From positions 303,757 through 367,756 of the forward strand of contig JAUYTZ010000018.1 in NCBI GenBank assembly GCA_030694965.1: a stretch of 64,000 nucleotides of DNA, given 5' to 3'. The position numbers and the translations under genes are program-made. Numbering within the stretch: position 1 is the first letter of the stretch; every line of letters starts with the position of its first letter. Positions 1 to 64,000 of the stretch are shown here, in pieces. The notes beneath the pieces were generated by a model. It did no database searches, was not told the DNA's origin, and was given only the letters and a program-made list of their open reading frames with translations. The DNA comes from Candidatus Paracaedibacteraceae bacterium (GTDB taxonomy: Bacteria > Pseudomonadota > Alphaproteobacteria > Paracaedibacterales > CAIOTO01).

Positions 1-1
1 C

Positions 2-1171
2 ATCTCTGATGCTTATGCTAATATATCCACAGTTAAGTTATTTTCTCATACAAATCGCGAGGCTAATTATGTTCGCGAGGCAATGAGAGAATTTATGGTG
101 CCAGTTTATGAGCAGCAGCGTCTTGTTAGCGCTTTTGATCTTAGTACGCATGCGATGAGCATGCTCCTTGTTTTCTCAACTGCAGCAATTGCTATTTGGC
201 TTTGGATGAAAGGTCAAGTAGGGGTTGGTGTTGTCGCTGTTTCTATCGCTATGTCACTGCGATTCAACAGCATGTCCCAATGGGCCATGTGGGTTGTGGC
301 GGATTTATTTGAGCATATTGGCACAGCCCAAGATGGAATGGAGATGTTATCTAGACCTATTGCTTTAGTAGATAATCCCTATGCAAAACCTTTAATCGTA
401 AAGTCAGGAACTATATCTTTTGAAAATGTGTCTTTTTCTTATGATGATGGAAAGCAGGTACTAAAAGACTTTAATTTAAAAATATTGCCAGGAGAAAAAA
501 TTGGTTTGGTTGGTCGATCTGGTGCAGGTAAATCTACTATTATTAATTTACTATTAAGGTTTTATGATGTGAATAGCGGCAACATATCTATTGATGGACA
601 AAATATACGCTATGCTTGCCAGGATAGTTTACGCAGTCAGATTGGCATGGTAACACAAGATACATCTCTTTTGCACAGATCAATACGTGATAACATTCTT
701 TATGGGCGTCCTGATGCTTTAGAGCATGAAATGGTATTAGCTGCAAAACGTGCTGAGGCGGATTTATTTATTCGAGATCTTCAAGATGCAAATGGACGTG
801 TTGGATACGATACGCATGTTGGTGAAAGAGGGGTAAAACTGTCTGGGGGCCAACGTCAACGAATATCTATCGCTAGAATTATGTTAAAAAATGCCCCTAT
901 TTTATTGTTAGATGAAGCAACAAGTGCTTTAGATAGTGAAGTTGAGTTAGCTATCCAAAGTAGCCTCTATACTTTAATGAAAGGTAAAACAGTTCTTGCT
1001 ATAGCTCATCGATTATCTACTATTGCTGCAATGGATCGTCTGATTGTCTTAGATGAGGGGAAAATTGTAGAAGAAGGTAGTCATAAAGAGTTGTTAAACA
1101 AAAAGGGTTTATATTTTCAATTGTGGAATCATCAGAGTGGAGGTTTCTTAAGTGATGGCTATTCACAATGA
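2..1171 (+). CDS. ABC exporter, fused permease/ATPase half-transporter (5' end cut by window edge)
   Basis: The frame of the 83..1171 ORF is open back to nt 2 (ISDAYANISTVKLFSHTNREANYVREAM...), so the gene starts upstream of the window. NBD motifs: Walker A GRSGAGKST, signature LSGGQRQR, Walker B ILLLDEATSALD, H-loop AIAHRL. A hydrophobic TM segment precedes the NBD. Confidence 0.9.
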   Translation: MSDAYANISTVKLFSHTNREANYVREAMREFMVPVYEQQRLVSAFDLSTHAMSMLLVFSTAAIAIWLWMKGQVGVGVVAVSIAMSLRFNSMSQWAMWVVADLFEHIGTAQDGMEMLSRPIALVDNPYAKPLIVKSGTISFENVSFSYDDGKQVLKDFNLKILPGEKIGLVGRSGAGKSTIINLLLRFYDVNSGNISIDGQNIRYACQDSLRSQIGMVTQDTSLLHRSIRDNILYGRPDALEHEMVLAAKRAEADLFIRDLQDANGRVGYDTHVGERGVKLSGGQRQRISIARIMLKNAPILLLDEATSALDSEVELAIQSSLYTLMKGKTVLAIAHRLSTIAAMDRLIVLDEGKIVEEGSHKELLNKKGLYFQLWNHQSGGFLSDGYSQ

Positions 1172-1201
1172 TTTCAATCTTACATATAGGTTAGTGGTGT
1201 T

Positions 1202-1972
1202 TTGAAGATATCTAATGGGGATGTGCATGTATGGTTTTCTTTAACAAAAGAGCTAAATGATGTAAACTTACTGGCCCGATATAAAGGTTTGTTATCACAA
1301 GATGAATGTAAAAGATTTAATAGTTTTTTTTACAAAAAAGATCGCCAATTGTACTTAATCTCAAGAGCTTTACTGCGTACAACTTTATCAGAATATTCTT
1401 TAGTTTCTCCATGTAATTGGAAATTCTCAAAAAACAATAATGGGAAGCCTTTTATTAATAATAAAAATTTGAGTGAAGAAAAAATTTGTTTTAACCTTAG
1501 CCATACTGATGGTTTAGTTATGGTAGGAGTGACTAAAATGCAAGATATAGGGGTTGATGTTGAACAAGTCTCACGAAATTTTGATTATATGGATATTGCT
1601 TATAGTAATTTCGCGGCAGATGAAATTACTGTTCTTGAATCTATGTCCGGTTCTGATCAAAAAGAATTTTTCTATAAGTACTGGACTTTAAAAGAGTCTT
1701 ATTTAAAAGCAAGAGGAGATGGATTAACAATGCCTTTGAACCTATGCAGTTTTGCGTTATCAACTTGTAGTAAAATAAAATGTAAGTTTTTCGATCAGGC
1801 TGTAGATTGCCATTCAAATTGGAATTTTTTGCAATTCAGTCTTGTCAAAAATTACATTAGTTCCATATGTTTAAAAAGAAATCAAAACTATTCCCCAAGA
1901 ATAAGGGTAAGGCATTGTGTGCCTTTAATAAATAATAAAGAACTTAAAAATATTAAATTTTTGTCATCCTAG
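1202..1972 (+). CDS. Sfp-type 4'-phosphopantetheinyl transferase
   Basis: Sfp-family motifs FNLSHTDG, GVDVE and WTLKESYLKARG. TTG start. Lies 30 nt after the ABC gene and converges on the PKS. Confidence 0.85.
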   Translation: MKISNGDVHVWFSLTKELNDVNLLARYKGLLSQDECKRFNSFFYKKDRQLYLISRALLRTTLSEYSLVSPCNWKFSKNNNGKPFINNKNLSEEKICFNLSHTDGLVMVGVTKMQDIGVDVEQVSRNFDYMDIAYSNFAADEITVLESMSGSDQKEFFYKYWTLKESYLKARGDGLTMPLNLCSFALSTCSKIKCKFFDQAVDCHSNWNFLQFSLVKNYISSICLKRNQNYSPRIRVRHCVPLINNKELKNIKFLSS

Positions 1973-1988
1973 TGAATCCTTTAGGCGA

Positions 1989-4925
1989 TCAGAGCTGTTC
2001 TTGTATAAGTGTTACTTGGTCTTTCAGTGTTGCTGATACAAGCATTTTTCGGGCAGGCACTTTTATGTTAAAAGATTGGTTTACTTTGCGAATTAAGCTT
2101 GTAATGAGAAGTGAATCTCCCCCTAAGCTAAAGAAATTTGATTCATCTTTGATATTATCACAGCCAAGAATATTAGACCAAAGACTTAGCAAGACAGCTT
2201 TTACATCTTTTTGTTTTATTAATAAAATATTGTTTGCTTCATGGTTATCATTTGATGATGCTGGCTCTTTGGAGTTTATGTGATTCTTTTTAAGAGCACA
2301 AGTTACCTCAGGCGCCATCCATTTCGGACCATAAAATGGATAAGTAGGTAAGTGAATGGCTTTGCCACCTGTGCAAAAATAAGAAAGATTAACGGGATAT
2401 CCATAAGTCCAGAGCGCTCCTATGGAAGTCATTATATCGATGCTAATCTCTTCAGAATGATTAGGATTCATGGGTAATGCCTCAAAACCTAAAGACCATG
2501 CCATTGAAGAAAGAGTTTGGCCTGTCCCAATTTCTATAAAAATTGGTTCTTGAAAAAAATCATGCATTACTTGCAATGAATCTAAAAAATAAACAGGTTT
2601 TTTAGCTTGATCTACAAAATAGTCTGACGGCATCTTATGCCCTTTATTATAAATTTGGCCCGTGACGTTTAGTGCAATTGGTATTTTTGTTGGTTGCATG
2701 TTAATTTTGGATAAAGTGCTTTTAAGAGCTGTTAATGCTGATTCAATGAGAGGGGAATGAAAAGCCCGATTGGTCTTAAGAATTGTTGAGCGTGCCGTTT
2801 TGCCTATATTATTTTTAAAAATTTGAATTTCTTCTACTGTACCAGATACTACACAGCCATTCGTAGTATTAATAGCTGAAATACACAGATTAAGCCTTGA
2901 TTTTCTAAGAAGTTCGGTTGTTTCAAAAGCGCTCATATTGACGGCGAGCATTGCCCCTTGAGGGCAATTCTGCATAGACTTTCCCCTCTCCACTACGAAC
3001 TTTACAGCGTCTTCTAAGCTCAGTATTCCAGAAAAATAGGCTGCCGTAACTTCACCAAGGCTATGGCCTGCAACTCCGGCAGGTTTAATGCCTAGAGAAA
3101 GAAGTGACTTTCCTATTGCGTATCCAAGAACAAACAAAGCAGGTTGAGCAATGACTGTTTGATTCATTTCTTCTTCAGGAAAAGCATCATCAAAAAGTGC
3201 TCTTTTTACGGTAATTTTTAAATTTTCTTCAAGATATTGTATGCATGTTTCAATGTTATCCAAAAAACCTGGCAGCGTATTCGCAAAAGCTTTAGCCATG
3301 CCAGGACGTTGACTTCCTTGGCCTGTAAATAAGAAAATGGCAGGCTTTGGACCGTTGATGGGTGCTTGCCTTCTATGAATGATTTCATTTTTATTTAGTT
3401 TTTCTGCAATTTCTTTGCTTGTTCGTCCGCACACTACAAGCCTTTCTGTAAATTCAGTTCGACCATTTGTTAGTGTGTATGCAACGTTTTTGAGATTAGG
3501 ATCGTTTTTAATTAAGTAGTTACTTAGGCGATTCGTTATACAATTTAATGTTTCTAAATCAGCCGCTGAGAGTTGTATAATATGAAATGAATCTTCATTT
3601 TTAGCTGGTTCATGTTCTGTTTGTGGGGCTTGTTCTAGTATGATGTGGGCATTTGTTCCTCCTATACCAAAAGCACTAATAGCCGCTCTGCGCTGATTAA
3701 GATTAGGCCATAGATGTTCTTTGTTATTTTGAACACATAGTGGTGAATCATTTTTTTCCATAAAAGGATTTAGTGTATCAAAGTTTGCAAGTGGAGGTAT
3801 TTTACCTTCCTTAAGCACTTTCATTGTTTTGATAAGTGAAGCAAGTCCTGATGCTGAATCAAGATGACCAATATTTGCTTTAAGAGCACCTATAGCGATC
3901 TGACCTTTTGATGCTCCAAGCCCTTTATATGCTTCTGAGGTTGCAGTCCATTCAATAGGGTCTCCTATGCGTGTGCCTGTTCCATGTGTTTCAAGGTAGC
4001 CTATGGATGATGCTTCAATATTGGCGTTGTGAATTGCTTGCTGGATCACTGAAATTTGCCCAGAAATAGATGGAGAAAAATAGCCTGCCTTTGCAGAGCC
4101 ATCATTATTGATAGCTGTGCCCAAGATAACGCCATAAATTTCTGGAGCCTCGGTCGGAAGTGAAATTAAACGTCTTAGCACAACGCAGGCCACTCCAGAA
4201 CCTTCAACAACTCCATCAGCTTTTTCGTCAAAGGGTCTACAAATACCACTTTCAGAATTAATGCCTCCAGGAATATGTAAGTATCCGCCCTGTGGAAAAG
4301 CAATTCCTGCTGCAACAACTATGGCTTGTTCGCAATCTCCATTATTTAATGCTTGGCAAGCTAAATGCAAACTAACTAGAGATGAGGAGCATGCCGTTTG
4401 AATGGAAACAGCGGGTCCTGTTAAATTAAGCTTATACGCAATTAAGCTGGCTATAAAATCAGGCTCATTTCCGTGTATGATTTGTTCTAGAAAGTCTGGT
4501 TCAAGAGGCCCTTGAGATAACATGGCTCTCGCATATCCGCTCCCACTTCCTGAAGCAAAAACGCCTGTTACTGGTCTGTTAGCAGCATTGGATTTTCCGT
4601 AACCTGCATCTTCAAGTGCGCACCAAGCAGTTTCAAGCATTAGTCGATGTTGTGGATCCATCATTTCCGCATCACGGTGATTAACTCTGAAAACTTTATG
4701 ATCAAATCTATTGGCATCTACAAGGTATCCTCGTACAGGTATATACTCTGGATCATTTATTAAGAATTCAGGAACTCCGGTTTCTCTCAGTTCTTCTTTT
4801 GTTAAACGAGTAGTGAGCTCCTCACCTTTTAGTAAAGAGCTCCACCAATCATCTAATTCACGGGGACCAGGAAGCCTAGCAGAAACGCCAAGTACAGCAA
4901 TATCTTTAGAATTATTTCGTATCAT
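1989..4925 (-). CDS. Type I polyketide synthase, single module KS-AT-carrier (no KR/DH/ER/TE)
   Basis: KS: DIAVLGVSARLPG at the N-terminus, active-site Cys in QTACSSSL (Cys179), His motifs ETHGTGT and KANIGHLDSASG. AT: FLFTGQGSQ, GHSLGE (Ser622), RAFHS (malonyl-type xAFH). C-terminal carrier domain LGGDSLL (Ser938). Confidence 0.92.
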   Translation of the reverse strand: MIRNNSKDIAVLGVSARLPGPRELDDWWSSLLKGEELTTRLTKEELRETGVPEFLINDPEYIPVRGYLVDANRFDHKVFRVNHRDAEMMDPQHRLMLETAWCALEDAGYGKSNAANRPVTGVFASGSGSGYARAMLSQGPLEPDFLEQIIHGNEPDFIASLIAYKLNLTGPAVSIQTACSSSLVSLHLACQALNNGDCEQAIVVAAGIAFPQGGYLHIPGGINSESGICRPFDEKADGVVEGSGVACVVLRRLISLPTEAPEIYGVILGTAINNDGSAKAGYFSPSISGQISVIQQAIHNANIEASSIGYLETHGTGTRIGDPIEWTATSEAYKGLGASKGQIAIGALKANIGHLDSASGLASLIKTMKVLKEGKIPPLANFDTLNPFMEKNDSPLCVQNNKEHLWPNLNQRRAAISAFGIGGTNAHIILEQAPQTEHEPAKNEDSFHIIQLSAADLETLNCITNRLSNYLIKNDPNLKNVAYTLTNGRTEFTERLVVCGRTSKEIAEKLNKNEIIHRRQAPINGPKPAIFLFTGQGSQRPGMAKAFANTLPGFLDNIETCIQYLEENLKITVKRALFDDAFPEEEMNQTVIAQPALFVLGYAIGKSLLSLGIKPAGVAGHSLGEVTAAYFSGILSLEDAVKFVVERGKSMQNCPQGAMLAVNMSAFETTELLRKSRLNLCISAINTTNGCVVSGTVEEIQIFKNNIGKTARSTILKTNRAFHSPLIESALTALKSTLSKINMQPTKIPIALNVTGQIYNKGHKMPSDYFVDQAKKPVYFLDSLQVMHDFFQEPIFIEIGTGQTLSSMAWSLGFEALPMNPNHSEEISIDIMTSIGALWTYGYPVNLSYFCTGGKAIHLPTYPFYGPKWMAPEVTCALKKNHINSKEPASSNDNHEANNILLIKQKDVKAVLLSLWSNILGCDNIKDESNFFSLGGDSLLITSLIRKVNQSFNIKVPARKMLVSATLKDQVTLIQEQL

Positions 4926-5250
4926 GAACTTTTCCTTAAGCTCAAAAAATCAAATTTTAGCTAGTAGCAAAAATTACATTGAAGGTGATTTGTTGCATTA
5001 ACTATATTAAAATTTACACAGATCGTATCTTAGTTATTTGCTTATACATCAAGCGCATATTTTTTTATTAGTAAGTCATGTTTTTGTAAATAATTTCAAT
5101 AACTTTTTGCAAGATTTTTTTAAGAAATTATTTAATAAATTCAACTAAATAAAAAATTGTTTATAAAAATTTTTTAAACTCAGGCAGAGTGGACATAAAT
5201 TGTTGTTTTATGATGAAAACAGTAAATTATTAAAAAAGAATAAAAAGCAT

Positions 5251-5321
5251 TTAGTACACAAGAGAATCTATATTTCTTTTTCCACTTGTGACCAATTAAA
5301 GGCAATGATAGAAATCACTTA
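5251..5321 (+). promoter_or_regulatory. Shared leader/promoter module, copy A (upstream of the oxygenase-LamG-esterase-P450 operon)
   Basis: About 70 nt aligns by hand to the reverse complement of 16678-16748. The core 5282-5310 ccacttgtgaccaattaaaggcaatgata matches in 28/29 positions. It contains a plausible sigma70-type TTGTGA-N17-TAGAAA. Weaker collinear blocks continue to about 5440. Confidence 0.6.
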
Positions 5322-5471
5322 TTCAAAGGCATGTGGGGCGGCAAACCACGAGACAAAAACTCTCTTAATTTTGCTTTATCTTTATCTAGTCCTTAAAAAG
5401 TATTTAAAACCTAAGAAGGTTATAGCAAGTAGCTTATTAAGATATTTGGGGCCTAAAAGGAAAATGAAAAT

Positions 5472-6374
5472 ATGCAAGAAAAAGTTAATATAGATCTTCT
5501 CCTAAAGGCTGCCAGTTCACATTTAATATCTTTCACCGATTTACCGATTTCTCCTGTAATTATTAATGATACATTGAATGTTTCAGAAGAAGACATTCAT
5601 GAAATAGTTGACAGGTACATCAATCATGGTTTTGCAATTGTGCATATTGTTTCAGAACGTCCTTCGCCTGAAACAATAATATCTTTAGGGCACGTTTTTG
5701 AGCTTGGAAAACCTTTTGTTCCTCCTTTATACACTATGGGTGAGTATAAAGCCTCACCCATTGCAAAAATTTCAACACAAGGATGTTCCGCCACTCATCC
5801 AATTTTTCAGCGCGAAGTTGAAGTGAAACTGCATTGCGATGGCACACTACAAAAAATTGGTTTTGTTAAAACAACCGTTATGCTTTGTGAAATGCCTGGT
5901 GCCAAAGGAGGTGAAAATATATTCTTTAATGCCACAGCAGCTTACGCTGAATTGCTAGAAACAGATTTGGATGCTGCAATTGCCATGGCAACCCATGGCT
6001 CGCTAATACGCCAAGCAAACATAAATGGTTGTAGTGATAAAAATATAGGACCAGTTTTTTCTGTAGATAATGGAAAACTTATCTGTAATTATTCTGTGAC
6101 TGAAACGGATAAATTTGTTGCTGCATCTTGTCTTAAAGCTGCTGATCTTGGTCGTGGCGTAGAGTATATGCGAAAAGCTTCCCAACCAGGTGGGGCCCAT
6201 TATTGCCAGGTACGGTTAGAGGCAAATCAAGCTATTATTTTTTCAAATGCTAAACTTGCTCACGGAAGAAAATCATACCATAACGCCCTAGGTTTGAGAA
6301 GATGTCTCTACAGGGGATTATTTTTAAATTATCCAAAAGTGGTTAATAAAAGGCGGTTAAAAATTTCTGTATGA
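5472..6374 (+). CDS. Fe(II)/2-oxoglutarate-dependent oxygenase, TauD/TfdA (clavaminate-synthase-like) family
   Basis: HxD facial triad LHCDG, downstream GGENIFF block (family GGxTxF), distal His/Arg in KLAHGRKSY...RR. Length is about 300 aa. Confidence 0.7.
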   Translation: MQEKVNIDLLLKAASSHLISFTDLPISPVIINDTLNVSEEDIHEIVDRYINHGFAIVHIVSERPSPETIISLGHVFELGKPFVPPLYTMGEYKASPIAKISTQGCSATHPIFQREVEVKLHCDGTLQKIGFVKTTVMLCEMPGAKGGENIFFNATAAYAELLETDLDAAIAMATHGSLIRQANINGCSDKNIGPVFSVDNGKLICNYSVTETDKFVAASCLKAADLGRGVEYMRKASQPGGAHYCQVRLEANQAIIFSNAKLAHGRKSYHNALGLRRCLYRGLFLNYPKVVNKRRLKISV

Positions 6375-6449
6375 TAATGAGATTACCAAAAAAACTCCTT
6401 ATTTTGTATTTATGCAACTTAATGTGTTTTAAAACTATACGAAGTAAAA

Positions 6450-7238
6450 ATGGAGAAGAAAATGAATTTGAATTTAAAAATTAAAGATAAAATTAATCCA
6501 TCAAACCAATCACTGACTTTAAAAGGGGATTGGAATTTTGAAAATGATTTTTTAGATTCTTCTGGGCTAGGAAATGATTTATCTCCAAATAATAGCCCTT
6601 GTCTTATTAAAGATTCTAATTTTTCGGGCGCTGTTAAGCTAGATGGGCGCACACAATCTTTGGAGGGAAAGAACCCAGCGGTGAACACAGAAGGAAGTTA
6701 TACAGTTGCTGCGTGGGTTCGTCTTGATAGCTCGCTTATGAGAGAAGGACTCTCTCTTGAAACCGGAGAATACGCACTAACCGCAATTAGTCAAGATACA
6801 CCTACTCATAGCAACTTTTACTTAGGCCTTCGTCAAGTTGATGAAAAACGATCAGAGAGCATAGTGATTTCTTCATTGAGGTGGAATTTTACGGTGGCGC
6901 CCATTGATGGGACTCAAACAGGTCCTGTTGAATGGCAGCATGCGTATACTAAAAGTCCTCTTGATGATTCAATTTTAGATAAATGGTTTTTACTTGTAGG
7001 TGTGTGTGATGCTGCTGCGAGAACAGCTAGTATATACGTACCCACAATAAATGAAGAAGGGATTATTCATTGGCCAGCTAATTTTATTCAGTTGCCTGCA
7101 AAAGGAGGAATCCAAGTTGGTAAAGGGCGTTGGCTCACAAAAGCTGTTGACCATTGGCCTGGAAGTATAGGGCCAGTTAAGATTTTCTCTGGTGTGATGT
7201 CAAAAGAAGAAGTTTATAAGATTTATAATAATCTTTAA
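6450..7238 (+). CDS. LamG / concanavalin-A-like jelly-roll domain protein (no signal peptide)
   Basis: Typical Laminin_G_3 N-terminal pattern: GDWNFENDFLDSSGLGNDLSP...FSGAVKLDG...SYTVAAWVRLDS. Confidence 0.6.
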   Translation: MEKKMNLNLKIKDKINPSNQSLTLKGDWNFENDFLDSSGLGNDLSPNNSPCLIKDSNFSGAVKLDGRTQSLEGKNPAVNTEGSYTVAAWVRLDSSLMREGLSLETGEYALTAISQDTPTHSNFYLGLRQVDEKRSESIVISSLRWNFTVAPIDGTQTGPVEWQHAYTKSPLDDSILDKWFLLVGVCDAAARTASIYVPTINEEGIIHWPANFIQLPAKGGIQVGKGRWLTKAVDHWPGSIGPVKIFSGVMSKEEVYKIYNNL

Positions 7239-7320
7239 TTTAATAATTTCCGCTGATCTAATTTTTACCTATATAAGAATTAAATTGTGAAATAGAAATG
7301 TTTGAAAGGAACTTTATTTT

Positions 7321-8337
7321 ATGGTGAAAAATATCAATATGGAAGAATCACAAAATTCCTGCAAGGCTGTTTCACACCCGCCTTTTGATGATGAGCTTAA
7401 GCCAATTTTGCATGAAATCCTTAAAAAAATTAAAGTTCCTTTCACTCTTGATCTTATTGACAAGGCTCGCGAAGCTATGAATTTAGGAAGTTTAACAGAC
7501 GATCAAATTCGGCGAGGAGGGGCTTTTGAATTTGAAGAAAAAAAGATTCCAGGTCCTGAAGGAGCGCCAAGCATTTCTGTTATTGTATGTAGACCTAGAG
7601 CAACACCAGGACCCCACCCAGTAATATACAATATACATGGAGGAGGGATGGTTTCTGGAAATTATCGGACTGCAGAACTTGCTAGAGAACTTAATAGAGC
7701 CGAAGCTTTGCAAATGGCTGTAGTTTCAGTAAACTATCGACTAGCTCCTGAAAATCCTGACCCCGCACCAGTTGAGGATTGCTATGCTGCATTAGTTTGG
7801 CTTGTGAAACATTCAAAGTCATTAAAGTTAGATGCAAATCGAATCATTGTTAGTGGTAATAGCGCGGGAGGAGGGTTAGCAGCTGGAGTGGCTCTTTTAG
7901 CTCGCGATAGGGGAGGCCCTTTTTTAATTGGACAGATGCTTCAGTGCCCGATGCTAGATGACAGATGTGACTCTTTCTCAATTAAACAGATGAAAGGGGT
8001 AGGTCTGTGGGAATCGACTTCTAATCTCACAGGCTGGTCAGCCTTGCTAGGAGACAAAAGAGGAACTGAAAGCGTTTCATGTTATGCTGCTCCTGCTCGA
8101 GCCAAAAATTTTTCTGGTCTTCCTCCTGCTTTTATAGACGTAGGTGCTGTCGAAGCTTTAAGAGATGAGGCAGTCTTTTATGCTAATCATATTTGGCAAG
8201 CAGGAGGGGATGCTGAGTTGCATGTTTGGAGCGGCGCTTTTCATAGTTTTGATCAGTGGGCGCCAGATGCTATTGTTTCAAAATCTGCTGACCAAGTTCG
8301 AATAGATTGGATGCGTCGCTTATTAAAACGAAATTAA
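7321..8337 (+). CDS. alpha/beta-hydrolase, hormone-sensitive-lipase-type esterase
   Basis: Oxyanion motif HGGGMVSG, nucleophile elbow GNSAGGG (GxSxG), and downstream Asp and His (HSFD). Confidence 0.85.
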   Translation: MVKNINMEESQNSCKAVSHPPFDDELKPILHEILKKIKVPFTLDLIDKAREAMNLGSLTDDQIRRGGAFEFEEKKIPGPEGAPSISVIVCRPRATPGPHPVIYNIHGGGMVSGNYRTAELARELNRAEALQMAVVSVNYRLAPENPDPAPVEDCYAALVWLVKHSKSLKLDANRIIVSGNSAGGGLAAGVALLARDRGGPFLIGQMLQCPMLDDRCDSFSIKQMKGVGLWESTSNLTGWSALLGDKRGTESVSCYAAPARAKNFSGLPPAFIDVGAVEALRDEAVFYANHIWQAGGDAELHVWSGAFHSFDQWAPDAIVSKSADQVRIDWMRRLLKRN

Positions 8338-8359
8338 AGAAGAAATAAAAGAGGATTTT

Positions 8360-9559
8360 ATGAAACAGTTTCCTTATGCTACCGAATGTTCTTTAAATCC
8401 TAATTGTCTCGTTGATCCTACTTTTCATGCGGCCGGAAATCCTCATGCGCTTTGGTCTTGGATGAGAGAAAATGAGCCAATATATTGGCATGAGCCCACG
8501 AAATTTCCTGGCTTTTGGTCTATTACACGCCATGAAGATATAAGAGAAGTGTATGGGAATCCTGAAATATTTAGTTCAGCTCGGGGTGTTTTATTGCGCC
8601 AAGAAAAATCAGGGGACGACCCCGGCGGCGGCTTAACTTTAGCTTTAACAGATCCTCCTCGCCATAAGCAGCTTCGAGCGATCATGACAAGTTGGTTCTC
8701 AATAAGTTATGCAAAATCTCTTGAAAGCGCTATAAGAAGAAAAATCAAAGAACTTTTACTTGAAGCAGTAGAAAAAAAAGTAATTAATTTTACACACGAT
8801 ATATCATCTAAGTTAACACTCTTCGTCACGTGCCATATTTTAGGTATACCTCCTAAAGATCATAAAGACGTTTTGCATTGGGCTCATGAGTCTTTTGAAA
8901 AGGCAGTTCCTTTAGCCTCTCATAAAGAATTTATGCTATATTTTTGTGAATTAATGGAAAGCAAGCGTGCATGCCCCAGTTCTGATTTAGCGAGTGCTAT
9001 TGTTCATGGCATGATTGATAATAAAAAACTTGCTGAAGAAGAAATATTATTGAACTTTGAGAATTTAATAGGAGCAACAGAAAATGCAGGCTTATCAATA
9101 TCAAGCGGAGTTCTTGCATTTATTGAATACCCAGAGAGCTGGAAATTATTACAGACTGATCGTAAACTTATAATATCTGCTACCGAAGAGATTCTTCGAT
9201 GGGCGTCAAGTGCATCTCATAGTATGAGGACAATTAAAAAGACTTATACTCTTAATAACACTAATTTGTTAGCAAACCAAAAAATAGTACTTTGGCTTCC
9301 ATCTGCGAATAGAGATGATAAAATCTTTGAAAATCCTTTTAAATTTGACATAACACGTACCCCAAATAGGCACATAGCTCTTGGATATGGCGAGCATTTT
9401 TGTATTGGAAATGCTCTTGGTAGAATGCAAATTCGTATATTGCTTGATGAACTTCTCGGCTTTGATTGGATTCTTGAACTTGAAAGTGCACCCATTCATC
9501 TTAGGTCTATTTATGTTAATGGGCCAGAAAATTTACCTATTAGGTTTGTAGATAAGTAA
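8360..9559 (+). CDS. cytochrome P450 monooxygenase
   Basis: Heme-binding loop GYGEHFCIGNALG, ExxR (EEILRW), about 400 aa. The start lies 22 nt after the esterase stop. Confidence 0.9.
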   Translation: MKQFPYATECSLNPNCLVDPTFHAAGNPHALWSWMRENEPIYWHEPTKFPGFWSITRHEDIREVYGNPEIFSSARGVLLRQEKSGDDPGGGLTLALTDPPRHKQLRAIMTSWFSISYAKSLESAIRRKIKELLLEAVEKKVINFTHDISSKLTLFVTCHILGIPPKDHKDVLHWAHESFEKAVPLASHKEFMLYFCELMESKRACPSSDLASAIVHGMIDNKKLAEEEILLNFENLIGATENAGLSISSGVLAFIEYPESWKLLQTDRKLIISATEEILRWASSASHSMRTIKKTYTLNNTNLLANQKIVLWLPSANRDDKIFENPFKFDITRTPNRHIALGYGEHFCIGNALGRMQIRILLDELLGFDWILELESAPIHLRSIYVNGPENLPIRFVDK

Positions 9560-9579
9560 TCTTACAGATTGAGTATTAA

Positions 9580-10362
9580 TTATCTCTTCACAAATTGGCA
9601 TAGTTTTTTATGAATGAGCTGAGGGCTAGCAATGATTCCAGTTCCGAGTGGAGTTATGATCCCTCCAGCTTCTTGCACAATAAGGGAGCCCGCAGACCAA
9701 TCCCAAGGAGATAGTTCATTTTCATAAAATCCATCAAAGCGACCACATGCAACCCAACAGAGATCTAAAACTGAGCTTCCACAACTCCTTATATCCCTTA
9801 CTTTTAGAAGTAGATCTGACATGATTTTCGTTTGATATAAGCGTTTTCTACGATTGTAAGAATATTCAGTTGATAGCAGAGCCTCGGAAAAGTCTTTTAT
9901 TTCATTTACTGCTATTTTGGAGTCATTAAGAACAGCACCATTATTTTTTATGGCTGAAAAGATCTCATTTCTTGCAATGTCATAAATAACTCCAACCTTA
10001 GGCTTCCAACACCACCCATCAAATTCTTCGCATGAGATACTAACTGCCCAGTGTGGAATTTTGTATATATAATTTATTGTTCCATCAAGTGGATCAAAAA
10101 CCCACCTCAAGCCGGTTTTAGACTTGATGTTAGTTCCTTCTTCTCCAATGATGCCATCATTGGGTCTTGCTTGCATTATGATATTTTTGATGACTGTTTC
10201 ACCTAATTTATCTGCGTCTGTGATCGGATTTGTATTGTCCGATTTAAATTCAACCTGTATTGGATGCGCATAAGATAAGATTTTTTGCCCTGCAGAAATA
10301 GCAGCTTTTGTGGCTAGTTCTAGTAATTCATTTTCATCATTGTTCGTCATACTACCCTTCAC
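9580..10362 (-). CDS. inositol monophosphatase family protein (SuhB-like)
   Basis: IMPase motifs IGEEG, DPLDGTINY and WDWSAG. Confidence 0.85.
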   Translation of the reverse strand: MKGSMTNNDENELLELATKAAISAGQKILSYAHPIQVEFKSDNTNPITDADKLGETVIKNIIMQARPNDGIIGEEGTNIKSKTGLRWVFDPLDGTINYIYKIPHWAVSISCEEFDGWCWKPKVGVIYDIARNEIFSAIKNNGAVLNDSKIAVNEIKDFSEALLSTEYSYNRRKRLYQTKIMSDLLLKVRDIRSCGSSVLDLCWVACGRFDGFYENELSPWDWSAGSLIVQEAGGIITPLGTGIIASPQLIHKKLCQFVKR

Positions 10363-10561
10363 TTTTAATCAACAGTTTGTTTTCTTTCATCACCTATTCA
10401 GTAGCCTGTTATAGCCGGGCTTATCCGGTTGCACTTTATCAGTTTAAGATAAATATTCTATCGTTTTTTAGGGCAGCGGATGATAGGATGATTAGGCATA
10501 ATAATATCAATTTTAAAGTTTCTCATTTGTATTTCCTTAGTATTTATATAATACACAATTA

Positions 10562-13500
10562 TTACGGGAGAGACCAATTAAGGATTTGTTCAAGGTATTG
10601 CTCAAAATATTTAGCAATATTTTGGATGCAGCTGTCAGAAATCAAACTTGAGCGCCATGATATAATAAGGCATAAGTTTCCATTTTCTTTTGGCCATATT
10701 TCAGCATGAAGTTCCAGAGGTAGTTCTAGGTAAGGTTGGCGAATAAACTCTGTTTTTAATTCTTTTAAAACTAATTTAGGAGACGGGTTGTCTTGAAGGG
10801 CAAAAAGCGTTTGAAACAAAGGGGGTCTTCCAGTTTTTTGTGACTTTATTATCTGTAAAATCTGCGTCAATGGAATATCTTGATTTGCTAATGAGCGTTG
10901 GATAAGGCGACTCGTTTCTTTTAGTCCTAAAATCCCATTTTTAAATATTTTTTTCGTTATTCTAGGGAAAAGCATATTTAAATGACAATTTATTGTATTT
11001 TTATTTATAAAGTGATTACGTTGTCTTATTGGAATGCCAACACAAAAATCGGTTTGACTCGTGACTTTTTTTAAAGCATGGATCCATGCGTGAAAGAGCA
11101 CCTCAAATCGACTAACTCTATTTTTTAAAGCAAACTCGTCAATAATTTCTGTTTTTGCGCTAAGAATAAGTGTGACGTTTTCTGCATGTAAATTAAAATC
11201 GTTTTGAGGTTTATTAAAATTTTGTGGCCATATAATTTCTGGGGTGCCCTCAAGATTTTTAGAAAAATCTTTCACTTCTTTTAATACCTCAATATCTAAG
11301 CTTGGATAGATTGATAAAGGAGAGATCAATTTTGAGCTTTTGTAGTGATTTGAAAAATTAGGAGAGTTAGAAAATATATTATACCCCTCTGATAGGCTTT
11401 CTGCCAATAAGTGTTCAGAATAACCATCGAAAGCTATATGATGGATAGCGCAGCCAAAAAAATACTCTTTGGAATTAGCAAGGGAAATGACCGCTGTTTT
11501 CCAAATTTTTCCTTCAAGTGGATTGAGATCTTTTGAAAGTTCTGAGCGTAAACTATTTACTGCAAATTCTGCTGATTCCTCACTTGGTAAAATTTCTAAG
11601 ACAGGAAAGGGAACAGATGTGCTTTTGTCACTAGAATCAAAATCAAGTAAGTATTTAGATCTCAATGATTTGTTATTAATATGAACATAGTTTATAGCTT
11701 CTTTTAGAATGCTCAAGCTTAAATCACCTTCTATTTTCCAAGTCATCAGGCACCTTGATGCAAGATTTGATGGATTAACAAGATGCTGAGTTAAATACAT
11801 TAATTGCATTTGATTCATTTTATTACTATCAAAATACACGTGCATATTAACATTGTTTTGATTATCCTTTAAAAATTCACCTAAAGAACTAATTGTGTGG
11901 TGTTTGTAAATTTTTGATAAAGAAATAGAGCAATTAAGCTCTTTGCCAAGCCGTGAACACAACTGTCCCATATTAAGAGAATTTAATCCTAGTTGACTGA
12001 ATGGAACATCTACAGGGAAATAATCTTGGTTTAAAATTTGGCTTAGTATTTTCCCTATAGTTTTTTCTATCGGAGTTTTATAGCTTTCATTTGAGTGATA
12101 CGTGTTGTTTTTTGTTTCTAACATTGACGATTCAATTAATGCTTGTTCATCAAGTTTACCTTGCGGAGTCAGTGGAAATGAGTCGACAGGTATCACCTTC
12201 GATGGGCATTGATAAGCTACTAGTTTGGATTTTAATTGCTGATGTGCGTCATGTAACTTATCGCCTAACTTTAAGGGGATGCAAAAAGCTATTAATTCTT
12301 GTGATGTTGTTGTTGGGTTGTTTTTGGAAACTACTCTGCAAGATTTGATATTATGCAAGTGTTGTTCGATTTGATGTTCGACATCTGAAAGCTCAATCCG
12401 ATGGCCGTGAACTTTAACTTGACGATCATTTCGACCGTGGAAATGTAATAAATTATTTTTCCAAAAACCTAAATCACCTGTAGAATAAACCCTTTTGGTA
12501 ACACCTTCTATTGCAATTTCTTTAAATTTATTATGTGTTAATCGTGGGTCATTGAGATATCCAATTGCTAACCCAGTGCCGTTAATGTAAATCTGACCTA
12601 CTTCATCATCAGCGCAAATTTCCATTTTTTCATTTAAAATATACACTTGCGTTTGTGGAACTGGTGTGCCAATTGGAATTCCAGATGAAATTTCACAGTC
12701 GCTTAAGCTGATATGGTGAGTTGTAGTAAAAATAGTGCTTTCAACAGGACCGTAACCATTTATAAGTTTTATTTGAGGATGACGAGTTAAAAAAAGTTTC
12801 ACATGTGTAGGCGAAAGCCGCTCTCCACCGATCATGAGTTGCTTAAGTCCTGTAAATGAATTTATGTCATCTTCAACACTTATATTAAATAGGCTGCTTG
12901 TTATCCAGGCTGTATTAACTCCATACTTACTGATTCCTTTTCGAAGTTCCGCAGAAGAAAGATAAGGTTCATCTATTAGCCATGCTGACCCACCATTAAC
13001 TAAAGCCCCCCACAACTCAAGAGAAAGTGCATCCCAAGGTAATGCAGCAGCTAGAGGAATAATGGTGCTAGAATTAAAATCAACAAAATTATTTTCTTTA
13101 AATAGCCTCATTGTTCCTTTATGTGTAGAGATAACGCCTTTTGGCTCTCCGGTAGTGCCTGAAGTGAAGAAAACTGTGGAAGGAGACGAAGGGTTGACGT
13201 CTATGCTTGGAAATGTTTTTTCTATTGTGTTATGCGGAATTATAGGTGGTAAGATATTGATCCCATTAAAAGATGATGACTTATTTTTAGTGATTATAAA
13301 CTTTGGTTTTAGTGCATTTATAACTTTTTGTATTCTGCTTTTTGGCCAGCATGGATCAATAAGTGTATAGGCTGCGCCTGCTTTAAGAACAGCAAGTAGC
13401 GATATAACTAAGCTTGGTGACCTTGGAAGTAAAATTGGCACAAAAGATCCTATATCCACTCCGCTACTTATTATTTGGTTTGCCAGAAAGGAAGCAGAGT

Positions 13501-13651
13501 TATTTAATTCATAATATGATAATTTTTTTTCTTTCCATATGAGAGCTGTAGCTTTGGGGGTTCTATGAGCATGACTTTCGAACGCAAAATGTAGGGAATT
13601 AAAACCCTCTAGTTGTTTGTTTGATAGTTTATTTTTGCTTTTTTGTAACAT
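10562..13651 (-). CDS. Non-ribosomal peptide synthetase, single module A-T-C (terminal condensation domain, no TE/R)
   Basis: A-domain cores: LKAGAAYTLIDP (A2), FFTSGTTGEPKGV (A3), NGYGPVEST (A5), YSTGDLG (A7), GRNDRQVKVHGHRIEL (A8), PLTPQGKLD (A10). T domain LGLNSL (Ser558). C domain HHIAFDGYS (His737/His738, Asp742). Confidence 0.92.
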   Translation of the reverse strand: MLQKSKNKLSNKQLEGFNSLHFAFESHAHRTPKATALIWKEKKLSYYELNNSASFLANQIISSGVDIGSFVPILLPRSPSLVISLLAVLKAGAAYTLIDPCWPKSRIQKVINALKPKFIITKNKSSSFNGINILPPIIPHNTIEKTFPSIDVNPSSPSTVFFTSGTTGEPKGVISTHKGTMRLFKENNFVDFNSSTIIPLAAALPWDALSLELWGALVNGGSAWLIDEPYLSSAELRKGISKYGVNTAWITSSLFNISVEDDINSFTGLKQLMIGGERLSPTHVKLFLTRHPQIKLINGYGPVESTIFTTTHHISLSDCEISSGIPIGTPVPQTQVYILNEKMEICADDEVGQIYINGTGLAIGYLNDPRLTHNKFKEIAIEGVTKRVYSTGDLGFWKNNLLHFHGRNDRQVKVHGHRIELSDVEHQIEQHLHNIKSCRVVSKNNPTTTSQELIAFCIPLKLGDKLHDAHQQLKSKLVAYQCPSKVIPVDSFPLTPQGKLDEQALIESSMLETKNNTYHSNESYKTPIEKTIGKILSQILNQDYFPVDVPFSQLGLNSLNMGQLCSRLGKELNCSISLSKIYKHHTISSLGEFLKDNQNNVNMHVYFDSNKMNQMQLMYLTQHLVNPSNLASRCLMTWKIEGDLSLSILKEAINYVHINNKSLRSKYLLDFDSSDKSTSVPFPVLEILPSEESAEFAVNSLRSELSKDLNPLEGKIWKTAVISLANSKEYFFGCAIHHIAFDGYSEHLLAESLSEGYNIFSNSPNFSNHYKSSKLISPLSIYPSLDIEVLKEVKDFSKNLEGTPEIIWPQNFNKPQNDFNLHAENVTLILSAKTEIIDEFALKNRVSRFEVLFHAWIHALKKVTSQTDFCVGIPIRQRNHFINKNTINCHLNMLFPRITKKIFKNGILGLKETSRLIQRSLANQDIPLTQILQIIKSQKTGRPPLFQTLFALQDNPSPKLVLKELKTEFIRQPYLELPLELHAEIWPKENGNLCLIISWRSSLISDSCIQNIAKYFEQYLEQILNWSLP

Positions 13652-13718
13652 TTCTCGACTTCACAAAATATAAAAATGAATATCAGATATTGATTTTATT
13701 ATTAAAATTTTTTTAAGT

Positions 13719-14978
13719 TCATGTTGAGATTCCAGCCGTATTTCTTAGATTAAATTCTGGATTTAAATTATATATTAACACGACATTTTTACTCACTCGA
13801 TCTACCTCTTTGTATACAGCTGAAGCATATTTATCTGAGAATTTAGGAATTGAATTTAAAACCTTACATTCTTCAATTTCTTTATCACTAAACGGAAGCG
13901 CCATACCGATAAGAGGGTAAATCTCTATCGCAGCATGAGTATCAAACTGCTTGGTGCGTTGTGAATCTAAAATTTCATTTGCTTCATTGAGTTCAAGCCC
14001 TACAATCAGTGTATCTTTGCCATTTACAAATCCACGCGCAATACCTAAATGCCCTTTTAAATAACTCATTACTTTTCTTCGATCTTCCATAAAATCTAAA
14101 TAAAGAGAGTTCGCTTCAACATCTCCGAAGCAATGGGCCAATTCAACATCAGGTGAAGGCCATTTCATAAGAAATCGACGGTAGTTGAGAGTTTCGGTCT
14201 TACGATTTTCTTCGGGATCGCGGGCATGTGGAAGGTGAATAGCCCTCACTTTTTCAGAAAGAATAATAGGGATTTTATTTTTGCATATCCGGTAACTCCA
14301 TTCCAGATCATCAACGCCCCAACCCTGAAAAGTTTCATCGAAATATAGATCTAGTTCTCGAACTACCTCAAGCGGTAAAGCAATAAAACCCGTCCACCCA
14401 AATGCCCATGGAATAACGTGCCTCACTTGAAAACGTGGATCTTTTGGTTTTCCTGTAGAGTTTTCAAGATCCATTATAGCATCTTGATAGTTTTCGTAAG
14501 GTTTTACTTGAACACTTTCTATAAAGCCTTCATTGTTATTTTCGTAGCCAATAACTTGTCCAACAACGCATATTCTTTGTTCGAACGCAAAGTGAGTGTC
14601 ATAGAGGTTTTGCAAAGCATTTGGTGGTAAAAGCGTGTCTGCATCCATTTGTACAATAACTTGGCCGGTGGCTTGGCGCATTGCAAGGTTTCTTGCCCAA
14701 GGAATCATAAAATTATCAGGAGACAAGACTGTAATAATATTAATTTTATTTATGTACTTATTGCATAAAGAGATGAGGTTCTCGCAATAATCCATGGCTC
14801 CAATAATTACTTCAAAGTCATCTTTATGCATTGTTTGATGGGCTAAGGCTTCTAAAACTACAGCAATATTTTCTAATCTTTGTTTGTACGGAATTGAAAC
14901 ACTTAGCTTTTTTTGATTTATTTTCCCCCTTACTATTTTATGTGAGACGTTAAACTGCTCTTTAAAATTTAGCTTCAT
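13719..14978 (-). CDS. family 2 glycosyltransferase (GT-A fold) with extra C-terminal domain
   Basis: LSVSIPY N-terminal strand, DxD motif QMDADT, GWGVDDLEWSYR block as in the galactosyltransferase-like C-terminal region. About 130 additional C-terminal residues are unassigned. Confidence 0.75.
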   Translation of the reverse strand: MKLNFKEQFNVSHKIVRGKINQKKLSVSIPYKQRLENIAVVLEALAHQTMHKDDFEVIIGAMDYCENLISLCNKYINKINIITVLSPDNFMIPWARNLAMRQATGQVIVQMDADTLLPPNALQNLYDTHFAFEQRICVVGQVIGYENNNEGFIESVQVKPYENYQDAIMDLENSTGKPKDPRFQVRHVIPWAFGWTGFIALPLEVVRELDLYFDETFQGWGVDDLEWSYRICKNKIPIILSEKVRAIHLPHARDPEENRKTETLNYRRFLMKWPSPDVELAHCFGDVEANSLYLDFMEDRRKVMSYLKGHLGIARGFVNGKDTLIVGLELNEANEILDSQRTKQFDTHAAIEIYPLIGMALPFSDKEIEECKVLNSIPKFSDKYASAVYKEVDRVSKNVVLIYNLNPEFNLRNTAGIST

Positions 14979-15032
14979 TATGTTGCTCCTTTTTAATTAA
15001 CTTGTTCTACAAAGAATTATTTTAATTATGGG

Positions 15033-15455
15033 TTATAGGCCAAATATCACTGTTCCACGTTCGTCTGCTTTCAAAGCAGGATTGTATATAATTTCCCAAA
15101 TATGATCATCTGGATCTGCTACGTATCCTCGAATTCCTCCATGTGGAGGGGCATCAGCAACTCTCAGAATTTTACCGCCATAATTTGATAGTATATTAAT
15201 ATATTTTTTAACTTCATCGGGCGATTTAACAAGATAAGCAAGTGTAATACTCCCACCTCTCGGCAGCTTAGATTTTGTTACGTCTTTTTCCAACTCAGAT
15301 TGCAGCCAAGTGCTAAGAATAAAACCATTCATTTGGTACATCGCCGTATTATCATCTTCTTTAACGGGAGTCCAACCAAAGCCTTTGATGTAAAATTTTT
15401 TGGAAAGGCTTAAATCCTGCACACCTAAAGTTATAATTGCTATTTGTTGCTTCAT
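15033..15455 (-). CDS. VOC (glyoxalase / bleomycin-resistance) family protein
   Basis: IITLGVQDLSLSKKFYIKGFGW N-terminal beta-alpha-beta-beta-beta module and C-terminal DPDDHIWEI. The ATG at 15455 is preferred over the TTG at 15467. Confidence 0.75.
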   Translation of the reverse strand: MKQQIAIITLGVQDLSLSKKFYIKGFGWTPVKEDDNTAMYQMNGFILSTWLQSELEKDVTKSKLPRGGSITLAYLVKSPDEVKKYINILSNYGGKILRVADAPPHGGIRGYVADPDDHIWEIIYNPALKADERGTVIFGL

Positions 15456-15490
15456 AATCAAATCCAAATTATATAATTATTGTTTTATTA

Positions 15491-16567
15491 TCAGTTATTT
15501 TTGAAATCTTCCATAACTTCTCTTATGACTTTTTGAGCCAATGAGTTTTCTACGTTGTTTGAATTAGATAACCCTGCTGATATAATAAGTGCTTTCCAAA
15601 AAGCCCAAGCGCGACCTCGATGCCATGTTCTATTGTCAATAGCAAGTCGGTCACGAAATACTTTGCGGCTTTTAGCATCAAAAAATGTCCACGCAATAGC
15701 AAAGTCACAAGCTGGATCACCAACAGAAAGTAATCCAAAGTCTATAACAGCTCTCAGGTGCCCATTTTGCAAAATTAAGTTGCCAGGGCTAATATCACCA
15801 TGAACCCAAACTGGGGGATTCTCCCATTTAGTTGTTGCTCCTAAATCCCAAATTCTTTTGGCTACTTTGCTGTCTAAGGAGGATTCAAGCACTTTAATGG
15901 CATTGATTGCCTCATGCTCATAGACTGAAATATCTCCTCCGCGATAGTAATTTTGCTTGCCAGCTGGAGGTCCGTTTGTGGGGTTCATTTTATATAACAC
16001 AGAAAGGAATCTTGCAAGATCATTCGCAAGCTTGTTTTTATCAGCCTGTTTGCTGATTGCTGCTGTTTCACCAGGAATCCAATTATAAATTGACCAATCC
16101 CACATGTAACCATGACCAGGTTTTCCTAGGCCAAGAGGTGTAGGTATTGTAAGAGGAAGCTTAGAAGAGAGAAATGGAAGCCATTTTTGTTCTTTTTTTA
16201 CTTGGTTGGCATATGATTCGCCACTAGGAAACCTTAATATCATTTCTTGACCAAGATGATAGGTTCTGTTATCCCATCCGCTTTCATTTACTGGAACAAT
16301 GGGTAAATGAGCCCAATGAGGAAATTGTTCTTCAACAAGAATTTTAGCGGTTACTGGATCAATAATATCTTTCATATTTTCTCGGTTTAAGCTCATACTT
16401 CTCATATTAATAATTCTACTTTTTTGAAAACAATTACTTCCTAAATTTAATAATTTAAAAGGTCCTGCACATGTATGTTTTGGCATTACAATTATTCCAA
16501 AAGATATAATAGAGAAACTTAGAATTGAAATAAACCATTTGCTAGTTTTTTGCGCTATGTAAAACAT
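15491..16567 (-). CDS. aminoglycoside-phosphotransferase-fold (APH/choline-kinase family) kinase; start uncertain
   Basis: Catalytic loop HGDISPGNLIL and VIDFG...GDPACD, with an N-lobe GWDNRTYHLG. The first ~30 codons are hydrophobic (KWFISILSFSIISFGIIVM). The real start may be an internal Met, for example at 16375. Confidence 0.8.
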   Translation of the reverse strand: MFYIAQKTSKWFISILSFSIISFGIIVMPKHTCAGPFKLLNLGSNCFQKSRIINMRSMSLNRENMKDIIDPVTAKILVEEQFPHWAHLPIVPVNESGWDNRTYHLGQEMILRFPSGESYANQVKKEQKWLPFLSSKLPLTIPTPLGLGKPGHGYMWDWSIYNWIPGETAAISKQADKNKLANDLARFLSVLYKMNPTNGPPAGKQNYYRGGDISVYEHEAINAIKVLESSLDSKVAKRIWDLGATTKWENPPVWVHGDISPGNLILQNGHLRAVIDFGLLSVGDPACDFAIAWTFFDAKSRKVFRDRLAIDNRTWHRGRAWAFWKALIISAGLSNSNNVENSLAQKVIREVMEDFKNN

Positions 16568-16677
16568 TCTAATAGCAACCTTTCTAAGTTTGAGGTGCCT
16601 CTAAGGACTGTGTGAAGACAAGGTCAAATGTAAGAAAATATTCTTTCTATCAATTTGATATGCCTAATATTTTTTTA

Positions 16678-16748
16678 TGAGTGATTATTATCATTGCCTT
16701 TATTTGGTCACAAGTGGAAAAGGGAATTTAAATTCTCTTAAGTATTAA
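16678..16748 (-). promoter_or_regulatory. Shared leader/promoter module, copy B (upstream of the kinase-VOC-GT2-NRPS operon)
   Basis: The reverse complement aligns to 5251-5321. Core 16689-16717 reads ccacttgtgaccaaataaaggcaatgata on the minus strand, with TTGTGA-N17-TAATAA. Collinear blocks (aggcat, agtcctta, ttagaaaggtt) continue down to about 16570. Confidence 0.6.
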
Positions 16749-17104
16749 GGCGCTATCAATTCTTACTTTAATCTTAAGAGCATGCTTGTTTGTATTTTAA
16801 TTTTTTGCGTTTATGTAAAGTGAAATGGTGAACACTAAAAAGAATGTAGTATGTAAATGCCACATGGGGTTTTTTGGAAAAAATTATCATGTTAAGGATT
16901 GTAGGTCATTAGAATGTAAATAAAATGTTGCTTTTTCTGAGTTTGAACTTCCATTTTAAATAAATTGCAATTTAAACCGCAATTTAATCTGCGATGCAGT
17001 TATTTTAAAATTAAAATTAAAATTAAAAAAATATTAAAAATTCAACCTATATAAAAATAACGACGTGGTACATTTTTCTTAGTGATAAAACGATTATTAA
17101 TGCT

Positions 17105-18721
17105 ATGTTAAAAATCAATTTTTGTTTTCTCATCAAATTCACAGCAGTAAATAATGGTTTATTGTACATAATCTGTTTTATTTTATCTGTCGCAACAGAA
17201 TGTAAGGAATCAAAAGAAAGCTATTTTGATGCCAGGCCACTGCATGAAAGAGCCCTATACACTCAAAATCCAGATGATTTTGTGCATACTAATGACTTAG
17301 AAAACAAGCAAGAATTAGAGATGCTTTTGGTTAAGGAAACATCATTAGCTTTAAATGTGCAAAATATTGAAGAAAGTTCCTTGGTTTCCTATATAAAAAA
17401 TTATGTAATAGAAGATCATTCAGTTGAAGAGAGTTTATGGACCTACAAAATTCGAACAGTAGTTAAAACTCTTGCTATTTTATATGGTGCTACAGGAGGG
17501 ATACCCTATATAAATGCATGTTGTAAAGCAGGTCATGGAATTTTATTTTTATGTGTATCTTTTTCAGTTGGAAATATTATTTCTTCTGGTGGAGCGACAA
17601 TATGGGCAGCTTTACGTACTGTAGAAGCGTTTGATCCGGTTTCAAAAGAAGAAAATTTTTTTAGGTATTACCAAAATTCTTATTATAATGCTTTTAATCA
17701 TTTAATTTGTAATGCCTTAGGACTAATATCGTGTGTGCCTGGTACTTATTCTGTATACAAATATAATACAGAAAAGTTGCTTGTGATTCCTGGATTTTTA
17801 AATAATTATTTTTTTTCAACAGTAGGGTATTATGAATTTACAAATTCCTCTTCTTTAATGCAGCAGACTTTATCTAAATTATATAAAAAAAATTTAATAG
17901 ATAAAAAAGCAGATAAAATTAAAAGAGAAATAGTTAAACAAGTTAATACTAATGTTATCCCATTAATAGCAATAAATAGCGATGTCAGTAATGATCTTTT
18001 TATGAGTAACTCAATAAATGCGAGCAATTCTTCTGTTGTTGAGGAGTTTGTAAAAAAAGTACTTTTGATGAAGCTGCCTAGAAATACTAGAGAATCTTCG
18101 GAGTTTTGGAAGAATAGATACCCTAAAAAAATTGTTCAATTAGCAAGCATGCTATTTCCTTTGTCGGGAGCCGTAATTAATTATTTATTAAATTATGAAG
18201 TAGCTAATTTGCTAACAACGTCTTCTGTGTTTTGTACGGGTTTTGCTTTTTGTGCAACATTGCCAAATTTTATGATAGACGTATTAACGACGAGCATTAC
18301 TGTGCATAATTTGTTTAATATTATTCATGATAATGTGAATGAAAATAATACAGATAACTTTTTCTCTTTTCATTTTCCAATTTTAAACTTAGTTGTCCCT
18401 GTGATCTCTGTAGTTCTTGCATCTCTTTCGCTTGCAGGTGGTTGGATTGTCAGTACTGATTGCCTTACAAAAACGGAATTAACTTACTTAATTTATATTT
18501 TGCCTATAATGACATTTATGTCTGGTGTTATATCTCAATCTTTTCAAATGAGAGATGTGATTTATAATTCAATAATATATTATTATTCTACTTTTAATAA
18601 AGAAAAAATTGGAGAATCAGCAAGCAGAATACGCAGGTTAGAAAAATTCACATCTGCAGTTTCTAATTGCAATCCTTTAATACTTTGCGATTTTTGGGAT
18701 AATTTAAATAAAAAAAATTAA
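17105..18721 (+). CDS. hypothetical polytopic membrane protein (orphan)
   Basis: 538-aa ORF with many long hydrophobic segments separated by a Lys/Asn-rich soluble loop. No motif I recognise. Very AT-rich. Confidence 0.5.
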   Translation: MLKINFCFLIKFTAVNNGLLYIICFILSVATECKESKESYFDARPLHERALYTQNPDDFVHTNDLENKQELEMLLVKETSLALNVQNIEESSLVSYIKNYVIEDHSVEESLWTYKIRTVVKTLAILYGATGGIPYINACCKAGHGILFLCVSFSVGNIISSGGATIWAALRTVEAFDPVSKEENFFRYYQNSYYNAFNHLICNALGLISCVPGTYSVYKYNTEKLLVIPGFLNNYFFSTVGYYEFTNSSSLMQQTLSKLYKKNLIDKKADKIKREIVKQVNTNVIPLIAINSDVSNDLFMSNSINASNSSVVEEFVKKVLLMKLPRNTRESSEFWKNRYPKKIVQLASMLFPLSGAVINYLLNYEVANLLTTSSVFCTGFAFCATLPNFMIDVLTTSITVHNLFNIIHDNVNENNTDNFFSFHFPILNLVVPVISVVLASLSLAGGWIVSTDCLTKTELTYLIYILPIMTFMSGVISQSFQMRDVIYNSIIYYYSTFNKEKIGESASRIRRLEKFTSAVSNCNPLILCDFWDNLNKKN

Positions 18722-19028
18722 TCATATTTCTTGGTTCTGTAAATTAGCTTTTTAAAAATTGTGATGAAAATTTTTAGACACATCAATAATGTTCTTAATA
18801 TGTAAGCGAACAAGCATTTCTTTTTCTAATTGTTGTGCATTAACAGCAGTGATAAAAATCAGTTATCTCTAAATGTACATGAAGCAGCAAATTGTAAAAA
18901 AGGACCTTATTGTTCTTTTCTTTTACTTTTATTTATCGGAAGACATTTTATAAGAGACTAATCATATTTGTATGATTTTTTGATAAAAACTTAATTGCAA
19001 AATAAATGCATCATTAAAAGGAAACAAG

Positions 19029-21431
19029 ATGAAAATAATTTTTACTTTCTTTTTTTTATTATTGAGCATAGAAAATGCATGTTTTTGCAAAGATCAAAAA
19101 GCTGATAACGTTAATGTTAAAATTGATTCCGTTCACATGGGGTTGATGGAAAATGATATCGCTCCATCAGATTTTTCTTTAAAAATAAAGTTTACCAACC
19201 ATGGCCCTAGCATTTCTAATTGGCATTTTGGATTTTATATAGCAGGTGCTCCTCTTTCAAAGTTTAAAAATGGACTTCAAGACTTTAATCCTAGAATTAT
19301 TAGGCGAATTTGTGACAGTCACAATCGTTGTTCCTCATTAAAATATGAGAAAGCTTGTTCTCTAACTAATGCAGATTTGAGCCAAGGATACACAGCAATC
19401 CATGCGTCCGAAAATGATTTAGTGCTGTTAAGCAAAGAAACTTACACAATTGAGCTGTTACACATTAATCAATGGGGAGGAGAGAGTATTTCTTATTTCC
19501 CACAAAATTTTTTCCTTTTATTAAATAATATTAATAATAAATCAAAAATAGAATTTGATGTATATTCGTTAGATACAAATTTAAATAGTTACAAGTTAAT
19601 TGGATATGATCAAAATAAAGTTGACTCTATAATTTCAACGCAGATTGCAAAAAATTGGGGTAAGAGTAAAGAAAAAAATAAAGATGAGGCTTCCATTGAA
19701 GTTATTCCGAGTCCAGTTAAATTTAACTTAAAAAAAGAAAAGTGTAGATTTTCAGAGAAAAATATAACTGTTTTTAACCAATTTAATAAAAATGATAAAA
19801 TTGCAAAACATATAATCAAACGCCTCAAAAACAAAACTATGCTTCAAACAAAAAACCAAAAAAATCTATTATCTTCTACTCCTATTATAATTAAGCAACT
19901 AAAAAGTCCAAAAATTATAAAAAATAATCCTGAAGGGTATGTCTTAGAAATTGACACATCTAAGATTATTATAAGTGCTATCACGGAGGCGGGGGTGTAC
20001 TATGCTCTGCAAACATTTACGCAACTTTGGACTTTTGCTAAAAAAGATTTTGGTGTCACGGTGATGCCGCAAATGAAAATTATAGATTATCCTAGATTTC
20101 CATATCGCGGAATCTTATTAGACACTGCTCGGCACTTTTTTAGTGTTAAAGAAATTAAATCCTTTATTGACATAATGGGTGCTCATAAGCTTAATGCACT
20201 TCATTTGCACCTTTCTGATGATGAAGGGTTTAGAGTAGGCCTGCCTTCCTATCCTTCAATTGAAGCTACAGGTAATAGACGTAAGTTTGGTTTAGTTATG
20301 GGACCTATGATGTTGTCACAAGAAAACCTTTATCCAACATACAAAGGACATGACTTTGTACGAGCAAATACAGATTATCGTGGGACATATAGTGCAGATG
20401 ATATTTCAGAAATAGTTCGTTATGCAAATTTGAATCAAATAACTGTGATTCCAGAAATAGATTTTCCCGCACATGCTAGAGCCTTAATTAAGTCTTTGCC
20501 ATCTATTTTTGTAGATCCTGCTGATGTTTCTGAATATTTGTCTCTTCAAGGTTATTGGGATGATGTATTACCTGTTTGCACATACAATACTAATATTTCA
20601 GTTGGTGAAAAATTCACAAATACAGTAAATAATATTATTAATTATATTGTTAAAATATTTGATAATCAAACAACGGTTTATGCAAATCGTAATGAAATTA
20701 GTCTTGGGGGCGACGAAGTGAGCCCAAATGCATGGACTAATTCTCCAAGTTGTAAAAATAACTGGTCTAGCTTAACAGCTTTGCAGAAATCTCATAAATT
20801 TTTTGCAGAGATAGCAAAAACAAATCCTCAACTTATGCTTTCTGGGTGGCAGCAGTTTGTGCAAACTGACTCAATCGATATGGGAAAGGATATCGTCCCT
20901 GCTAAACAAGTAGGTCATGTGTGGGTATGGAGTCAATCGAAAATTGGGATACCTGAAGCTATTAGGCTTATTGAGAATGGATTCCCAACAGTTTTAGCAT
21001 TTTCGGATAAAACTTACTTTGATCTTGTGTACAGCCCAGATGTAAAAGAATCAGGTTTTGCGTGGGCAACAAGCTGGAGCGATACCTATACAGCGTTTTC
21101 AATCATTGAGGCTGCAAACCATATATTAGACAATTCAAAGTCATTTAATAAGCTTTTAGGTTTAGAAGGTGCACTTTGGTCAGAGCACATTCCAAGCTAT
21201 GATCAATTAATATATATGGCTCTTCCTAAAATGGCTGGGCTTTCTGAAGCAAGCTGGTCCCCTCGTGAATTTACAGTTCAGAAACAAAGGCTGAATTGGC
21301 AAAGTCTTGCTAGGCGTTTAGGGTGCGGCAAACAAGGCTTCCTTGCGTACTTAAATCAATCTTTTGGTGTTCAATATCGCGGATATCCTCGTGGCATTCA
21401 TTTGGAAGTTCCTAAGTGCATTTGTCATTAA
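19029..21431 (+). CDS. secreted beta-N-acetylhexosaminidase (GH20, chitobiase-like)
   Basis: Signal peptide MKIIFTFFFLLLSIENA. GH20 catalytic-domain blocks RGILLDTARHF, HLHLSDDEGFR and the catalytic pair in ISLGGDEV. The long N-terminal extension is consistent with accessory domains. Confidence 0.85.
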   Translation: MKIIFTFFFLLLSIENACFCKDQKADNVNVKIDSVHMGLMENDIAPSDFSLKIKFTNHGPSISNWHFGFYIAGAPLSKFKNGLQDFNPRIIRRICDSHNRCSSLKYEKACSLTNADLSQGYTAIHASENDLVLLSKETYTIELLHINQWGGESISYFPQNFFLLLNNINNKSKIEFDVYSLDTNLNSYKLIGYDQNKVDSIISTQIAKNWGKSKEKNKDEASIEVIPSPVKFNLKKEKCRFSEKNITVFNQFNKNDKIAKHIIKRLKNKTMLQTKNQKNLLSSTPIIIKQLKSPKIIKNNPEGYVLEIDTSKIIISAITEAGVYYALQTFTQLWTFAKKDFGVTVMPQMKIIDYPRFPYRGILLDTARHFFSVKEIKSFIDIMGAHKLNALHLHLSDDEGFRVGLPSYPSIEATGNRRKFGLVMGPMMLSQENLYPTYKGHDFVRANTDYRGTYSADDISEIVRYANLNQITVIPEIDFPAHARALIKSLPSIFVDPADVSEYLSLQGYWDDVLPVCTYNTNISVGEKFTNTVNNIINYIVKIFDNQTTVYANRNEISLGGDEVSPNAWTNSPSCKNNWSSLTALQKSHKFFAEIAKTNPQLMLSGWQQFVQTDSIDMGKDIVPAKQVGHVWVWSQSKIGIPEAIRLIENGFPTVLAFSDKTYFDLVYSPDVKESGFAWATSWSDTYTAFSIIEAANHILDNSKSFNKLLGLEGALWSEHIPSYDQLIYMALPKMAGLSEASWSPREFTVQKQRLNWQSLARRLGCGKQGFLAYLNQSFGVQYRGYPRGIHLEVPKCICH

Positions 21432-21541
21432 TTAAATTTTTTACAAAAAGGTGAAAAGTGATATTAAAATTAATTTGGCGTATTATTAAAATAATATAAT
21501 TATTTTTTTATGTAAATATAAATAATTTTAAATATAAGAAT

Positions 21542-22375
21542 GTGAGGGTTATTTTGTTTGATTTAATAGGAAAGACAGCTTTTATAACAGGAGCCTCTAA
21601 AGGCATAGGGGAAAGGTGCGCTTACGCACTATCTAGCGCAGGGGCAAAAGTAATCATTGCTGCAAGACAGTTAGATTCATTGAAGTCAGTCGCTGACAAT
21701 ATTATAAGAAACGGTTATAAAGCTTTACCTATTCAATTAGATGTGACTGATAAGCACGCTGTGAATAAATGTTTTGACCAATTAGCTCAAAATGGAGAAG
21801 TTATAGACATACTTATCAACAATGCGGGTATTAGTATGATGACCCCAGTTTTTGAAAGTAAAAGAAACCAGCAGAATGATACTAAAGATTATTTCCAAGA
21901 TATGCTGCAAACTAATGTGATGGGAGTATGGTATGTAACAAAAGCCGTAGCCAACCACATGAAGGAGAAATGTATTTCTGGGTCAATTATTAATATTGCA
22001 AGTGTGTGTGGATCCAATAGGTTAAGAGCAAATTTGACAGGGTATTGTGCTTCTAAAGCAGCTGTAATTCAAATGACAAAAGCTTTGGTAGGCGAATTAG
22101 CTACAGCGAATATTCGTATAAACTGCATTTCTCCAGGTCTCTTTCACACTCCACTTAATGATGATAGAATAGGAATAGATGAAACCCGCAAACAAATTGA
22201 AAAAACGATACCTCTTCATTTTATTGCTGATCCTTGTGAAATTGATGGGGCAATTCTTTATCTTTCTTCAAACAAGGCTTCACGTTATGTAACTGGATCA
22301 TGTTTGACTGTTGATGGTGGCGCTTCATGGGGTGGGGTTTATGATTATTATGTGTTTAAAGATGTTGTGTACTAA
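21542..22375 (+). CDS. short-chain dehydrogenase/reductase (SDR)
   Basis: TGASKGIG cofactor motif, NNAG, catalytic YCASKAA. GTG start. Confidence 0.85.
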   Translation: MRVILFDLIGKTAFITGASKGIGERCAYALSSAGAKVIIAARQLDSLKSVADNIIRNGYKALPIQLDVTDKHAVNKCFDQLAQNGEVIDILINNAGISMMTPVFESKRNQQNDTKDYFQDMLQTNVMGVWYVTKAVANHMKEKCISGSIINIASVCGSNRLRANLTGYCASKAAVIQMTKALVGELATANIRINCISPGLFHTPLNDDRIGIDETRKQIEKTIPLHFIADPCEIDGAILYLSSNKASRYVTGSCLTVDGGASWGGVYDYYVFKDVVY

Positions 22376-22582
22376 TGCTTGAGTTGTGCATGATTGAAAT
22401 TATAAAAATGATTTTTTTTGAGGGGGGGTGAATTTTATTCACAAGAAAAGTGCCTCGATACAGGAGATGCTTACTCGTTATATCTTTTCTGTAAGGTGCC
22501 CGAAGTCTTTAAAAATATTGGTTTCTGCCCGTATTCCTGCTATAAGTCGATCTATCCATTTAAAAAACGCTTAATAAAATCT

Positions 22583-23761
22583 ATGTTTAAATTTACTTAT
22601 AATGAAACAACAACGGATCGTGCGCGGCTTGGTCGTATTGAAACACCGCATGGCATTGTTGAAACACCTGCTTTTATTTTTTGCGCGACGAAAGCTGCGA
22701 TGAAAAGTGTAACATCTGAACAAATGCGTGAAGCAAATACACAAATCATTTTGTCAAATACGTATCATCTTATGCTGCAGCCAGGTGCTGATGCTGTTGC
22801 ATACCATGGCGGTCTTCAAAAGTTTACAGGCTGGCGTGGTCCAATGTTGACTGACTCTGGTGGGTTCCAAATTTTTAGTTTGGGGCATGGATCGATAGCA
22901 AATGAAATTAAAGGTCGTCAGCAGAGCGGTCGTCCCAAAACATTGCTTCGCATTACAGAGGAAGGCGCGCGCTTTAAATCGTATATTGATGGTCGCACAT
23001 GGATGCTTACACCTGAAGAATCTATTAATATTCAGTATAAGCTTGGCGCAGATATGATTGTTGTCTTGGATGAATGTACACCTTTTCATGTGGAAAAAAG
23101 CTACACCAAAGATTCCATGGAAATGAGTCACCGTTGGGCAAAACGATGTATTACAAAGTTTGATGAATTGAATGAAAGTAAAAAACAACGTCTTTATGGT
23201 ATTATTCAAGGCGGGGTTTATGAAGATTTGCGGGCAGAGGCATGTGATTTTGTTAATACACATGATTTTTTCGGTCATGCAATTGGTGGTTCGCTTGGAG
23301 CATCAAAAGAGCAAATGTATGATGTCGTAAATTTTACAGCCTCTAAGCTTGATCGTGCGCGTCCTATACATTTGCTTGGCATTGGTGGTATTAAGGATAT
23401 CTTTAATGGGGTGCGTGCTGGTATTGATACCTTTGACTGTGTGCATCCTACACGTCTTGCGCGTCATGGTGGAGCACTTGTGAAACCAGGTTCAGTGGAA
23501 GGTCATCACAAGGAGCATGTTACGTTATCTAATCAACGCTTTAGACTAGATAACGAACCAATTGAACCGGATTGTGGCTGCTCAACGTGTAAAAATTATT
23601 CTCGTGGTTATTTACATCATGTTTTAAGAGCAAATGAAATGATTGCTCATACATTGATATCAATACATAATATATATTTTATGAATAAGTTGTTGTCTGA
23701 TATTCGTGAGTCATTAGCAGATGGAACACTTGATAAAACCCAAGAGCGTTGGGTTCATTAA
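22583..23761 (+). CDS. tgt: tRNA-guanine transglycosylase (queuine tRNA-ribosyltransferase)
   Basis: RLGRIETPHGIVETPAFIF, TDSGGFQ, VLDEC, zinc motif CGCSTCKNY...H. The ATG at 22583 (MFKFTY...) is preferred over the long upstream extension. Confidence 0.9.
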   Translation: MFKFTYNETTTDRARLGRIETPHGIVETPAFIFCATKAAMKSVTSEQMREANTQIILSNTYHLMLQPGADAVAYHGGLQKFTGWRGPMLTDSGGFQIFSLGHGSIANEIKGRQQSGRPKTLLRITEEGARFKSYIDGRTWMLTPEESINIQYKLGADMIVVLDECTPFHVEKSYTKDSMEMSHRWAKRCITKFDELNESKKQRLYGIIQGGVYEDLRAEACDFVNTHDFFGHAIGGSLGASKEQMYDVVNFTASKLDRARPIHLLGIGGIKDIFNGVRAGIDTFDCVHPTRLARHGGALVKPGSVEGHHKEHVTLSNQRFRLDNEPIEPDCGCSTCKNYSRGYLHHVLRANEMIAHTLISIHNIYFMNKLLSDIRESLADGTLDKTQERWVH

Positions 23762-23847
23762 TATAAAATAGAATGCATAATGATCTATACAAAAAACGAC
23801 AAATCACATACTCTTGTTCTTAACGAAAATAGGAATAATAATTTTTT

Positions 23848-24933
23848 ATGATCAAGCGAATTGGTGTTCTAACAAGTGGTGGCGATTGCGCCGGTTTAAA
23901 TGCAATTTTGCGTGCAATTACGTATTATGCCCATCAAGCACATGGTTGGGAAGTTATTGGTATTAAAAATGGCACAACAGGCCTGATTAAAAGACCAATT
24001 GAGACAGTTACGCTTACCCCATCTTCTTTTGATAATTCTCTGCTGCGCAGTGGTGGAACGATGCTAGGTAGCACTAATAAGGCTGATCCTTTTAATTTTC
24101 CAAATCCTGATGGTACACGCACAGATCGTTCAGATGATCTTATTGAAGCATATCATTCTCTTGCGCTTGATGCTCTTATTGCTATTGGCGGCGATGGAAG
24201 CATGCGCATCATGCGTGACCTTGCTCAGAAAGGAAATTTGAACCTTATTACAATCCCTAAAACTATTGATAACGATCTGGGGCATACTGAAATTTCTATT
24301 GGTTATAGTACGGCTCTTGAAATTGCAACAGAAGCGCTTGATCGCTTACAACCAACAGCAGAAAGCCATCAACGCGTAATTGTGTTGGAAGTAATGGGGC
24401 GTGATGCAGGGCATATTGCTCTTGCAGCAGGCATTGCTGGCGGTGCTGATGCTATTATCATACCTGAAATTCCATATTCCCTCGATAATATGTGTAAAAA
24501 AATTAAGGAGTTATGGGATAACGGCCACACGTTTGCTTTGATTATTGTTGCTGAAGGTGCACATAAAGAAAATGGAGCATTAGCAACTATTGAAATTGAA
24601 GCGGGTAATCGCCCTCGATACGGCGGTATTGGTCAGTATATAAGCGAAAAAATTGAGGCTATGACGGGTGCTGAAACGCGTGTGACAGTACTTGGGCACG
24701 TGCAGCGCGGTGGGCAGCCAAATGCACTCGATCGCCTTGTTGCCTCATCATTTGGAGTGCGTGCTGTTGACCTTGTTTTCGAAGGAAAATTTGATCGTAT
24801 GGTTGCATGGCAAAATAGAAATGTTGTAGATGTTCCTATACATGATGCTATAGAGCAATACCAGTCTGTATCTTTAGATGATGTGCTTGTTAAAACAGCG
24901 AAAGGTCTTGGTATTTATATTGGTGACGTTTAG
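23848..24933 (+). CDS. pfkA: 6-phosphofructokinase (ATP-type GGDG motif)
   Basis: GVLTSGGDCAGLNA, IGGDGS, PKTIDND, MGRDAGH. Confidence 0.9.
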   Translation: MIKRIGVLTSGGDCAGLNAILRAITYYAHQAHGWEVIGIKNGTTGLIKRPIETVTLTPSSFDNSLLRSGGTMLGSTNKADPFNFPNPDGTRTDRSDDLIEAYHSLALDALIAIGGDGSMRIMRDLAQKGNLNLITIPKTIDNDLGHTEISIGYSTALEIATEALDRLQPTAESHQRVIVLEVMGRDAGHIALAAGIAGGADAIIIPEIPYSLDNMCKKIKELWDNGHTFALIIVAEGAHKENGALATIEIEAGNRPRYGGIGQYISEKIEAMTGAETRVTVLGHVQRGGQPNALDRLVASSFGVRAVDLVFEGKFDRMVAWQNRNVVDVPIHDAIEQYQSVSLDDVLVKTAKGLGIYIGDV

Positions 24934-24974
24934 TTTTTTACGTCACCAATACATAAAGAACATTTTAAAGAATA

Positions 24975-25730
24975 TTATTTTTTTAAAATATATTCTTTAA
25001 ATGCCTTAATAGAGTCTTCTGATTTTTCATTATTAACATTAACAAGCACAAGCTTGCCATGGCCTTTGCCAAATGCATTTTTAAAGTCATAAACAGCACC
25101 AATAATTTTTACTTCTCCAGACTTTACTTTGTCTTTAAATTTAACCATTGCTTTTGCTACTTGATTGTGAACATTTTGTATGACATTTGCGTGTAGCTCA
25201 TCATCAGAGACCTGTTTTTTCTTTACAAGTTGTAAATGATGAAGTTCTGATTTAATTGGTTCAGAAAGTGTTGAAAAGTCAGACGATGCTGCTTTTACTG
25301 CGCCACAGGCTGTATGACCTATAAACATTAAGAGTGGTGTTTTTAAATGTTCAACGCCATACTCAATAGAACCTTCTGCTGTTGCTAATTGATTTCCAAT
25401 ATTTCGAACAAAGAATATATCATTATCAGGTGTTTGATCTATTGAATGTGTATGAAAACGTGAGTCTGCACATGCAACCACTGTTGCTCTAGGTGTTTCT
25501 TTGTTCTTAAATACATCAAAATATGATTCTTGGTGTGATGACACAAATTTTTGATTGTCATGAAGCATTTCCTTAACCATTTCTTTTAATTGTTCTTGTG
25601 GTTGCGTGTCACTGCTGTGTGCTGGTTTTTGTGGCGTAGGAGTTGCATTGTTTGTTTTATCTAAGCTTGAACAACCTATTGCAATCAACGAAATAGGTAC
25701 TAATAATATTACTTTCTTTATGAAATACAT
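24975..25730 (-). CDS. beta-class carbonic anhydrase, probable lipoprotein
   Basis: Zinc ligands in CADSR and HTACGAV. N-terminal signal with lipobox-like AIGC. ATG at 25730 preferred. Confidence 0.8.
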   Translation of the reverse strand: MYFIKKVILLVPISLIAIGCSSLDKTNNATPTPQKPAHSSDTQPQEQLKEMVKEMLHDNQKFVSSHQESYFDVFKNKETPRATVVACADSRFHTHSIDQTPDNDIFFVRNIGNQLATAEGSIEYGVEHLKTPLLMFIGHTACGAVKAASSDFSTLSEPIKSELHHLQLVKKKQVSDDELHANVIQNVHNQVAKAMVKFKDKVKSGEVKIIGAVYDFKNAFGKGHGKLVLVNVNNEKSEDSIKAFKEYILKK

Positions 25731-25877
25731 TTTAAATACCAAAAATAATTTATTAATTAATTATTGAAATATAGTTCTTATTTGTAAATAACTAGTTAAT
25801 TTTGATGTAATTTATTATTTTTTTTAGAAGTGATAATAAAAATTGAAAAGTGTATTAATTGTTCTTATCTGGGATAT

Positions 25878-25915
25878 GAAAAAAGGGATGCTCAATTGAA
25901 TGGTCATCCCTTTAT
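25878..25915 (-). terminator. rho-independent terminator after dnaJ
   Basis: The minus strand reads aagggatg-N14-catccctt followed by tttttt. Confidence 0.6.
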
Positions 25916-25967
25916 TAGTTAGCTTTTATGAATCAAAATGTTGAGGGTTTATTCTTAATTACGTTTG

Positions 25968-27134
25968 TTATTTTCCTTTTGCGATATCATCCCAAAAATC
26001 TTTAACTTTTGTAAAAAAACTATGAGCTTGCGGTGTATTTTTCTCGCGTGTTGAGTCCGTGTTAAACTGTTCTAAAAGCTCTTTTTGTTTTTTGCTTAGA
26101 TTAACGGGAACTTCAATGGCTATTTCCACAATCATGTCACCACGCGCACTTCCGCGAATTGACGGCATGCCTTTGCTGCGAACACGTAATTGATGGCCAT
26201 GTTGTGTGCCTGCTGAAATTTTAACAGGAACGTGGCTGCCATCAATAGATGGAACATCAATTTCACCGCCCAAAGCTGCTATTGTCATTGAAATGGGAAC
26301 CCGGCAGAAAATGTCGTTGCCGTTGCGTTTGAAGAAGCGGTGTGCTTTTATGCTAATAAAAACATAAAGATCGCCGGTAGCGCCGCCGCGAATGCCTGCT
26401 TCACCTTCATTTGATACGCGAATACGTGTGCCATCATCAACACCTGCTGGGATTTTAACTTCAAGGTTTTTTTCTTTTTTAGAGCGACCTTGTCCGCCAC
26501 AACTTTTGCATGGATTTGAAATGATTTGACCTGCACCATTACATGTTGAGCATGTGCGTTCAACGATAAATAGACCTTGTTGAAAACGAACCTGCCCGCG
26601 TCCTTTGCAGGTGCCGCAGGTTGTTGCCTTTGATCCGTCTGAACTTCCGCTGCCGTTACATGGTGTGCATGCGCTGTATGTATAAAATTTTAAGTGTGCA
26701 GTTGATCCTTTGAAGGCATCTTCTAAAGATAAATCAAGGTTATAACGAACATCATTGCCTTTTTGTTGCATACCTTGGCTGCCACCTTGGGCCTCACCAA
26801 AGCCGCCGCCTGCGCCACGGAACATCGCATCAAATATGTCTGAAAATGAACCAAATCCACCCGCACCGCCATCTTGAAATCCACTAAATCCGCCTTGTCC
26901 TGGGCCGCCTTGTTGAAAGGCTGCGTGTCCGAATCGATCGTAGGCTGCACGTTTTTGATCGTCTTTTAAAACTTCGTACGCTTCATTTGCTGCCTTAAAT
27001 TTATTTTCAGCTTCCTTATTTCCTGGATTTTTATCAGGGTGATATTTCATAGCCTTTTTGCGATACGCTTTTTTTAAGTCGTCCGCTGTTGCACTTTTTT
27101 GAACGCCAAGAATGTCGTAGTAATCTTTTGACAT
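25968..27134 (-). CDS. dnaJ: molecular chaperone DnaJ
   Basis: J domain with HPD (KYHPDKN), Gly-rich linker, four CxxCxGxG zinc-finger repeats. Confidence 0.97.
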
Positions 27135-27173
27135 ATGTTTTTATACCTTAATTTAAGTTAGATCATAAATAGA

Positions 27174-27196
27174 TTAAGGGGGATACACCCCCTTAA
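27174..27196 (-). other. GC-rich palindromic hairpin in the dnaK-dnaJ intercistronic spacer
   Basis: ttaaggggg-ataca-cccccttaa, a 9-bp perfect stem. Confidence 0.5.
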
Positions 27197-27222
27197 CAAA
27201 TTTATTTAACTAACAATCAAAC

Positions 27223-29115
27223 TTAACCGTGTTTGTGATCATTATCATCTATGTTTGTAACTTCAGCATCTACAATATCATCTGATGCAGGTGCTGCGCC
27301 AGCTTCTTTTTGTGTTGCTTTGTAGACAGCCTCACCAATTTTCATTGATGACATTGTAAGTGTTTGAATTTTAGCTTTAATGTCTTCAAGATCTTCCGTT
27401 AAAAGAGCTTCTTTTAAAGACGTCATGTCTGCTTCAACGGCTGTTTTGTCTTCAGCTGCTATTTTGTCACCATGTTCAGTTAGTGACTTTTCTGTTGCAT
27501 GAATCATGCTGTCACCTTGGTTTTTTGCTTCGATGAGTTCACGGCGTGCTTTGTCTGCTTCAGCGTTTGCCTCAGCTTCTTGTACCATACTTTTGATTTC
27601 ATCTTCAGATAAACCACCAGATGCTTGAATGCGTATTTGATGTTCTTTATTTGTTGCTTTATCTTTTGCAGAAACTTGAACAATACCATTTGCGTCAATA
27701 TCAAACGTAACGTCGATTTGAGGTGTTCCACGTTGCGCTGGGGCAATGCCTTCAAGTTCAAATTGGCCAAGCATTTTGTTTTGAGCAGCCATTTCACGTT
27801 CACCTTGGAATACGCGTATGGTCACTGCTGTTTGGCCGTCTTCAGCTGTTGAAAATGTTTGACTTTTTCGTGTTGGAATTGTTGTGTTGCGATCGATCAA
27901 ACGTGTGAATAGCCCACCAAGTGTTTCAATACCTAAAGATAATGGTGTCACGTCAAGAAGCAACACATCTTTTACATCACCTTTTAATACACCGCCTTGA
28001 ATTGCAGCCCCAACAGCAACAACTTCATCAGGATTCACGCCACGATGCGGTTCACGACCAAAGAAATTTTTCACAGTTTCATGTACTTTTGGCATACGAA
28101 TCATACCGCCAACCATAATAACTTCATCGATTTGACTTGCTGTCACACCTGCATCGCGAAGAGCTGCTTTACATGGTTCCATTGTACGTTGAATAAGGTC
28201 ATCAACTAATGATTCAAACTTTGCACGTGTCAATTTAACATCAAGGTGCTTTGGACCAGATGCATCAGCTGTGATAAACGGTAGGTTAATATCTGTTTGA
28301 AGTGCAGTTGAAAGTTCGATTTTTGCTTTTTCAGCAGCTTCTTTTAAGCGTTGTAAAGCAAGCCTATCTTTGCGTAGATCAATGCCTTGTTCTTTTTTAA
28401 ATTCGTCTGCAACAAAATCAATAATACGTGCGTCGAAATCTTCACCACCAAGGAATGTATCCCCATTGGTTGATTTTACTTCAAAAACACCATCGCCAAT
28501 TTCAAGAATTGAAATATCAAACGTGCCGCCGCCAAGGTCGTAAACAGCAACTGTGCCAGACGCACGTTTTTCCATGCCATATGCAAGTGCAGCAGCTGTT
28601 GGTTCATTTAAAATACGCAGAACGTCAAGTCCAGCAATACGGCCAGCGTCTTTTGTTGCTTGACGCTGTGCATCATTAAAATATGCAGGAACAGTGATTA
28701 CTGCTTCAGTAACAGATTCGCCAAGATATGCTTCAGCTGTTTCTTTCATTTTTTGCAAAACGAAAGCGCTGATTTGGCTTGGACTATAATTCTCACCCCG
28801 TGCAGCAACCCATGCATCGCCTTTATCAGATTCAACGATTTTATAAGGAACAAGTCCCATATCTTTTTGTGTCATTGGATCTTTGAAACTACGACCAACT
28901 AAACGTTTAATTGCGAAAAGTGTGTTCTCTGGGTTTGTGATACCTTGGCGTTTTGCAGATTGTCCAACAAGGCGTTCGCCATTTTCACCAAAAGCTACGA
29001 TTGATGGTGTTGTGCGCGCACCTTCAACGTTTTCAATTACACGTGTGTTTGCGCCATCCATAACGGCAACGCAAGAGTTTGTTGTTCCAAGGTCAATACC
29101 GATTACTTTTCCCAT
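27223..29115 (-). CDS. dnaK: molecular chaperone DnaK (Hsp70)
   Basis: [21 protein letters not shown], and a full-length Hsp70 sequence. Confidence 0.98.
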
Positions 29116-29245
29116 AGTGGACTCCTCTTAAAAATCATTTTTTAGCAGCATATCGCTGAGACTGCTAACAATATACTATTTGAAGATAAAAAAATCAAGA
29201 AAAGTATTTGCCTATAATGGTTCATTATGAAAGGTTTTGTTAGCT

Positions 29246-29746
29246 TTAAGAAATGCTGGTTTGTTGATGACGACTGTCATTTTCTGCTAAATCTTTTATA
29301 AGCGACAAGCACTTTTTCTGGTTATTCGAGGCTAGTAATTTACATGCTTCTTCATAAGTAGCCCATTGATACTCACTATGTAGGCGACGATTTATTTCTA
29401 TGTGTTTTGAATTTAACTTAGCGGCAGCGCATGGCACCATAAGAATGCTCTCGTAATGTTCATCGTAAAACGTATTGATAAAATCAAGCTTATAAACATA
29501 ATGAGGGATTTGGCCGGTTTTTGATTGCACCTGACTAACAAATGCATCTTTTATTCTTTCGTTTTCTTTAATTTTTCCCGATACAGCTTGCCAGTCACAT
29601 GGAAGGGGGACATTGTCTTTTCTCTTTAGCAAAAGAAAATAAATTTCACCTTGATCATTAATTATGTAGGGATAAACATCTACATACAAAATAATAGGAT
29701 GTTTAATAATTGATTTAAATTTCTCAAGGGGATGTGAAAAAATCAT
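29246..29746 (-). CDS. Nudix-fold protein with degenerate Nudix box
   Basis: WQAVSGKIKENERIKDAFVSQVQSKTG aligns to GX5EX7REUXEEXGU, but the REx2EE glutamates are replaced (SQVQSK). Confidence 0.45.
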   Translation of the reverse strand: MIFSHPLEKFKSIIKHPIILYVDVYPYIINDQGEIYFLLLKRKDNVPLPCDWQAVSGKIKENERIKDAFVSQVQSKTGQIPHYVYKLDFINTFYDEHYESILMVPCAAAKLNSKHIEINRRLHSEYQWATYEEACKLLASNNQKKCLSLIKDLAENDSRHQQTSIS

Positions 29747-29748
29747 GC

Positions 29749-30117
29749 TTAATCTATTGATTTACTAACCATGGAGCCGAGTTTTCCCCCACCTAGAATA
29801 TGTATGTGATAATGAGGAACTTCTTGCCCACCATTAATGCCGCAATTGCTAATTTGGCGAAATCCTGTTTTATGAAGGTCTAGTATTTCTGTTACTTTTG
29901 CGACGCCTTTATAAAAACCAACTATTTCTTCCTCGGACGCATTTTTATTGAAATCGTGTGCATCTGTAAATGCTCCCTTTGGAATAATAAGTGCATGTAC
30001 GGGGGCAAGTGGGGTAATCGTATAAAATGCTAAAAAATTAGCGTCTTCACATATTTTTTTACAAGGAAGTTCTTCGCGCAGGATGCGTGCAAAAATGTTG
30101 GTCGTGTCATAAGACAT
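29749..30117 (-). CDS. HIT (histidine triad) family nucleotide hydrolase
   Basis: C-terminal HYHIHILGG triad and about 120 aa length. Confidence 0.9.
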   Translation of the reverse strand: MSYDTTNIFARILREELPCKKICEDANFLAFYTITPLAPVHALIIPKGAFTDAHDFNKNASEEEIVGFYKGVAKVTEILDLHKTGFRQISNCGINGGQEVPHYHIHILGGGKLGSMVSKSID

Positions 30118-30218
30118 AAAAATTAATCCTAATTTTTTTTAATTTAATCTTTGCAAGAACATATTACAAGTATCAAACAACAACAAAAAGATATTGTGTG
30201 ATATTTTTTTGAAATTAT

Positions 30219-30986
30219 TTAGCGTTCTTTTAAAATATTAAGCGCTTCGCCATTTCTTAAAACAGATTCCGCTTCAGGCGTAAATTTTCCGTCTTCTTGG
30301 TGCAAAACCATGCCGGGCATAAGCCTAAGTGTACCACTCGAGTTCTTTACGCCACGAACAAGTATGCGTTTTGCTGATTTATGTTTACCAGGCCATAATG
30401 GATAGACAACGATGTCGCCTAACTTTCCAGAAAAATACGTTAAGATTTCAGGCAAACGATCAGCACGATAGATGAATGTCACTGTACCTTTTGGTTTGAC
30501 CATGAGTAAGCAAAACTTTGCCCATTGGTCAAGATCAGCTGTGCTTTCGTGATTAGCAGTTGCTTTCATAGGGTTTGTTGATAAGCGTCCACGTGCAGCT
30601 TCAAGGTAGGGAGGATTTGCCATAACATGGGTAAATGTGCCTGCTGCAAGTCTTGGAGGGGGGGATAATAAGTCGCCGTGAAGCACTTCAACGCGATCAC
30701 GCAAATTATTTAAATTGACATTATCAACAGAATATCGAACATGTTCACGTAAAAGCTCAACGGCTGTTATTTTGATATCATCACGACGTGTTGCCAAACA
30801 AAGGGATGCTGCCCCAACTCCAGCACCTACATCTAAAATTGTATGACCAGGTCCAACGTCAATAGAAGCTGCTAGAAAGATAGGATCGATGGCTACGCGG
30901 TAACCTTCGCGCGGTTGACGTATTAAAATACGACCGCCAAGCAAGAAATCTTCGGTATAAACCGACTCAATTGATGTATCTGTCAT
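30219..30986 (-). CDS. SAM-dependent N6-adenine-type methyltransferase (TrmN6/YfiC-like)
   Basis: SAM motif ILDVGAGVGA and catalytic NPPY (MANPPY). The ATG at 30986 is preferred; an A10 run lies just upstream. Confidence 0.75.
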   Translation of the reverse strand: MTDTSIESVYTEDFLLGGRILIRQPREGYRVAIDPIFLAASIDVGPGHTILDVGAGVGAASLCLATRRDDIKITAVELLREHVRYSVDNVNLNNLRDRVEVLHGDLLSPPPRLAAGTFTHVMANPPYLEAARGRLSTNPMKATANHESTADLDQWAKFCLLMVKPKGTVTFIYRADRLPEILTYFSGKLGDIVVYPLWPGKHKSAKRILVRGVKNSSGTLRLMPGMVLHQEDGKFTPEAESVLRNGEALNILKER

Positions 30987-31075
30987 AATTTTTTTTTTCC
31001 TTATTTCAGAATTCATTTTAATCAGTTAAAGTTATCTGTCAAACACTGAATTTTTTTGAATTGAAATTTTTGCTT

Positions 31076-32095
31076 ATGAAATCCGTTATAGATCCATTAA
31101 CACAACTTCACACTTTATTAAATGCTAACATGAAAACGTTGAACGGAGTTCTATTAACGTGTCTTAAAAGCGAAGTTTCTTTAGTATCAAAAGTTACTGA
31201 GCATTTGGTGAAAGCGGGCGGCAAGCGTATACGACCAATGTTAACGTTGGCAAGTCAGCGTTTGTTTGGTGAGTTGAAGCAAGATAGTCTTTATTTGGGG
31301 GTTGCTGTTGAGCTGATTCACACCGCAACTTTATTGCATGATGATGTTGTTGATAATTCAAATTTGAGAAGAGGCCTTGAAACGGCAAATATTCTTTGGG
31401 GTAACTCGATGAGCGTTTTGGCTGGTGACTTTCTATTTTCTCGAGCGTTTCAGTCAATGGTCGCTGCAGAAACAAAGGGAGTTATGAAAGTTATGGCGGA
31501 TGCTTTGGCACTTATTGCCGAGGGTGAAGTATTGCAACTGGCACAAAGTCAGCAAATTAACCTTGATTATGATACATACCTTAGAATTGCTGAATCCAAA
31601 ACAGCTGTATTATTTGATGCAGCGTGTAAAGTTGGTGGAATGATAGCTGGTGCTTCTGTTGATCAGTGCCAGTTGTTGTCATCTTATGGGCGCAATTTAG
31701 GTCTAGCGTTTCAAATTACAGATGATATTTTTGATTACTTTCCCTCTGATAACTACGGAAAAAAACCAGGCGAAGATTTTTTTGAAGGTAAAGTGACTTT
31801 GCCAATTATTGTTGCCTTAAAAACGCTTGTAGACACAAAGTGGTTAAAATCATTATTTGAACCTAATGCCATACGCACACAAGCTGATTTTAAGCGTGTT
31901 TGCACGTTATTTGCTGGAGGAGGTGTGTTTGATGCGTGTGTTGATCTTGCCTTCTCATTTGCGAAGGTCGCACGTGAAGCTGTTGCTGTTCTACCTCCGT
32001 CTCCGATACGAAATGTTATGGAGCAAATACCGAATTATGTGGTTGCTCGTGTTGTGGAGCATTGCATGGCTGTTCCCTTTTCTGCGCAAGCTTAG
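31076..32095 (+). CDS. ispB: polyprenyl (octaprenyl) diphosphate synthase
   Basis: First and second Asp-rich motifs LLHDDVVD and QITDDIFD. Confidence 0.88.
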   Translation: MKSVIDPLTQLHTLLNANMKTLNGVLLTCLKSEVSLVSKVTEHLVKAGGKRIRPMLTLASQRLFGELKQDSLYLGVAVELIHTATLLHDDVVDNSNLRRGLETANILWGNSMSVLAGDFLFSRAFQSMVAAETKGVMKVMADALALIAEGEVLQLAQSQQINLDYDTYLRIAESKTAVLFDAACKVGGMIAGASVDQCQLLSSYGRNLGLAFQITDDIFDYFPSDNYGKKPGEDFFEGKVTLPIIVALKTLVDTKWLKSLFEPNAIRTQADFKRVCTLFAGGGVFDACVDLAFSFAKVAREAVAVLPPSPIRNVMEQIPNYVVARVVEHCMAVPFSAQA

Positions 32096-32224
32096 CGTAT
32101 TTTGTCTAGGCTTACGTCAAATGTTTGTGAAAAAGACTACCTTTTAATAATTAAAACTGCCATTTGCTAATTTTTCTTCTTCTCTTTATAATCTAGCCTA
32201 TCTTAAAAAAAGATTTTATACAAA

Positions 32225-33367
32225 ATGACATCAAACTTTTCTCTTTATATTCATTGGCCTTTTTGTGAATCAAAGTGCCCTTATTGTGATTTTAATAGTC
32301 ATGTGCTCAGAACTATTTCTGAAGAAATGTGGATCAAAGCCATTATTGATGAAATGCAGCGAACCTATGCGTTGATGCGGCCCGCTACCCTTTGTAGTAT
32401 CTTTTTTGGAGGTGGGACGCCGTCATTGATGTCGCCTGAAGCTGTTTTGGCTGTAATTAATGCAGCAACAACTCTATGGCCTGTATCTTCAGCACTTGAA
32501 ATATCAATGGAAGCAAATCCTGGATCTGTTGAGGCGGCTCGCTTTGCTGGATATAAGTTAGCAGGGGTGAATCGTTTGTCACTTGGTATTCAAGCGCTTA
32601 ATGACGATGATTTAAAGGCACTTGGACGAAAGCATAGCGTTGTTGAAGCTTTAAAGGCGCTAGAGATTGCACAAAACACATTTGATCGTGTTTCGTTTGA
32701 CTTAATCTATGCGCGTTCAAATCAAACGTATGCGCAATGGGAATCTGAACTTGCGTATGCTCTTTCATTTGGAACAGAGCATTTATCCTTGTATCAATTG
32801 ACAATTGAACCAGGCACAGCATTTTCAACATTGCATGCGCGTGGTGAATTGCTTATTCCTGAAGAAAATGAAGCCTATCATTTATTTAAATTAACACAAG
32901 AGATGACAGAAAAAGCTGGCCTTCCTGGGTATGAAGTATCCAATCATGCAAAGTTTGGGGCTGAGTGCCAGCATAATTTAACGTACTGGAACTACAATGA
33001 TTATGTCGGTGTAGGGCCTGGCGCTCATGGTCGGATTCATTTAAAAAATGGGCAGCGTATCGCAACTCAGCAAATCAAAGCCCCAGAGTTGTGGTATAAA
33101 GGTGTCTGTGAAAAGGGTGCAGGAGATCAGTCTGTTATTAATTTGACGGATACGGAACAGTTTCAAGAGCGATTATTGATGGGACTTCGCTTGAAAACAG
33201 GAATATCTATAGCTTCATTAGGAAGAGCATTTACATCGCTTGAAGAAGCGCGTTTGATTGTGCTTCGCACAGAAGGTCTGTTGCAAGATGATTCAAATGC
33301 ATTAATTTTAACGGAGAAAGGTGCGCTTGTTCAAAATGCTATTCTTCGGTACATATTGGCTGAATAA
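32225..33367 (+). CDS. hemW: radical SAM heme chaperone HemW (HemN-like)
   Basis: CxxxCxxC cluster motif CESKCPYCDF and GGGTPS. Confidence 0.88.
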   Translation: MTSNFSLYIHWPFCESKCPYCDFNSHVLRTISEEMWIKAIIDEMQRTYALMRPATLCSIFFGGGTPSLMSPEAVLAVINAATTLWPVSSALEISMEANPGSVEAARFAGYKLAGVNRLSLGIQALNDDDLKALGRKHSVVEALKALEIAQNTFDRVSFDLIYARSNQTYAQWESELAYALSFGTEHLSLYQLTIEPGTAFSTLHARGELLIPEENEAYHLFKLTQEMTEKAGLPGYEVSNHAKFGAECQHNLTYWNYNDYVGVGPGAHGRIHLKNGQRIATQQIKAPELWYKGVCEKGAGDQSVINLTDTEQFQERLLMGLRLKTGISIASLGRAFTSLEEARLIVLRTEGLLQDDSNALILTEKGALVQNAILRYILAE

Positions 33368-33397
33368 ATTAAAAAGTTGGTAGTAAGTGAGAACTAT

Positions 33398-34402
33398 ATG
33401 AAAAAAATTGTTGTTATTGGTGCTGGTGGATTTGGAACGGCGCTTGCGTTAACGTTCTTAAAAGCAGGACATAATGTAACGCTTAAACCCCGTCGTGAAG
33501 AGCATGCTGCAGAAATGCGATCAGCGGGTGAGAATCAGCAATACCTTAAAGGTATATCTTTCCCGAAGGAGCTGATGATAGACGCCGATCCTAAGTGTTT
33601 AAAATTAGCTGATATTGTAGTTGTTGCGACACCTGTTCAGCGTACACCTGAGATTTTAAATGAATATAAAAATGTATTGCCCCATGAAGTGCCTTTAATA
33701 ATAGCATCTAAAGGAATTTTAACGACTGATCCATTCAATACCCCTTTTATTAGTAGTTGGCTGAAAAAACATATGCCATCTCATCCTGTGTACGTTTTAT
33801 CTGGACCAAATTTTGCAAGTGAGATTGCACGTGGATTGCCGGCTGCAGCGACGTTGGCGCATTTTGATACAATGGCGGCTAAGGAAATGGCAATAACATT
33901 GTGGCATGAGCACTTTCGTATCTATCCATCAATAGATCAGTTAGGTGTTGAGTTTTGTGGGGCTGTAAAAAACGTATATGCCATTGCGTGTGGCATTTGT
34001 GTGGGGTTGAATTTAGGGCAAAATGCATTGGCAACTCTTGTAACGCGTGGTCTTGCTGAAATAAAACGTTTGGGAATACGGCAGGGTGCTCATGCAGATA
34101 CATTTTTAGGGTTATCGGGAGTTGGTGATTTAATGCTTACCTGCACAAGCACGCAATCGCGCAATATGACGTTAGGAATTGAGCTTGCTAAGGGACGTTC
34201 CGTCGCTGATATTATGGCAGAGCGTCATACAATCGCTGAAGGTGTTGCAACGTCAAAAGCATTACATGATTTGGTTAAAAAGTCAGATATTTCAATGCCA
34301 ATTGCAGCGGCAGTCTATCAAATTGTGCACGAAAATGAATCTGTAAAAGACGTCATATCAGGACTTTTAAGTCGTCATGAAGTTCGCTTTGAAGGCACAT
34401 AG
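33398..34402 (+). CDS. gpsA: NAD(P)H-dependent glycerol-3-phosphate dehydrogenase
   Basis: Rossmann motif VIGAGGFGTA, SKG, and GxVKNV (GAVKNVYAI). Confidence 0.9.
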   Translation: MKKIVVIGAGGFGTALALTFLKAGHNVTLKPRREEHAAEMRSAGENQQYLKGISFPKELMIDADPKCLKLADIVVVATPVQRTPEILNEYKNVLPHEVPLIIASKGILTTDPFNTPFISSWLKKHMPSHPVYVLSGPNFASEIARGLPAAATLAHFDTMAAKEMAITLWHEHFRIYPSIDQLGVEFCGAVKNVYAIACGICVGLNLGQNALATLVTRGLAEIKRLGIRQGAHADTFLGLSGVGDLMLTCTSTQSRNMTLGIELAKGRSVADIMAERHTIAEGVATSKALHDLVKKSDISMPIAAAVYQIVHENESVKDVISGLLSRHEVRFEGT

Positions 34403-35583
34403 TGGTTAAAATTGGTTGAAATTGGCATGTAATTTAAAACAACATCATAGCAGTTTTGTATTTAATAATTGAATTTTATGGAAAACTATTTAAGGCAGTG
34501 CCCAAGATTATGCGCGGAGGGGTGATATTAGCATTCAGTTCAGACGGATGAGTGGGCTCCTTCACTGCCTTAAAAATCAACTGACAACAAGAATGAAAAT
34601 GTAAGGTTAGGCGAATTATTCGTTGACGAAGCAATTAAACTTGCTGAAAAATTAGTTCACGTTGAATGTATTGAAGTTCATGCGTTTAAGTATTGTGAAG
34701 CAAAGCAAGTGGGTGATTGTGATGCTCAAAATTTTTGCAAAACAAAACCTAAAGAATTTAAAACCTAAGTTGAAGTACAATTAATGGCATGTATTGCGGC
34801 AAAGCGTGATCCGCATGCACGCAAAACTGGTCGCCCAGAGTATGCGTGTCCTACAAAGACGCCGATTTCATGGTGTTCAATTAATTCACCAAGCTGGAGA
34901 AAAAATTTTTATATCCGACCCAGAAAAAATAGAAAAAAGAATCGCTATGTGGATGCTTTTACGGACCTTAATGCGAAAATGGAATTTCACGAATACTTTT
35001 TTTGGTTTGAATGCGTACGCTAAAAGTCCTTAATAACATGGTGAAGCTACAGATGACTTTTTGAATCGTTAATCACCTATTTTCTTCATAATATCTACAC
35101 TACATTGATGTATAATACACGTTATTAATTTATTATTTTTTGTATTATATTTTTATTATATGTGATTTTCATGTATATAAAATTTAAAAATATGAGAATA
35201 TTTAAATTTTTTTTTGTATTTTTTGTATTGAGGTATTCAAAATAATTTTGTATGTTGTTGAACTATTAAAAATAAATTGATGTGTTTAAGCGTTTTAAAA
35301 AACAAAAATATTTATATATTGAATATAAAATAATTTTTAATGCGTTATAAACATAAACAGGAAAATAAATAAAACATGTGTGCCTATAAATTTTTTTATC
35401 CATATTAATTTCTGGTGTTTGGTTAACATCTACAACCGTTCAATCTATGAAGCAATTTGATATTGATGTGCCTGTTGTTGCAGCAGGTTTATCAAATAAG
35501 CATGCATATGAAAGTAAATCATTATATATAGATAATGAAATAAAGAAGCCTCTTAACAAAAAAGTTGAAATTATTTTAATACT

Positions 35584-36189
35584 TTGAAAAAAGAGAGATG
35601 TAATCATTGCCGCCGTACTGCTGTTTCAGATGGCATATCCTGTTTAGGTAATTCCTTAATACCTATTGAGCAACAAATAGAGATAAGCCTTCATGCTTTA
35701 GATCTTTATTCTTTAACTTCTGACTATCAAGTATGTGCTGCTCTCGATTTTGTATTTCCGTTTTTATGGGATGAAAAAGTGATTCTTGCGAAAAAAGCAC
35801 ATATTTCTATTTGTATTTTAAAGCTACCCGAACTGCATGAATATTATCATGAATATTATAAAAGTTGGTCTTTCTATTTTTTATCTGAGTTTCTAGGTGA
35901 TACAAATACAAATCTTGACAAGAGACTTTCCGTTGCTCGAGATATGTTAACTATTCCCGCTTTAGTTAAACGCAATACAAGAATAGAAAAAATTATAAAA
36001 AAAATTATAAAGGAATCAAATGAGCGAGAGGAATTAAGTGAGCCAGAGGAATCAAGTGAACCAGAGGAATCTTATATGGTTATATTTGCTCCTATCACCA
36101 CAGAAGAGAATAAAGAAACAGAAAGGGATACCTCAAAAAAAAGAAAAAATGATGCGGATTCAAACATAGGCAAAAAAAAGAAAAAATGA
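35584..36189 (+). CDS. hypothetical protein with acidic SEPEES repeat and basic C-terminal tail
   Basis: ORF only, with a TTG start. ELSEPEESSEPEES, then KKRKNDADSNIGKKKKK at the C-terminus. An out-of-frame 47-codon ORF (35447-35587) abuts it, so it may be a pseudogene. Confidence 0.35.
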   Translation: MKKERCNHCRRTAVSDGISCLGNSLIPIEQQIEISLHALDLYSLTSDYQVCAALDFVFPFLWDEKVILAKKAHISICILKLPELHEYYHEYYKSWSFYFLSEFLGDTNTNLDKRLSVARDMLTIPALVKRNTRIEKIIKKIIKESNEREELSEPEESSEPEESYMVIFAPITTEENKETERDTSKKRKNDADSNIGKKKKK

Positions 36190-36230
36190 GAATAGCGATT
36201 ATTGTGTGATCGGACATAAGCGAGTGTTCT

Positions 36231-36516
36231 GGCATAAGCGGACGAAATCTGCAATAGAAATTCAGATTTGTAAATCTTATGAATATTCACACATTAAATG
36301 ATGTTCTTTTTATCTGAGAGGCTAAAGAATTATTGAATTTATTATAAATCTTTCCTGTTAGGCAAGGTCAAACTTTTGATCCAATTGTTTCTTCTAAAAC
36401 TTGAAACAAGACCGCTCTTTTTTTACGTCTCTTGTTTTAATCAATAATTCTAAAACAAATTTTTTTATTAGATTTGCAAATCTGAATTTCCATTGCAGAT
36501 TTCGTCCGCTTATGCC
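36231..36516. repeat. MITE-like element: 46-bp terminal inverted repeats flanking a 194-bp AT-rich core
   Basis: 36231-36276 (ggcataagcggacgaaatctgcaatagaaattcagatttgtaaatc) matches the reverse complement of 36471-36516 in 44/46 positions (two transitions). No ORF lies inside. Confidence 0.75.
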
Positions 36517-36889
36517 AAGTTAGCCTTCATCGTAATATTTAGCTTGTGCATTATAATAAGATGCCTTGGCGCTCGTGTGATAAAGTGCCTTTATATTAAT
36601 CTTCCTTGAATTTTTTAGTATGATTCATAATCGCCCTGGCAGCATCTTCAGGGCATAAATTACCCACCACTTTTATCTCAAAAAAATATGGATGAGAGAT
36701 TGAATGTAGAGGGCTCATATCTTCAGAATCCATTGGATTGGTAGACTTCCGTCTCTTTCTTCTTTTTGGCTAAGTTAGATGTTTTAAATGCTGATCTTTA
36801 TTAATTAACGTCAGTTCGATGTAATGGAATATGAGACCTATTGATTTTTAAGGCGTGGAATCATAAAATTCTTTGAAATTAAGACAATT

Positions 36890-37240
36890 TTGAAGAAAAA
36901 GATGATTTCACTAACAGAAATATTCTGCCATATTGATGATTTTTGGAAGCATTTTAACGCCCAGATAAACCCATATTTATTGCCCAATCCAAATCGTAAA
37001 CGTAACCGTCCAGGTAAAATGAGTTTTTCGGAAATCATGACGATTGTTGTGAGGTTTCAATTGAGTCATTATCGTACGTTAAAAGATTTTTACTTAAATT
37101 GTATGTTGATTCAATACCGCAAAGAATTCCCCAATTATGTAATACAACTGATTTGTTGAGCTTATATTGCATATACTCATGCCTCTCGTGTATTCTTATT
37201 GTTTTTCCTGGTCCAAGAGACAGGTAAATACTTCATCGAT
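36890..37240 (+). pseudogene. IS982-family transposase, N-terminal fragment (truncated and disrupted)
   Basis: TEIFCHIDDFWKHF...RKRNRPGKMSFSEIMTIVVRFQLSHYRTLKDFY...FPNYV matches the IS982-family N-terminus as I recall it. After a stop, ...ETGKYFIDK resembles the TGIxFIDST block. The catalytic region is absent. Confidence 0.6.
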
Positions 37241-37247
37241 AAATAAT

Positions 37248-37283
37248 AAAAAAAGCCTCGGCATAAACCGAGGCTTTTTTTAT
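37248..37283. terminator. bidirectional rho-independent terminator (ends the pdh operon)
   Basis: aaaaaaa-gcctcgg-cataaa-ccgaggc-ttttttt. Confidence 0.8.
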
Positions 37284-37303
37284 TAAATGGACTAAAAAAA
37301 GAA

Positions 37304-38524
37304 TTAAACAGTTTGAAAAAGCATTAGTGGATTTTCAATTAGCTCTTTAAAAACGTTTAAGAATTTAGAGCCAACAGCACCATCAATAGCCCGGTGATCA
37401 ACAGACAATGTGCATGACATCATTGTTGCGATGGCTAATTGATCGTTTTTTACAACAGCGCGTTTTTCGCCTGCACCAACGGCCATGATGCTAGCTTGTG
37501 GTGGGTTAATAATAGCTCCAAAATGCTTAATACCAAACATACCTAGATTGGAAAGTGTAAATCCACCGCCTTGGTATTCTTCAGGTTTTAATTTGCCTGC
37601 ACGTGCACGTTCAGCAAGACTTTTCATTTCTGTAGACAATGTAGCAGCCTGTTTTTGTTCAGCTGAACGAATAACGGGGGTAACAAGTCCTCCATCAATA
37701 GCAACCGCAACCGCAATATCAACGGTGCTGTATTGACGAACGAATGTGTCATGGAATGTTGCGTTTGCTTCCGGCACTTCATGTAATGCAAGGGCGCATG
37801 CACGAATAATAAAGTCATTCACAGATAGTTTTTGTGTCGCCTTTGGCAGGGCATTCATTTCTGCACGTAGTGCAAGTAACTTATCAATGTCACAATCAAT
37901 TGTTAAATAAAAGTGTGGAATTGTTTGTTTTGATTCAGTAAGCCGTTTTGCAATTGTCTTGCGCATGTTGTTCATTGGAAGGTCAACATAAGCTGCCGCA
38001 GGATACTTTGTTCCACAAGTTTTTGTTGCTGGGGTGAAATTTTCAATGTCAGCTTTTACTATGCGTCCACGTGGACCAGATCCATCAACATCATGTAAAT
38101 CAATGCCTTGTTGCGTCGCAATACGGCGAGCAAGAGGCGTTGCGTATACTCTTTCATCACTATTGCGTGACGAAGATGTGCTAGCTAGTGTAGCAGGTGT
38201 TGTTGGTGCAGATTCAGCTGCAGCCGTTGATATTTTAATGGCTTCAGGTGCTTTAAATGAATCAAGTGTAGCTTTGTCTTCACCAGTTTCTAAGATCAAA
38301 CCGATAAGGGCATTTACTTTAACATTTTCAGTTCCTTCAGGAATGATGATGCGTCCAAGTGTGCCTTCGTCAACCGCTTCAATTTCCATTGTTGCTTTAT
38401 CCGTTTCGATTTCGGCAAGCAATTGGCCTGCTTTTATCGTATCACCTTCGGCTTTATGCCATTTGACGAGGTTGCCCTCTGTCATTGTTGGACTGAGAGC
38501 TGGCATTAGAATTTGAATGGGCAT
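37304..38524 (-). CDS. pdhC: pyruvate dehydrogenase E2, dihydrolipoamide acetyltransferase
   Basis: Lipoyl domain ([12 protein letters not shown]), peripheral-subunit-binding domain (ATPLARRIA), catalytic DHRAIDG. Confidence 0.95.
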
Positions 38525-38538
38525 GACGTGTACCTTAC

Positions 38539-39525
38539 TTATTTATAACAAACGGTTTTTACAGCGGACACAATCTTGTCTGCATTTGGAAGTGCGAGTT
38601 TTTCGAGATTCACTGCATAGGGCAGGGGAACATCTTCTGCTGTCACACGAATAGGTGGCGCGTCTAATTCATCAAACGCTTGATCGCAAATTTGTGCACA
38701 AATTTCAGCGCCAATACCTGCAAATGGCCATCCTTCTTCAACGGTTACAAGGCGATTTGTCTTCTTTACAGAACTAATGATCGTGTCAATGTCAAGTGGG
38801 CGAATTGTGCGAAGATCTATGACTTCTGCATCAATTCCCATACCGGCCAAAATATCGGCTGCTTGTAGGGCAAAATCAACAGCGATTGAAAATGCTGTGA
38901 TTGTAACATCCTTACCTTGGCGAACAATAGCTGCTTTTCCAATAGGAACAGTAAAGTTTTCATCTGTTGGGACTTCAAAACTGCGTCCATAAAGGAGTTC
39001 ATTTTCAAGAAAAATGACAGGATTTGGATCGCGAATAGCTGATTTAAGCAAGCCTTTTGCATCTGCAGCTGAATATGGGGATACAACTTTAAGGCCTGGG
39101 CAATGTGCGTACCAACTTGCAAAACATTGGGAGTGCTGTGCGCCAACACGTGCTGCAGCACCGTTTGGACCACGGAACACAATTGGACATCCCATTTGCC
39201 CGCCAGACATATATAATGTTTTAGCTGCAGAGTTAATAATTTGGTCAATAGCTTGCATCGAGAAGTTGAATGTCATGAATTCAACAATTGGGCGAAGTCC
39301 TAAGAACGCTGCACCAACGCCAAGTCCAGCAAAGCCATGTTCGGTAATAGGTGTGTCAACAACGCGTTTTGCACCAAATTCTTGCAGAAGACCTTGGGTT
39401 ACTTTATAAGCACCTTGGTATTCAGCAACTTCTTCACCCATTACAAAGACGGATGGGTTGTTTCGCATTTCTTCAGCCATTGCATCACGCAAGGCTTCGC
39501 GTACAGTTTGTGTTTTTGTTGTCAT
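38539..39525 (-). CDS. pdhB: pyruvate dehydrogenase E1 beta subunit
   Basis: Full-length E1-beta homology ([13 protein letters not shown]...). The ATG at 39525 has a GGAG 10 nt upstream. The alternative ATG at 39543 abuts the pdhA stop. Confidence 0.93.
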
Positions 39526-39543
39526 AAAGGGGGGAAGCTCCAT

Positions 39544-40572
39544 TTAATCAATCAGAACGTCGGTGTAAAGTTCCGACGCATCAGGTTCAGGGGATGTTTG
39601 GGCAAATTCAGCAGAATCGTTTACGATTTCTTTGATCTTAAGTTCAATTGCTTTTAATTCATCATCAGTCATCAATTTATGCTTTTCCATGTGACTTTTG
39701 AGTGTTTCAATTGGGTCACGATTGCTGCGCATATCTTCAACTTCTTCTTTTGTACGATACTTTGCTGGATCTGACATAGAATGTCCACGGTAACGATATG
39801 TTTTGACATGCAATAAAACAGGGCCTTTGCCACTGCGTGCATGATCAAGTGCCCATTCACTGGCTTCGCGTACTTTAAACACATCCATGCCGTCAACAGT
39901 TAAACCTGGAATACCATAGGCAACGCCACGTTGTGAAAAATCTGAAAGAGCAGCTGAACGCCCAACGGATGTCCCCATCGCATACTCATTATCTTCGATT
40001 ACAAAAATAATAGGAAGTTTCCAAAGTGCCGCCATGTTGAAAGATTCATAAACTTGTCCTTGGTTTGATGCGCCGTCGCCCATATAAGCCATGCAGACGC
40101 CTTGGTCTTCATTGTATTTATGCGCAAAGGCCATGCCTGTACCAAGTGAGATTTGTGCACCCACAATGCCATGTCCGCCAAAAAAGTTTTTTTCACGGCT
40201 AAACATGTGCATAGAACCACCTTTACCTTTTGAGTAGCCAGTGGCACGTCCTGTAAGTTCGGCCATTACGCCGCGTGCTTCCATATCGCATGCAAGCATA
40301 TGTCCATGATCACGGTAACTGGTAATAACAGTGTCTTGTTTTTGCATGGCAGACTGAAGGCCCACCACGACGGCTTCTTGTCCAATGTAAAGGTGGCAGA
40401 AGCCACCAATAAGGCCCATGCCGTAGAGCTGACCGGCTTTTTCTTCAAAGCGCCTAATAAGAAGCATTTGAAAAAATGCTTTATGAAGACCTTCACGTGT
40501 GAAGTGCCCAAGAGTTGGAGACGGTGCTGTTTGCTGTGTCGGTTTTGCGTTTACTGACGGTTGTTTACTCAT
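39544..40572 (-). CDS. pdhA: pyruvate dehydrogenase E1 alpha subunit
   Basis: TPP-binding GDGASNQG...NNxYA-type block (VIEDNEYAMGT) and phosphorylation-loop-like YRYRGHSMSDP. Confidence 0.95.
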   Translation of the reverse strand: MSKQPSVNAKPTQQTAPSPTLGHFTREGLHKAFFQMLLIRRFEEKAGQLYGMGLIGGFCHLYIGQEAVVVGLQSAMQKQDTVITSYRDHGHMLACDMEARGVMAELTGRATGYSKGKGGSMHMFSREKNFFGGHGIVGAQISLGTGMAFAHKYNEDQGVCMAYMGDGASNQGQVYESFNMAALWKLPIIFVIEDNEYAMGTSVGRSAALSDFSQRGVAYGIPGLTVDGMDVFKVREASEWALDHARSGKGPVLLHVKTYRYRGHSMSDPAKYRTKEEVEDMRSNRDPIETLKSHMEKHKLMTDDELKAIELKIKEIVNDSAEFAQTSPEPDASELYTDVLID

Positions 40573-40765
40573 ATATCGTTTGTCTTTTTTATCTGACTAA
40601 AATAACTGTGGCATCATAACACAAAAAGGTCATCGATAAAAAGAACTGCGTGTCATATTGAGGAAAAACATACCACAAAAACGTAAATTTGGTATTCTTA
40701 TGTAGCCAGTAAGTCCTGAACTGAGCATACTCTTGACTACCAATATTTTTTTTAAATTTAAAATA

Positions 40766-41920
40766 TTATCCTGCCATTTGTTGTGGCATCATATTTGGGG
40801 CCATTGGCATCCCAGGGCCATGCATCATTACTGAGCTTGGCATTCCACCACCATTTGTCATCATTTCTGGGTCAGGTATTTCATCACCATTTGTTATCAT
40901 TGCTTGGCCTGGCATTCCACCACCATTTGTTATCATTGCTTGGCCTGGCATTCCACCACTATTTGCCATCATTGCTTGGCCTGGCATTCCACCACCATTT
41001 GTTATCATTGCTTGGCCTGGCATTCCACCACCATTTGCCATCATTGCTTGGCCTGGCATTCCACCACTTGTCATTGATTGCATAGCTGTTACTTTTTCTT
41101 GCATTTTATCATTTACAATCCCTCCGTTTGCAATAGTGCTTTCGGCTTGAAATAACATTGTCGCAACTTTAAGATCAATGGTTGCTATTTTACCGCACAT
41201 TCCCGCAACGGCTGTTCCTACATATGGCATTGACATTGCTGCGCTCATAACAGGTGTGCCACATGTTTTGTTTATCGCTTCAAGACCTTTGTATGCTGCA
41301 TTTCCTCTGAATTTTTCGATTGTATCTGTAAACTTTTCAAGATTCTTTGCAAGTTCTGCGTGTATTTTTATGATTGCCTGAGGATCACTGTTTGGCTTCA
41401 TCATTATTTTTCTGGCTTTCATAATTGTTTTAGTGGTTTTTAGCGTTGTTTTTGCAAATGCTTCCATGATTTTTGGCATTTGTGTCATTGCTTTCATAAG
41501 TGTTGAAAGAGGGTTTTTTTTCCGGCCTAAGGCTCCGCCTACTTTTTTAAGTGCACCACCAATTTTACCACCTACACCCTTTTTCTTTTTTTTCTTCTTT
41601 TTTACAGGTTCTGCTCCTTTTGCTGCGCCTGCTGGTTTTTCTTCGCCTGCTTCTTCCTCTCCCGCTTCTTCGCCACCGGTATCTTTGTCGACTTCATTTG
41701 CTGCAGCAGCAGCAGGAGTTGGACTTCCTGACTTCGCCGGAGGGGCTCCTGCAGGCAGAGCTTGCGCTTTTCTTTTCTTCGAATCTGCAGTAGGAGCTGG
41801 GATTCCTGTCTTCGCTGAAGGTGCCCCTACAGGTGGTTTTTTTGCTTTTTTTTTCCCGCAATAACATTCTGTAGAGAAGATACTGAAACAAAATGCAAAC
41901 ATTAATATGAATTTTTTCAT
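40766..41920 (-). CDS. secreted repeat protein (Lys/Pro/Ala-rich N-terminus, helical core, GGGMPGQAM(I/M)(T/A)N repeats)
   Basis: Signal peptide MKKFILMFAFCFSIFS. EEAGEEEAGEE, a KKKKKKKK tract, and five near-perfect plus two degenerate 12-aa C-terminal repeats. No family recognised. Confidence 0.6.
   Translation of the reverse strand: MKKFILMFAFCFSIFSTECYCGKKKAKKPPVGAPSAKTGIPAPTADSKKRKAQALPAGAPPAKSGSPTPAAAAANEVDKDTGGEEAGEEEAGEEKPAGAAKGAEPVKKKKKKKKGVGGKIGGALKKVGGALGRKKNPLSTLMKAMTQMPKIMEAFAKTTLKTTKTIMKARKIMMKPNSDPQAIIKIHAELAKNLEKFTDTIEKFRGNAAYKGLEAINKTCGTPVMSAAMSMPYVGTAVAGMCGKIATIDLKVATMLFQAESTIANGGIVNDKMQEKVTAMQSMTSGGMPGQAMMANGGGMPGQAMITNGGGMPGQAMMANSGGMPGQAMITNGGGMPGQAMITNGDEIPDPEMMTNGGGMPSSVMMHGPGMPMAPNMMPQQMAG
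40830..41075 (-). repeat. 36-bp in-frame tandem repeat array inside the 40766..41920 CDS
   Basis: The ggcattccac landmark recurs at 40911, 40947, 40983, 41019 and 41055 (period 36), with degenerate copies at 40839 and 40875. Confidence 0.85.
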
Positions 41921-42049
41921 AATTTTTTTATAAATTTAATTGATATAACTAAATTATAACGATAAATTAGTTAACAACTAGCTAACTAAATGATTGTGGT
42001 TATTTGTAAAAAAAGTTGTGTTTCAAAAGCTTTGGGCGCAATTCATTTA

Positions 42050-43381
42050 TTAATATTTATTTCTTAATTTTTCCCAATAATTCAGTCGACTCAAAATTTC
42101 TTTTTCGACACCGCGACCCTTTGGTCGATAAAACTTAGTTTGTTGTATTTTTTCAGGAAAGTAGTTTTGCCCTGAAAATCCTTCTTCTGTGTTGTGGTCG
42201 TAGATGTATTCTTTTCCATAATCTAATTGTTTCATTAAAGTCGTTGGTGCATTTAAAATATGTTTAGGCGGTGGTAATGATCCAGATCTTTTCGCAGCTT
42301 GCATTGCTTCATTTTGAGCAACATAAACGGCGTTTGATTTTAGAGTTGTTGCAAGATAAACAATGCATTGTGCCAAAGCAAGTTCACCTTCTGGGGATCC
42401 AAGAAATATGTAAGCGTCTTTTGCTGCAAGTGCTTGAACCAAAGCTTGAGGATCTGCTAGGCCAATATCTTCTGTTGCGGTCCTAACAAGTCGTCTTGCA
42501 ATAAATAAAGGGTCTTCGCCGCCGTCAATCATTCGGTAAAACCAATAAAGTGCAGCATCTGGATCAGAGCCACGAATTGATTTATGTAAAGCGCTGATCA
42601 GATTATAATGTCCCTCTTGCGCTTTGTCGTAGGCTGGCATGCGTCGTTGAACGGCGTCAATCAGATCTTTAGGTGTTAATAATTCTGTCGAAGGGTATAA
42701 AAATAGTGATTCAGCAAAGTTAAGAAGTGCTCTTCCATCTCCATCAGCTAAGTTGATGAGTGCTAGACGCGCTTCTTTGTTAAGAGGAAGTGTCTTCTTT
42801 TCGTGCGCTTCAGCTTTTGCTAATAAAAACTCTAGATGGGTTTCAGTTAGACGCTTAAGAACGAGTACCTGGCATCTGGATAAAAGCGCTGCATTTAGTT
42901 CAAAGGATGGATTTGCTGTTGTTGCTCCAACCAATGTGATGAGTCCATCTTCGATGGGAGCTAAAAAGACATCTTGTTGAGAGCGATTAAATCGGTGAAT
43001 TTCATCAACAAAAAGGAGTGTTTTTTTTCCAATAGCTTTTTTTTCTTTTGCCGTATCAAAAGCTTTTCTTAAGTCAACGATTCCAGAAGTGACCGCAGAA
43101 ATAGAATCAAACGCATATTCAATTTCTTGGGCAAGTAATCGTGACAAGGTTGTCTTTCCGCATCCTGGTGGGCCCCAGAGAATAATAGATGGCAGCTTTT
43201 TTGCTGATAAATAACGAAAAAAAGTGGTTCCTTCGCTTAAAATATGTTCCTGACCGACAACACCATTTAAGCTTTTAGGGCGCATTTTATCAGCTAAGGG
43301 GCGTAGCTTTTCTGTGTTTGCTTCAAATAAACTTTTGGTTAAAATGATGGAGCTCCTTTTTACCAGTTTATAAAAACACAT
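42050..43381 (-). CDS. rarA: replication-associated recombination protein A (AAA+ ATPase)
   Basis: Walker A GPPGCGKTT, Walker B LFVDEIHRFN, and MgsA C-terminal helical domain (HYNLISALHKSIRGSD). Confidence 0.9.
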   Translation of the reverse strand: MCFYKLVKRSSIILTKSLFEANTEKLRPLADKMRPKSLNGVVGQEHILSEGTTFFRYLSAKKLPSIILWGPPGCGKTTLSRLLAQEIEYAFDSISAVTSGIVDLRKAFDTAKEKKAIGKKTLLFVDEIHRFNRSQQDVFLAPIEDGLITLVGATTANPSFELNAALLSRCQVLVLKRLTETHLEFLLAKAEAHEKKTLPLNKEARLALINLADGDGRALLNFAESLFLYPSTELLTPKDLIDAVQRRMPAYDKAQEGHYNLISALHKSIRGSDPDAALYWFYRMIDGGEDPLFIARRLVRTATEDIGLADPQALVQALAAKDAYIFLGSPEGELALAQCIVYLATTLKSNAVYVAQNEAMQAAKRSGSLPPPKHILNAPTTLMKQLDYGKEYIYDHNTEEGFSGQNYFPEKIQQTKFYRPKGRGVEKEILSRLNYWEKLRNKY

Positions 43382-43613
43382 GTTAATTCAAAATAAAAGT
43401 TAAAAAGTATTTTTGGGCCTACGATTCAGCGCTATTTTATTTGAATAATTTGTATAATTTCTTCTTAAATAATCTTCTCTGTACCAATATTGAAAAAACA
43501 TGATACATTGAATGCAAGATTGTACAGATCTCCCATTGTAAGATTTTTATTCACGATGGGGATAATCAAAAACTTAGAAAATAATTTTATAAATACAAAG
43601 GAACATCTTATTT

Positions 43614-44744
43614 ATGTCTTTCATCATTAAAACTGGGCTTCGCATGCTCTTAATGATTGCGGTGATTTGTGTTTCATCTGCTACGGTGCATAAGCAACTA
43701 TCTCATATTTTTAGCCAGAATTATCAACTTAATAGTATTATTTTGGGCTTTTTTATTTTTGGCATTCTTTGGTGCTTTCATTTAATGTTTGGTTTATGGC
43801 AAGAACAAAAATGGTTAAATCGATTGGATTTAGGGCGCGAGCGTTTTCCGGGTACACCTAAAGTTAAAGTTTTAGCACCAATTGCAATTTTAATGAATGA
43901 AGAGCGTACTTTAACAAGTCTTTCACCTATCGCTGCGAAGTCGATTCTTTCAAGTGTAGAATCTCGTCTTGATGAATCACGTGATATTTCTAGATATATT
44001 ATAGGGCTTTTGGTCTTTCTAGGCCTTCTTGGAACTTTTTGGGGTTTATCCGAAACAGTTGGCAGTATAGCAGGTGTTATTGGTGGAATTGATATTCAAG
44101 GTGAAAATTCTTTTCAAACAATGAAGCAGGGCCTTATGGGGCCTTTGGGTGGTATGGGAACGGCATTTAGTTGCTCTATGTTTGGTTTGGCAGGGTCATT
44201 AGTTGTTGGTTTTTTGGATTTACAAGTAGGGCGTTCCTTTTCAACTTTTTACCAGCAATTAGAAGATAGGCTGGCATGTAGTACACGTTATTCAACTGAC
44301 ATAGGTGATGTGTTAGGTTCTTCTGGACCTGCATTCAGCCAAGGGCTTCTTGAGCAAACGATTGAAGGTTTGTCATCTATGTATCAACAAATGAAAAGAA
44401 CGGAAGACACGCGCTTAACAATGGCAAAGTCTGTACAGATATTTAGTGAAAAGTTAAGTGAGATGAGCGAGCATATGATTGTGCATCAAAGTTTTTCACA
44501 ACGCTTGGCGCAAAATCAAATAGAATTGCAAGAGCTTTTAATAAATTACACAAAAGACGGTGCTCAAGGTCGTAACGATGAAATTGTGAAAACTCATCTT
44601 CGCAGTCTTGATGCAACTTTAGCAAAAATGCTTGAAGAGCTTGTCGACGGCCGCGCGCACACTACGCAAGAAATTCGCAATGAAATTCGGATTGTTTCAA
44701 AAACACTTTCTGCAATTGCAAATAACGGGCACGAGCCAGGGTGA
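43614..44744 (+). CDS. MotA/TolQ/ExbB proton-channel family protein with C-terminal coiled-coil tail
   Basis: FLGLLGTFWGL and MGTAFSCSMFGLAGSLVVGF match the two conserved TM blocks of the family. About 130 C-terminal residues are heptad-like and charged. Confidence 0.7.
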   Translation: MSFIIKTGLRMLLMIAVICVSSATVHKQLSHIFSQNYQLNSIILGFFIFGILWCFHLMFGLWQEQKWLNRLDLGRERFPGTPKVKVLAPIAILMNEERTLTSLSPIAAKSILSSVESRLDESRDISRYIIGLLVFLGLLGTFWGLSETVGSIAGVIGGIDIQGENSFQTMKQGLMGPLGGMGTAFSCSMFGLAGSLVVGFLDLQVGRSFSTFYQQLEDRLACSTRYSTDIGDVLGSSGPAFSQGLLEQTIEGLSSMYQQMKRTEDTRLTMAKSVQIFSEKLSEMSEHMIVHQSFSQRLAQNQIELQELLINYTKDGAQGRNDEIVKTHLRSLDATLAKMLEELVDGRAHTTQEIRNEIRIVSKTLSAIANNGHEPG

Positions 44745-44951
44745 TGATATTTTTTTTGAGGCCATGTCTTGAAATGCCACCTCTTTCTTTAAATATATGT
44801 TTTTTTATTTGCAATAATAAACATATGGTTATAAATTTATATTATCGTATTTTTACTTAATTTTCACAAGCATCTTAATTTTATTTCTATTATATTCGAA
44901 AATAAAATAATTGAGTGTATGTGACAGCATTTTTTTAATAGGACTTTAAAT

Positions 44952-45755
44952 ATGCATAAATTAATGGCTGGTAAACGTGGTGTTATCATGGGCCTCGCTA
45001 ACGAGTATTCATTATCGTATGGAATAACAAAAGCACTGATTGAGCAAGGAGCAGAGCTTGCTTTTACGTATCAATCCGATGTTATGGCTAAGCGCGTAAA
45101 GCCAATTGCGGAACGTTTTGGCTCTAATTTTTTGATTGAATGTGATGTGTCAAAAGAAGGACACATAAAAAAGACTTTTGATGAAATTAAAGAAAAGTGG
45201 GGTGCAATTGACTTTGTCGTGCATTCTTTGGCGTTTTCAGATAAAGAAGAACTAAAAGGCCAATACCTTAGCACATCACGTACTAATTTTTTGAATTCCC
45301 TTGATATTTCCTGTTATTCATTTACAGAAGTATGCCGTGAAGCTTCTGCTATTATGAACGATGGTGGATCATTTTTAACTCTAAGCTATTATGGTGCTGA
45401 AAAAGTAATGCCTCACTATAATGTGATGGGTGTTGCTAAGGCGGCTTTGGAAGCTAGTGTTCGCTATCTTGCTATGGACTTAGGTGGTCGCAATATTCGT
45501 GTAAACGCAATTTCTGCTGGACCAGTAAAAACATTGGCTGCTTCAGGAATTGGTGATTTTCATCACATCTTGAAATGGAACCAATATAATGCACCACTGA
45601 AACGTAATACGTCACAAGATGACTTAGGTGGCGCTGGTCTTTATATGCTTAGTCATTTGTCATCTGGTGTTACAGGCGAAGTTCATCACGTAGATTCAGG
45701 GTATCATGTTGTTGGCATGAAGGCTGCAGATGCACCTGATATTAGTACTGTTTAA
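44952..45755 (+). CDS. fabI: enoyl-ACP reductase
   Basis: GKRGVIMGLANEYSLSYGI, and the Tyr/Lys catalytic region YNVMGVAKAALE. Confidence 0.93.
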   Translation: MHKLMAGKRGVIMGLANEYSLSYGITKALIEQGAELAFTYQSDVMAKRVKPIAERFGSNFLIECDVSKEGHIKKTFDEIKEKWGAIDFVVHSLAFSDKEELKGQYLSTSRTNFLNSLDISCYSFTEVCREASAIMNDGGSFLTLSYYGAEKVMPHYNVMGVAKAALEASVRYLAMDLGGRNIRVNAISAGPVKTLAASGIGDFHHILKWNQYNAPLKRNTSQDDLGGAGLYMLSHLSSGVTGEVHHVDSGYHVVGMKAADAPDISTV

Positions 45756-45834
45756 AATTCTAAAATTTAATTTTAGTACCTCTATGATTTATTAGGTTCT
45801 CCTGGTACACTTGTTCTTAATCATTTGATGGAGA

Positions 45835-47781
45835 ATGCGTGTGCCTTTTTTTTGGCAAAAATATAAATATATATCCAGTATTTGCCTACTTGTATTGCTC
45901 ACGAGCTGCAGCTGGTTTGAAAAGACAGAAGATGACCCGACGAAAGATTTATTTAAATCTGAGGGAATCCATTATGACGTAGTATTTTCATCAAGCATGC
46001 CAAGCTCACTAGATGCAAGCATTCGAAAAAATTCAAAGTTATTACGCCTTGCGATAAACCGACCTTCGTCTAAAAATGCATTGTTAAATCGTGCACAAAA
46101 AGATCAAGAAGCATTTCTCTACATTCTTCAAATGGAGGGGTATTTTGATGGAAAAGTTGAGTTTAAAGTGCATGATTTAATACATAAAGATGGTAAAGAA
46201 AAAGAAGTTAATGATGAAAATTTAAGTGCAGAAAAATCTCAAATAAAAATCGAATTTATAATAATACCAGGGCAACGTTATTCTATAGGTGGTTTAAATA
46301 TAAACACGGAAGGCCTTTCTAATTTTAAAGAAAAACAAACTGTACGCTTAACGGAAGATATAATAGGTTTAAAAACTGGTGATGTTGTTGAACTTAATAA
46401 GATAGAAGATGTGAAGCAAAAAATTAAAAAATATTTTGTTGAGCATGGATACCCCTTTGTTGAAATTAATTATCCTATAGGCACGATAAATAAAGCTGAA
46501 CATCTTTTGTTTATAACGTTTCCGGTGATACTGAATCAGTACGCCATTATTGCAGGAACAAAAATAGAAGGATTGACTCAAATTAAGGCTGAGTTTGTCG
46601 AAAATCGAATTAAATGGCAAAATGGTGAGTGCTATAACGAAAAAAATGTTAAGCGCACGCAAAAGAAAATGCTGGCATCTAACATTATATCAAATTTCCA
46701 AGTAACTCCTGAAGTCATTTCACGCACAAATGATGAATCATCGCCTGATACGCTCGTTTTAATGCGTGTGAAAGCATCTGAAGGAAAACCCCGAACTATT
46801 GGTGCAGGTGCTCGTTACTCAACTTCAGAAGGAATTGGTGGACGTGTGTTTTGGCATCATAATAATGTTTTTGGTAATGGTGAACACTTGGGCGCTTCTT
46901 ATAAGACGTCAACCCGCGAACAACGTGGGAAGATCTCTTATGATATACCAGATATTGGCGGCCCTGAAAATATTTTGTCATTTCAAGAAATTTGGTTGCG
47001 CGAAAAAACACGAGGATACAGTGGACGTACGATTACAACCGGAGTATCTTATGAGGTTCCTATCAAAGACAGCTTGCATATTTCTGGGGGGATTGTTAAC
47101 GATGCAAGCCATTTATATGCGCAGAATCTTATATTTAATAGCCACTTAATAGGTATCCCCATTATCGCAAAAGTTGATACAAGTAATGATTTTTTGGATC
47201 CTTCGCAAGGAATGAGAGTTACACTTGAAGGCACACCTTATTGGGGGAAATTAGGCGGAAAAAAAATGCAAGTTACACGTGCACTAGGAAATTTACAATT
47301 CTATTTGCCATTAAAGCAAAATGAATTAGGTGAAGGGCAATTTGTTTTGGCGAGCTATATTAAAGCTGGTACACTTTTTATTCCCAACTTTAATCTTACG
47401 CCGCCTAATAAGCGCTTCTACGGGGGAGGGGCATCCTCTATTCGTAGCTATGGATATCAGATGGTTGGTCCTTTGGATGCATCAAATATACCTACTGGCG
47501 GCAGATCTATTTCTGAGTGGGGTACCGAAATTAGGATGAGAGCAACTGAACGTATAGGATTAGCTACTTTTTTTGAAGCAGCAACCGTAACAACAAAACG
47601 AACACCAGAATTTGGCAGTAAAAACACATTGTATGGAGCAGGAGTAGGTGTGCGTTACTTTAGTGGTTTTGGCCCTATACGTTTTGATGTCGCTTTTCCA
47701 TTTACGCGCAGGCGTAATGTGAATAGAAAGCACATTGACTCAGCATTTCAATTCTATATTAGTGTAGGGCAGGCGTTTTAG
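45835..47781 (+). CDS. Omp85-family outer-membrane protein, TamA-like, with lipobox signal
   Basis: POTRA-like N-terminal region, a beta-barrel with GAGARYSTSEGIGGRVFWHHNNVFGNGE, and a C-terminal aromatic end FYISVGQAF. N-terminus MRVPFFWQKYKYISSICLLVLLTSC. Confidence 0.8.
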   Translation: MRVPFFWQKYKYISSICLLVLLTSCSWFEKTEDDPTKDLFKSEGIHYDVVFSSSMPSSLDASIRKNSKLLRLAINRPSSKNALLNRAQKDQEAFLYILQMEGYFDGKVEFKVHDLIHKDGKEKEVNDENLSAEKSQIKIEFIIIPGQRYSIGGLNINTEGLSNFKEKQTVRLTEDIIGLKTGDVVELNKIEDVKQKIKKYFVEHGYPFVEINYPIGTINKAEHLLFITFPVILNQYAIIAGTKIEGLTQIKAEFVENRIKWQNGECYNEKNVKRTQKKMLASNIISNFQVTPEVISRTNDESSPDTLVLMRVKASEGKPRTIGAGARYSTSEGIGGRVFWHHNNVFGNGEHLGASYKTSTREQRGKISYDIPDIGGPENILSFQEIWLREKTRGYSGRTITTGVSYEVPIKDSLHISGGIVNDASHLYAQNLIFNSHLIGIPIIAKVDTSNDFLDPSQGMRVTLEGTPYWGKLGGKKMQVTRALGNLQFYLPLKQNELGEGQFVLASYIKAGTLFIPNFNLTPPNKRFYGGGASSIRSYGYQMVGPLDASNIPTGGRSISEWGTEIRMRATERIGLATFFEAATVTTKRTPEFGSKNTLYGAGVGVRYFSGFGPIRFDVAFPFTRRRNVNRKHIDSAFQFYISVGQAF

Positions 47782-47848
47782 TTGAGTATTTCGCATAAAA
47801 TTGCTACGATTTTTTTAACCTTAAATTTTAAAAAAGAATAAATAGATT

Positions 47849-48661
47849 ATGATCGATAACATGAATGGTGAAGCGTTGGAAGTAAAAAATATAGAGCAAG
47901 TTCGAGATATACCTTTTATTGACGTGCGCGGACTATCGAAAGCATTTGGCCGTAATGCTATTTTAAATGAAGTTTCATTTTCCCTTAATAGAGGCGAATC
48001 TTTTGTTATTATTGGTGGTTCTGGTACTGGAAAATCTGTTTTGATTAAGTCTATTTTAGGATTGATTGATCCAGATAAAGGTGAAATACGCATTGATGGT
48101 GTATTGTTTAGCACGTTATCTGCTAATGAACGCCGAAAAACACTTAAACGCTTTGGCATGTTATTCCAAGGTGGTGCATTGTTTGATAGTATGACAATTG
48201 CTGAAAATATTGCTTTTGGACTCGTTCAAGGAGCTGGTATGAATAAAGAAAAAGCTCGAAAAATAGCATTAGAGAAATTAGATGCTGTTGATTTATCTAA
48301 GAAAGTAGCTGACTTATATCCAGCAGAACTATCCGGAGGAATGCAAAAACGTGTAGCGCTTGCGCGTGCGATTGCGACAAACCCTGAAGTAATTTTCTTC
48401 GATGAACCGACAACCGGACTAGACCCCATTATTAGTGGCACAATCAACGATTTAATTGTGCGTTGCGTGCGTGAGATTGGGGCTAGTGCTGTTACAATTA
48501 CTCACGATATAAAAAGCCTTCGTCAAATTGCCGATCGTGTTGGTTTGCTTCATAAAGGGCAGTTTATTTGGCAAGGCACACTTTCTGAAATAGACTGTTC
48601 AGAAAACCCATATTTAGAACAGTTTATTAATGGTAACCCGCACGGTCCATTTACAGATTAA
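47849..48661 (+). CDS. ABC transporter ATPase, MlaF-like
   Basis: Walker A GGSGTGKS, signature LSGGMQKRVALARA, Walker B IFFDEPTTGLDP. An NBD-only protein of about 270 aa. Confidence 0.8.
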   Translation: MIDNMNGEALEVKNIEQVRDIPFIDVRGLSKAFGRNAILNEVSFSLNRGESFVIIGGSGTGKSVLIKSILGLIDPDKGEIRIDGVLFSTLSANERRKTLKRFGMLFQGGALFDSMTIAENIAFGLVQGAGMNKEKARKIALEKLDAVDLSKKVADLYPAELSGGMQKRVALARAIATNPEVIFFDEPTTGLDPIISGTINDLIVRCVREIGASAVTITHDIKSLRQIADRVGLLHKGQFIWQGTLSEIDCSENPYLEQFINGNPHGPFTD

Positions 48662-48716
48662 GCTTTGAACAAAATAAATTGCGATGTTTAGTTTTTATGC
48701 GTGTTTAGCTTGAAGC

Positions 48717-50480
48717 TTAATGTTTGCGACTTGATTGTTTTTTCCAAAGTCTGGCATAAACCCCATCTTGTTCTAGCAAGTCGCTGTGTTTCCCGCCTTC
48801 AACTAATTTTCCATGATCAAGTACATAGATCCAATCTGCATCGATCACAGTCGATAATCGGTGTGCAACTAAAATGGTTGTTCGCCCTTTCATAAGGCGC
48901 GATAGAGCGTCTTGTATTTGACGTTCTGAATCTGTATCAAGAGCAGATGTTGCTTCATCAAGTAACAATATTGGAGTATTTTTCAGCATAGCACGTGCAA
49001 TTGATATGCGCTGTCTTTGACCGCCTGATAACTTGACACCATTCTCACCAACAAAAGTGTTGTAGCCATCCGGTAGTTGCTCTATAAAGTCATGTGCAGC
49101 TGCATCTTTTGCGGCTTGAATTACTTGGTCCAATGAAATTTTGTTTTCAGAATAGGCTATGTTTTCAAGAATTGTGCGATTAAACAGTGCTATTTCTTGG
49201 CTAACAAGGGCTATTTGGCGACGCAAATCATTTGTATGCATGTGTGTGATGTTTATGTCATCGATAAATATAGCGCCTTGATTAATGTCGTAAAAACGTG
49301 GAATTAGGTTAATAATCGTTGATTTTCCAGCGCCACTTGCGCCAACAAGAGCTACGGTTTGCCCCTTTTTTGCTTCGAATGAAAAATTATTAAGCACAGG
49401 TCGCTTTTGGTTTTGGTATGAAAATGTGACATTTTTAAATGCAATATTTCCTGAAACACGGTTAACTATCTGTGGTGTTTCAGGATTTTTAATACTTGGC
49501 GGCATATCTAAAATGTGCAGTACCCGTGCTGCTGCTGCCATTCCTTCTTGCAAGCGGGCATTAAGATTACTGAGGCGTTTTAATGGTTCGTAAACAAGTA
49601 GCAATGCGCCGATAAAAGATGCAAAGTCACCAGGTGTTCTAACGCCGTTCATAACTTCCCAGCCTCCATAACCTAACACACATGCAATTGCTAGGCCCGC
49701 TAATATTTCCATAATTGGATGGGATGCTGATCGAATGCGTGTGGCTTTGTAAATCAACTGGAAAATAGTATTGATTTGGTTTTCTGTATGATTTGATTCT
49801 GCTTGTTCCATACCATAAGCTTTTACAACACGTATGCCTTGAAATATCTGAGTAAGTTGGCTTGTTAAAAGGGCATATTGATCTTGTGTGTGGAACGTTA
49901 CTTTTCTCATGCGTCTGCCAATTTTTAAAATAGGTAGCACGGCTATAGGAAAGACAATAAAAGCAATAGAGGCAAGCATTGGATCACGATAAAACATTAA
50001 AGCAACTAAACTCATTAAGGTAATTGAATCTTTACCTAATGCGATGATTGTGTTTTCCATTGCGTTACGCATCATGTTTACATCATTTGTGAAACATGAA
50101 AGCAACTCGCCGCTAGGAGTTTTATGAAAAAAAGATAAATCAGCCTTCATAAGGTGTTTAAATAAATGATTTTGAATGTCTGATATGATACGTTGTCCAA
50201 CAAAAGTCATGACCACAGATTCGCCGTAGGAAGCTCCTCCTTTTATAAAAAACGCCATAAACACAGCGAAGCATACCCAAAATAAGGTATTTGTATCAGG
50301 GTGTGAGAAGCCATTGTCAACAATTGGCTTAAGCATATAAGGAAGGGCTGTCGTCGCCAACGCAACTAGCACCATAAACAAACAAGCAAGAGCTAAACGG
50401 TTTTTGTAAGGAGCCACAAAATCACGCATGAGACGGCTAATTAGCTTGCGTGAATCGTGCTTTTTAAGAGATGGAAGCAA
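48717..50480 (-). CDS. msbA: ABC exporter permease/ATPase, MsbA-like lipid flippase
   Basis: Six-TM N-terminal domain plus an NBD (GASGAGKST, LSGGQRQR, LLLDEATSALD). Confidence 0.8.
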   Translation of the reverse strand: MLPSLKKHDSRKLISRLMRDFVAPYKNRLALACLFMVLVALATTALPYMLKPIVDNGFSHPDTNTLFWVCFAVFMAFFIKGGASYGESVVMTFVGQRIISDIQNHLFKHLMKADLSFFHKTPSGELLSCFTNDVNMMRNAMENTIIALGKDSITLMSLVALMFYRDPMLASIAFIVFPIAVLPILKIGRRMRKVTFHTQDQYALLTSQLTQIFQGIRVVKAYGMEQAESNHTENQINTIFQLIYKATRIRSASHPIMEILAGLAIACVLGYGGWEVMNGVRTPGDFASFIGALLLVYEPLKRLSNLNARLQEGMAAAARVLHILDMPPSIKNPETPQIVNRVSGNIAFKNVTFSYQNQKRPVLNNFSFEAKKGQTVALVGASGAGKSTIINLIPRFYDINQGAIFIDDINITHMHTNDLRRQIALVSQEIALFNRTILENIAYSENKISLDQVIQAAKDAAAHDFIEQLPDGYNTFVGENGVKLSGGQRQRISIARAMLKNTPILLLDEATSALDTDSERQIQDALSRLMKGRTTILVAHRLSTVIDADWIYVLDHGKLVEGGKHSDLLEQDGVYARLWKKQSSRKH

Positions 50481-50493
50481 TTTCGTATCTTTC

Positions 50494-51390
50494 TTATTTA
50501 TTTTTTTTTATAGGCTCTGAAGTTATGCTTGGTATGTGGCGTATACACAAACGCTTTACACGCCTTGGGTCGGCATCAAGGATTTCAAATTCAATACCTT
50601 TTGGATGAGTAATAAGCTCACCTCTGCTTGGCACTCGACCTGCTAAAAATGTAATTAAACCACTTAATGTATCGATATCTTCATCGTCATCAATAAGATC
50701 AAGTTCTTTTCCAGCAAGTTCATCTAGTTCTTCAAATGTGCAACGTCCATCTGCAATAATAGCACCATCAGAGCGCCAGTTTAGCTGAGGGGATGGTGAC
50801 TGATCGCTTGTATCTTCAATGTCACCAATAATTTCTTCGATGAGTTGTGAAAAAGTAACAAGACCATCAACACCGCCATATTCATCCACAACAATAGCAA
50901 CTTTAAGACCACTTTCACGCATTGTTAAAAGCAAATCGAGTGTACGCATAGCAGGTGAGATAAACATAACTTCTTTGAGTAATGCTTTTAGCATAAATGG
51001 CTTTTGGCTATAAAGCCAAGCAAGCACATCTTTAATTTGGATCATGCCAACTACATGGTCAAGATTATCTTTATAGACAACAATCCATGAAATACCTGTT
51101 TTAACAAACTGCTCAAGCAGCTCAACCTCAGATATTGAGTTAGGCACAGCGATGATATCTGCACGCGGAACCATAATATCATGAGCGGTCAAATCACGTA
51201 GATTGAGGACGTTTCCAAGCAGTAAGCGTTCGTCTGATTCGATGGAGGGAAAGTCCTCATCTGCTTCTTCAATAAGTTCTTCTATGGTTTCACGTACACT
51301 TGTATCATGATCACCTTTGCGACAATAACGCCAAAAACGTTTTATAAAACCAAAATATGTTTTTGCATATCGTTCAGAGACAGCGTTCAT
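50494..51390 (-). CDS. corC: CBS-pair / CorC_HlyC domain protein (CorC/TlyC family)
   Basis: Two CBS motifs followed by the transporter-associated C-terminal domain. Conserved position after ybeY. Confidence 0.85.
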   Translation of the reverse strand: MNAVSERYAKTYFGFIKRFWRYCRKGDHDTSVRETIEELIEEADEDFPSIESDERLLLGNVLNLRDLTAHDIMVPRADIIAVPNSISEVELLEQFVKTGISWIVVYKDNLDHVVGMIQIKDVLAWLYSQKPFMLKALLKEVMFISPAMRTLDLLLTMRESGLKVAIVVDEYGGVDGLVTFSQLIEEIIGDIEDTSDQSPSPQLNWRSDGAIIADGRCTFEELDELAGKELDLIDDDEDIDTLSGLITFLAGRVPSRGELITHPKGIEFEILDADPRRVKRLCIRHIPSITSEPIKKNK

Positions 51391-51395
51391 AGTTT

Positions 51396-51896
51396 TTAAT
51401 TTACCTCGTATGGGTTTGGAATTGAGAATAAGGACAAAATATCTATTTCAAATTGCTCCATCTCCTCGGCTTCATCATCGGTTTCGTGATCGTAGCCAAG
51501 TAAATGCAATAAGCCATGGACAAATAGGTGTGTTAAATGATTTTCAAATGATTTGCTTTGTATATGTGCTTCGTCTTTGATTGTTTCAAGAGCAAAAACA
51601 ATATCACCAAGAGGAACAGGTTCAAATGGTGGCAAAATGTTTAAAAGCGTTTCATCATAACCTGGAAAAGATAATACATTTGTTGGTTTATCTTTATCGC
51701 GATAGATATGATTAAGTTCTTTGATATACGTATTATCTGAAAAAACGACGCTTATTTCACACAGGCGCCGCCAATCAACCATTGAAAGAATTTTGTGAGT
51801 GATCTTGTCAAATAGCTTTAAATCAGGCAAAGGCCAGTCTTCAAAATGGTTGGTGTATTCGATGTTAAATAAAGGCTGTATACTGTCACTACTCAT
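51396..51896 (-). CDS. ybeY: rRNA maturation endoribonuclease YbeY
   Basis: Zinc motif HGLLHLLGYDH. Confidence 0.93.
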   Translation of the reverse strand: MSSDSIQPLFNIEYTNHFEDWPLPDLKLFDKITHKILSMVDWRRLCEISVVFSDNTYIKELNHIYRDKDKPTNVLSFPGYDETLLNILPPFEPVPLGDIVFALETIKDEAHIQSKSFENHLTHLFVHGLLHLLGYDHETDDEAEEMEQFEIDILSLFSIPNPYEVN

Positions 51897-52908
51897 TACT
51901 GTTTATATCGTGATCATAAGCTTTTACGATTTTTGACACAAGAGGATGTCTTACAACATCTGCTTCTGTAAAAAGTGTAAAATTAATATCATCAATACCA
52001 TTTAAAATACGCATAGCCTCTTTTAACCCAGATGTAGTGCCTGAGGGAAGATCTATTTGCGTTAAATCACCATTTATTACCATGCGGGCGTTGCTGCCAA
52101 GACGCGTTAAAAACATTTTCATTTGCATCGCTGTTGTATTTTGGGCTTCATCTAAGATAACAAACGCATCTGTTAACGTTCTGCCTCGCATGAAAGCGAG
52201 TGGCGCAATTTCAATTTCTCTAGATGCAATGTACTTAACAACTTGCTCTGCTGGCAACATATCATGGAGAGCATCGTAAAGTGGACGAAGGTAAGGATCA
52301 ACTTTTTCACGCATATCACCAGGTAAAAATCCAAGATGTTCACCTGCTTCAACAGCTGGCCGTGATAAAATAATGCGCTCAATTTTGCCACTTAGTAGCA
52401 ACGAAACGCCTGCGGCAACTGCAAGATATGTTTTTCCCGTGCCTGCTGGGCCAATGCCAAACACCATGTCGTGATTTTGCATGGCTTGGATGTAATTGCT
52501 TTGCTTTTGAGTGCGTGGATATATTTGGCGGCGTTTTGTTTGAATAAATGTTTGATTTATTTCTTCTAAACCAAGAGGTTCTGTTTGTGTTTGAAATGCA
52601 CCATTTTGTGCTTGCGATGCACCATTTTTGTGTGGTTTTTTTGACAAAAAATGAATGATTGATTCAACTTCGGGCAAATCAACAATCTGTTGCTTTTGTA
52701 ATTTTTGATAAAGTTGTTCAAGTGCCATTTTTGCGCACGAAGTGTTTTCAGCTAATCCTGTAATTGTGAGCCGGTTGCCGCGGATAGCAATGCTTACTGT
52801 TAGAAGCTCTTCTATACGTAAAATATGCTTATCTTGAGGGCCCACTAAATCCATTAGTAAGCGATTGTCAAAAAACTCAATTTGTTTCATTGTTCCATCT
52901 GTTGACAA
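51889..52908 (-). CDS. ybeZ: PhoH-like ATPase
   Basis: Walker A GPAGTGKTYLAV and DEAQN. Overlaps ybeY by 8 nt. Confidence 0.92.
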   Translation of the reverse strand: MSTDGTMKQIEFFDNRLLMDLVGPQDKHILRIEELLTVSIAIRGNRLTITGLAENTSCAKMALEQLYQKLQKQQIVDLPEVESIIHFLSKKPHKNGASQAQNGAFQTQTEPLGLEEINQTFIQTKRRQIYPRTQKQSNYIQAMQNHDMVFGIGPAGTGKTYLAVAAGVSLLLSGKIERIILSRPAVEAGEHLGFLPGDMREKVDPYLRPLYDALHDMLPAEQVVKYIASREIEIAPLAFMRGRTLTDAFVILDEAQNTTAMQMKMFLTRLGSNARMVINGDLTQIDLPSGTTSGLKEAMRILNGIDDINFTLFTEADVVRHPLVSKIVKAYDHDINSNE

Positions 52909-52957
52909 AGCTGTTCTCCTAATGATTTGTATATGTTTTGTTGTATAGCTATATTAA

Positions 52958-53554
52958 CTAACTTTTATTAGGGTGTCCTCTAGAAAAATCAGCTTCAAGC
53001 GCACCCATGGAATGCGGTGCATCAGCTGCTTTCTCTGCACTTAGTGTTGTTGCAAGCTTTGCTTGCGGCATAGAATCCATGATTTTATTATCAATTTCTT
53101 CAATGCGCTGTGATTCATTTTCCATGTTTTCTAAAGCTGCTTCTTTTGCCATTTCTTTTCGTATAGACGAGTTCTTTGTTTGATCTGGTGAAATCTTTTC
53201 AGCTTCAGGGAGTGGAGCTATTTTATTTTTAACAGCGTCTAGGTCAACACTTGGCTTTTGTTCTTTTGTGCCGCGGGGACCTGCAAATTCTAAATAAAGC
53301 TTTTCAGATACTTTTGCGTCTTTTTGTATAAGTTCTGCACTTGTTTTTACTGGATTTTCTGAACCCGGTAAGCTGTCAGTTTCATCAGGGTTGTGTGTAT
53401 AGTTGGCCATATGTGCAAAAAAGTTGCTAATGGATTTTCCAATTTTGCTAAACACGCCTGACTCTTGCTTGGGAGTAGCTGTTTCTGAATATGTAGGGGA
53501 CTGTATGCTCAGAATGCATATAAAGCTGATAAAGGCTGTAAATATACGCGACAT
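52958..53554 (-). CDS. hypothetical secreted protein
   Basis: Signal peptide MSRIFTAFISFICILSIQSPTYS, then a low-complexity charged sequence. No motif recognised. Confidence 0.5.
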   Translation of the reverse strand: MSRIFTAFISFICILSIQSPTYSETATPKQESGVFSKIGKSISNFFAHMANYTHNPDETDSLPGSENPVKTSAELIQKDAKVSEKLYLEFAGPRGTKEQKPSVDLDAVKNKIAPLPEAEKISPDQTKNSSIRKEMAKEAALENMENESQRIEEIDNKIMDSMPQAKLATTLSAEKAADAPHSMGALEADFSRGHPNKS

Positions 53555-53811
53555 GATTTTAAACCTAATTATTTATTTTCTATAGTTAAATGTTAATAGA
53601 AAAAAATTAAAAAATGATTAATGTATTTATTTTTGGTTTTGATTTAAAAAGTCTTTTTTGTTTGAAAAAGCAAAAATTAAATAATAATCCATTTTTTTTA
53701 GATGATTAGTTTCGATTGTTTTATTAAGTCTACTTTTATGTACGGTATGGATGACATTGCACAAAGATTCTGATATGTATAGGTAATGTAATGTTTATAA
53801 AAAATACAAAA

Positions 53812-54414
53812 ATGAACGGTCCTGAACTTACGCATGCTATCTCTTTAATGAGCCGGTTACCTGGGCTTGGACCACGATCGGCGAGACGCCTTGTCTTATA
53901 CTTATTAAAAAAACGACAAGAAGTATTAAAACCACTCATTCAAGCTTTATTTGATATAGATGAGAATATTAAAACATGTGAACAATGTTTTTCACTTGAT
54001 ACACACAGCCCATGTGCTTTATGTACAGATGAGAGACGTGATTCAGCAAGCTTGTGCGTAGTTGCAGATGTAGCTGATGTATGGGCACTTGAGCGTGCTC
54101 AAACATATAGAGGGCGTTATCTTGTACTTGGGGGGCTTTTATCTGCAATTGAAGGTGTGATGCCACATCAGCTTGCTTTTGATCCATTAATAAGGCGTGT
54201 AAATGAGGGCGGGATAATAGAAGTCATTTTAGCACTTAATGCAACTGTTGAGGGACAAACCACACTGCACTATATCGCTGATCTTTTAAGCGCGAGCGGT
54301 GTAAAAATATCAACGCTAGCGCATGGAGTTCCAGTTGGAGGCGAACTTGATTATCTAGATGATGGAACGTTGCATACAGCCTTTAAAGCACGCCGAATAT
54401 TAGAAGCCGCATAA
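53812..54414 (+). CDS. recR: recombination protein RecR
   Basis: HhH LPGLGPRSARRL, C4 zinc finger CEQC...CALC, and a Toprim domain. Confidence 0.92.
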   Translation: MNGPELTHAISLMSRLPGLGPRSARRLVLYLLKKRQEVLKPLIQALFDIDENIKTCEQCFSLDTHSPCALCTDERRDSASLCVVADVADVWALERAQTYRGRYLVLGGLLSAIEGVMPHQLAFDPLIRRVNEGGIIEVILALNATVEGQTTLHYIADLLSASGVKISTLAHGVPVGGELDYLDDGTLHTAFKARRILEAA

Positions 54415-54479
54415 AAAGCATGATTAACTTTAAAAATATCTTGATCTGAATTTGAAAATACGTGTATAAAAGGACAGTC

Positions 54480-54555
<76 letters not shown>

Positions 54556-54764
54556 TGGAAACTGCGAGTTTATAAGTAGTTTTTGGTCCGACATAAAATC
54601 TTGAGTCACCAATAAATCAATGAAAGATTTTTTTCTTTCTTTTATTCGCAATTTTATCCATTTTGCAAAGCTTAGGCATGATTTTTTGTGTTAACAGCAT
54701 TACTTGACCCCACAGCATAAGCAAACTATTATTAAGATAATAAAAGCGTTTAAAAAGGTTGTTC

Positions 54765-56213
54765 ATGAGCTTTAGAGCCGTACTTTTCATCATAGGTATT
54801 TTGCTTAGTGGGCTTGCAGCGACGATGAGTATTCCTTTGTTTGTCGATGCCTTTATTTATAACACGAAAGACTGGCATTCCTTTTTGATTGGTATGTGCA
54901 TTACAGGTTTTTTTGGTTCTGCGATGGCCTTAGCTAGTAGGCCTGATAAAAAGATTGGTCTGGGCACGCGAGAAGCATTCATTACAACAACTCTTATATG
55001 GATTGCTATGTGTGTTTTTGCAGCTCTTCCTATTTATTTTTCGCGTTTACATATTAGCTTTGTTGACTCATGTTTTGAAGCTGTTTCAGCGCTAACTACA
55101 ACAGGATCCACTGTTCTTGTTGGTCTTGATACAATGCCAAAGGGACTATTGTTATGGAGGTCTATTTTGCAATGGCTTGGTGGCGTTGGTATTGTTGTTA
55201 TGGCGATGACTATTTTTCCAGCTCTACGTATTGGTGGAATGCAGCTTTTTAGAAGTGAGTTCTCAGATCGTTCTGAGAAAATATTGCCGCGTGTATCCCA
55301 AATTGCGACAGCTATTTTAACAACATATATTTTTTTTTCGATTCTTTGCTTTATTTTACTATTGCTAGCCGGTATGAATATGTTTGATGCTGTTTGCCAT
55401 ACAATGACATCTATTTCAACAGGCGGTCTTTCAACGCATGATGCTTCTATAGCAGCCTTTAATAGTCCATTGATAGAAAGTATTTTATGCTTTTTTATGT
55501 TTATTGGAGGAAGTGCACTTATTCTTTATGTGCGTTTATGGAATGGAGATTGGAAAGCAATTAAAGATAGCCAGTTGCATGTCTATGCATGGGTGACACT
55601 CGCTGCAACGATTGTGATGACATTTTGGTATTTTTGTACACATAGTCATTCACTTATGCAGTCTTTTCGTTATTGTCTATTTTCAGTAATATCTGTGATT
55701 ACGTCAACAGGGTATACGTTAAGTGATTATTCACTGTGGGGACCTTTTGCGTCTCTTGTTTTTTTTATGCTAAGTTTTTCAGGTGGGTGTACAGGGTCAA
55801 CAACAGGTGGGATTAAAATTTTTAGATTCCAGGTTTTATACCAGTTAGCAAAAAGCCATTTGCATCAATTAAGGCGTCCATATGGTGTATATGTGCCAAT
55901 GTATCAAAATCACAAAATCACAGAAGTCATAGCTTTTTCTGTTTTTACGTTTTTGATTTTATACGTTGTTTCGCTTGTCTTTATTGCGTTAGCATTGTCT
56001 GCAATGGGGTTAGACTTTTTAACAAGTTTAAGTGGAGCTGCATCTTCATTGGGAAATGTCGGTCCAGGATTAGGGTCAGCTGTTGGGCCTGGCACAACGT
56101 TTGCTTCTATCAATATGGGATCAAAAATAATCATGATGTTTGGTATGATTTTAGGTCGTCTTGAACTGCTTACCGTGCTTGTCTTGTTCATGCCTTCATT
56201 CTGGCGTGATTAA
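54765..56213 (+). CDS. trkH: TrkH-family potassium uptake protein
   Basis: Polytopic protein of about 480 aa with repeated selectivity-filter-like segments (TTTGST, SISTGGLS, TSTGYT, LGNVGPG). Confidence 0.88.
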   Translation: MSFRAVLFIIGILLSGLAATMSIPLFVDAFIYNTKDWHSFLIGMCITGFFGSAMALASRPDKKIGLGTREAFITTTLIWIAMCVFAALPIYFSRLHISFVDSCFEAVSALTTTGSTVLVGLDTMPKGLLLWRSILQWLGGVGIVVMAMTIFPALRIGGMQLFRSEFSDRSEKILPRVSQIATAILTTYIFFSILCFILLLLAGMNMFDAVCHTMTSISTGGLSTHDASIAAFNSPLIESILCFFMFIGGSALILYVRLWNGDWKAIKDSQLHVYAWVTLAATIVMTFWYFCTHSHSLMQSFRYCLFSVISVITSTGYTLSDYSLWGPFASLVFFMLSFSGGCTGSTTGGIKIFRFQVLYQLAKSHLHQLRRPYGVYVPMYQNHKITEVIAFSVFTFLILYVVSLVFIALALSAMGLDFLTSLSGAASSLGNVGPGLGSAVGPGTTFASINMGSKIIMMFGMILGRLELLTVLVLFMPSFWRD

Positions 56214-56381
56214 TAATATGGCTTTTTCTTGATGGCGTTAATTACGCTTTCTTTTGTTGATTCGTACTTTATTATTAGGGCTAAATCTTCTGAATGAAAC
56301 GTGTATAAATAGCCAGATTCCCAGAACGACTGATAATGCGTCAGGATGATTTGGTTTTAAATAAATTAAGTTCAAATATAA

Positions 56382-57082
56382 GGAGCTGACACCTGACTTA
56401 TAAAAAGCTGGGGGTATCTGTATGTATATAAAACATTAAAAACTCTCACGTTTTGAGCAACTTCGTTTTTATAAAAATAGATGCGCTTGCTCAACGGCTG
56501 CTGACTTAGTCGGTGTATATGGTAATTCAGCCATCCGATTTTTTCACAAATTGCGAAAGAAGCTTGCTCTCAACCAGCAAAATCGAAGCGAGCAGTTTTG
56601 TGGAAAGATTGAACTTGATAAAAGTTATTTTGTAGGTGCCCGTAAAAAAAACAGAGAACGTGGAGCGGCAGGGAAAGTGGCTGTTTTTAGTATCTTAAAA
56701 CGCGGTGCAAAAGTTTACACGCAAGTCATTAGTAATGCGAAAACATCAACGTTAATGCCTGTTATTCGTGAGAAACTAGTACCTGATAGTATTGTGTACA
56801 CAGATTGTTATCGATTATATAATACATTAGATGTTTTTGAATTTAAGCATTTCCGAATTAATTATTCAGAGCTGTTTTGCGTATAAGCATAACCACATTA
56901 ATGAGATTGAAAATTTTAGGAATCAAGCAAAACGCCATCTTAGAAAATATAATGTGATCTCTAAGCATCATTTGCATCTTTATAGATTAAGAGTGCGAAT
57001 GGCGGTTTAATATAGGATCACCAAAAGAGCTTTTAAAAGATTTTAAACCGATTTTAAAAGAGCCTTGTTAGGTGTCAGCCCC
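56382..57082 (+). mobile_element. decayed IS1595-family insertion sequence (transposase pseudogene with terminal inverted repeats)
   Basis: IRs: ggagctgacacct (56382-56394) versus the reverse complement of aggtgtcagcccc (57070-57082), 12/13. The ORF reads GKIELDKSYFVGARKKNRERGAAGKVAVFSILKRGAKVYT...PDSIVYTDCYRLY...HFRINYS. After the stop it continues as HINEIENFRNQAKRHLRKYN..., then ECEWRFN in another frame. The N-terminal zinc-ribbon part is missing. Confidence 0.7.
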
Positions 57083-57142
57083 TAAAATAATACTCTTAAT
57101 GCAAAATCTATAAGTTTTTGGTTGTAAGTTAGAAATAAATGG

Positions 57143-57172
57143 CAAAAAAAACCAACTTATTATAAAGTTGGT
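57143..57172 (-). terminator. rho-independent terminator after rpsT
   Basis: Minus strand: accaactt-tataat-aagttggt followed by ttttttttt. Confidence 0.75.
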
Positions 57173-57199
57173 CTTTTGTTTGCTTAGATTAGATAAAAA

Positions 57200-57472
57200 T
57201 TAAGCAATAGCTTTAATTTTTTTTGCCAACCGTGATACTTTGCGAGCAGCTGTATTCTTGTGCATCATGCCTTTGCTAACACCGCGCATTAATTGACGCT
57301 CAGCTTCAACAAGAGCCACTTGAGCTGTTGCTTGATCGATTGCTTTTGGTGATTCGAGCATGCGTTCAACTTTACGAACTTCTGTACGAATACGTGAAAC
57401 ACGGTTTTTATTAACAAGCGTTTGGCGTGCTGTTTTACGAATGCATTTCTGTGCAGACTTATGGGATGCCAT
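57200..57472 (-). CDS. rpsT: 30S ribosomal protein S20
   Basis: MASHKSAQKCIRKTARQTLVNKNRVSRIRT is typical of S20. 90 aa. Confidence 0.95.
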   Translation of the reverse strand: MASHKSAQKCIRKTARQTLVNKNRVSRIRTEVRKVERMLESPKAIDQATAQVALVEAERQLMRGVSKGMMHKNTAARKVSRLAKKIKAIA

Positions 57473-57651
57473 GAAATATCCTTTTTCAATGCGTTATAAG
57501 TATAACTTTTAGTGAATGTTCGCATGTTATGCTAAAGAAGTCAAGTTTTTCGAAGCTAAATTATTATGTTTTAGTAATTAATTTTTTAGATCATATGTAC
57601 GTTATATTCATAAAGCTTATTTGCGAGATTGGTATGTGTAAATGAACTTTT

Positions 57652-59142
57652 TTAAAAATAGAGTAAAGAAGCTGCAACATAAGATGTCCATGCAATCAGA
57701 GGGTTTGGATAAAATATTAGGCTTAATAAAGTAGCGACTAATCCATAAGCTACAATTAAGCTTTCAGCACCAGATGTTTTCAGACTAGCTATATCTGTAT
57801 GTTCATTTAAAGGCTGATCAATGAAAATAGCTTTAATAAAAAGAAGATAGTAGGCGGCTGCAATGACACTGTAGAGAACCGCAACAATAGAAAGAGCATA
57901 GTGACCTTGATGAACAGTAGCTTGAATTATCATAAGTTTTGGCAAAAACCCTGGCATGGGAGGAATTCCCATAAGTGAGAAAACAAAAAAGCCAAGGCAA
58001 AATGAAATAATTGGATGATGCTTGCCTAATCCATTTAAGTCTGCAAGCGTGCTTAGTGCATGTCCTCGACGTGATAAATGCACCAGGCAAGCCATAAAAC
58101 CAATCATTGTAATAAGGTAATATACGAGAAAGAGAAGAGTAACGTGGTAGCCTTCTCCAACTGCAAGATAGACCCCAATTAAAGCAAAACCTATTTGTCC
58201 AATAGAGCTATATGCAATAAAACGTTTTATAGATTGCTGTGTAAGAGCAGCAAAAGCGCCAATAAGCATAGATCCCACTGAAAGAATCAAAAAGATGATT
58301 GATGCATGTGGCATCAAATGATGAAATGGGCCAGTGATGAGGCGCAATACAATGATAAATGCAACAAACTTTGGGACTGTGGAAAGAAACGATAATACAG
58401 GGGTCGGCGTTCCTTGATACACATCAGGTGCCCACATATGAAATGGAGCTGCTGAAACCTTAAAGGCAATGCCTGATATGACTAACATAAAACCCATAAT
58501 AAGATAAGGCATTCGCTCTGTGGTGTGTGCGCTTAAAAATCGTTCAAGTACTTCATAATTTGTTGTGCCTGAGTAGCCATAAATCCAGCTTGCGCCATAT
58601 AGGAAGATGCCAGTGGCTAGAGCACTTAGAATAAAATATTTAAGACTGGCTTCGCTGGCTTTTAAGTCTTTACGTTTAAGTGCAATAAGAATGTAAAGAC
58701 TAAGACTCATCAGTTCAAGAGCAACAAATAATGAAAGCAAGTCATTGGCTGATATCATCAATAGCATGGCAAGTGTGCTAGTGAGAGTTAAAATAGGATA
58801 TTCAAAAAAAGCCAGCTCTGTTTGAATAAGAGAGGAACGTATCATGGCAAGAATAAGGCCTACGCCTGATATAACAAAAATTTTTGCATAGATACTAAAA
58901 ACATCACTTATGAATAAGCCATTAAAAGTAACGCGAGCCATCGTTGTGTGATTTAATAAAAAACTTACTTTTAACGTAAGCAAGAACGTAATGACAATGC
59001 CTATAATTGAGCCAATATATGTTGCTCGAAAAGCATGTCGTCCTGCAAAAAGTCCAACAAGCGTTAAACAAAGAATCCATATAGCAAGAAAAATTTCAGC
59101 TTGAGCTGACACAAAAGAGGGAAGATGAATTTGCCAAGGCAT
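57652..59142 (-). CDS. nuoN: NADH-quinone oxidoreductase subunit N
   Basis: 14-TM antiporter-like subunit with SAAPFHMWAPDVYQGTPTPV. The N-terminus is typical of NuoN rather than NuoL/M. Confidence 0.85.
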   Translation of the reverse strand: MPWQIHLPSFVSAQAEIFLAIWILCLTLVGLFAGRHAFRATYIGSIIGIVITFLLTLKVSFLLNHTTMARVTFNGLFISDVFSIYAKIFVISGVGLILAMIRSSLIQTELAFFEYPILTLTSTLAMLLMISANDLLSLFVALELMSLSLYILIALKRKDLKASEASLKYFILSALATGIFLYGASWIYGYSGTTNYEVLERFLSAHTTERMPYLIMGFMLVISGIAFKVSAAPFHMWAPDVYQGTPTPVLSFLSTVPKFVAFIIVLRLITGPFHHLMPHASIIFLILSVGSMLIGAFAALTQQSIKRFIAYSSIGQIGFALIGVYLAVGEGYHVTLLFLVYYLITMIGFMACLVHLSRRGHALSTLADLNGLGKHHPIISFCLGFFVFSLMGIPPMPGFLPKLMIIQATVHQGHYALSIVAVLYSVIAAAYYLLFIKAIFIDQPLNEHTDIASLKTSGAESLIVAYGLVATLLSLIFYPNPLIAWTSYVAASLLYF

Positions 59143-59471
59143 GAGAGCGTAACTTTAATTTTTTAAGAAATACATAACACTATCCTATAAGGGGATTTTA
59201 ATAGTTGCAATGGTTTATCCGAATCAATCGTCTGCATCTTAGAATTCCTGTTTTAATATTTTTTTGGCTTTAATTAGAAAAGCTTTGGCAGTTTTAAAGA
59301 AAATATCTGCTAGCTTTTTAGAAAAAATACTTAATGTGCTGTTTTTAACAACAAAAATGCCTGAGTTAAACTAGAACGCGACAAGAGTCAAGGAACAGTG
59401 TAATAAAACATTTGTAATTACTTGCTTTCACCTAAAGAATGTTTTATTTTAAAAAATTAATTTAAAGAACA

Positions 59472-60686
59472 ATGTGGATAATTAAAGTGTTTCCAAGAAA
59501 AATAGATTATTTAGGTCTATTAAAAAATATTCCTCTTCAACTTGTACTAAGCATAATTTTTTCGATGCTAATTGCTGATAAGCTTAGCTTAAACACAGTG
59601 CGATTTTTTTACACAATCAGTTTCTGTTTTATTGAAATCTTATTATTTGTTCTGCCAGTGATCGTTTTTAGTTTTATTTTAAGAGCACTTTTAGGGCTTA
59701 AAAATGGCTCAATTTTATTATTGCTTTTAATTTTTATTGGTGTAACGTTTTCAAATTGTATTGCATTAACAACTTCCTATTTCTTTAGCAAAACATTCTT
59801 ACCTTTTATTGGGTTGCAATTTAGTCCAAATTTTGCTGCAAAACTTTCATCTGATGTAACGACTTTATTTACTTTTGGGTTGCCTAATATCATTAGAACT
59901 GAACAAGCGCTTCTTGCAGGTATTGCCAGCGGAATATCGTTAAATTTATTTAAGGAAGGTAATCTATTCAAAGCAATGCTTAAAAATAAATCTATTTGGT
60001 TAAGTGATAAAATAAGTTTGGTTCTTACAAATATTTTTATACCGTTACTTCCTTTTTATGTTTTTGGCTTTTGCTTAAAACTAAGCCATGATAAAGCGCT
60101 TGCTCATCTATTTCAGCAATATGGAAAAGTATTTTTGTTAAGTCTTTTTTTGCTTGCTGTGTATCTTTTTTGCATGTATTTAATTGCATCAAAAGGTAAT
60201 TTTAGAAAGGCCTTTTATTATATTAAAATAATGCTGCCAGCTGGTCTTGCAGGGTTTTGTACAATGTCTTCGGCGGCAACTATGCCTGTTACATTACGTT
60301 GCGCTGAGGCTGCAACAAAGAATAAAAATTTTACAGATCTTGTTATTCCATCGACGGCAAATATTCATATGCTTGGTGATGATTTGACAATTATTGTTAT
60401 GGCAATGACTTTGATGTCTGTTTTTGGTATTTCTTGGCCAGATTTCATAACATTTCTACCATTTGCTTTTGCCTTTTCAGTTGCAAAGCTATCTTGTGTG
60501 GGGATTCCTGGAGCAAGTGTCTTTGTTGTTCTTCCTATTCTTCAAACATATTTGAATTTCTCACCAGAAATGCTAAGCATTTTAACAACTATTTATGTGT
60601 TGCAAGATCCTTTTGGAACGGCATCTAACGTGATGGGAAATGGCTCTTTTACATTGATTTTGGATCGCATTTACAATAAATCATGA
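59472..60686 (+). CDS. dicarboxylate/amino acid:cation symporter (DAACS/SDF family)
   Basis: Polytopic protein with the family's hairpin motif SSAATMPVT and a C-terminal DPFGTASNVMGN block. Confidence 0.7.
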   Translation: MWIIKVFPRKIDYLGLLKNIPLQLVLSIIFSMLIADKLSLNTVRFFYTISFCFIEILLFVLPVIVFSFILRALLGLKNGSILLLLLIFIGVTFSNCIALTTSYFFSKTFLPFIGLQFSPNFAAKLSSDVTTLFTFGLPNIIRTEQALLAGIASGISLNLFKEGNLFKAMLKNKSIWLSDKISLVLTNIFIPLLPFYVFGFCLKLSHDKALAHLFQQYGKVFLLSLFLLAVYLFCMYLIASKGNFRKAFYYIKIMLPAGLAGFCTMSSAATMPVTLRCAEAATKNKNFTDLVIPSTANIHMLGDDLTIIVMAMTLMSVFGISWPDFITFLPFAFAFSVAKLSCVGIPGASVFVVLPILQTYLNFSPEMLSILTTIYVLQDPFGTASNVMGNGSFTLILDRIYNKS

Positions 60687-60782
60687 CTCGCCTAGAAATC
60701 TAAATTCTTCTCTTTTAACTTCATGTTAATAATTTTGCTATAAAAATGAATTTAAGTGGTCAAATTGTTAATGTGATTTTTT

Positions 60783-62273
60783 ATGAAAAATAATATAAAT
60801 TTACTGAATCCTGTAAAATTTTATGCGATATTAAGTTTATTAGGAACGTGTTCAAGCGTGTATTCAGCTGCTTCGGCAGTAGCAAGTGGTTCAACTCAGC
60901 AAGCTTTTTCTCCATCATTGCCCTTATTGCCAGCATCTTTGCAAGCTGGCGCTTCTAGTCTTCCTGTTGGTCGTGGCGGTAATAATGGTGTGTCTGATCA
61001 ACGAGTGAGCGTGCAAGCACCTCCTATTAATCCAGATGAGCAAGCTGCATTGATTGCTTCTTTAAAAAAAGAAAATGAAGAAGAGAGATTGCAAATTGTG
61101 CGACTTAAAAAACAAGTACTTGAAGCAAAGGCTGCTACGGCTTATTTCGCTGATGTTGCCGATAATCCCCAAAAAGTTCCTACGCCAATAAATGGTGGTA
61201 TTGTTGCTGCAGCTAGTTCAGGTCCTATTGGTGGTGGTGTATCAAATGCAACAGCTGCTCCAACTGGCACCGCTGTTTCAACTGGTACAGCAGCTCCAAC
61301 TGCTGCAACAGCTCCAACTGGTACGGCAGCTTCAACTGCTGCAACAGCTCCAACTGGTACGGCAGCTTCAACTGCTCCAACTGGCACCGCTGTTTCAACT
61401 GGTACAGCAGCTCCAACTACTGCAACAGCTCCAACTACTGCAACAGCTCCAACTGCTGCAACAGCTCCAACTGGTACGGCAGCTGCAACAGCTCCAACTG
61501 GCACCGCTGTTTCAACTGGTACAGCAGCTCCAACTACTGCAACAGCTCCAACTGCTGCAACAGCTCCAACTGGCACCGCTGTTTCAACTGGTACAGCAGC
61601 TCCAACTACTGCAACAGCTCCAACTACTTCAACAGCTCCAACTGGTACCGCTGTTTCAACTGGTACGGCAGCTCCAACTACTTCAACAGCTCCAACTGGT
61701 ACCGCTGTTTCAACTGGTACGGCAGCTCCAACTACTTCAACAGCTCCAACAGCTCCAACTACTTCAACTGGTGCAACAGCTCCAACTACTTCAACTGGTG
61801 CAACAGCTCTAACTGCTACAGCAGCTCCAACTGGCACAGCAGCTCCAGTTGGTACGATAGCTTCAACTGGCACAGCGAGTACAGCTGGCACAGCTCCTTC
61901 TGCGGTCAACGCTGCTTCAAATGCTTCAATAAATAACGTGAATTCAAATAGTGATCTTACAAATAAAACCAATCAAAATAATCAGGAAGTTATTGCTAAA
62001 TTAAAATCAGATGTTGCTAAGTTAAAATTACGATTGAAAGCAATTGAATCAAAATTAAGTATTATACCAACTTTTTCTAAAAACTCAATCGTTTCCTCTG
62101 GTTCCGTCATGCCTGTAAATGGTTTAACGCCAAATTCAGTTGATTCCCAATCAGTAAGTGCAGGAAGTTCTGCGCCAAGCGCTAGTCCTTCTGCCGCTTC
62201 TGCAGTGGGGACAGTTAGCGTTACTAATAGCTCCACAGCACCTGCTATGCCAGTGGCTCGTGTAGGAGCTTAA
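60783..62273 (+). CDS. secreted Ala/Thr/Pro-rich tandem-repeat protein flanked by coiled-coil segments
   Basis: Signal peptide ...LLGTCSSVYSAAS. Coiled-coil stretches LKKENEEERLQIVRLKKQVLEAKAA and IAKLKSDVAKLKLRLKAIESKL flank about 200 aa of APTGTAVSTGTAAPT(T/A)AT-type repeats. Confidence 0.65.
   Translation: MKNNINLLNPVKFYAILSLLGTCSSVYSAASAVASGSTQQAFSPSLPLLPASLQAGASSLPVGRGGNNGVSDQRVSVQAPPINPDEQAALIASLKKENEEERLQIVRLKKQVLEAKAATAYFADVADNPQKVPTPINGGIVAAASSGPIGGGVSNATAAPTGTAVSTGTAAPTAATAPTGTAASTAATAPTGTAASTAPTGTAVSTGTAAPTTATAPTTATAPTAATAPTGTAAATAPTGTAVSTGTAAPTTATAPTAATAPTGTAVSTGTAAPTTATAPTTSTAPTGTAVSTGTAAPTTSTAPTGTAVSTGTAAPTTSTAPTAPTTSTGATAPTTSTGATALTATAAPTGTAAPVGTIASTGTASTAGTAPSAVNAASNASINNVNSNSDLTNKTNQNNQEVIAKLKSDVAKLKLRLKAIESKLSIIPTFSKNSIVSSGSVMPVNGLTPNSVDSQSVSAGSSAPSASPSAASAVGTVSVTNSSTAPAMPVARVGA
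61248..61890 (+). repeat. imperfect in-frame tandem repeats (basic 9-nt gc(a/t)ccaact(g/a) / ggtacagca units nested in ~54-nt units)
   Basis: gctccaactggcaccgctgtttcaactggtacagcagctccaactactgcaaca recurs many times with point variants. All six frames stay open across it. Confidence 0.85.
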
Positions 62274-62365
62274 AGCAAAAAGCAAAATATTTTTTATAGA
62301 TAATTCATGCCTAAAAAAATTATCTATGTAAGACATCATCTTTGAACTAAATATTGACAAAAAAA

Positions 62366-62396
62366 ATAGAGTTGATGAGAATCAGCTCTATTTTTA
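62366..62396. terminator. bidirectional terminator between the repeat-protein gene and rplS
   Basis: aaaaaaaa-atagagttgat-gaga-atcagctctat-ttttattt. Confidence 0.7.
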
Positions 62397-62423
62397 TTTA
62401 ATTTTAAGTTAAATGTATAAGAT

Positions 62424-62822
62424 TTACGCTTTAGTTTTTTTAGGCTCTGTGGCTGGTCTTTTGATATCGCGACGGCGTTCAGCAATACGAGCACTCTTGC
62501 CTGTGCGACCGCGAAGGTAATACAATTTCGCACGGCATACATCGCCATGACGGATTACTTCAATACGAATGTTTGGAGAGTATAGTGGAAATACGCGTTC
62601 TACGCCTTCTCCGTATGATAATTTACGTACTCTGAAAGATGAGTTGATGCCACGGTTTTTACGACCAAGAACAACACCTTCATATGGCTGAATACGTTCA
62701 CGTTCGCCTTCTACAACTTTTACGTGTACACGAACGGTATCGCCTGCGCGAAAGTCAGGAATTTCTTTTCCTGTTGATAATTTTAGAAGTTGAGCATGTT
62801 CAACTTTTTGCAAAATATTCAT
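62424..62822 (-). CDS. rplS: 50S ribosomal protein L19
   Basis: [31 protein letters not shown] is typical of L19. Confidence 0.95.
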
Positions 62823-63055
62823 TTTAAAGATCCTTTGGCAGTGAACTCAACATTTCTATTGGTTCTCTGATAATTTTATGTTTGTAAGCAAAACAAACAT
62901 TTCATTTTTATTTTACCTACTGATTTGTAAGCTATGCAGCTTTTTTTATATAGTTGGTCACCCGACAGTAGAATTTCAGGCACGACCATATTTGCCAAAT
63001 GCGATAACAGTATACCTCAAAAAAAATAAAAAAGCGAACATATTTTTATTCAGAT

Positions 63056-63652
63056 TTAAAACTTTGCTAGCTTTTGCAAAGAGAGTCGTAACAGGTCGGA
63101 TGAGGTCGCCGTAGTTGGTGCTTCTTTTACTGCGAGTTGCAGCGCATTATGAGCTTCTGATCTTCCATATCCTAAGTTAACCAATCCCAAAAGTGCATCA
63201 TGGGATGGGATTGATTTTAATGCAATGGTTGTCTCAATGTTAAGATTGGGCGCTGATAAGCGATCTTTTAGCTCAAGCACAATGCGGCCTGCAAGCTTTG
63301 GTCCTACGCCATCAGCTCGAGTTAGCATTGTTTTATCTTGCGCTGAAATCGCAAGCATTAATTCATCTGGAGTGAGGACTGATAAGATTGCCAATGCTAC
63401 CCGCACACCGACACCTTGCACGTTTAAAAGCTGGCGAAAGCAAAGTCTGTCTGTCTTTTCAATAAAACCACACAACTGCGTTATTTCTTGACGCGTGACT
63501 TGTTCAATCCAAAGAGTTGCACGTGCGCCTGTATCGCCTAGTTGTGTAAGTGATTTGTTTGACATAATCACCCAATAGCCGACGCCATTGACATCGATAA
63601 TGAGTCCATCATTTTCAATAGAGTCAATAATTCCGGTTAGCTTTGCAATCAT
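63056..63652 (-). CDS. ruvA: Holliday junction DNA helicase RuvA
   Basis: MIAKLTGII...VNGVGYWV OB domain, two HhH motifs (LLNVQGVGVRVALAIL, LTRADGVGPKLAGRI), and C-terminal domain III. Confidence 0.92.
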   Translation of the reverse strand: MIAKLTGIIDSIENDGLIIDVNGVGYWVIMSNKSLTQLGDTGARATLWIEQVTRQEITQLCGFIEKTDRLCFRQLLNVQGVGVRVALAILSVLTPDELMLAISAQDKTMLTRADGVGPKLAGRIVLELKDRLSAPNLNIETTIALKSIPSHDALLGLVNLGYGRSEAHNALQLAVKEAPTTATSSDLLRLSLQKLAKF

Positions 63653-63899
63653 GGCCCATTAATCTTTTTTGTTTGTTTGGGTTTAAGGTACGCTGGTTAG
63701 TTGCAAAATAATATGAAAAAGATGATATTGTAGCCTCTTTTTAAATATCTTTATATGTAATGCTTTTGGGCCAAAATCTTATTTAATTATCTTTATGCTG
63801 GAAACTTTAATAAAACCATTAAAAACCATTGACATAAAGGATTGAAAAATCATATAAATTAGTATGTCACTTTGTTTCATGCGTATGAAACGGGTAGCC

Positions 63900-63985
63900 G
63901 GAGAGATGGCCGAGTGGTTAAAGGCAACAGACTGTAAATCTGTCGACGTATGTCTACGTAGGTTCGAACCCTACTCTCTCCACCA
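63900..63985 (+). tRNA. tRNA-Tyr (anticodon GUA), long variable arm, CCA encoded
   Basis: Manual fold: acceptor GGAGAGA/TCTCTCC, anticodon stem ACAGA/TCTGT with loop CTGTAAA, variable arm acgta-tgtc-tacgt, T arm GTAGG-TTCGAAC-CCTAC. Confidence 0.9.
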
Positions 63986-64000
63986 CAATCTTATGCGGGT

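Follow-up and report, generated by a model that had tools for sequence, protein, structure and literature searches.

An intact NRPS-PKS gene cluster of a protist-symbiont alphaproteobacterium belongs to a recurrent, uncharacterised family and probably makes a peptide-ketide joined to a sugar unit from a 5'-aminated nucleoside

The window analysed here, a stretch of 64,000 nucleotides, comes from a 368-kb contig of a metagenome-assembled genome of Candidatus Paracaedibacteraceae (Holosporales). The host is an endosymbiont-type alphaproteobacterium and a protist symbiont, the NCBI label Candidatus Paracaedibacteraceae agreeing with the type of host foreseen in the original prediction. The left-hand part of the window holds a real and intact secondary-metabolite cluster, with the following genes.

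2-1171, plus strand: ABC half-transporter (exporter), 3' part (Pfam ABC_tran, ABC_membrane)
1202-1972, plus strand: Sfp/HetI-type 4'-phosphopantetheinyl transferase, PPTase (ACPS and AASDHPPT_N)
1989-4925, minus strand: single-module type I PKS, KS-AT-T, with malonyl-type AT (KS-AT-PP-binding)
5472-6374, plus strand: TauD-family Fe(II)/2-oxoglutarate oxygenase (TauD; H121-x-D123...H264 triad intact)
6450-7238, plus strand: LamG/concanavalin-like protein (Laminin_G_3)
7321-8337, plus strand: hormone-sensitive-lipase-family esterase (Abhydrolase_3; HGGG and GNSAG intact)
8360-9559, plus strand: cytochrome P450 (p450; EILR and HFCIG intact)
9580-10362, minus strand: inositol-monophosphatase (IMPase)-family sugar or nucleotide phosphatase (Inositol_P, 182 bits)
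10562-13651, minus strand: NRPS, A-T-C (AMP-binding/PP-binding/Condensation)
13719-14978, minus strand: soluble GT2 glycosyltransferase (Glycos_transf_2; DAD intact)
15033-15467, minus strand: VOC/glyoxalase-bleomycin-resistance-family protein (Glyoxalase)
15491-16567, minus strand: APH-fold kinase (APH, 141 bits; HGDISPGN and DFG intact)
17105-18721, plus strand: 538-residue AT-rich multi-pass membrane ORF, Hyp538 (29% GC; no Pfam match)
19029-21431, plus strand: GH20 beta-N-acetylhexosaminidase (Glyco_hydro_20 and 20b)
21542-22375, plus strand: short-chain dehydrogenase, SDR (adh_short)

The 12 ORFs of the original prediction, from the exporter to the kinase, are all present in the positions, strands and domain classes given there, each with Pfam profile matches above the gathering score, and the predicted gaps recur in both the plus-strand (75, 82 and 22 nt) and the minus-strand operon (23-35, 54, 67 and 199 nt). 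The domains and intact catalytic motifs likewise bear out its call of a thiotemplate NRPS-PKS cluster with PPTase, exporter, oxygenases, glycosyltransferase and kinase.

The genes at 1-22375 form the right-hand portion of a longer cluster. A second contig of this sample (L012) is 100% identical to the window over their overlap (L012 16133-18048, window 1-1916), indicating that the cluster continues upstream on L012, where the order is A-T, thioesterase (TE), class-III aminotransferase (Aminotran_3), pyrimidine-nucleoside phosphorylase (PYNP), ABC and PPTase; signal-peptide-bearing neighbours there include a methyltransferase, a redoxin and an SDR. The complete ABC gene (615 residues; L012 15456-17303) starts 676 nt before the window, which contains its 3' two-thirds. 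On the right the cluster ends with the SDR at 22375, GH20 and SDR being included as conserved members: copies of the former lie inside related clusters (59% identity in L002, 50% in L010, 49% in L039), and the latter has a 59% identical counterpart in the Megaira plasmid cluster (L039, described below), where it immediately precedes the A-T gene. The next gene is a housekeeping tRNA-guanine transglycosylase, and the remainder of the window is housekeeping, as had been proposed (PFK, DnaJ, DnaK, PDH-E2, Omp85, TGT). Hyp538, despite its position within the cluster, has no homologue in any related locus and is therefore probably no pathway member. In total length the cluster is 30 kb or more, probably about 38 kb, and on the left it extends past the window edge by at least 8 kb and probably by 16 kb; it is about twice the size first reported, and its earlier description as compact, at about 16.7 kb, has to be given up.

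The impression that the cluster and its right-hand neighbours are AT-rich holds clearly only for 16.7-21.5 kb (30.8% GC); for 1-16748 the difference from 21.5-64 kb is small (36.2 versus 37.9% GC in the DNA). When 26 genes (13 each from L012 and the window, Hyp538 being among the latter) were compared with housekeeping genes, their coding GC averaged 36.3 versus 39.5% (p = 1e-4); this gap lies mostly at first codon positions and hence reflects amino-acid composition. Third-position GC is nearly equal (26.3 versus 27.5%), so that recent acquisition is not supported, and the codon usage of the cluster genes matches that of core genes; base composition thus gives no sign of the accessory origin that had been read into it.

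The gene set is not a one-off. The full set was found again in about 30 loci, comprising low-GC metagenomic contigs, high-GC loci (65-72% GC, including two on actinomycete genomes or plasmids) and, in near-complete form, plasmid pPCS201 of 'Ca. Megaira polyxenophila' (Rickettsiales; L039). The plasmid's host is a protist endosymbiont unrelated to the host of the window. Orthologues of nearly all cluster genes co-occur in L002-L004, L009-L011, L013-L029 and L039. The A-T, thioesterase, aminotransferase and phosphorylase genes accompany A-T-C in every low-GC relative retrieved with sufficient flanking sequence, that of the Megaira plasmid among them; the one exception is the Streptomyces canus locus (L005), which has A-T and TE without the aminotransferase and phosphorylase. 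The cluster is plasmid-borne in Megaira and patchily distributed. No characterised pathway was found to match this gene set, in agreement with the original prediction, and the family is both uncharacterised and recurrent.

The cluster codes for three carrier-protein enzymes (A-T-C, a stand-alone A-T and KS-AT-T), together with a thioesterase and the PPTase. The latter, also found in the Megaira plasmid cluster, has HetI as its top NCBIfam model with a score below the HetI cut-off. The PKS shows neither reductive nor loading domains in Pfam, retains all its motifs (TACSSS, HGTGT, GHL, GHSLGE, RAFHS and GGDSL, with the KS Cys-His-His), and has the full-length KS-AT-ACP chain 8XJU as its top PDB match, followed by CurL; its orthologues in L009, L010, L028 and L039 are 45-53% identical. 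In A-T-C the terminal C domain keeps HHIAFDG, and the serine is present in both carrier domains of the window. Its homologues are 59% (P0010, P0011), 52% and 50% identical, and then about 40% across actinomycetes. Adenylation codes were read by alignment to a GrsA fragment, which reproduced the known code DAWTIAAICK. The A-T-C code obtained in this way, DAL(I)MGGIFK, in which position 278 is I or W depending on register, is Val/Ile-like when compared with the Val code DALWIGGTFK (PMC12283262). That of the upstream A-T, DSACIAEVWK, agrees at 9/10 positions with the His code DSALIAEVWK, which is reported as accepting a beta-OH modification. The thioesterase is fused to A-T in proteins of 906-936 residues in L016, L020 and L029; in L009 its fusion partner is the aminotransferase. 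The best natural PDB relatives of the P450 are P450sky (4L0E/4PWV/4PXH, 248 bits) and OxyD (3MGX, 188 bits), both aminoacyl-PCP hydroxylases (PMC5238595), and by this affinity it is probably a hydroxylase of a carrier-bound amino acid; its orthologues are 42-55% identical (L011, L020, L021, L025, L028, L029, L039).

The esterase is the best-conserved gene of the family, with 57-66% identity in low-GC and high-GC relatives alike. The IMPase-family phosphatase bears the motifs GEEG, DPLDGT and WDWSAG and has orthologues in L004 (54%), L025 (47%) and L039 (50%). GT2, whose C-terminal extension of about 170 residues is conserved, is 72% identical in L002, 63% in L004 and 48-57% in L010, L011, L025, L029 and L039. 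The VOC protein (orthologues 58-69% identical in L002, L004, L010 and L039) may bind the product or serve self-protection. The APH kinase has an uncertain start codon (the NCBI model is 301 residues long); in the PDB it is closest to the antibiotic kinases APH(2'') and Mph, and its orthologues show 40-59% identity. The ABC gene is 54% identical to that of the Megaira plasmid cluster, and GH20 has a signal-peptide-like N-terminus, MKIIFTFFFLLLSIENA. Where low-GC clusters have GH20 and APH, their high-GC relatives have a GH4 glycosidase together with a BadF-type ATPase, suggesting that sugar removal and phosphorylation are conserved functions.

A third group of genes points to a nucleoside-derived building block. 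The class-III aminotransferase is SapH/LipO-like: its top PDB match is SapH (7QZJ; E = 1e-107, 364 bits, with BioA next at 192 bits), to which it is 43% identical over 415 residues, with Trp32, Lys289 and Gly323 kept and Asn176 of SapH replaced by Ile. SapH itself, which shares 37.7% identity with LipO, forms the 5'-amine from (pseudo)uridine-5'-aldehyde (PMC10127198). The phosphorylase is a genuine family member (365 bits to PyNP 1BRW); its start overlaps the aminotransferase stop, indicating a translationally coupled pair, and it is conserved in two phyla. L010 has a non-homologous PNP_UDP_1 phosphorylase in its place, and L024 and L029 lack PYNP. The TauD enzyme, a marker of this cluster family, directly follows the pair in seven loci (L009, L016, L017, L020, L022, L023, L025) and is a candidate LipL-like nucleotide/nucleoside 5'-oxidase, the rival role being that of an amino-acid beta-hydroxylase. 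Among 778 candidates preselected by shared words from a 5.8-billion-protein database, only 59 were homologues of it at E<=1e-5; none of these has a LipL-type name, those with names carrying generic TauD labels. It has no sequence match in the PDB, and its AF2 model (pLDDT 89.8) gives generic fold matches only. Distant relatives (31-33% identity) lie on plasmids of Bacillus cereus and Streptomyces, a Bacillus thuringiensis plasmid matching equally, and those of B. cereus and Streptomyces adjoin class-III aminotransferases, a PyNP and adenylating enzymes. The LamG protein is the partner of the TauD enzyme, being fused to it in frame in Megaira MPCS_01607 and adjoining it in L013 and L021; three further LamG paralogues lie upstream in L012.

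Given these observations, we somewhat favour a Val-like/His/malonyl assembly line coupled to a LipL/LipO/LipP-like unit and to masking pairs, yielding a peptidyl-ketide conjugate of a 5'-aminonucleoside or 5-aminoribose. From a pyrimidine nucleotide or nucleoside the TauD enzyme would produce the 5'-aldehyde, which the aminotransferase would turn into the 5'-amine, and the phosphorylase would strip the base to leave 5-amino-5-deoxyribose-1-phosphate. The A-T protein would load histidine, the P450 would hydroxylate it on the carrier, and the thioesterase would off-load it, perhaps onto the new 5'-amine, an acceptor suggested by the TE fusions, which involve A-T in high-GC relatives and the aminotransferase in L009. 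A-T-C would contribute the Val-like residue by way of the terminal C domain, and one malonyl-derived C2 unit would come from the PKS; both the module order and the acceptor of that C domain are conjectural. The kinase/IMPase phosphatase and GT2/periplasmic GH20 pairs may mask and unmask the product, by cryptic phosphorylation and glycosylation or for self-protection, with VOC and the ABC pumps rounding off self-resistance. The product is probably a small peptide-ketide conjugate carrying a sugar unit from a 5'-aminated nucleoside; its exact structure is not derivable from sequence.

Other readings of the same genes can be weighed against this one. A self-contained 16.7-kb cluster joining one amino acid to one malonyl unit, with oxidation and perhaps glycosylation or phosphorylation, as first proposed, has in its favour that the window itself shows no more than a single A domain and a single KS-AT-T; it is scarcely tenable, given that the contig continues upstream with the His-type A-T, TE, the aminotransferase/phosphorylase pair and more conserved genes, and its limits and module count are refuted by these L012 genes, GH20 and SDR. 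An appreciable, if clearly lesser, possibility is that nucleoside chemistry plays no part: the aminotransferase, likened to the mycosubtilin synthase AMT domain or to transaminases acting after reductive release, would aminate an assembly-line beta-keto or aldehyde group, TauD and P450 would hydroxylate amino acids, and the phosphorylase would be salvage or unrelated, giving a modified, glycosylated Val-His-ketide peptide. TauD-family enzymes are commonly amino-acid hydroxylases, the PKS without KR would leave a beta-keto group available, the L009 fusion also fits a release-then-aminate order, and L024 and L029 dispense with PYNP. However, the aminotransferase is much nearer to SapH than to other solved class-III enzymes, the phosphorylase is coupled to it, kept in two phyla and swapped for a non-homologous one in L010, and aminotransferase, PyNP and TauD recur in Bacillus plasmids with no PKS within the 18.8 kb examined.

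An iminosugar variant of the favoured pathway is unlikely: the IMPase-family phosphatase would act on 5-amino-5-deoxyribose-1-phosphate, the freed aminosugar would close to a cyclic imine, an SDR would reduce this to a trihydroxypiperidine and the NRPS would acylate the ring, GH20 then possibly being a resistant target copy and the product a hexosaminidase inhibitor. A trio of class-III aminotransferase, IMPase-family phosphatase and dehydrogenase defines the Bacillus azasugar operons (gabT1/yktc1/gutB1), and all three types are conserved here, as is GH20 in the low-GC clusters; yet the replacement of GH20 by GH4 in high-GC relatives fits sugar removal better than target duplication, cyclisation has no direct evidence, and the SDRs are generic. 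That no diffusible metabolite is made, the genes instead aminoacylating or glycosylating an envelope component by analogy with D-alanylation, or being a silent relic, is very improbable: GT2, GH20, the ABC transporters and the signal-peptide-bearing L012 neighbours are envelope-associated types, and the A domain, like any other, is matched by DltA-type models, but the PKS, the PCP-hydroxylase-type P450, the antibiotic-kinase-like APH and VOC are typical of secondary metabolism, every gene is intact with full motif sets, and the cluster is plasmid-borne and patchy.

The A-T/P450/TE route of the favoured pathway follows the logic of NikP1/NikQ/NikP2. Against that pathway, the window, L012, L039 and the relatives all lack a nucleotidylyltransferase equivalent to LipM, so that an NDP-aminoribose donor for GT2 is not supported, and an SHMT-like transaldolase (LipK) is absent as well. 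The proposed TauD, aminotransferase and phosphorylase steps match LipL, LipO and LipP of the A-90289/caprazamycin/muraymycin pathways, the chemistry of which has been described (PMC4902027).

The biosynthetic cluster that opens the window is real and intact. All twelve of the originally predicted ORFs were recovered with the coordinates, strands and intergenic gaps assigned to them, each of the Pfam domains proposed for them scores above the gathering threshold in its ORF, and the call of a thiotemplate NRPS-PKS cluster stands, with a PPTase (1202-1972) within it, a TE and intact motifs. The PKS (KS-AT-T; 1989-4925, minus strand) has a complete Cys-His-His triad in its KS domain, and GHSLGE together with the malonyl-type RAFHS in its AT domain. 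The A-T-C NRPS (10562-13651, minus strand), in which Pfam detects AMP-binding, PP-binding and Condensation domains, keeps the A10 Lys and has HHIAFDG in the C domain, and the carrier Ser is present in both carrier domains. Characteristic residues are also present in the TauD oxygenase (complete HxD...H), the esterase (complete HGGG and GNSAG), the APH kinase (HGDISPGN and DFG), the GT2 (DAD), the IMPase-family protein (DPLDGT and WDWSAG) and the P450 (ExxR and heme Cys). Gene lengths equal those of orthologs in other loci, and there is therefore no sign of decay. The cluster proteins carry the accessions MDP3372312-323, on a 368-kb contig of a MAG labeled Candidatus Paracaedibacteraceae; this group belongs to the Holosporales within the Alphaproteobacteria, which bears out the earlier description of an endosymbiont-like alphaproteobacterium. 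The remainder of the window is housekeeping (TGT, PFK, DnaJ/DnaK, PDH-E2, Omp85).

The long form of the APH ORF (15491-16567) encodes 358 aa with about 35 hydrophobic residues at its start, the NCBI protein having 301 aa. Between this kinase and a GH20 gene lies a 538-aa ORF (17105-18721; 29% GC) for a multi-pass membrane protein, which has neither a Pfam match nor a homolog among the related loci and has the appearance of a gene inserted into the cluster. The gene-poor segment 34400-37300 (about 29% GC) holds only short, degraded-looking ORFs, of which 36890-37159 resembles by eye a transposase N-terminus, and is possibly a decayed mobile element. A 496-aa ORF at 60783-62273, overlapped by long antisense ORFs, matches no Pfam family at E <= 1e-5.

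The original prediction had confined the cluster to a compact 16.7 kb and its product to one amino acid and one malonyl unit, a model which is refuted by genes lying upstream of the window. The closest homologs of the A-T-C NRPS (59%, 52% and 50% identity) occur in loci that always hold a four-gene block missing from the window, namely a stand-alone A-T NRPS, a thioesterase, a class-III aminotransferase and a nucleoside phosphorylase. The upstream DNA was reached by searching with the A-T protein of the related locus L002. A protein hit 54% identical to it (P0136) lies on the same 368-kb contig as the window, and L012, a Logan contig from the same sequencing run as the window-matching contig, overlaps window 1-1916 at 100% identity, so that a window position equals the L012 position minus 16132. 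The genes on L012 are, in order:

L012 265-1089: LamG protein
L012 1424-4406: methyltransferase, followed by redoxin and SDR
L012 4508-5278: LamG protein
next: ABC transporter
L012 7160-7939: LamG protein
next: 2OG-Fe(II) oxygenase
next: A-T NRPS (638 aa)
L012 11914-12660: thioesterase (TE) with GHSMG, PF00975
next: class-III aminotransferase
next: pyrimidine-nucleoside phosphorylase (PyNP)
next: complete ABC gene (615 aa); window 2-1171 is its 3' part
next: PPTase

On the right-hand side, the clusters of L002, L010 and L039 (the last being the Megaira plasmid locus described below) each include a copy of the GH20 gene (19029-21431), at 59%, 50% and 49% identity respectively, and the SDR gene (21542-22375) is 59% identical to the SDR adjoining the A-T gene of the Megaira cluster. 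Together with the upstream A-T, TE, aminotransferase and PyNP, these genes extend the cluster to some 30 kb at the least, counted from the 2OG oxygenase gene up to 22375, or to about 38 kb if the LamG/ABC/methyltransferase/redoxin set, which is also kept in L004, is included; the second adenylating enzyme, A-T, and the TE are what overturn the single-amino-acid product. The methyltransferase, redoxin and SDR near the start of L012 all have signal-peptide-like N-termini. The first two are 70% and 61% identical to their L004 counterparts, no close ortholog of this SDR was found in L004, and the three could belong to a periplasmic module of their own instead of tailoring the metabolite.

The AT-richness that had been read as a mark of accessory origin is marginal. 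The DNA of 1-16748 has 36.2% GC against 37.9% for 21.5-64 kb, and the gene-level means are 36.3% for cluster genes and 39.5% for other genes; the gap sits at first codon positions and therefore reflects amino-acid composition. Third-position GC (26.3% in cluster genes versus 27.5% in other genes) and codon usage (RSCU correlation r = 0.84) are host-like, and composition thus gives no evidence for recent acquisition. At the cluster borders, neither the window nor L012 has a tRNA, an integrase or a repeat. Base composition was rejected as evidence of a genomic island on account of the host-like third-position GC and RSCU and the lack of a tRNA or integrase at the borders.

A synteny table, for which all cluster proteins were compared by tblastn with every locus, shows that the gene set is kept as a unit in about 30 loci, the Megaira plasmid included. 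The TauD protein is a narrow marker of this family: a 5.8-billion-protein database gave 778 candidates on a shared-word pre-selection, no more than 59 of which reach E <= 1e-5, and a metagenome scan with the TauD alignment recovered 26 more loci. High-GC contigs (65-71% GC, no taxonomy) carry a core operon of A-T(-TE), aminotransferase, PyNP, TauD and esterase, with P450, A-T-C, PKS, GT2, APH, IMPase and SDR nearby. All five core genes are present in L016, L020 and L025, PyNP is absent from L024 and L029, and L022 and L023 are short contigs which end after TauD. In neighbor-joining trees of five proteins, the sequences from the low-GC contigs (31-42% GC; L002-L004, L009-L011, L013, L018 and L021) form one clade apart from the high-GC clade. 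The GT2 alignment, run with very strict peptide patterns against the species representatives of GTDB, gave only three Actinomycetota MAG loci, with the GT2 alone; few of these representatives can thus hold a close low-GC copy. In one Actinomycetota MAG locus (L006 10001-12730), a stand-alone GT2 homolog (47%) adjoins an AlkZ-like DNA glycosylase and an AraC regulator, with no NRPS nearby.

More distant TauD relatives (31-33% identity) are found on a Bacillus cereus plasmid and a Streptomyces plasmid, and a B. thuringiensis plasmid matches equally well. The B. cereus locus (L041; NZ_CP106676.1 269660-288466) unites TauD with a class-III aminotransferase, PyNP (41%), a PCP and adenylating enzymes, and the Streptomyces sp. 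NBC_01244 locus (L040) unites it with a class-III aminotransferase and an NRPS, no PyNP being annotated; a wider superfamily of such clusters may exist. Streptomyces canus (L005; CP108065.1) has in common with the cluster the KS-AT-T, TE, A-T with its His code and A-T-C, as well as a fusion of RidA and esterase with 61% identity to the esterase of the window. It has in addition two ATP-grasp ligases, a Mur-ligase homolog, two polysaccharide deacetylases, a PhyH and an FAD oxidase, and TauD, aminotransferase and PyNP are all absent within 23 kb. Since only the assembly-line core and the esterase are in common, such relatives were set aside as a guide to the product. No description of the cluster was found in full-text literature searches, and no cluster protein reaches an NCBIfam equivalog model, in agreement with the original statement that the gene set was not recognized as a characterized pathway. 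On the whole, this is an uncharacterized, horizontally distributed family in which an NRPS-PKS line with three carriers is combined with what is probably an aminosugar chemistry derived from nucleosides.

A tblastn search of PLSDB located the cluster on pPCS201 (AP017965.1, MPCS_01592-01618) of 'Candidatus Megaira (Megaera) polyxenophila' strain PCS, a member of the Rickettsiaceae, which holds nearly the full gene set at 43-72% protein identity: VOC, GT2, esterase, GH20, 2OG oxygenase, KS-AT-T PKS, IMPase, PPTase, TauD, LamG, P450, APH, ABC, SDR, A-T, TE, class-III aminotransferase, PyNP and A-T-C NRPS. Unlike the source cluster, this copy is plasmid-borne, has 29% GC and lies between genes for RelE/CopG, an integrase and a transposase; an MFS transporter, an ADP/ATP carrier and a GT61 are additional to the set, and its gene order is rearranged. 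TauD and LamG, separate neighbors at window 5472-7238, are a single in-frame 564-aa fusion in Megaira (MPCS_01607; L039 19953-21647). The source cluster has four LamG paralogs, the other three lying on L012, and none was found in the high-GC relatives. Megaira genomes have been noted to contain NRPS/PKS systems, with no product given (PMC10132079). One uncharacterized cluster is thus present in two orders of protist-associated intracellular alphaproteobacteria, and is plasmid-borne in one of them.

The substrates of the two A domains were read as codes against a GrsA fragment, for which the alignment returned the known code DAWTIAAICK. The A-T-C code, DAL(I/M/L)MGGIFK, is close to the common Val code DALWIGGTFK, and the A-T code, DSACIAEVWK, agrees at 9/10 positions with the His code DSALIAEVWK; both are conserved in the aligned loci, namely six low-GC loci and S. 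canus. The closest natural solved enzymes to the P450 are P450sky and OxyD, which are aminoacyl-PCP hydroxylases (PMC5238595). The PKS is a bare KS-AT-T whose best PDB relative is 8XJU, a KS-AT-ACP chain of equal length, followed by CurL. The TE gene overlaps the A-T stop codon; high-GC loci encode A-T and TE as one fused protein, and L009 has a fusion of TE with the aminotransferase. These fusions to either partner fit a TE that couples a carrier-bound acyl group to the aminotransferase product, and the enzyme may transfer rather than hydrolyze.

The aminotransferase matches SapH (7QZJ) with 364 bits and 43% identity, the next match being BioA with 192 bits, and the catalytic Lys and uracil-stacking Trp of SapH are conserved. 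SapH turns the 5'-aldehyde of uridine or pseudouridine into the corresponding 5'-amine, and its identity to LipO is 37.7% (PMC10127198); by homology, the cluster enzyme is predicted to be of the LipO/SapH type. The phosphorylase, whose gene overlaps the aminotransferase stop codon, aligns over its full length with PyNP 1BRW (365 bits) and is a genuine pyrimidine-nucleoside phosphorylase; in L010 a non-homologous PNP_UDP_1 phosphorylase takes its position. TauD directly follows the aminotransferase and phosphorylase in seven loci. A PDB sequence search with TauD gave no match, Foldseek of a good AF2 model found generic TauD-fold matches only (BBOX1, TmpA, CarC), and no characterized named enzyme is among its 59 homologs. 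In the liponucleoside pathways, LipL converts UMP to uridine-5'-aldehyde, LipO yields 5'-amino-5'-deoxyuridine and LipP 5-amino-5-deoxyribose-1-phosphate (PMC4902027). The triad of TauD, aminotransferase and PyNP appears to parallel LipL, LipO and LipP, the role of TauD being that of a candidate, and the cluster would by analogy work like steps one to three of the aminoribosyl pathway. A LipM-type nucleotidylyltransferase or NTP-transferase domain was found neither in the window cluster, L012 and L039 nor among the examined ORFs of relatives; with no nucleotidylyltransferase in any copy, a reading of GT2 as a LipN-type aminoribosyltransferase using an NDP-sugar was not adopted. No LipK-type (SHMT-like) transaldolase was detected in any copy examined, which places the cluster outside the GlyU liponucleoside class.

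The esterase is the best conserved gene (57-66% identity across phyla), and APH resembles antibiotic kinases in sequence comparisons. A GH4 glycosidase lies beside the A-T gene in the high-GC loci L020 (2060-4404) and L025 (3133-4398), accompanied in L020 by a BadF/BcrA-type (GlcNAc-kinase-like) ATPase, and the low-GC clusters have GH20 and APH in place of GH4 and the BadF-type ATPase; the two pairs are unrelated by homology but appear to play analogous parts. A soluble GT2 alongside a GH20 with a signal peptide points to glycosylation that can be reversed, and the VOC protein and two ABC exporters fit self-protection.

In the proposed pathway, the triad would supply a 5'-aminonucleoside or 5-aminoribose-1-phosphate. 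His would be loaded on A-T and hydroxylated by the P450, and TE would release this unit, perhaps by joining the acyl group on the carrier to the product of the aminotransferase. A Val-like residue would come from A-T-C through its terminal C domain and a C2 unit from the PKS, with esterase, 2OG oxygenase and SDR acting at steps left unplaced. APH would phosphorylate the molecule, a modification that the IMPase-family phosphatase could reverse; GT2 would glycosylate it and GH20 remove the sugar, VOC and the ABC exporters protecting the producer. An iminosugar variant, in which the phosphatase is followed by cyclization and then by the SDR, is compatible with the data. It is less likely that no nucleoside is involved, with the aminotransferase acting on a beta-keto intermediate and TauD being an amino-acid hydroxylase: this would leave unexplained both the similarity to SapH and the conserved, interchangeable nucleoside phosphorylases. 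An envelope modification system or a relic is unlikely; a D-alanylation-like or aminolipid system was rejected as the main reading in view of the PKS, the nucleoside enzymes, a P450 of PCP-hydroxylase type and an APH resembling antibiotic kinases.

Aminoribose and 5'-aminouridine nucleoside antibiotics, many of which act on validated targets such as MraY or RNA polymerase, are to our knowledge described almost only from actinomycetes. The gene set points to an uncharacterized branch of this chemistry, joined to an NRPS-PKS line and dispensing with the usual NDP-sugar activation. The cluster resides on a chromosome in Holosporales and on a plasmid in Rickettsiales. A more speculative reading is that these protist endosymbionts share a mobile cluster for a hitherto unseen peptidyl-ketide aminonucleoside or aminoribose class, made by a LipL/O/P-like route without an NDP-sugar and serving the host as a defensive or killer factor. 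In this reading TauD and LamG might form a two-component oxygenase, and the product might even be an iminosugar. The main interest lies in the unusual enzyme combination and its common occurrence in protist endosymbionts: found in obligate intracellular symbionts, and plasmid-borne in one, it is a candidate, open to test, for the source of a molecule with which a symbiont defends or interacts with its host. There is also new enzymology to explore: a TE that may act as an amide-forming transferase, the pairing of TauD with LamG, and cryptic phosphorylation and glycosylation.

Among known systems, the combination of A-T, P450 and TE presumably resembles the logic of NikP1/NikQ/NikP2. With the Nik, BpsD-OxyD-Bhp and P450sky systems it shares a stand-alone His-code A-T didomain, a P450 near P450sky/OxyD and a discrete or fused TE; it differs in that the TE may transfer. 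In jawsamycin/pacidamycin-type hybrids, too, a thiotemplate acyl or peptidyl chain is joined to a 5'-aminated uridine derivative; the cluster differs from them in gene content by its phosphorylase, LamG partner, GH20 and IMPase. With the SapB/SapH (PumI/PumG) steps of pseudouridimycin biosynthesis (PMC10127198; PDB 7QZJ) the cluster shares a SapH-like aminotransferase, and a 5'-amine would be the attachment point for the peptide, whereas here the candidate oxidase is of TauD type rather than a GMC flavoenzyme, a phosphorylase follows the aminotransferase, and the peptide is made by NRPS instead of ATP-grasp ligases. The LipL-LipO-LipP-LipM-LipN cassette of A-90289, caprazamycin and muraymycin (PMC4902027) has the same clustering of a TauD-type oxygenase, a 5'-aldehyde-type aminotransferase and a PyNP, with a glycosyltransferase and an antibiotic-type kinase close by; the present cluster differs from it in lacking LipM and LipK, in being joined to an NRPS-PKS line and in its alphaproteobacterial endosymbiont host.

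What the first reader, a model, noticed from the sequence alone, without database searches (positions are those of the whole stretch)
1989..13651. Non-canonical assembly-line logic: A-T-C NRPS ending in a condensation domain plus a KS-AT-T PKS with an NRPS-style carrier, and no TE or reductase release domain
Seen. The NRPS starts directly with an A domain and ends with a full C domain carrying an intact HHIAFDG motif. The PKS has all three KS catalytic residues (Cys179 in TACSSS, HGTGT, NIGHLD), an AT with GHSLGE/RAFHS, and a C-terminal carrier whose Ser938 sits in LGGDSLL. That motif is the form typical of NRPS PCPs rather than PKS ACPs. Neither protein has KR, DH, ER, TE or R domains, and no stand-alone thioesterase is present. 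Established: terminal C domains can release chains by intermolecular amide or ester formation or by cyclisation, and xAFH in the AT correlates with malonyl-CoA selectivity. Inference: the most economical order is aminoacyl-S-T (NRPS), then KS-catalysed Claisen extension with malonyl-S-T (PKS). The NRPS C domain would then release the beta-keto-gamma-amino acyl chain in trans, either onto a small nucleophile or as a tetramate-like ring. Alternatively, the HSL-type esterase at 7321-8337 hydrolyses the thioester.
Basis: partly seen in the sequence, partly recalled or inferred. Interest (0 to 1): 0.65.

Follow-up and report, generated by a model that had tools for sequence, protein, structure and literature searches.

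The report
Split NRPS–PKS line; partners lie upstream
The two enzymes are real and intact, but they are only part of an ordinary-looking peptide–polyketide assembly line: its missing histidine-loading module and thioesterase lie just beyond the window's left edge, so the "no release enzyme" puzzle mostly disappears.

Summary
The PKS carrier is PCP-like. There is no KR, DH, ER, TE or R domain and no TE gene in the window.

The cluster, however, runs off the window. A contig from the same sequencing run overlaps window 1-1916 at 100% identity. It shows a second A-T didomain, a type II thioesterase, a BioA-like aminotransferase and a pyrimidine-nucleoside phosphorylase 0.8-6.1 kb upstream of nt 1. 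The A-T carries a published histidine code.

The summed domain set is A-T-C + A-T + KS-AT-T + TE. It equals that of the characterised CorA synthetase, which makes a dipeptidyl β-keto acid. The window's P450 is closest to β-hydroxylases of carrier-bound amino acids.

The same core recurs in about 34 actinomycete genomes and in Rickettsiaceae and Rickettsiella MAGs. I found no named product.

Verdict: a split, near-canonical hybrid line in an uncharacterised cluster family. The order of steps, the release enzyme and the sugar/nucleoside-type accessory genes remain unresolved.

The parts
1..1171 (+). 3' part of an ABC exporter gene (permease/ATPase) that begins about 676 nt upstream of the window
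   Evidence: ABC_tran hit. The full 615-aa gene is seen at L009 15456-17303, which overlaps the window at 100%. An 80%-identical orthologue sits next to the PPTase and PKS in L007.
1202..1972 (+). Sfp/HetI-type 4'-phosphopantetheinyl transferase
   Evidence: ACPS and AASDHPPT_N domains; HetI model E 1e-41. Same position in L007/L008.
1989..4925 (-). Minimal type I PKS module KS-AT-T (978 aa). KS at nt 3780-4907, AT at 2529-3338, PCP-like carrier at 2007-2195.
   Evidence: Cys179, HGTGT, NIGHLD, GHSLGE, RAFHS, Ser938. KS neighbours. Carrier neighbours. 120 full-length homologues of about 960-1050 aa.
5472..6374 (+). Divergent TauD-family Fe(II)/2-oxoglutarate oxygenase
   Evidence: PF02668 E 3e-10. 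HxD...H triad conserved in 5 orthologues. No solved relative. Fused to the esterase in L089.
6450..7238 (+). Laminin_G_3 / ConA-like protein, one of three or four paralogues in the cluster
   Evidence: Paralogues at L009 265-1089 and 7160-7939. Present in L005, L006, L007, L020, L089.
7321..8337 (+). Hormone-sensitive-lipase-type alpha/beta hydrolase (HGGG, GNSAG); the most conserved gene of the cluster family
   Evidence: Abhydrolase_3 E 5e-50. Motifs. 50-68% identity to actinomycete orthologues in 17 of 34 loci.
8360..9559 (+). Cytochrome P450 of the clade that beta-hydroxylates carrier-bound amino acids
   Evidence: After a reconstructed CYP125 ancestor (8vxg, 4e-76), the best solved relatives are 4l0e/4pwv (1e-72) and 3mgx (2e-54). 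I identify these from memory as P450sky and OxyD; the tool labels them only 'P450 monooxygenase'. Found next to the A-T-C gene in 27 of 34 orthologous loci.
9580..10362 (-). Inositol-monophosphatase-family phosphatase
   Evidence: PF00459 E 2e-53. Recurs in L005, L007, L020, L029, L089.
10562..13651 (-). NRPS A-T-C (1029 aa). A at nt 12155-13582 (code DALLMGGIFK), T at 11870-12052 (Ser558), C at 10580-11815 (HHIAFDG 737).
   Evidence: The A-T-C architecture is kept in essentially all relatives above 30% identity.
13719..14978 (-). Family-2 glycosyltransferase
   Evidence: 72% identical orthologue in L002; 35-50% in 7 actinomycete loci.
15033..15467 (-). Glyoxalase/bleomycin-resistance-fold protein (candidate self-protection)
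   Evidence: Orthologues in L002, L005, L006, L029.
15491..16567 (-). APH-family kinase (candidate self-resistance or sugar kinase)
   Evidence: PF01636 E 9e-41. Nearest solved: APH(2'')-Id and macrolide 2'-phosphotransferase, E about 1e-9.
19029..21431 (+). GH20 beta-N-acetylhexosaminidase with a signal-like N-terminus
   Evidence: Orthologues directly beside the A-T-C gene in L002, L006, L029.
21542..22375 (+). Short-chain dehydrogenase; probable right edge of the cluster. TGT, PFK, carbonic anhydrase and DnaJ/DnaK follow.
   Evidence: 58% identical orthologue in the Rickettsiaceae locus L029.

Best explanation
The two proteins are two of four pieces of a split, essentially collinear hybrid NRPS-PKS line. 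The other two pieces lie 3.5-6.1 kb upstream of window nt 1.

Proposed steps:
1. The A-T-C protein loads a medium-sized hydrophobic amino acid (code DALLMGG[I/V]FK, Val/Leu/Met-like; not assigned).
2. The stand-alone A-T loads L-histidine (code DSALIAEVWK).
3. The P450 beta-hydroxylates a carrier-bound amino acid, most likely the His.
4. The C domain joins residue 1 (donor, its own T) to the His amine.
5. The KS-AT-T module adds one malonyl unit to the His carbonyl.
6. The resulting N-aminoacyl-(beta-OH)His-derived beta-keto acyl thioester is released hydrolytically by the type II thioesterase and/or the conserved HSL-type hydrolase.

This is the A-T-C-A-T-KS-AT-ACP-TE logic shown for CorA. 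There the dipeptidyl beta-keto acid decarboxylates and cyclises to a 5-methylpyrazinone.

Shown here: the domains, motifs, gene neighbourhood, codes and conservation.

Inferred: the substrate of A1; the timing (the C may act before or after the KS, giving the same skeleton); the releasing enzyme; the final product; and the roles of the TauD-like, aminotransferase, phosphorylase, phosphatase, GT2, GH20 and LamG genes.
For: (1) Missing partners exist on the same contig. L009 overlaps window 1-1916 at 100%. Upstream it carries A-T (638 aa), TE (248 aa), Aminotran_3, PYNP and the ABC gene that continues into the window. P0248 is recorded on the 368,016-bp contig that also holds P0001 and P0121.

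(2) The four pieces co-occur. L006 has A-T-C, Abh3, KS-AT-T, A-T, TE and Aminotran_3 in one row. Among 34 genome loci with an A-T-C at least 35% identical, within ±10 kb: PKS in 20, P450 in 27, Abh3 in 17, A-T in 13, TE in 11. Among 43 unrelated NRPS loci the counts are 1, 0, 1, 2, 2.

(3) In actinomycetes, PKS, A-T and TE usually lie consecutively on one strand, divergent from A-T-C followed by P450.

(4) The A-T code DSALIAEVWK is a published His code that tolerates beta-OH (PMC12283262).

(5) The P450 is closest to 4l0e/4pwv and 3mgx, which I identify as P450sky and OxyD.

(6) The C domain has HHxAFDG invariant and is almost always fused after A1-T1. This fits T1 as the in-cis donor.

(7) The KS is closest to NRPS-fed KSs; ClbC is one by name.

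(8) CorA has the same summed domain set. Its myxobacterial relatives include split versions with a stand-alone TE (PMC10979478).
Against: - The TE is of the type II family (RifR, human TE2, RedJ, YbtT, SrfD). Such enzymes are often editing enzymes rather than release enzymes.
- In four relatives the TE is fused to the His A-T (about 900 aa). The operon order is PKS, A-T, TE. Both would fit better if the His carrier were the last carrier.
- A His-specific A-T(-TE) plus P450 is also the make-up of the NikP1/NikQ cassette (recalled from memory), which makes free beta-hydroxyhistidine.
- The PCP-like carrier on the PKS suggests it docks to a C domain.
- No sequence comparison with CorA itself could be made. 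CorA-type fused proteins were not among the top 120 PKS or NRPS homologues.
- About ten conserved accessory genes are unexplained.
- Nothing here is biochemical.
Confidence: 0.55

Rival explanations
1. Precursor cassette plus C-domain release; this is the closest rescue of the first reader's model. The upstream A-T, the TE and the P450 form a NikP1/NikQ/NikP2- or BpsD/OxyD/Bhp-type cassette that only makes free beta-hydroxyhistidine. The main line is then A-T-C plus KS-AT-T. Residue 1 goes to the KS and is extended on the PCP-like carrier. The C domain releases the chain by amide formation with a free amine. That amine could be beta-OH-His, a derivative of it, or an amino sugar such as 5-amino-5-deoxyribose.
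For: His code on the A-T. P450 of the carrier-dependent beta-hydroxylase clade. Type II TE, with A-T-TE fusions as in NikP1 (the NikP1 architecture is from memory). PCP-like carrier on the PKS. A possible aminoribose route in the cluster (PMC4902027).
Against: The C is nearly always fused directly after A1-T1 and never after the PKS carrier. That is hard to explain if T1 never visits it. In actinomycetes PKS, A-T and TE lie consecutively on one strand, which suggests physical partnership of PKS and A-T. No MbtH-like domain was noticed. CorA shows that the same domain set works collinearly.
Confidence: 0.2
2. Non-collinear order aa1, then C2, then His. A1-T1 hands residue 1 to the KS. After malonyl extension the PKS carrier is the donor for the C domain and His-S-T2 is the acceptor. 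The TE next to T2 then releases a gamma-amino-beta-keto-acyl-histidine pseudo-tripeptide. The BioA-like transaminase could convert it to a vicinal diamine.
For: Operon order PKS, A-T, TE, and A-T-TE fusions, place T2 last. The PCP-like PKS carrier would have to dock in a C donor site. The aminotransferase is BioA-like; BioA turns an alpha-amino ketone into a vicinal diamine (enzymology from established knowledge).
Against: It requires the C domain to ignore the T domain it is fused to. No KS-AT-T-C fusion exists among 1.84 billion representatives. The aminotransferase always sits next to a nucleoside phosphorylase in the window-type clusters. That points to a nucleoside substrate instead.
Confidence: 0.12
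3. The HSL-type esterase (7321-8337) is the chain-releasing hydrolase, and the type II TE only edits mis-primed carriers.
For: The esterase is the most conserved gene of the family: 50-68% identity between an alphaproteobacterium and actinomycetes. It is adjacent to the megasynthase genes in most loci. Its catalytic HGGG and GNSAG motifs are intact.
Against: No HSL-family enzyme acting on carrier thioesters was identified here. In L089 it is fused to the TauD-like oxygenase, and in Streptomyces to a RidA domain. This ties it to small-molecule tailoring. Nearest solved relatives are ordinary lipases and esterases, including heroin esterase.
Confidence: 0.1

Closest known systems
CorA coralinone synthetase and cor-like clusters of myxobacteria (5-alkylated pyrazinones; PMC10979478)
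   Same: Identical summed domain set: A-T-C, A-T, KS-AT-carrier, TE. Two amino acids plus one malonyl unit. No KR, DH or ER. The paper reports split versions with a stand-alone TE gene.
   Different: Here the line is cut into four proteins. Module 2 is His-specific rather than aliphatic. A carrier-dependent P450 is present. The TE is type II. The PKS carrier is PCP-like. There is no corB peptidase. About ten sugar/nucleoside-type accessory genes accompany it. No sequence comparison with CorA was possible, and the product is unknown.
ClbC, a stand-alone colibactin PKS fed in trans by an NRPS; probably also ClbI
   Same: About 900-1000-aa free-standing PKS whose KS takes an aminoacyl or peptidyl chain from an NRPS carrier. 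It is among the closest solved KS relatives: 8xbl (ClbC), plus 8xjy/8xju, which the tool labels only 'Polyketide synthase' and which I take to be ClbI.
   Different: Different pathway and partners. Only 329-333 bits over the KS. Colibactin carriers and ATs have their own peculiarities.
NikP1/NikQ/NikP2 (nikkomycin) and BpsD/OxyD/Bhp (balhimycin) beta-hydroxy-amino-acid cassettes
   Same: A-T didomain (His-specific in NikP1), a haem or P450 hydroxylase acting on the carrier-bound amino acid, and a thioesterase. A-T-TE fusions occur in relatives.
   Different: Here the cassette-like genes lie consecutively with a PKS in actinomycete relatives and sit beside an A-T-C whose C needs an acceptor. 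No MbtH-like domain was noticed. Release of free beta-OH-His is untested. The cassette architectures are recalled from memory, not tested against their sequences.
LipL/LipO/LipP/LipM/LipN aminoribosyl pathway of MraY-targeting nucleoside antibiotics (PMC4902027)
   Same: Co-clustered 2-OG oxygenase, class III (BioA-like) aminotransferase, pyrimidine-nucleoside phosphorylase and a glycosyltransferase. The aminotransferase and phosphorylase genes are always adjacent.
   Different: No LipM-type nucleotidyltransferase and no LipK-type transaldolase. The oxygenase is too divergent to assign. In Streptomyces 'type II' clusters the aminotransferase occurs without the phosphorylase or the TauD gene within the ±10-kb flanks.
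Terminal-C release systems: JamQ-type pyrrolinone formation, VibH-type amine capture, fungal CT domains
   Same: A C domain at the C-terminus of a protein with intact HHxxxDG, in a line whose last extension is a malonyl unit.
   Different: Those C domains have no downstream carrier-bound acceptor. Here a cognate A-T module and a TE are encoded in the cluster. These systems are cited from memory.

Membership tests
Minimal type I PKS module fed by an NRPS (hybrid KS-AT-T) | KS Cys-His-His triad intact (not KSQ) | tested here: met
   Cys179 in TACSSS, HGTGT 314, NIGHLD 351. TACSS is present in 118 of 120 homologues.
Minimal type I PKS module fed by an NRPS (hybrid KS-AT-T) | AT with GHSxG nucleophile and malonyl-type xAFH motif | tested here: met
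   GHSLGE 620 and RAFHS 720. GHSLGE in 115 of 120 and [RH]AFHS in 90 of 120 homologues. Specificity is inferred from the motif only.
Minimal type I PKS module fed by an NRPS (hybrid KS-AT-T) | KS groups with KSs that accept aminoacyl or peptidyl chains | tested here: inconclusive
   Nearest solved KSs are a trans-AT bimodule KS (466 bits), ClbC, 8xjy/8xju, and chains deposited as 'Hybrid NRPS/PKS' and 'NRPS/PKS protein' (303-347 bits). DEBS and Pks13 score about 225 bits; the FabF model scores 127 against a cutoff of 494. No proper phylogeny was built.
Split bimodular NRPS (A-T-C followed in trans by A-T) | Catalytic C domain (HHxxxDG) after the first carrier | tested here: met
   HHIAFDG 737; H737, H738, D742 and G743 are invariant in 26 sequences. 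Ordinary C type: the nearest are a DhbF cross-module construct and the TycC C domain in 2jgp, and the C1-C7 motifs resemble C rather than E domains.
Split bimodular NRPS (A-T-C followed in trans by A-T) | A cognate downstream A-T module encoded in the same cluster | tested here: met
   A-T (638 aa, LGGHSL carrier) at 4.2-6.1 kb upstream of nt 1. Co-occurs in 13 of 34 orthologous loci within ±10 kb, against 2 of 43 controls.
Split bimodular NRPS (A-T-C followed in trans by A-T) | The C domain actually condenses T1-bound donor with T2-bound acceptor | not testable with these tools
   Needs reconstitution or complex modelling. No informative gene fusion was found.
cor-like dipeptide + malonate lines (CorA) | Total domain set A-T-C-A-T-KS-AT-carrier-TE with no reductive domains | tested here: met
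   compared with PMC10979478.
cor-like dipeptide + malonate lines (CorA) | Sequence relatedness to CorA, the corB peptidase neighbour, and a 5-methylpyrazinone product | not tested
No peptidase gene is in the cluster. The product is unknown.
Carrier-dependent beta-hydroxy-amino-acid cassette (NikP1/NikQ-like) | His-specific A-T, P450 of the PCP-dependent hydroxylase clade, and a thioesterase | tested here: met
   Code DSALIAEVWK. P450 close to 4l0e/4pwv (1e-72) and 3mgx (2e-54), taken to be P450sky and OxyD. Type II TE with GHSMG.
Carrier-dependent beta-hydroxy-amino-acid cassette (NikP1/NikQ-like) | Releases the free hydroxylated amino acid rather than passing it on | not testable with these tools
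   Biochemical question.
   Both are present upstream of nt 1 and in relatives.
LipL/O/P/M/N aminoribosyl pathway | 2-OG oxygenase + class III aminotransferase + pyrimidine-nucleoside phosphorylase + glycosyltransferase | tested here: inconclusive
   All four enzyme classes are present. PYNP scores 463 bits against a TIGR02644 cutoff of 409; the aminotransferase is BioA-like. The substrate of the oxygenase is unassignable.
LipL/O/P/M/N aminoribosyl pathway | LipM-type sugar-1-phosphate nucleotidyltransferase | tested here: not met
   No NTP-transferase domain occurs in any gene from L009 position 1 to window 22375.

The most novel reading that the evidence does not exclude
The line may not be collinear. 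The C domain fused behind A1-T1 could act on the PCP-like carrier of the PKS. It would then either build an aa1-C2-His pseudo-peptide or off-load the chain onto a pathway-made amine such as beta-hydroxyhistidine or 5-amino-5-deoxyribose. The whole cluster would then make a new histidine-containing, glycosylated or aminoribosylated peptide-polyketide with a self-protection set of kinase, glyoxalase-fold protein, GT2 and secreted GH20. This cluster has moved between actinomycetes and obligate or facultative intracellular bacteria (Paracaedibacteraceae, Rickettsiaceae, Rickettsiella).
Probability: 0.2. Interest if true: 0.6.

Novelty: new member of a known kind. Interest (0 to 1): 0.3.

Why it matters
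For the finding as posed, the result is deflationary. An apparent release-less, C-terminated assembly line is an artefact of where the window was cut. Cluster-level claims about absence need the flanks.

What remains of interest is the cluster family. A six-gene core (A-T-C, His A-T, TE, KS-AT-T, P450, HSL hydrolase) is shared at 36-68% identity between many actinomycetes and several intracellular Proteobacteria. I could find no named product for it. It has two alternative accessory gene sets.

A culturable Streptomyces orthologue offers a direct route to the compound that an uncultured protist symbiont probably makes.

Tried and rejected
- A single-protein scan of genome contigs with the NRPS found nothing. 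The MAG is not in that collection. An alignment-based rescan worked.
- Exact look-ups of the PKS and the PPTase found no record. The upstream sequence was reached only through the orthologue-guided A-T protein P0248.
- The Rickettsia buchneri 'PKS' and 'aminoglycoside' clusters (PMC8770908) have different gene content. The 'Ca. Megaira' paper names no product.
- Literature searches on domain strings, vicinal diamines, hydroxyhistidine/NikQ and the A1 code gave no characterised orthologue.
- The A1 code DALLMGG[IV]FK could not be assigned. It is nearest to published Val (DALWIGGTFK) and Met (DVFYLGGVFK) codes.
- A search for Rosetta-stone fusions of the C domain across 1.84 billion representatives found no KS-AT-T-C or C-A-T architecture. 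The order of steps therefore stays open.
- PDB searches for the TauD-like protein, both single-sequence and profile, found no usable relative.
- I considered an epimerisation-domain reading of the 'C' domain and rejected it. The motifs are C-type and the nearest solved domains are C domains.
- I considered nagstatin or iminosugar-type products because of the GH20 and a possible aminoribose route. I dropped this for lack of any test and because neither A code is Gly-like.
- Larger matches in L030 and L031 turned out to be an A-T-C gene followed by a separate gene of about 520 aa in a different cluster type.

Full report
**Observation**

The region holds two intact megasynthase genes on the minus strand.
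- The ORF at 1989-4925 (978 aa) is KS(7-382)–linker–AT(530-799)–carrier(911-973).
- The ORF at 10562-13651 (1029 aa) is A(24-499)–T(534-594)–C(613-1024). No other Pfam domain is found in either.

- Cys179 in TACSSS, HGTGT at 314, NIGHLD at 351.
- GHSLGE at 620, RAFHS at 720, Ser938 in LGGDSLL.
- HHIAFDG at 737.

These motifs are family properties. Among 120 full-length PKS homologues, TACSS occurs in 118, GHSLGE in 115, [RH]AFHS in 90 and LGGDSL in 112. HHxAFDG is invariant in 26 NRPS homologues.

The PKS carrier really is PCP-like. Its closest solved relatives are NRPS carriers (PvdL, LgrA, TycA, PaxA, TycC); ACPs come far behind. The NCBIfam hits for that stretch are NRPS models.

The KS is not KSQ-like and not FabF-like. 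The FabF model scores 127 bits against a cutoff of 494. The nearest solved KSs are from NRPS-fed or trans-AT modules: 7zma at 466 bits, ClbC at 333, 8xjy/8xju at 329, and chains deposited as 'Hybrid NRPS/PKS' and 'NRPS/PKS protein' at 303-309. DEBS scores about 225.

The C domain is remote from every solved one; the best is a DhbF A-T-C construct at E 4e-12. It is of the ordinary condensation type.

tblastn with relatives' proteins finds no thioesterase, second A-T, aminotransferase or phosphorylase anywhere in the 64 kb.

**Where the window comes from and what lies beyond it**

The NRPS and PKS are 100% identical to proteins of a 'Candidatus Paracaedibacteraceae bacterium' MAG, on a contig of 368,016 bp.

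Relatives of the NRPS showed a recurrent set of partners the window lacks: a stand-alone A-T of about 640 aa, a PF00975 thioesterase, a class III aminotransferase and a nucleoside phosphorylase.

I searched with the A-T of the closest relative. This returned P0248, 54% identical, from the same MAG and the same 368,016-bp contig.

Its Logan contig (L009) comes from run SRR13727522. That run also gave L001, which is identical to window 2072-23651. L009 positions 16133-18048 equal window 1-1916 at 100%.

Reading L009 leftwards from the window gives, in window coordinates:

| Feature | Window coordinates |
|---|---|
| ABC exporter (continues into the window) | −676..1171 |
| Pyrimidine-nucleoside phosphorylase | −2127..−772 |
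| BioA-like aminotransferase | −3452..−2127 |
| Thioesterase | −4218..−3472 |
| A-T | −6131..−4215 |

Further out lie a 2OG-Fe oxygenase, a LamG protein, a second ABC exporter, a small unknown protein, an SDR, a redoxin, a methyltransferase and another LamG protein.

On the right, the cluster ends near 22.4 kb. TGT, PFK, carbonic anhydrase and DnaJ/DnaK follow, and the rest of the window is housekeeping.

Both are there.

**What the extra parts are**

That segment reproduced its known code DAWTIAAICK. The stand-alone A-T and eight orthologues give DSALIAEVWK or a one-residue variant of it. A 2025 survey lists this as a histidine code that accepts the β-OH modification (PMC12283262).
- *The A-T-C.* Its code is DALLMGG[I/V]FK in all nine sequences examined except one (DALLLGGIFK). 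I could not assign it. It is nearest to published Val and Met codes.
- *The thioesterase.* It has GHSMG and belongs to the type II family (RifR 2e-37, human TE2, RedJ, YbtT, SrfD).
- *The P450 (8360-9559).* After a reconstructed CYP125 ancestor, it is closest to 4l0e/4pwv (1e-72) and 3mgx (2e-54). From memory, these are P450sky and OxyD, both β-hydroxylases of carrier-bound amino acids.

**The cluster family**

An alignment-based scan of species-representative genomes found 553 relatives and returned 79 loci. I called ORFs in all loci and assigned them by blastp to the cluster's genes.

34 loci have an A-T-C at least 35% identical to the window's. The table counts partners found within ±10 kb. 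Many loci are cut by contig ends. The control column is 43 loci with unrelated NRPSs.

| Partner | Loci of 34 | Identity | Controls of 43 |
|---|---|---|---|
| PKS | 20 | 43-47% | 1 |
| P450 | 27 | 43-57% | 0 |
| HSL hydrolase | 17 | 50-68% | 1 |
| A-T | 13 | 40-45% | 2 |
| TE | 11 | 39-51% | 2 |

The hydrolase is the best conserved gene of all.

The usual actinomycete layout is ←TE←A-T←PKS | A-T-C→P450→(RidA-)hydrolase.

Besides actinomycetes, the cluster occurs in a Rickettsiaceae MAG (L029). A 46%-identical A-T-C, with TauD-like and glyoxalase genes nearby, occurs in a Rickettsiella MAG (L040). It also occurs in several metagenomic contigs at 44-74% identity.

Two accessory sets exist.
- The window type has TauD-like oxygenase, aminotransferase–phosphorylase pair, IMPase-family phosphatase, GT2, LamG proteins, GH20, glyoxalase-fold protein and APH kinase. 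It is also seen in L006, L020, L029 and L089.
- A Streptomyces type has PhyH, polysaccharide deacetylases, an FAD/ALO oxidase, two ATP-grasp ligases and RidA.

I found no paper naming a product.

**How it most likely works**

The summed domain set is A-T-C + A-T + KS-AT-T + TE. This is exactly that of CorA (A-T-C-A-T-KS-AT-ACP-TE).

CorA was reconstituted in vitro. It makes a dipeptidyl β-keto acid that decarboxylates and cyclises to 5-methylpyrazinones. Its myxobacterial relatives include versions with split genes and a stand-alone TE (PMC10979478).

The most economical reading is therefore a split but collinear line:
1. Residue 1 on T1 is condensed by the in-cis C domain with His on T2. The His is β-hydroxylated by the P450.
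2. The KS-AT-T adds one malonyl unit.
3. A hydrolase releases the chain.

The C could equally act after the KS, on the free amine of the His-derived chain sitting on the PCP-like PKS carrier. That gives the same skeleton, and it would explain why that carrier looks like a PCP.

I put 0.55 on this family of schemes.

**What argues otherwise**

- The TE is type II and in four relatives is fused to the His A-T. The operon order PKS–A-T–TE would make T2 the last carrier. Hence the rival order aa1→C2→His (0.12).
- A His-specific A-T(-TE) plus P450 is also the make-up of the NikP1/NikQ cassette for free β-hydroxyhistidine (architecture recalled from memory).
- Against both rivals: a search of 1.84 billion representative proteins with the C domain alone found it, above 30% identity, only behind A-T, as a fragment, or rarely alone. 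It was never fused behind a PKS carrier or in front of an A domain. The C is thus tied to T1.
- The HSL hydrolase as release enzyme (0.1) is untested. Its fusion to the TauD-like oxygenase in L089 and to RidA in Streptomyces points to small-molecule tailoring.

**Accessory genes**

The TauD-like oxygenase has a conserved HxD…H triad but no solved relative.

The aminotransferase is BioA-like (302 bits, cutoff 405). It always lies next to a nucleoside phosphorylase. That is PYNP in most loci, above the TIGR02644 cutoff in the window's cluster, and a PNP_UDP_1 enzyme in L006.

Oxygenase, aminotransferase, phosphorylase and glycosyltransferase are the enzyme classes of the LipL/LipO/LipP/LipN route from UMP to an aminoribosyl donor (PMC4902027). 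There is no LipM-type nucleotidyltransferase, however. In Streptomyces-type clusters the aminotransferase occurs without the other two within the flanks I could see. I leave this as a lead.

The APH kinase is nearest to antibiotic sugar-hydroxyl kinases. GH20 has a signal-like N-terminus. Together with GT2 and the glyoxalase-fold protein, this looks like a self-protection or pro-drug set, but that is inference.

**Comparison, novelty, verdict**

In workings this is a CorA-like dipeptide-plus-malonate hybrid line. Its PKS piece resembles the free-standing NRPS-fed PKS ClbC. Its His module resembles NikP1/NikQ.

Membership in the cor family proper is not established, because there is no sequence comparison, no corB and no product.

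The specific claim of a non-canonical, release-less, C-terminated two-protein line is not sustained. The domain-level observations are accurate.

I classify it as a new member of a known kind, in an uncharacterised and unusually widely transferred cluster family. Interest is 0.3.

The most novel reading still open is a non-collinear use of the C domain, or release onto a pathway-made amine, giving a new glycosylated His-containing hybrid in a protist symbiont. I give it about 0.2.

Noticed in passing
window 1-22375 plus L009 1-16132: The same biosynthetic cluster is shared between an amoeba-symbiont-type alphaproteobacterium (Paracaedibacteraceae MAG), a Rickettsiaceae MAG (L029), probably a Rickettsiella MAG (L040, where only the A-T-C, TauD-like and glyoxalase genes were seen) and dozens of actinomycetes. 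Identities are 36-68%, implying inter-phylum transfer. In the closest relative the cluster is broken by IS/transposase genes (L007 5824-7216, 13564-14475).
   Followed up: partly
window 7321-8337; L089 15478-17418; L004 14361-15833: The HSL-type hydrolase is the most conserved gene of the family (50-68% identity across phyla). It occurs as a fusion with the TauD-like oxygenase (646 aa) in one Streptomyces and with a RidA domain in others. Its role is unexplained.
   Followed up: partly
L009 12680-15360 (window −3452..−772); also L002, L005, L006, L029, L089: A BioA-like aminotransferase is always adjacent to a nucleoside phosphorylase (PYNP, or non-homologous PNP_UDP_1 in L006). With the TauD-like oxygenase and GT2, this resembles the LipL/LipO/LipP/LipN aminoribose route, but no nucleotidyltransferase is present.
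   Followed up: partly
window 6450-7238; L009 265-1089, 7160-7939 and possibly 4508-5278: Three or four paralogous Laminin_G_3/ConA-like proteins of about 260 aa lie inside one biosynthetic cluster. They recur in relatives and share an N-terminal 'WNF...D.SGN..DL' stretch. No function is suggested by any library.
   Followed up: no
window 17105-18721: A 538-aa ORF with a hydrophobic N-terminus sits in the lowest-GC stretch of the region (about 29%). It has no Pfam or NCBIfam hit and no homologue in any related locus. It occupies the position next to APH where relatives L002 and L003 carry the A-T/TE/aminotransferase/phosphorylase block. This suggests a rearrangement or insertion.
   Followed up: partly
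window 19029-21431: The GH20 hexosaminidase has a signal-like N-terminus and a 220-aa N-terminal extension. It is conserved directly beside the A-T-C gene in L002, L006 and L029. It could be a pro-drug-activating enzyme or a resistant target copy.
   Followed up: no
P0173, P0233; P0380, P0415: Architectural variants occur in the family. Some PKS orthologues carry an inserted methyltransferase domain (KS-AT-MT-T, about 1300 aa). A few genomes appear to encode the C domain as a separate protein of about 440 aa.
   Followed up: no
window 54480-54555 and 63900-63985: tRNA-Lys(CTT) and tRNA-Tyr(GTA). The rest of the window (22.4-64 kb) is housekeeping: TGT, PFK, DnaJ/DnaK, polyprenyl synthase, E2 of a 2-oxoacid dehydrogenase, Omp85, TrkH and an Mrp/Nuo subunit.
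   Followed up: no

What the first reader, a model, noticed from the sequence alone, without database searches (positions are those of the whole stretch)
5251..16748. Two operons of the cluster share a homologous ~70-190 nt upstream leader/promoter module, and no regulator gene is in sight
Seen. Region 5251-5321 lies upstream of the plus-strand oxygenase operon. Region 16678-16748 lies upstream of the minus-strand kinase-to-NRPS operon. By hand, the two align as reverse complements over about 70 nt with roughly nine mismatches. The core is ccacttgtgaccaaTtaaaggcaatgata (5282-5310) versus ccacttgtgaccaaAtaaaggcaatgata (reverse complement of 16689-16717), which is 28/29. Further collinear blocks follow at similar spacing toward each start codon: aggcat, agtcctta, and t(a/t)agaa(a)ggtt just before the start. 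The conserved module may therefore be about 190 nt long, running 5251 to ~5440 and 16748 to ~16570. Each copy has the same orientation relative to its downstream operon. The core contains a plausible promoter (TTGTGA-N17-TAGAAA in one copy, TAATAA in the other). Inference: the two operons share a duplicated promoter plus 5' leader, implying co-regulation through one operator, leader RNA or riboswitch-like element. This is notable because no transcription factor gene is visible in the cluster. An alternative reading is that the inverted copies are substrates for inversion of the 11.4-kb segment between them.
Basis: seen in the sequence. Interest (0 to 1): 0.7.

Follow-up and report, generated by a model that had tools for sequence, protein, structure and literature searches.

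The report
Thrice-repeated promoter cassette in a biosynthetic cluster
Three transcription units of an orphan NRPS/PKS gene cluster in an uncultured amoeba-symbiont-type bacterium (Paracaedibacteraceae) each carry a copy of the same ~120-195-nt non-coding upstream cassette, most likely a duplicated promoter/operator plus leader that couples their expression; this is a useful regulatory lead but a known kind of thing.

Summary
The two inverted copies (5251-5327 and 16672-16748; 77 nt, 83%; 29-nt core 28/29) are the longest inverted repeat in the window. The similarity continues collinearly for about 195 nt: A = 5229-5423 (+), B = 16772-16575 (-). I found a third, more diverged copy, C (18785-18929, +), upstream of the GH20 gene. 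All three point at the adjacent gene start. No other copy lies in the 64 kb window.

Three copies align without any indel from about -70 to +1 of an inferred promoter (TTGTGA-N17-TAGAAA with a TG extension). The TGAT-N4-ATCA palindrome is invariant. Indels start only in the leader. No RNA reading is supported: there are no Rfam hits, folding is no better than shuffles, and consensus-structure z-scores are insignificant. There is no conserved ORF. No regulator or recombinase domain was found in the window.

Orthologous clusters (TauD 58-75% identical) lack the cassette, so it is lineage-specific.

Best reading: a duplicated, probably factor-dependent promoter/operator plus 5'UTR cassette ("promoter propagation"). 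The genome-wide copy number could not be checked, because the MAG is not in the scannable collections and my relaxed scans used a mis-registered pattern. Interest is modest.

The parts
5229..5423 (+). Cassette copy A, upstream of the TauD-like dioxygenase operon (ATG 5472). The cassette ends about 50 nt before the start codon.
   Evidence: Local alignment with B: score 67 against shuffles 17 +/- 2.3. nhmmer 5231-5423.
16575..16772 (-). Cassette copy B, upstream of the kinase-glyoxalase-GT2-NRPS(-IMPase) operon (ATG 16567). The cassette runs up to the SD-like AAGG, 9-11 nt before the start codon.
   Evidence: The kinase start at 16567 is supported by a conserved signal-peptide-like N-terminal extension in homologues.
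18785..18929 (+). Cassette copy C (diverged; 62% to A and 60% to B over 120 nt), upstream of the GH20 hexosaminidase gene (ATG 19029).
   Evidence: nhmmer E = 1.3e-7. Shuffle tests. Three-way alignments.
5282..5310 (+). 29-nt core of copy A. It spans the inferred -35 (TTGTGA, 5286-5291), a 17-nt spacer and the start of the inferred extended -10 (TG 5306-5307, TAGAAA 5309-5314).
   Evidence: A 28/29 match is unusual given 66% overall identity (permutation p = 0.0018).
16689..16717 (-). 29-nt core of copy B (inferred -35 TTGTGA 16713-16708; inferred -10 TAATAA 16690-16685).
   Evidence: The permissive promoter scan reports TTGTGA-18-AATAAT here.
18822..18863 (+). Core of copy C (TTGTTG 18830-18835; TGATAAAAATCA 18850-18861). 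It matches the three-copy pattern TTTTCNANTTGTNNNNNANTAANNGCANTGATANNAATCANT.
   Evidence: the pattern hits A, B and C with 0 mismatches, and no shuffle of the window matches.
5306..5317 (.). Palindrome TGAT-N4-ATCA over the inferred -10/+1. It is invariant in all three copies (also 16682-16693 and 18850-18861). Candidate operator.
   Evidence: 7 occurrences in the window against 2.3 +/- 1.6 expected; three of the seven are the cassettes.
5260..5279 (.). Upstream box AAGnGAA-N6-TTyCyTT (imperfect dyad; B 16739-16720, C 18804-18823). It is followed by a T-rich tract abutting the inferred -35. Its centre lies 42 bp from the centre of the TGAT-N4-ATCA palindrome in every copy. Candidate activator or UP-like site.
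   Evidence: Three-way alignment without indels. Coordinates.
5472..9559 (+). Transcription unit downstream of A: TauD-like dioxygenase, LamG-like protein, alpha/beta hydrolase, P450.
   Evidence: Pfam; ORFs.
9580..16567 (-). Transcription unit(s) downstream of B: APH-type kinase, glyoxalase-fold protein, GT2, NRPS (A-T-C), then an IMPase-like gene after a 200-nt gap.
   Evidence: Pfam; ORFs.
19029..21431 (+). GH20 gene downstream of C. A GH20 gene also sits next to the homologous NRPS in related locus L002, so it probably belongs to the cluster.

Best explanation
The element is a lineage-specific, thrice-duplicated promoter/operator-plus-5'UTR cassette, an instance of 'promoter propagation'. 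It sits in front of three non-homologous transcription units of one orphan hybrid NRPS/PKS gene cluster in a Candidatus Paracaedibacteraceae MAG.

Inferred working:
- RNA polymerase starts near 5320, 16679 and 18864 from a weak sigma-70-type promoter (TTGTGA/TTGTTG, 17-nt spacer, TG-extended TAnnAA).
- A trans-acting protein encoded outside the 64 kb window binds the invariant TGAT-N4-ATCA dyad over -10/+1, the conserved AAGnGAA-N6-TTyCyTT box at about -50, or both.
- The three units are thereby switched together.
- The 110-165-nt leaders were carried along by the duplication and are decaying.

Shown: homology of the three copies, their positions and orientation, the conservation and indel pattern, the absence of coding or RNA-structure signal, and the absence from orthologous clusters.

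Inferred: that it is the active promoter, the position of the transcription start, and that a regulator binds.
For: 1. There are three homologous copies, each ending 8-100 nt before a start codon and oriented toward it. The downstream genes are non-homologous (TauD, APH kinase and GH20 families).
2. The copies are cluster-restricted within the window: none lies in the other ~45 kb or in any other intergenic region of the cluster.
3. From about -70 to +1 the three copies align with no indel at only 60-68% identity. Indels begin right after the inferred +1. This is the pattern expected when protein-DNA spacing is constrained and the transcript is not.
4. Conservation is heterogeneous. The A/B core is 28/29 against 66% overall (permutation p = 0.0018). 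The 42-nt three-copy pattern is unique to the cassettes.
5. The TGAT-N4-ATCA dyad is invariant in all copies, and its right half is not required by a plain -10 element.
6. The cassette is non-coding: B and C have stop codons in every frame.
7. There is no RNA-family, thermodynamic or covariation support for an RNA element.
8. In A the cassette carries a relic of B's SD-like AAGGTT with no start codon after it, while the last ~20 nt before the TauD ATG match the orthologues' own SD region. This fits a promoter+leader copied in front of a pre-existing gene.
9. The A-B pair meets the published identity criterion for such duplicated upstream regions, at least 50 nt at at least 80% upstream of non-homologous CDSs (PMC3488235).
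Against: The sigma-70 consensus match is mediocre. Only B passes a permissive scan, and promoter-like matches are no more frequent than in shuffles.

There are no transcription data. No candidate regulator was identified. The dyad is not a distinctive match to a known operator: the FNR-type box scores 8/10, equalled at 210 window positions, and the Fur box scores 13/19 only in B.

Genome-wide copy number is unknown. The MAG is not in the scannable collections, and the exact core gave 0 hits in genome and metagenome collections. My relaxed second scans used a pattern with one N too many and are uninformative.

Gene conversion rather than selection could explain the near-identical A/B core.

The cassette is absent upstream of TauD in orthologous clusters. 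It is therefore not an ancestral, indispensable control element of this cluster type.
Confidence: 0.55

Rival explanations
1. The cassette is a member of a dispersed intergenic repeat family of this genome (a MITE/REP-like or IS-derived element, possibly with an outward promoter). Three members happen to lie in the cluster, and co-regulation is incidental or absent.
For: The genomes of these symbionts carry IS elements: there is an IS1595 fragment at 56551-56886, and IS insertions lie between PKS and TauD in relatives L005 and L006. The cassette is lineage-specific and absent from orthologous loci. Genome-wide copy number could not be measured.
Against: No copy lies in the remaining ~45 kb of the window, which has about 20 intergenic regions. 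No terminal inverted repeats or flanking target duplications were seen at the cassette ends. There is no similarity to the IS sequences in the window or in the fetched loci, nor to plasmids. All copies abut a gene start in the sense orientation. Conservation is concentrated in an internal block rather than at the termini.
Confidence: 0.17
2. The conserved part acts as RNA. Possible forms are a shared 5' leader (riboswitch, attenuator or protein-binding leader), if transcription starts upstream of the core, or an antisense or small RNA.
For: The leaders are long, about 110-165 nt. A and B share collinear leader blocks beyond chance. AGGCA recurs 2-3 times in A and B. RNAalifold on A/B pairs GUGACC of the core with GGUU(A/G)(U/C) at the SD-like block, with z = -1.6. 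The antisense strands of A and B fold at z = -2.6 and -2.5.
Against: There is no Rfam hit at E <= 10 for any copy. Sense leaders and whole cassettes fold no better than shuffles. The antisense structures of A and B differ, and C antisense gives z = +0.5. Three-copy consensus energy is only -2 to -4 kcal/mol, with z about 0. Copy C does not keep the A/B leader blocks, while it does keep the indel-free upstream part. No terminator-like hairpin is present.
Confidence: 0.1
3. The inverted copies A and B are substrates for inversion of the 11.4 kb segment between them, either by site-specific recombination or by homologous recombination.
For: They form the longest inverted repeat in the window and share a 29-nt near-identical core.
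Against: No recombinase, invertase or integrase domain was found in the window; the only mobile-element gene is an IS1595 transposase fragment 40 kb away. Both promoters face inward, so inversion within the cassette would regenerate the same promoter-operon pairs and switch nothing. A third, directly oriented copy C does not fit an invertible switch. The independent Logan assembly is 100% identical and collinear over 2072-26567, so only one isomer is seen, although it may derive from the same reads.
Confidence: 0.03

Closest known systems
Putative mobile promoters / 'promoter propagation' (Matus-Garcia, Nijveen & van Passel 2012, PMC3488235)
   Same: Homologous non-coding sequences lie immediately upstream of non-homologous CDSs within one genome, and the flanking genes are not duplicated. 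The A/B pair reaches the paper's threshold of at least 50 nt at at least 80% identity (77 nt, 83%).
   Different: The best-conserved block lies 105-221 nt from the start codons, largely outside that pipeline's -150..-50 window. Copy C is below the 80% threshold. All copies serve one biosynthetic cluster, rather than being scattered. The leader down to a relic SD was copied too.
Shared operator or activator boxes of pathway-specific regulators in biosynthetic gene clusters, e.g. SARP heptamer repeats at -35, or Fur boxes in siderophore clusters (named from general knowledge, not tested)
   Same: Several operons of one cluster carry the same cis element at a fixed position relative to the promoter, which gives coordinated expression.
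   Different: Here the shared unit is a 120-195-nt homologous cassette related by descent, not just a convergent 15-25-bp motif. No cluster-situated regulator gene is present. The Fur box is not matched in A or C (11/19).
CRP/FNR-family boxes (TTGAT-N4-ATCAA)
   Same: TGAT-N4-ATCA is the inner 8 of the 10 consensus positions and is invariant in all three copies.
   Different: The outer positions do not match. An 8/10 match occurs at 210 window positions. The dyad overlaps the inferred -10/+1, not the -41.5 position of class II activation. Whether the genome encodes such a regulator is unknown.
Riboswitch or cis-regulatory leader families (Rfam)
   Same: The 5' regions are long and repeated upstream of functionally linked operons.
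   Different: There is no Rfam match, no thermodynamic signal and no covariation. The most conserved part lies upstream of the inferred transcription start.
Invertible promoter or DNA switches flanked by inverted repeats (fimS-type, shufflon-type)
   Same: A pair of inverted repeats brackets a DNA segment.
   Different: The repeats are 11.3 kb apart and enclose ten genes with inward-facing promoters. There is no recombinase nearby. Only one orientation is observed. A third copy lies in direct orientation.

Membership tests
Putative mobile promoter (PMC3488235) | Upstream regions align over at least 50 nt with at least 80% identity | tested here: met
   A/B: 77 nt at 83%. Not met for C (62% and 60% over about 120 nt).
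Putative mobile promoter (PMC3488235) | Downstream and upstream flanking CDSs are not homologous (only the promoter region is duplicated) | tested here: met
   Downstream genes are TauD, APH and GH20 families. Upstream neighbours are a PKS and a 538-aa membrane protein with no Pfam domain. No repeat extends into the coding regions.
Putative mobile promoter (PMC3488235) | The homologous stretch lies in the 100 nt between -150 and -50 of the translation start | tested here: not met
   The 77-nt block lies at -221..-145 in A and -181..-105 in B. Only the weaker leader similarity falls inside the window in both copies.
Sigma-70 promoter | -35 and -10 hexamers close to TTGACA/TATAAT at 16-18 nt spacing | tested here: inconclusive
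   The hexamers are TTGTGA-17-TAGAAA (A), TAATAA (B), and TTGTTG-17-TAAAAA (C), each with TG one base upstream. Only B passes the permissive scan, and such matches are not above chance in these regions.
Sigma-70 promoter | Mapped transcription start downstream of the -10 | not testable with these tools
   No transcript data are available for this MAG.
Riboswitch / structured cis-regulatory leader | Match to a described RNA family | tested here: not met
   Rfam 15 gave nothing at gathering threshold, and nothing meaningful at E <= 10 on each of the three regions.
Riboswitch / structured cis-regulatory leader | Conserved secondary structure supported by stability and covariation | tested here: not met
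   Single-sequence z = +0.55, -0.25 and -0.58. Alifold against column shuffles gives z = -1.6 (A/B) and +0.2 (A/B/C). Power is low with only three sequences.
Invertible DNA switch | Site-specific recombinase encoded nearby | tested here: not met
   No recombinase, invertase or integrase Pfam domain was found among the window ORFs scanned.
Invertible DNA switch | Both orientations present in the population | tested here: inconclusive
   One independent assembly (Logan SRR13727522) is collinear and identical over 2072-26567.
MITE / IS-derived repeat | Terminal inverted repeats, target-site duplication and many dispersed copies | tested here: inconclusive
   No TIR or TSD was seen at the cassette ends. 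Only three copies lie in the 64 kb window, all in the cluster.
Fur box | Good match to GATAATGATAATCATTATC at the promoter | tested here: not met
   The score is 13/19 in B only. A and C reach 11/19, a score equalled at 925 window positions.
CRP/FNR-type box | TTGAT-N4-ATCAA dyad, typically centred near -41.5 for activation | tested here: inconclusive
   The inner TGAT-N4-ATCA is invariant, but the 8/10 score is common (210 positions). The dyad lies over the inferred -10/+1.

The most novel reading that the evidence does not exclude
The cassette is a self-contained regulatory unit of a new type, used by a reduced endosymbiont genome in place of a cluster-situated regulator. Two forms are possible. 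It could be a leader or antisense RNA that senses a pathway intermediate; the weak A/B pairing of the core GUGACC with the SD-proximal GGUU block and the z of about -2.5 for the antisense folds would be its first traces. Or it could be the operator of an undescribed DNA-binding protein (for instance one of the window's domain-less proteins) that binds the TGAT-N4-ATCA dyad and the -50 box four helical turns apart.
Probability: 0.08. Interest if true: 0.6.

Novelty: new member of a known kind. Interest (0 to 1): 0.3.

Why it matters
The cassette gives a concrete, testable handle on how an orphan NRPS/PKS cluster is controlled in an uncultured, probably intracellular alphaproteobacterium. A 42-nt signature defines the putative regulon. 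It also adds the GH20 gene to the co-regulated set, which helps to delimit the cluster. For heterologous expression, it says that three promoters would need replacing. More generally it is a clean example of a promoter+leader being copied within a gene cluster to wire units together. It does not challenge current concepts.

Tried and rejected
1. Rfam was run at gathering threshold on the whole window, and at E <= 10 on each of the three regions. It found only tRNAs and noise.

2. RNA folding was tried on leaders, whole cassettes and both strands, together with alifold against column-shuffle nulls. There was no consistent signal. The z of about -2.5 for antisense A and B is not shared by C, and the two structures differ.

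3. A conserved small ORF or leader peptide was rejected, because B and C have stops in all frames.

4. Public-collection scans:
   - The exact central 23-mer (one N) gave 0 hits in genome contigs and metagenome contigs, so the MAG itself is not in those collections.
- My relaxed second scans contained a register error (TTGT-N6-A instead of TTGT-N5-A). The pattern did not match even the window copies. The three metagenome hits, L009-L011, are chance.
   - The corrected pattern found nothing in viral contigs.
   - A blastn search of copy A against plasmids found nothing.

5. Orthologous loci were fetched through TauD homologues (L005-L008, 58-75% identity), kinase homologues (L002-L004) and homologues of the 538-aa protein (L013-L015). 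None carries the cassette. Their intergenic regions are too diverged to show a clean insertion boundary; only the SD region aligns. They have no analogous repeated promoter of their own.

6. I tried to reach the DNA left of the window, where the promoter of the ABC/PPTase operon lies. The PKS protein is not on record, and the TauD look-up returned only the 26.6 kb Logan contig.

7. Fur-box and FNR-box readings of the dyad are not distinctive. Hand checks against sigma-54, ECF, sigma-32, CtrA, LexA, IHF, ArgR and BirA consensus sequences recalled from memory gave no convincing match. These were not formal tests.

Full report
**Source and setting**

The window comes from a MAG annotated at NCBI as Candidatus Paracaedibacteraceae bacterium. 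Window proteins are 100% identical to NCBI entries on a 368 kb contig, for example hypothetical protein Q8S21_05485. GC content is 37%.

The left 21 kb holds an orphan hybrid cluster:
- an ABC exporter (partial), a PPTase and a PKS (KS-AT-ACP, minus strand);
- a plus-strand unit: TauD-like dioxygenase, LamG-like protein, alpha/beta-hydrolase, P450 (5472-9559);
- a convergent minus-strand unit: APH-type kinase, glyoxalase-fold protein, GT2, NRPS (A-T-C), IMPase-like protein (16567-9580);
- a 538-aa membrane protein with no Pfam domain (17105-18721);
- a GH20 hexosaminidase (19029-21431).

**Check of the observation**

The inverted repeat 5251-5327 / 16672-16748 (77 nt, 83%) is the longest in the window. 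The 29-nt core occurs exactly twice within 3 mismatches, against none in shuffles. Over 5251-5321 there are 11 mismatches in 71.

A local alignment of the two whole intergenic regions scores 67, against 17 +/- 2.3 for dinucleotide shuffles. It runs for about 195 nt: A = 5229-5423, B = 16772-16575. The part downstream of the 77-nt arm is significant by itself (19 against 9.0 +/- 1.4; 0 of 1000 shuffles). The parts further upstream, toward the divergent genes, are not similar.

The mismatch count is 11, not about nine. The last block is next to the start codon only in B.

**A third copy**

A profile of A+B finds a third copy, C, at about 18785-18929 (+), between the 538-aa gene and GH20 (nhmmer E = 1.3e-7). 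C aligns collinearly to both A and B, with scores of 32 and 30 against shuffles of about 16-17 +/- 2.5, reached by 1 and 0 of 1000 shuffles.

A three-copy profile run without filters finds nothing else in the window at E <= 100. In particular it finds nothing upstream of the PKS, the 538-aa gene, the IMPase-like gene or the SDR gene. The 42-nt pattern shared by all three copies is unique to them. A GH20 gene also lies next to the homologous NRPS in related locus L002, so C probably marks another member of the cluster.

**Anatomy**

Pairwise identity over about 120 nt is 68% (A-B), 62% (A-C) and 60% (B-C). Despite this divergence, the three copies align without a single indel from about 5251 to 5321. 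Indels start immediately after that point.

The invariant positions are TTArTA, AAGnGAA-N6-TTyCyTTTTC, TTGT, AnTAA and GCAnTGATAnnAATCAnTnA. They can be read as follows:
- a T-rich tract abutting a weak -35 (TTGTGA or TTGTTG);
- a 17-nt spacer;
- a TG-extended -10 (TAGAAA, TAATAA or TAAAAA);
- a 12-bp dyad, TGAT-N4-ATCA, covering -10 to about +1. This dyad occurs 7 times in the window against 2.3 expected, and three of the seven are the cassettes.

The centre of the upstream imperfect dyad lies 42 bp, or four helical turns, from the centre of TGAT-N4-ATCA in every copy. This comes from direct reading of the coordinates.

The A/B core identity of 28/29 is unusual given 66% overall identity (permutation p = 0.0018). 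This points to selection, or to a short gene-conversion tract.

**What it is not**

- *Not coding.* B and C have stop codons in every frame.
- *Not a described RNA.* Rfam gives nothing at gathering threshold or at E <= 10.
- *Not a structured RNA, as far as can be measured.*
  - The leaders fold at z = +0.55, -0.25 and -0.58.
  - Whole cassettes on the sense strand give z = +0.13, +0.06 and -1.0.
  - The antisense strands of A and B reach z of about -2.5, but with different structures, and C antisense gives +0.5.
  - Consensus structures are weak and no better than column-shuffled alignments, with z = -1.6, -0.8, +0.2 and -0.1.
  - With only three sequences the power is low, so the RNA reading is unsupported rather than excluded.
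- *No terminator-like hairpins*.
- *No terminal inverted repeats or target duplications* at the cassette ends, and no similarity to IS sequences or plasmids.

**Regulators and recombinases**

Pfam scans covered 40 ORFs across the window, most of those of at least 100 aa. They found no helix-turn-helix regulator, sigma factor, response regulator or site-specific recombinase. The only mobile-element gene is an IS1595 transposase fragment at 56551-56886.

The ABC, PPTase and PKS genes at the left end were not scanned here. Their orthologues in L005 carry only ABC, ACPS and PKS domains. The SDR, PFK, carbonic-anhydrase and DnaJ genes were identified from the precomputed Pfam annotation of the identical Logan contig. 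The 630-aa ORF 27223-29115 was not scanned.

Small ORFs in the two largest gene-poor stretches show nothing regulator-like by eye. Six proteins have no domain hit: 17105-18721, 35584-36189, 40766-41920, 43614-44744, 52958-53554 and 60783-62273.

**Comparative evidence**

Orthologous clusters were fetched through TauD homologues (75%, 71% and 58% identity; L005/L006, L007, L008). They keep the PKS<->TauD divergent arrangement but lack the cassette.
- L007 and L008 have a 270-nt intergenic region, against 546 nt here.
- L005 and L006 have an IS inserted there.
- Only the ~20 nt around the TauD Shine-Dalgarno sequence align.

In loci with the homologous kinase-glyoxalase-GT2-NRPS block (L002, L003), the kinase lies inside a longer operon. 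None of these loci has an analogous internal promoter repeat.

The cassette is therefore a recent, lineage-specific acquisition. In A it carries a relic of B's SD-like AAGGTT with no start codon following it, and it sits 50 nt upstream of TauD's own conserved SD. This suggests that a promoter+leader like B's was copied in front of TauD. That step is inference.

**Limits**

The MAG is not in the scannable genome or metagenome collections. The exact 23-nt core gave no hit. The DNA left of the window could not be fetched.

The sigma-70 match is mediocre. Only B passes a permissive scan, and such matches are not enriched over shuffles. The Fur-box and FNR-box readings of the dyad are not distinctive.

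**Inversion**

The Logan assembly of SRR13727522 is identical and collinear with the window from 2072 to 26567, so the same isomer is seen. Because both promoters face inward, recombination within the cassette would not change any promoter-gene pairing. Together with the lack of a recombinase and the directly oriented copy C, this makes the switch reading very unlikely.

**Verdict**

The finding is a real, cluster-restricted (within the window), three-copy non-coding cassette. The best-supported explanation is a duplicated, probably factor-dependent promoter/operator with its 5'UTR. It matches the published concept of promoter propagation / putative mobile promoters (PMC3488235) and wires three units of one biosynthetic cluster together (confidence about 0.55).

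The rivals are a dispersed repeat family (about 0.17), an RNA-level element (about 0.10) and an inversion substrate (about 0.03).

It is a new member of a known kind. Interest is modest (0.3).

Noticed in passing
window 15491-16567 (-): The APH-type kinase has a ~57-residue N-terminal extension that looks like a signal peptide. It is conserved in homologues from similar clusters (P0004, P0005, P0006, P0009). The NCBI protein (P0001, 301 aa) starts 57 codons downstream. This points to a likely start-codon mis-annotation and a possibly exported kinase.
   Followed up: partly
window 36230-36283 and 36464-36517: A 54-nt inverted repeat, 93% complementary and 180 nt apart, lies in a gene-poor 1.1 kb stretch. 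It sits next to a short ORF (36890-37159) that looks like a transposase fragment. It may be a MITE or IS remnant.
   Followed up: no
window 61120-61980 (within ORF 60783-62273) and 40788-41075 (within ORF 40766-41920): There is a long tandem array of 9-nt units (about 60 registers) and six 36-nt tandem repeats. Both lie inside large ORFs that have no Pfam domain, so these are repeat-containing proteins of unknown function.
   Followed up: no
L005 8184-9576 and L006 7451-8843: In the closest relatives (TauD 75% identical), IS-type transposase genes (DUF772/DDE_Tnp_1) are inserted between the PKS and TauD genes. This is exactly where cassette A sits in the window, so this intergenic region is a hotspot for rearrangement.
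   Followed up: partly
L002 8634-18342; L003 604-7294: The block kinase-glyoxalase-GT2-NRPS(A-T-C) is conserved in other metagenomic contigs. It is preceded by a pyrimidine-nucleoside phosphorylase-type gene and an aminotransferase, and in L002 it is followed by GH20. This hints at a conserved core pathway, possibly nucleoside- or aminosugar-related.
   Followed up: no
L008 14738-14838 and 18703-18803 (also 14590-14626 and 18573-18609): Two different minus-strand genes, an AhpC/redoxin-like gene and an SDR, share a ~100-nt stretch (75%) covering their 5' ends and about 25 nt upstream. This may be a shared N-terminal or signal region, or another duplicated 5' module.
   Followed up: no
window 16001-20000: This region has the lowest GC in the window (29-30% against about 37%). 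It spans cassette B, the domain-less 538-aa membrane protein and cassette C. Homologues of the 538-aa protein are only 39-46% identical and lie in unrelated contexts.
   Followed up: partly
window 56551-56886: An IS1595-family transposase fragment (111 aa) lies in a 1.4 kb stretch of short ORFs next to rpsT (57200-57472).
   Followed up: no
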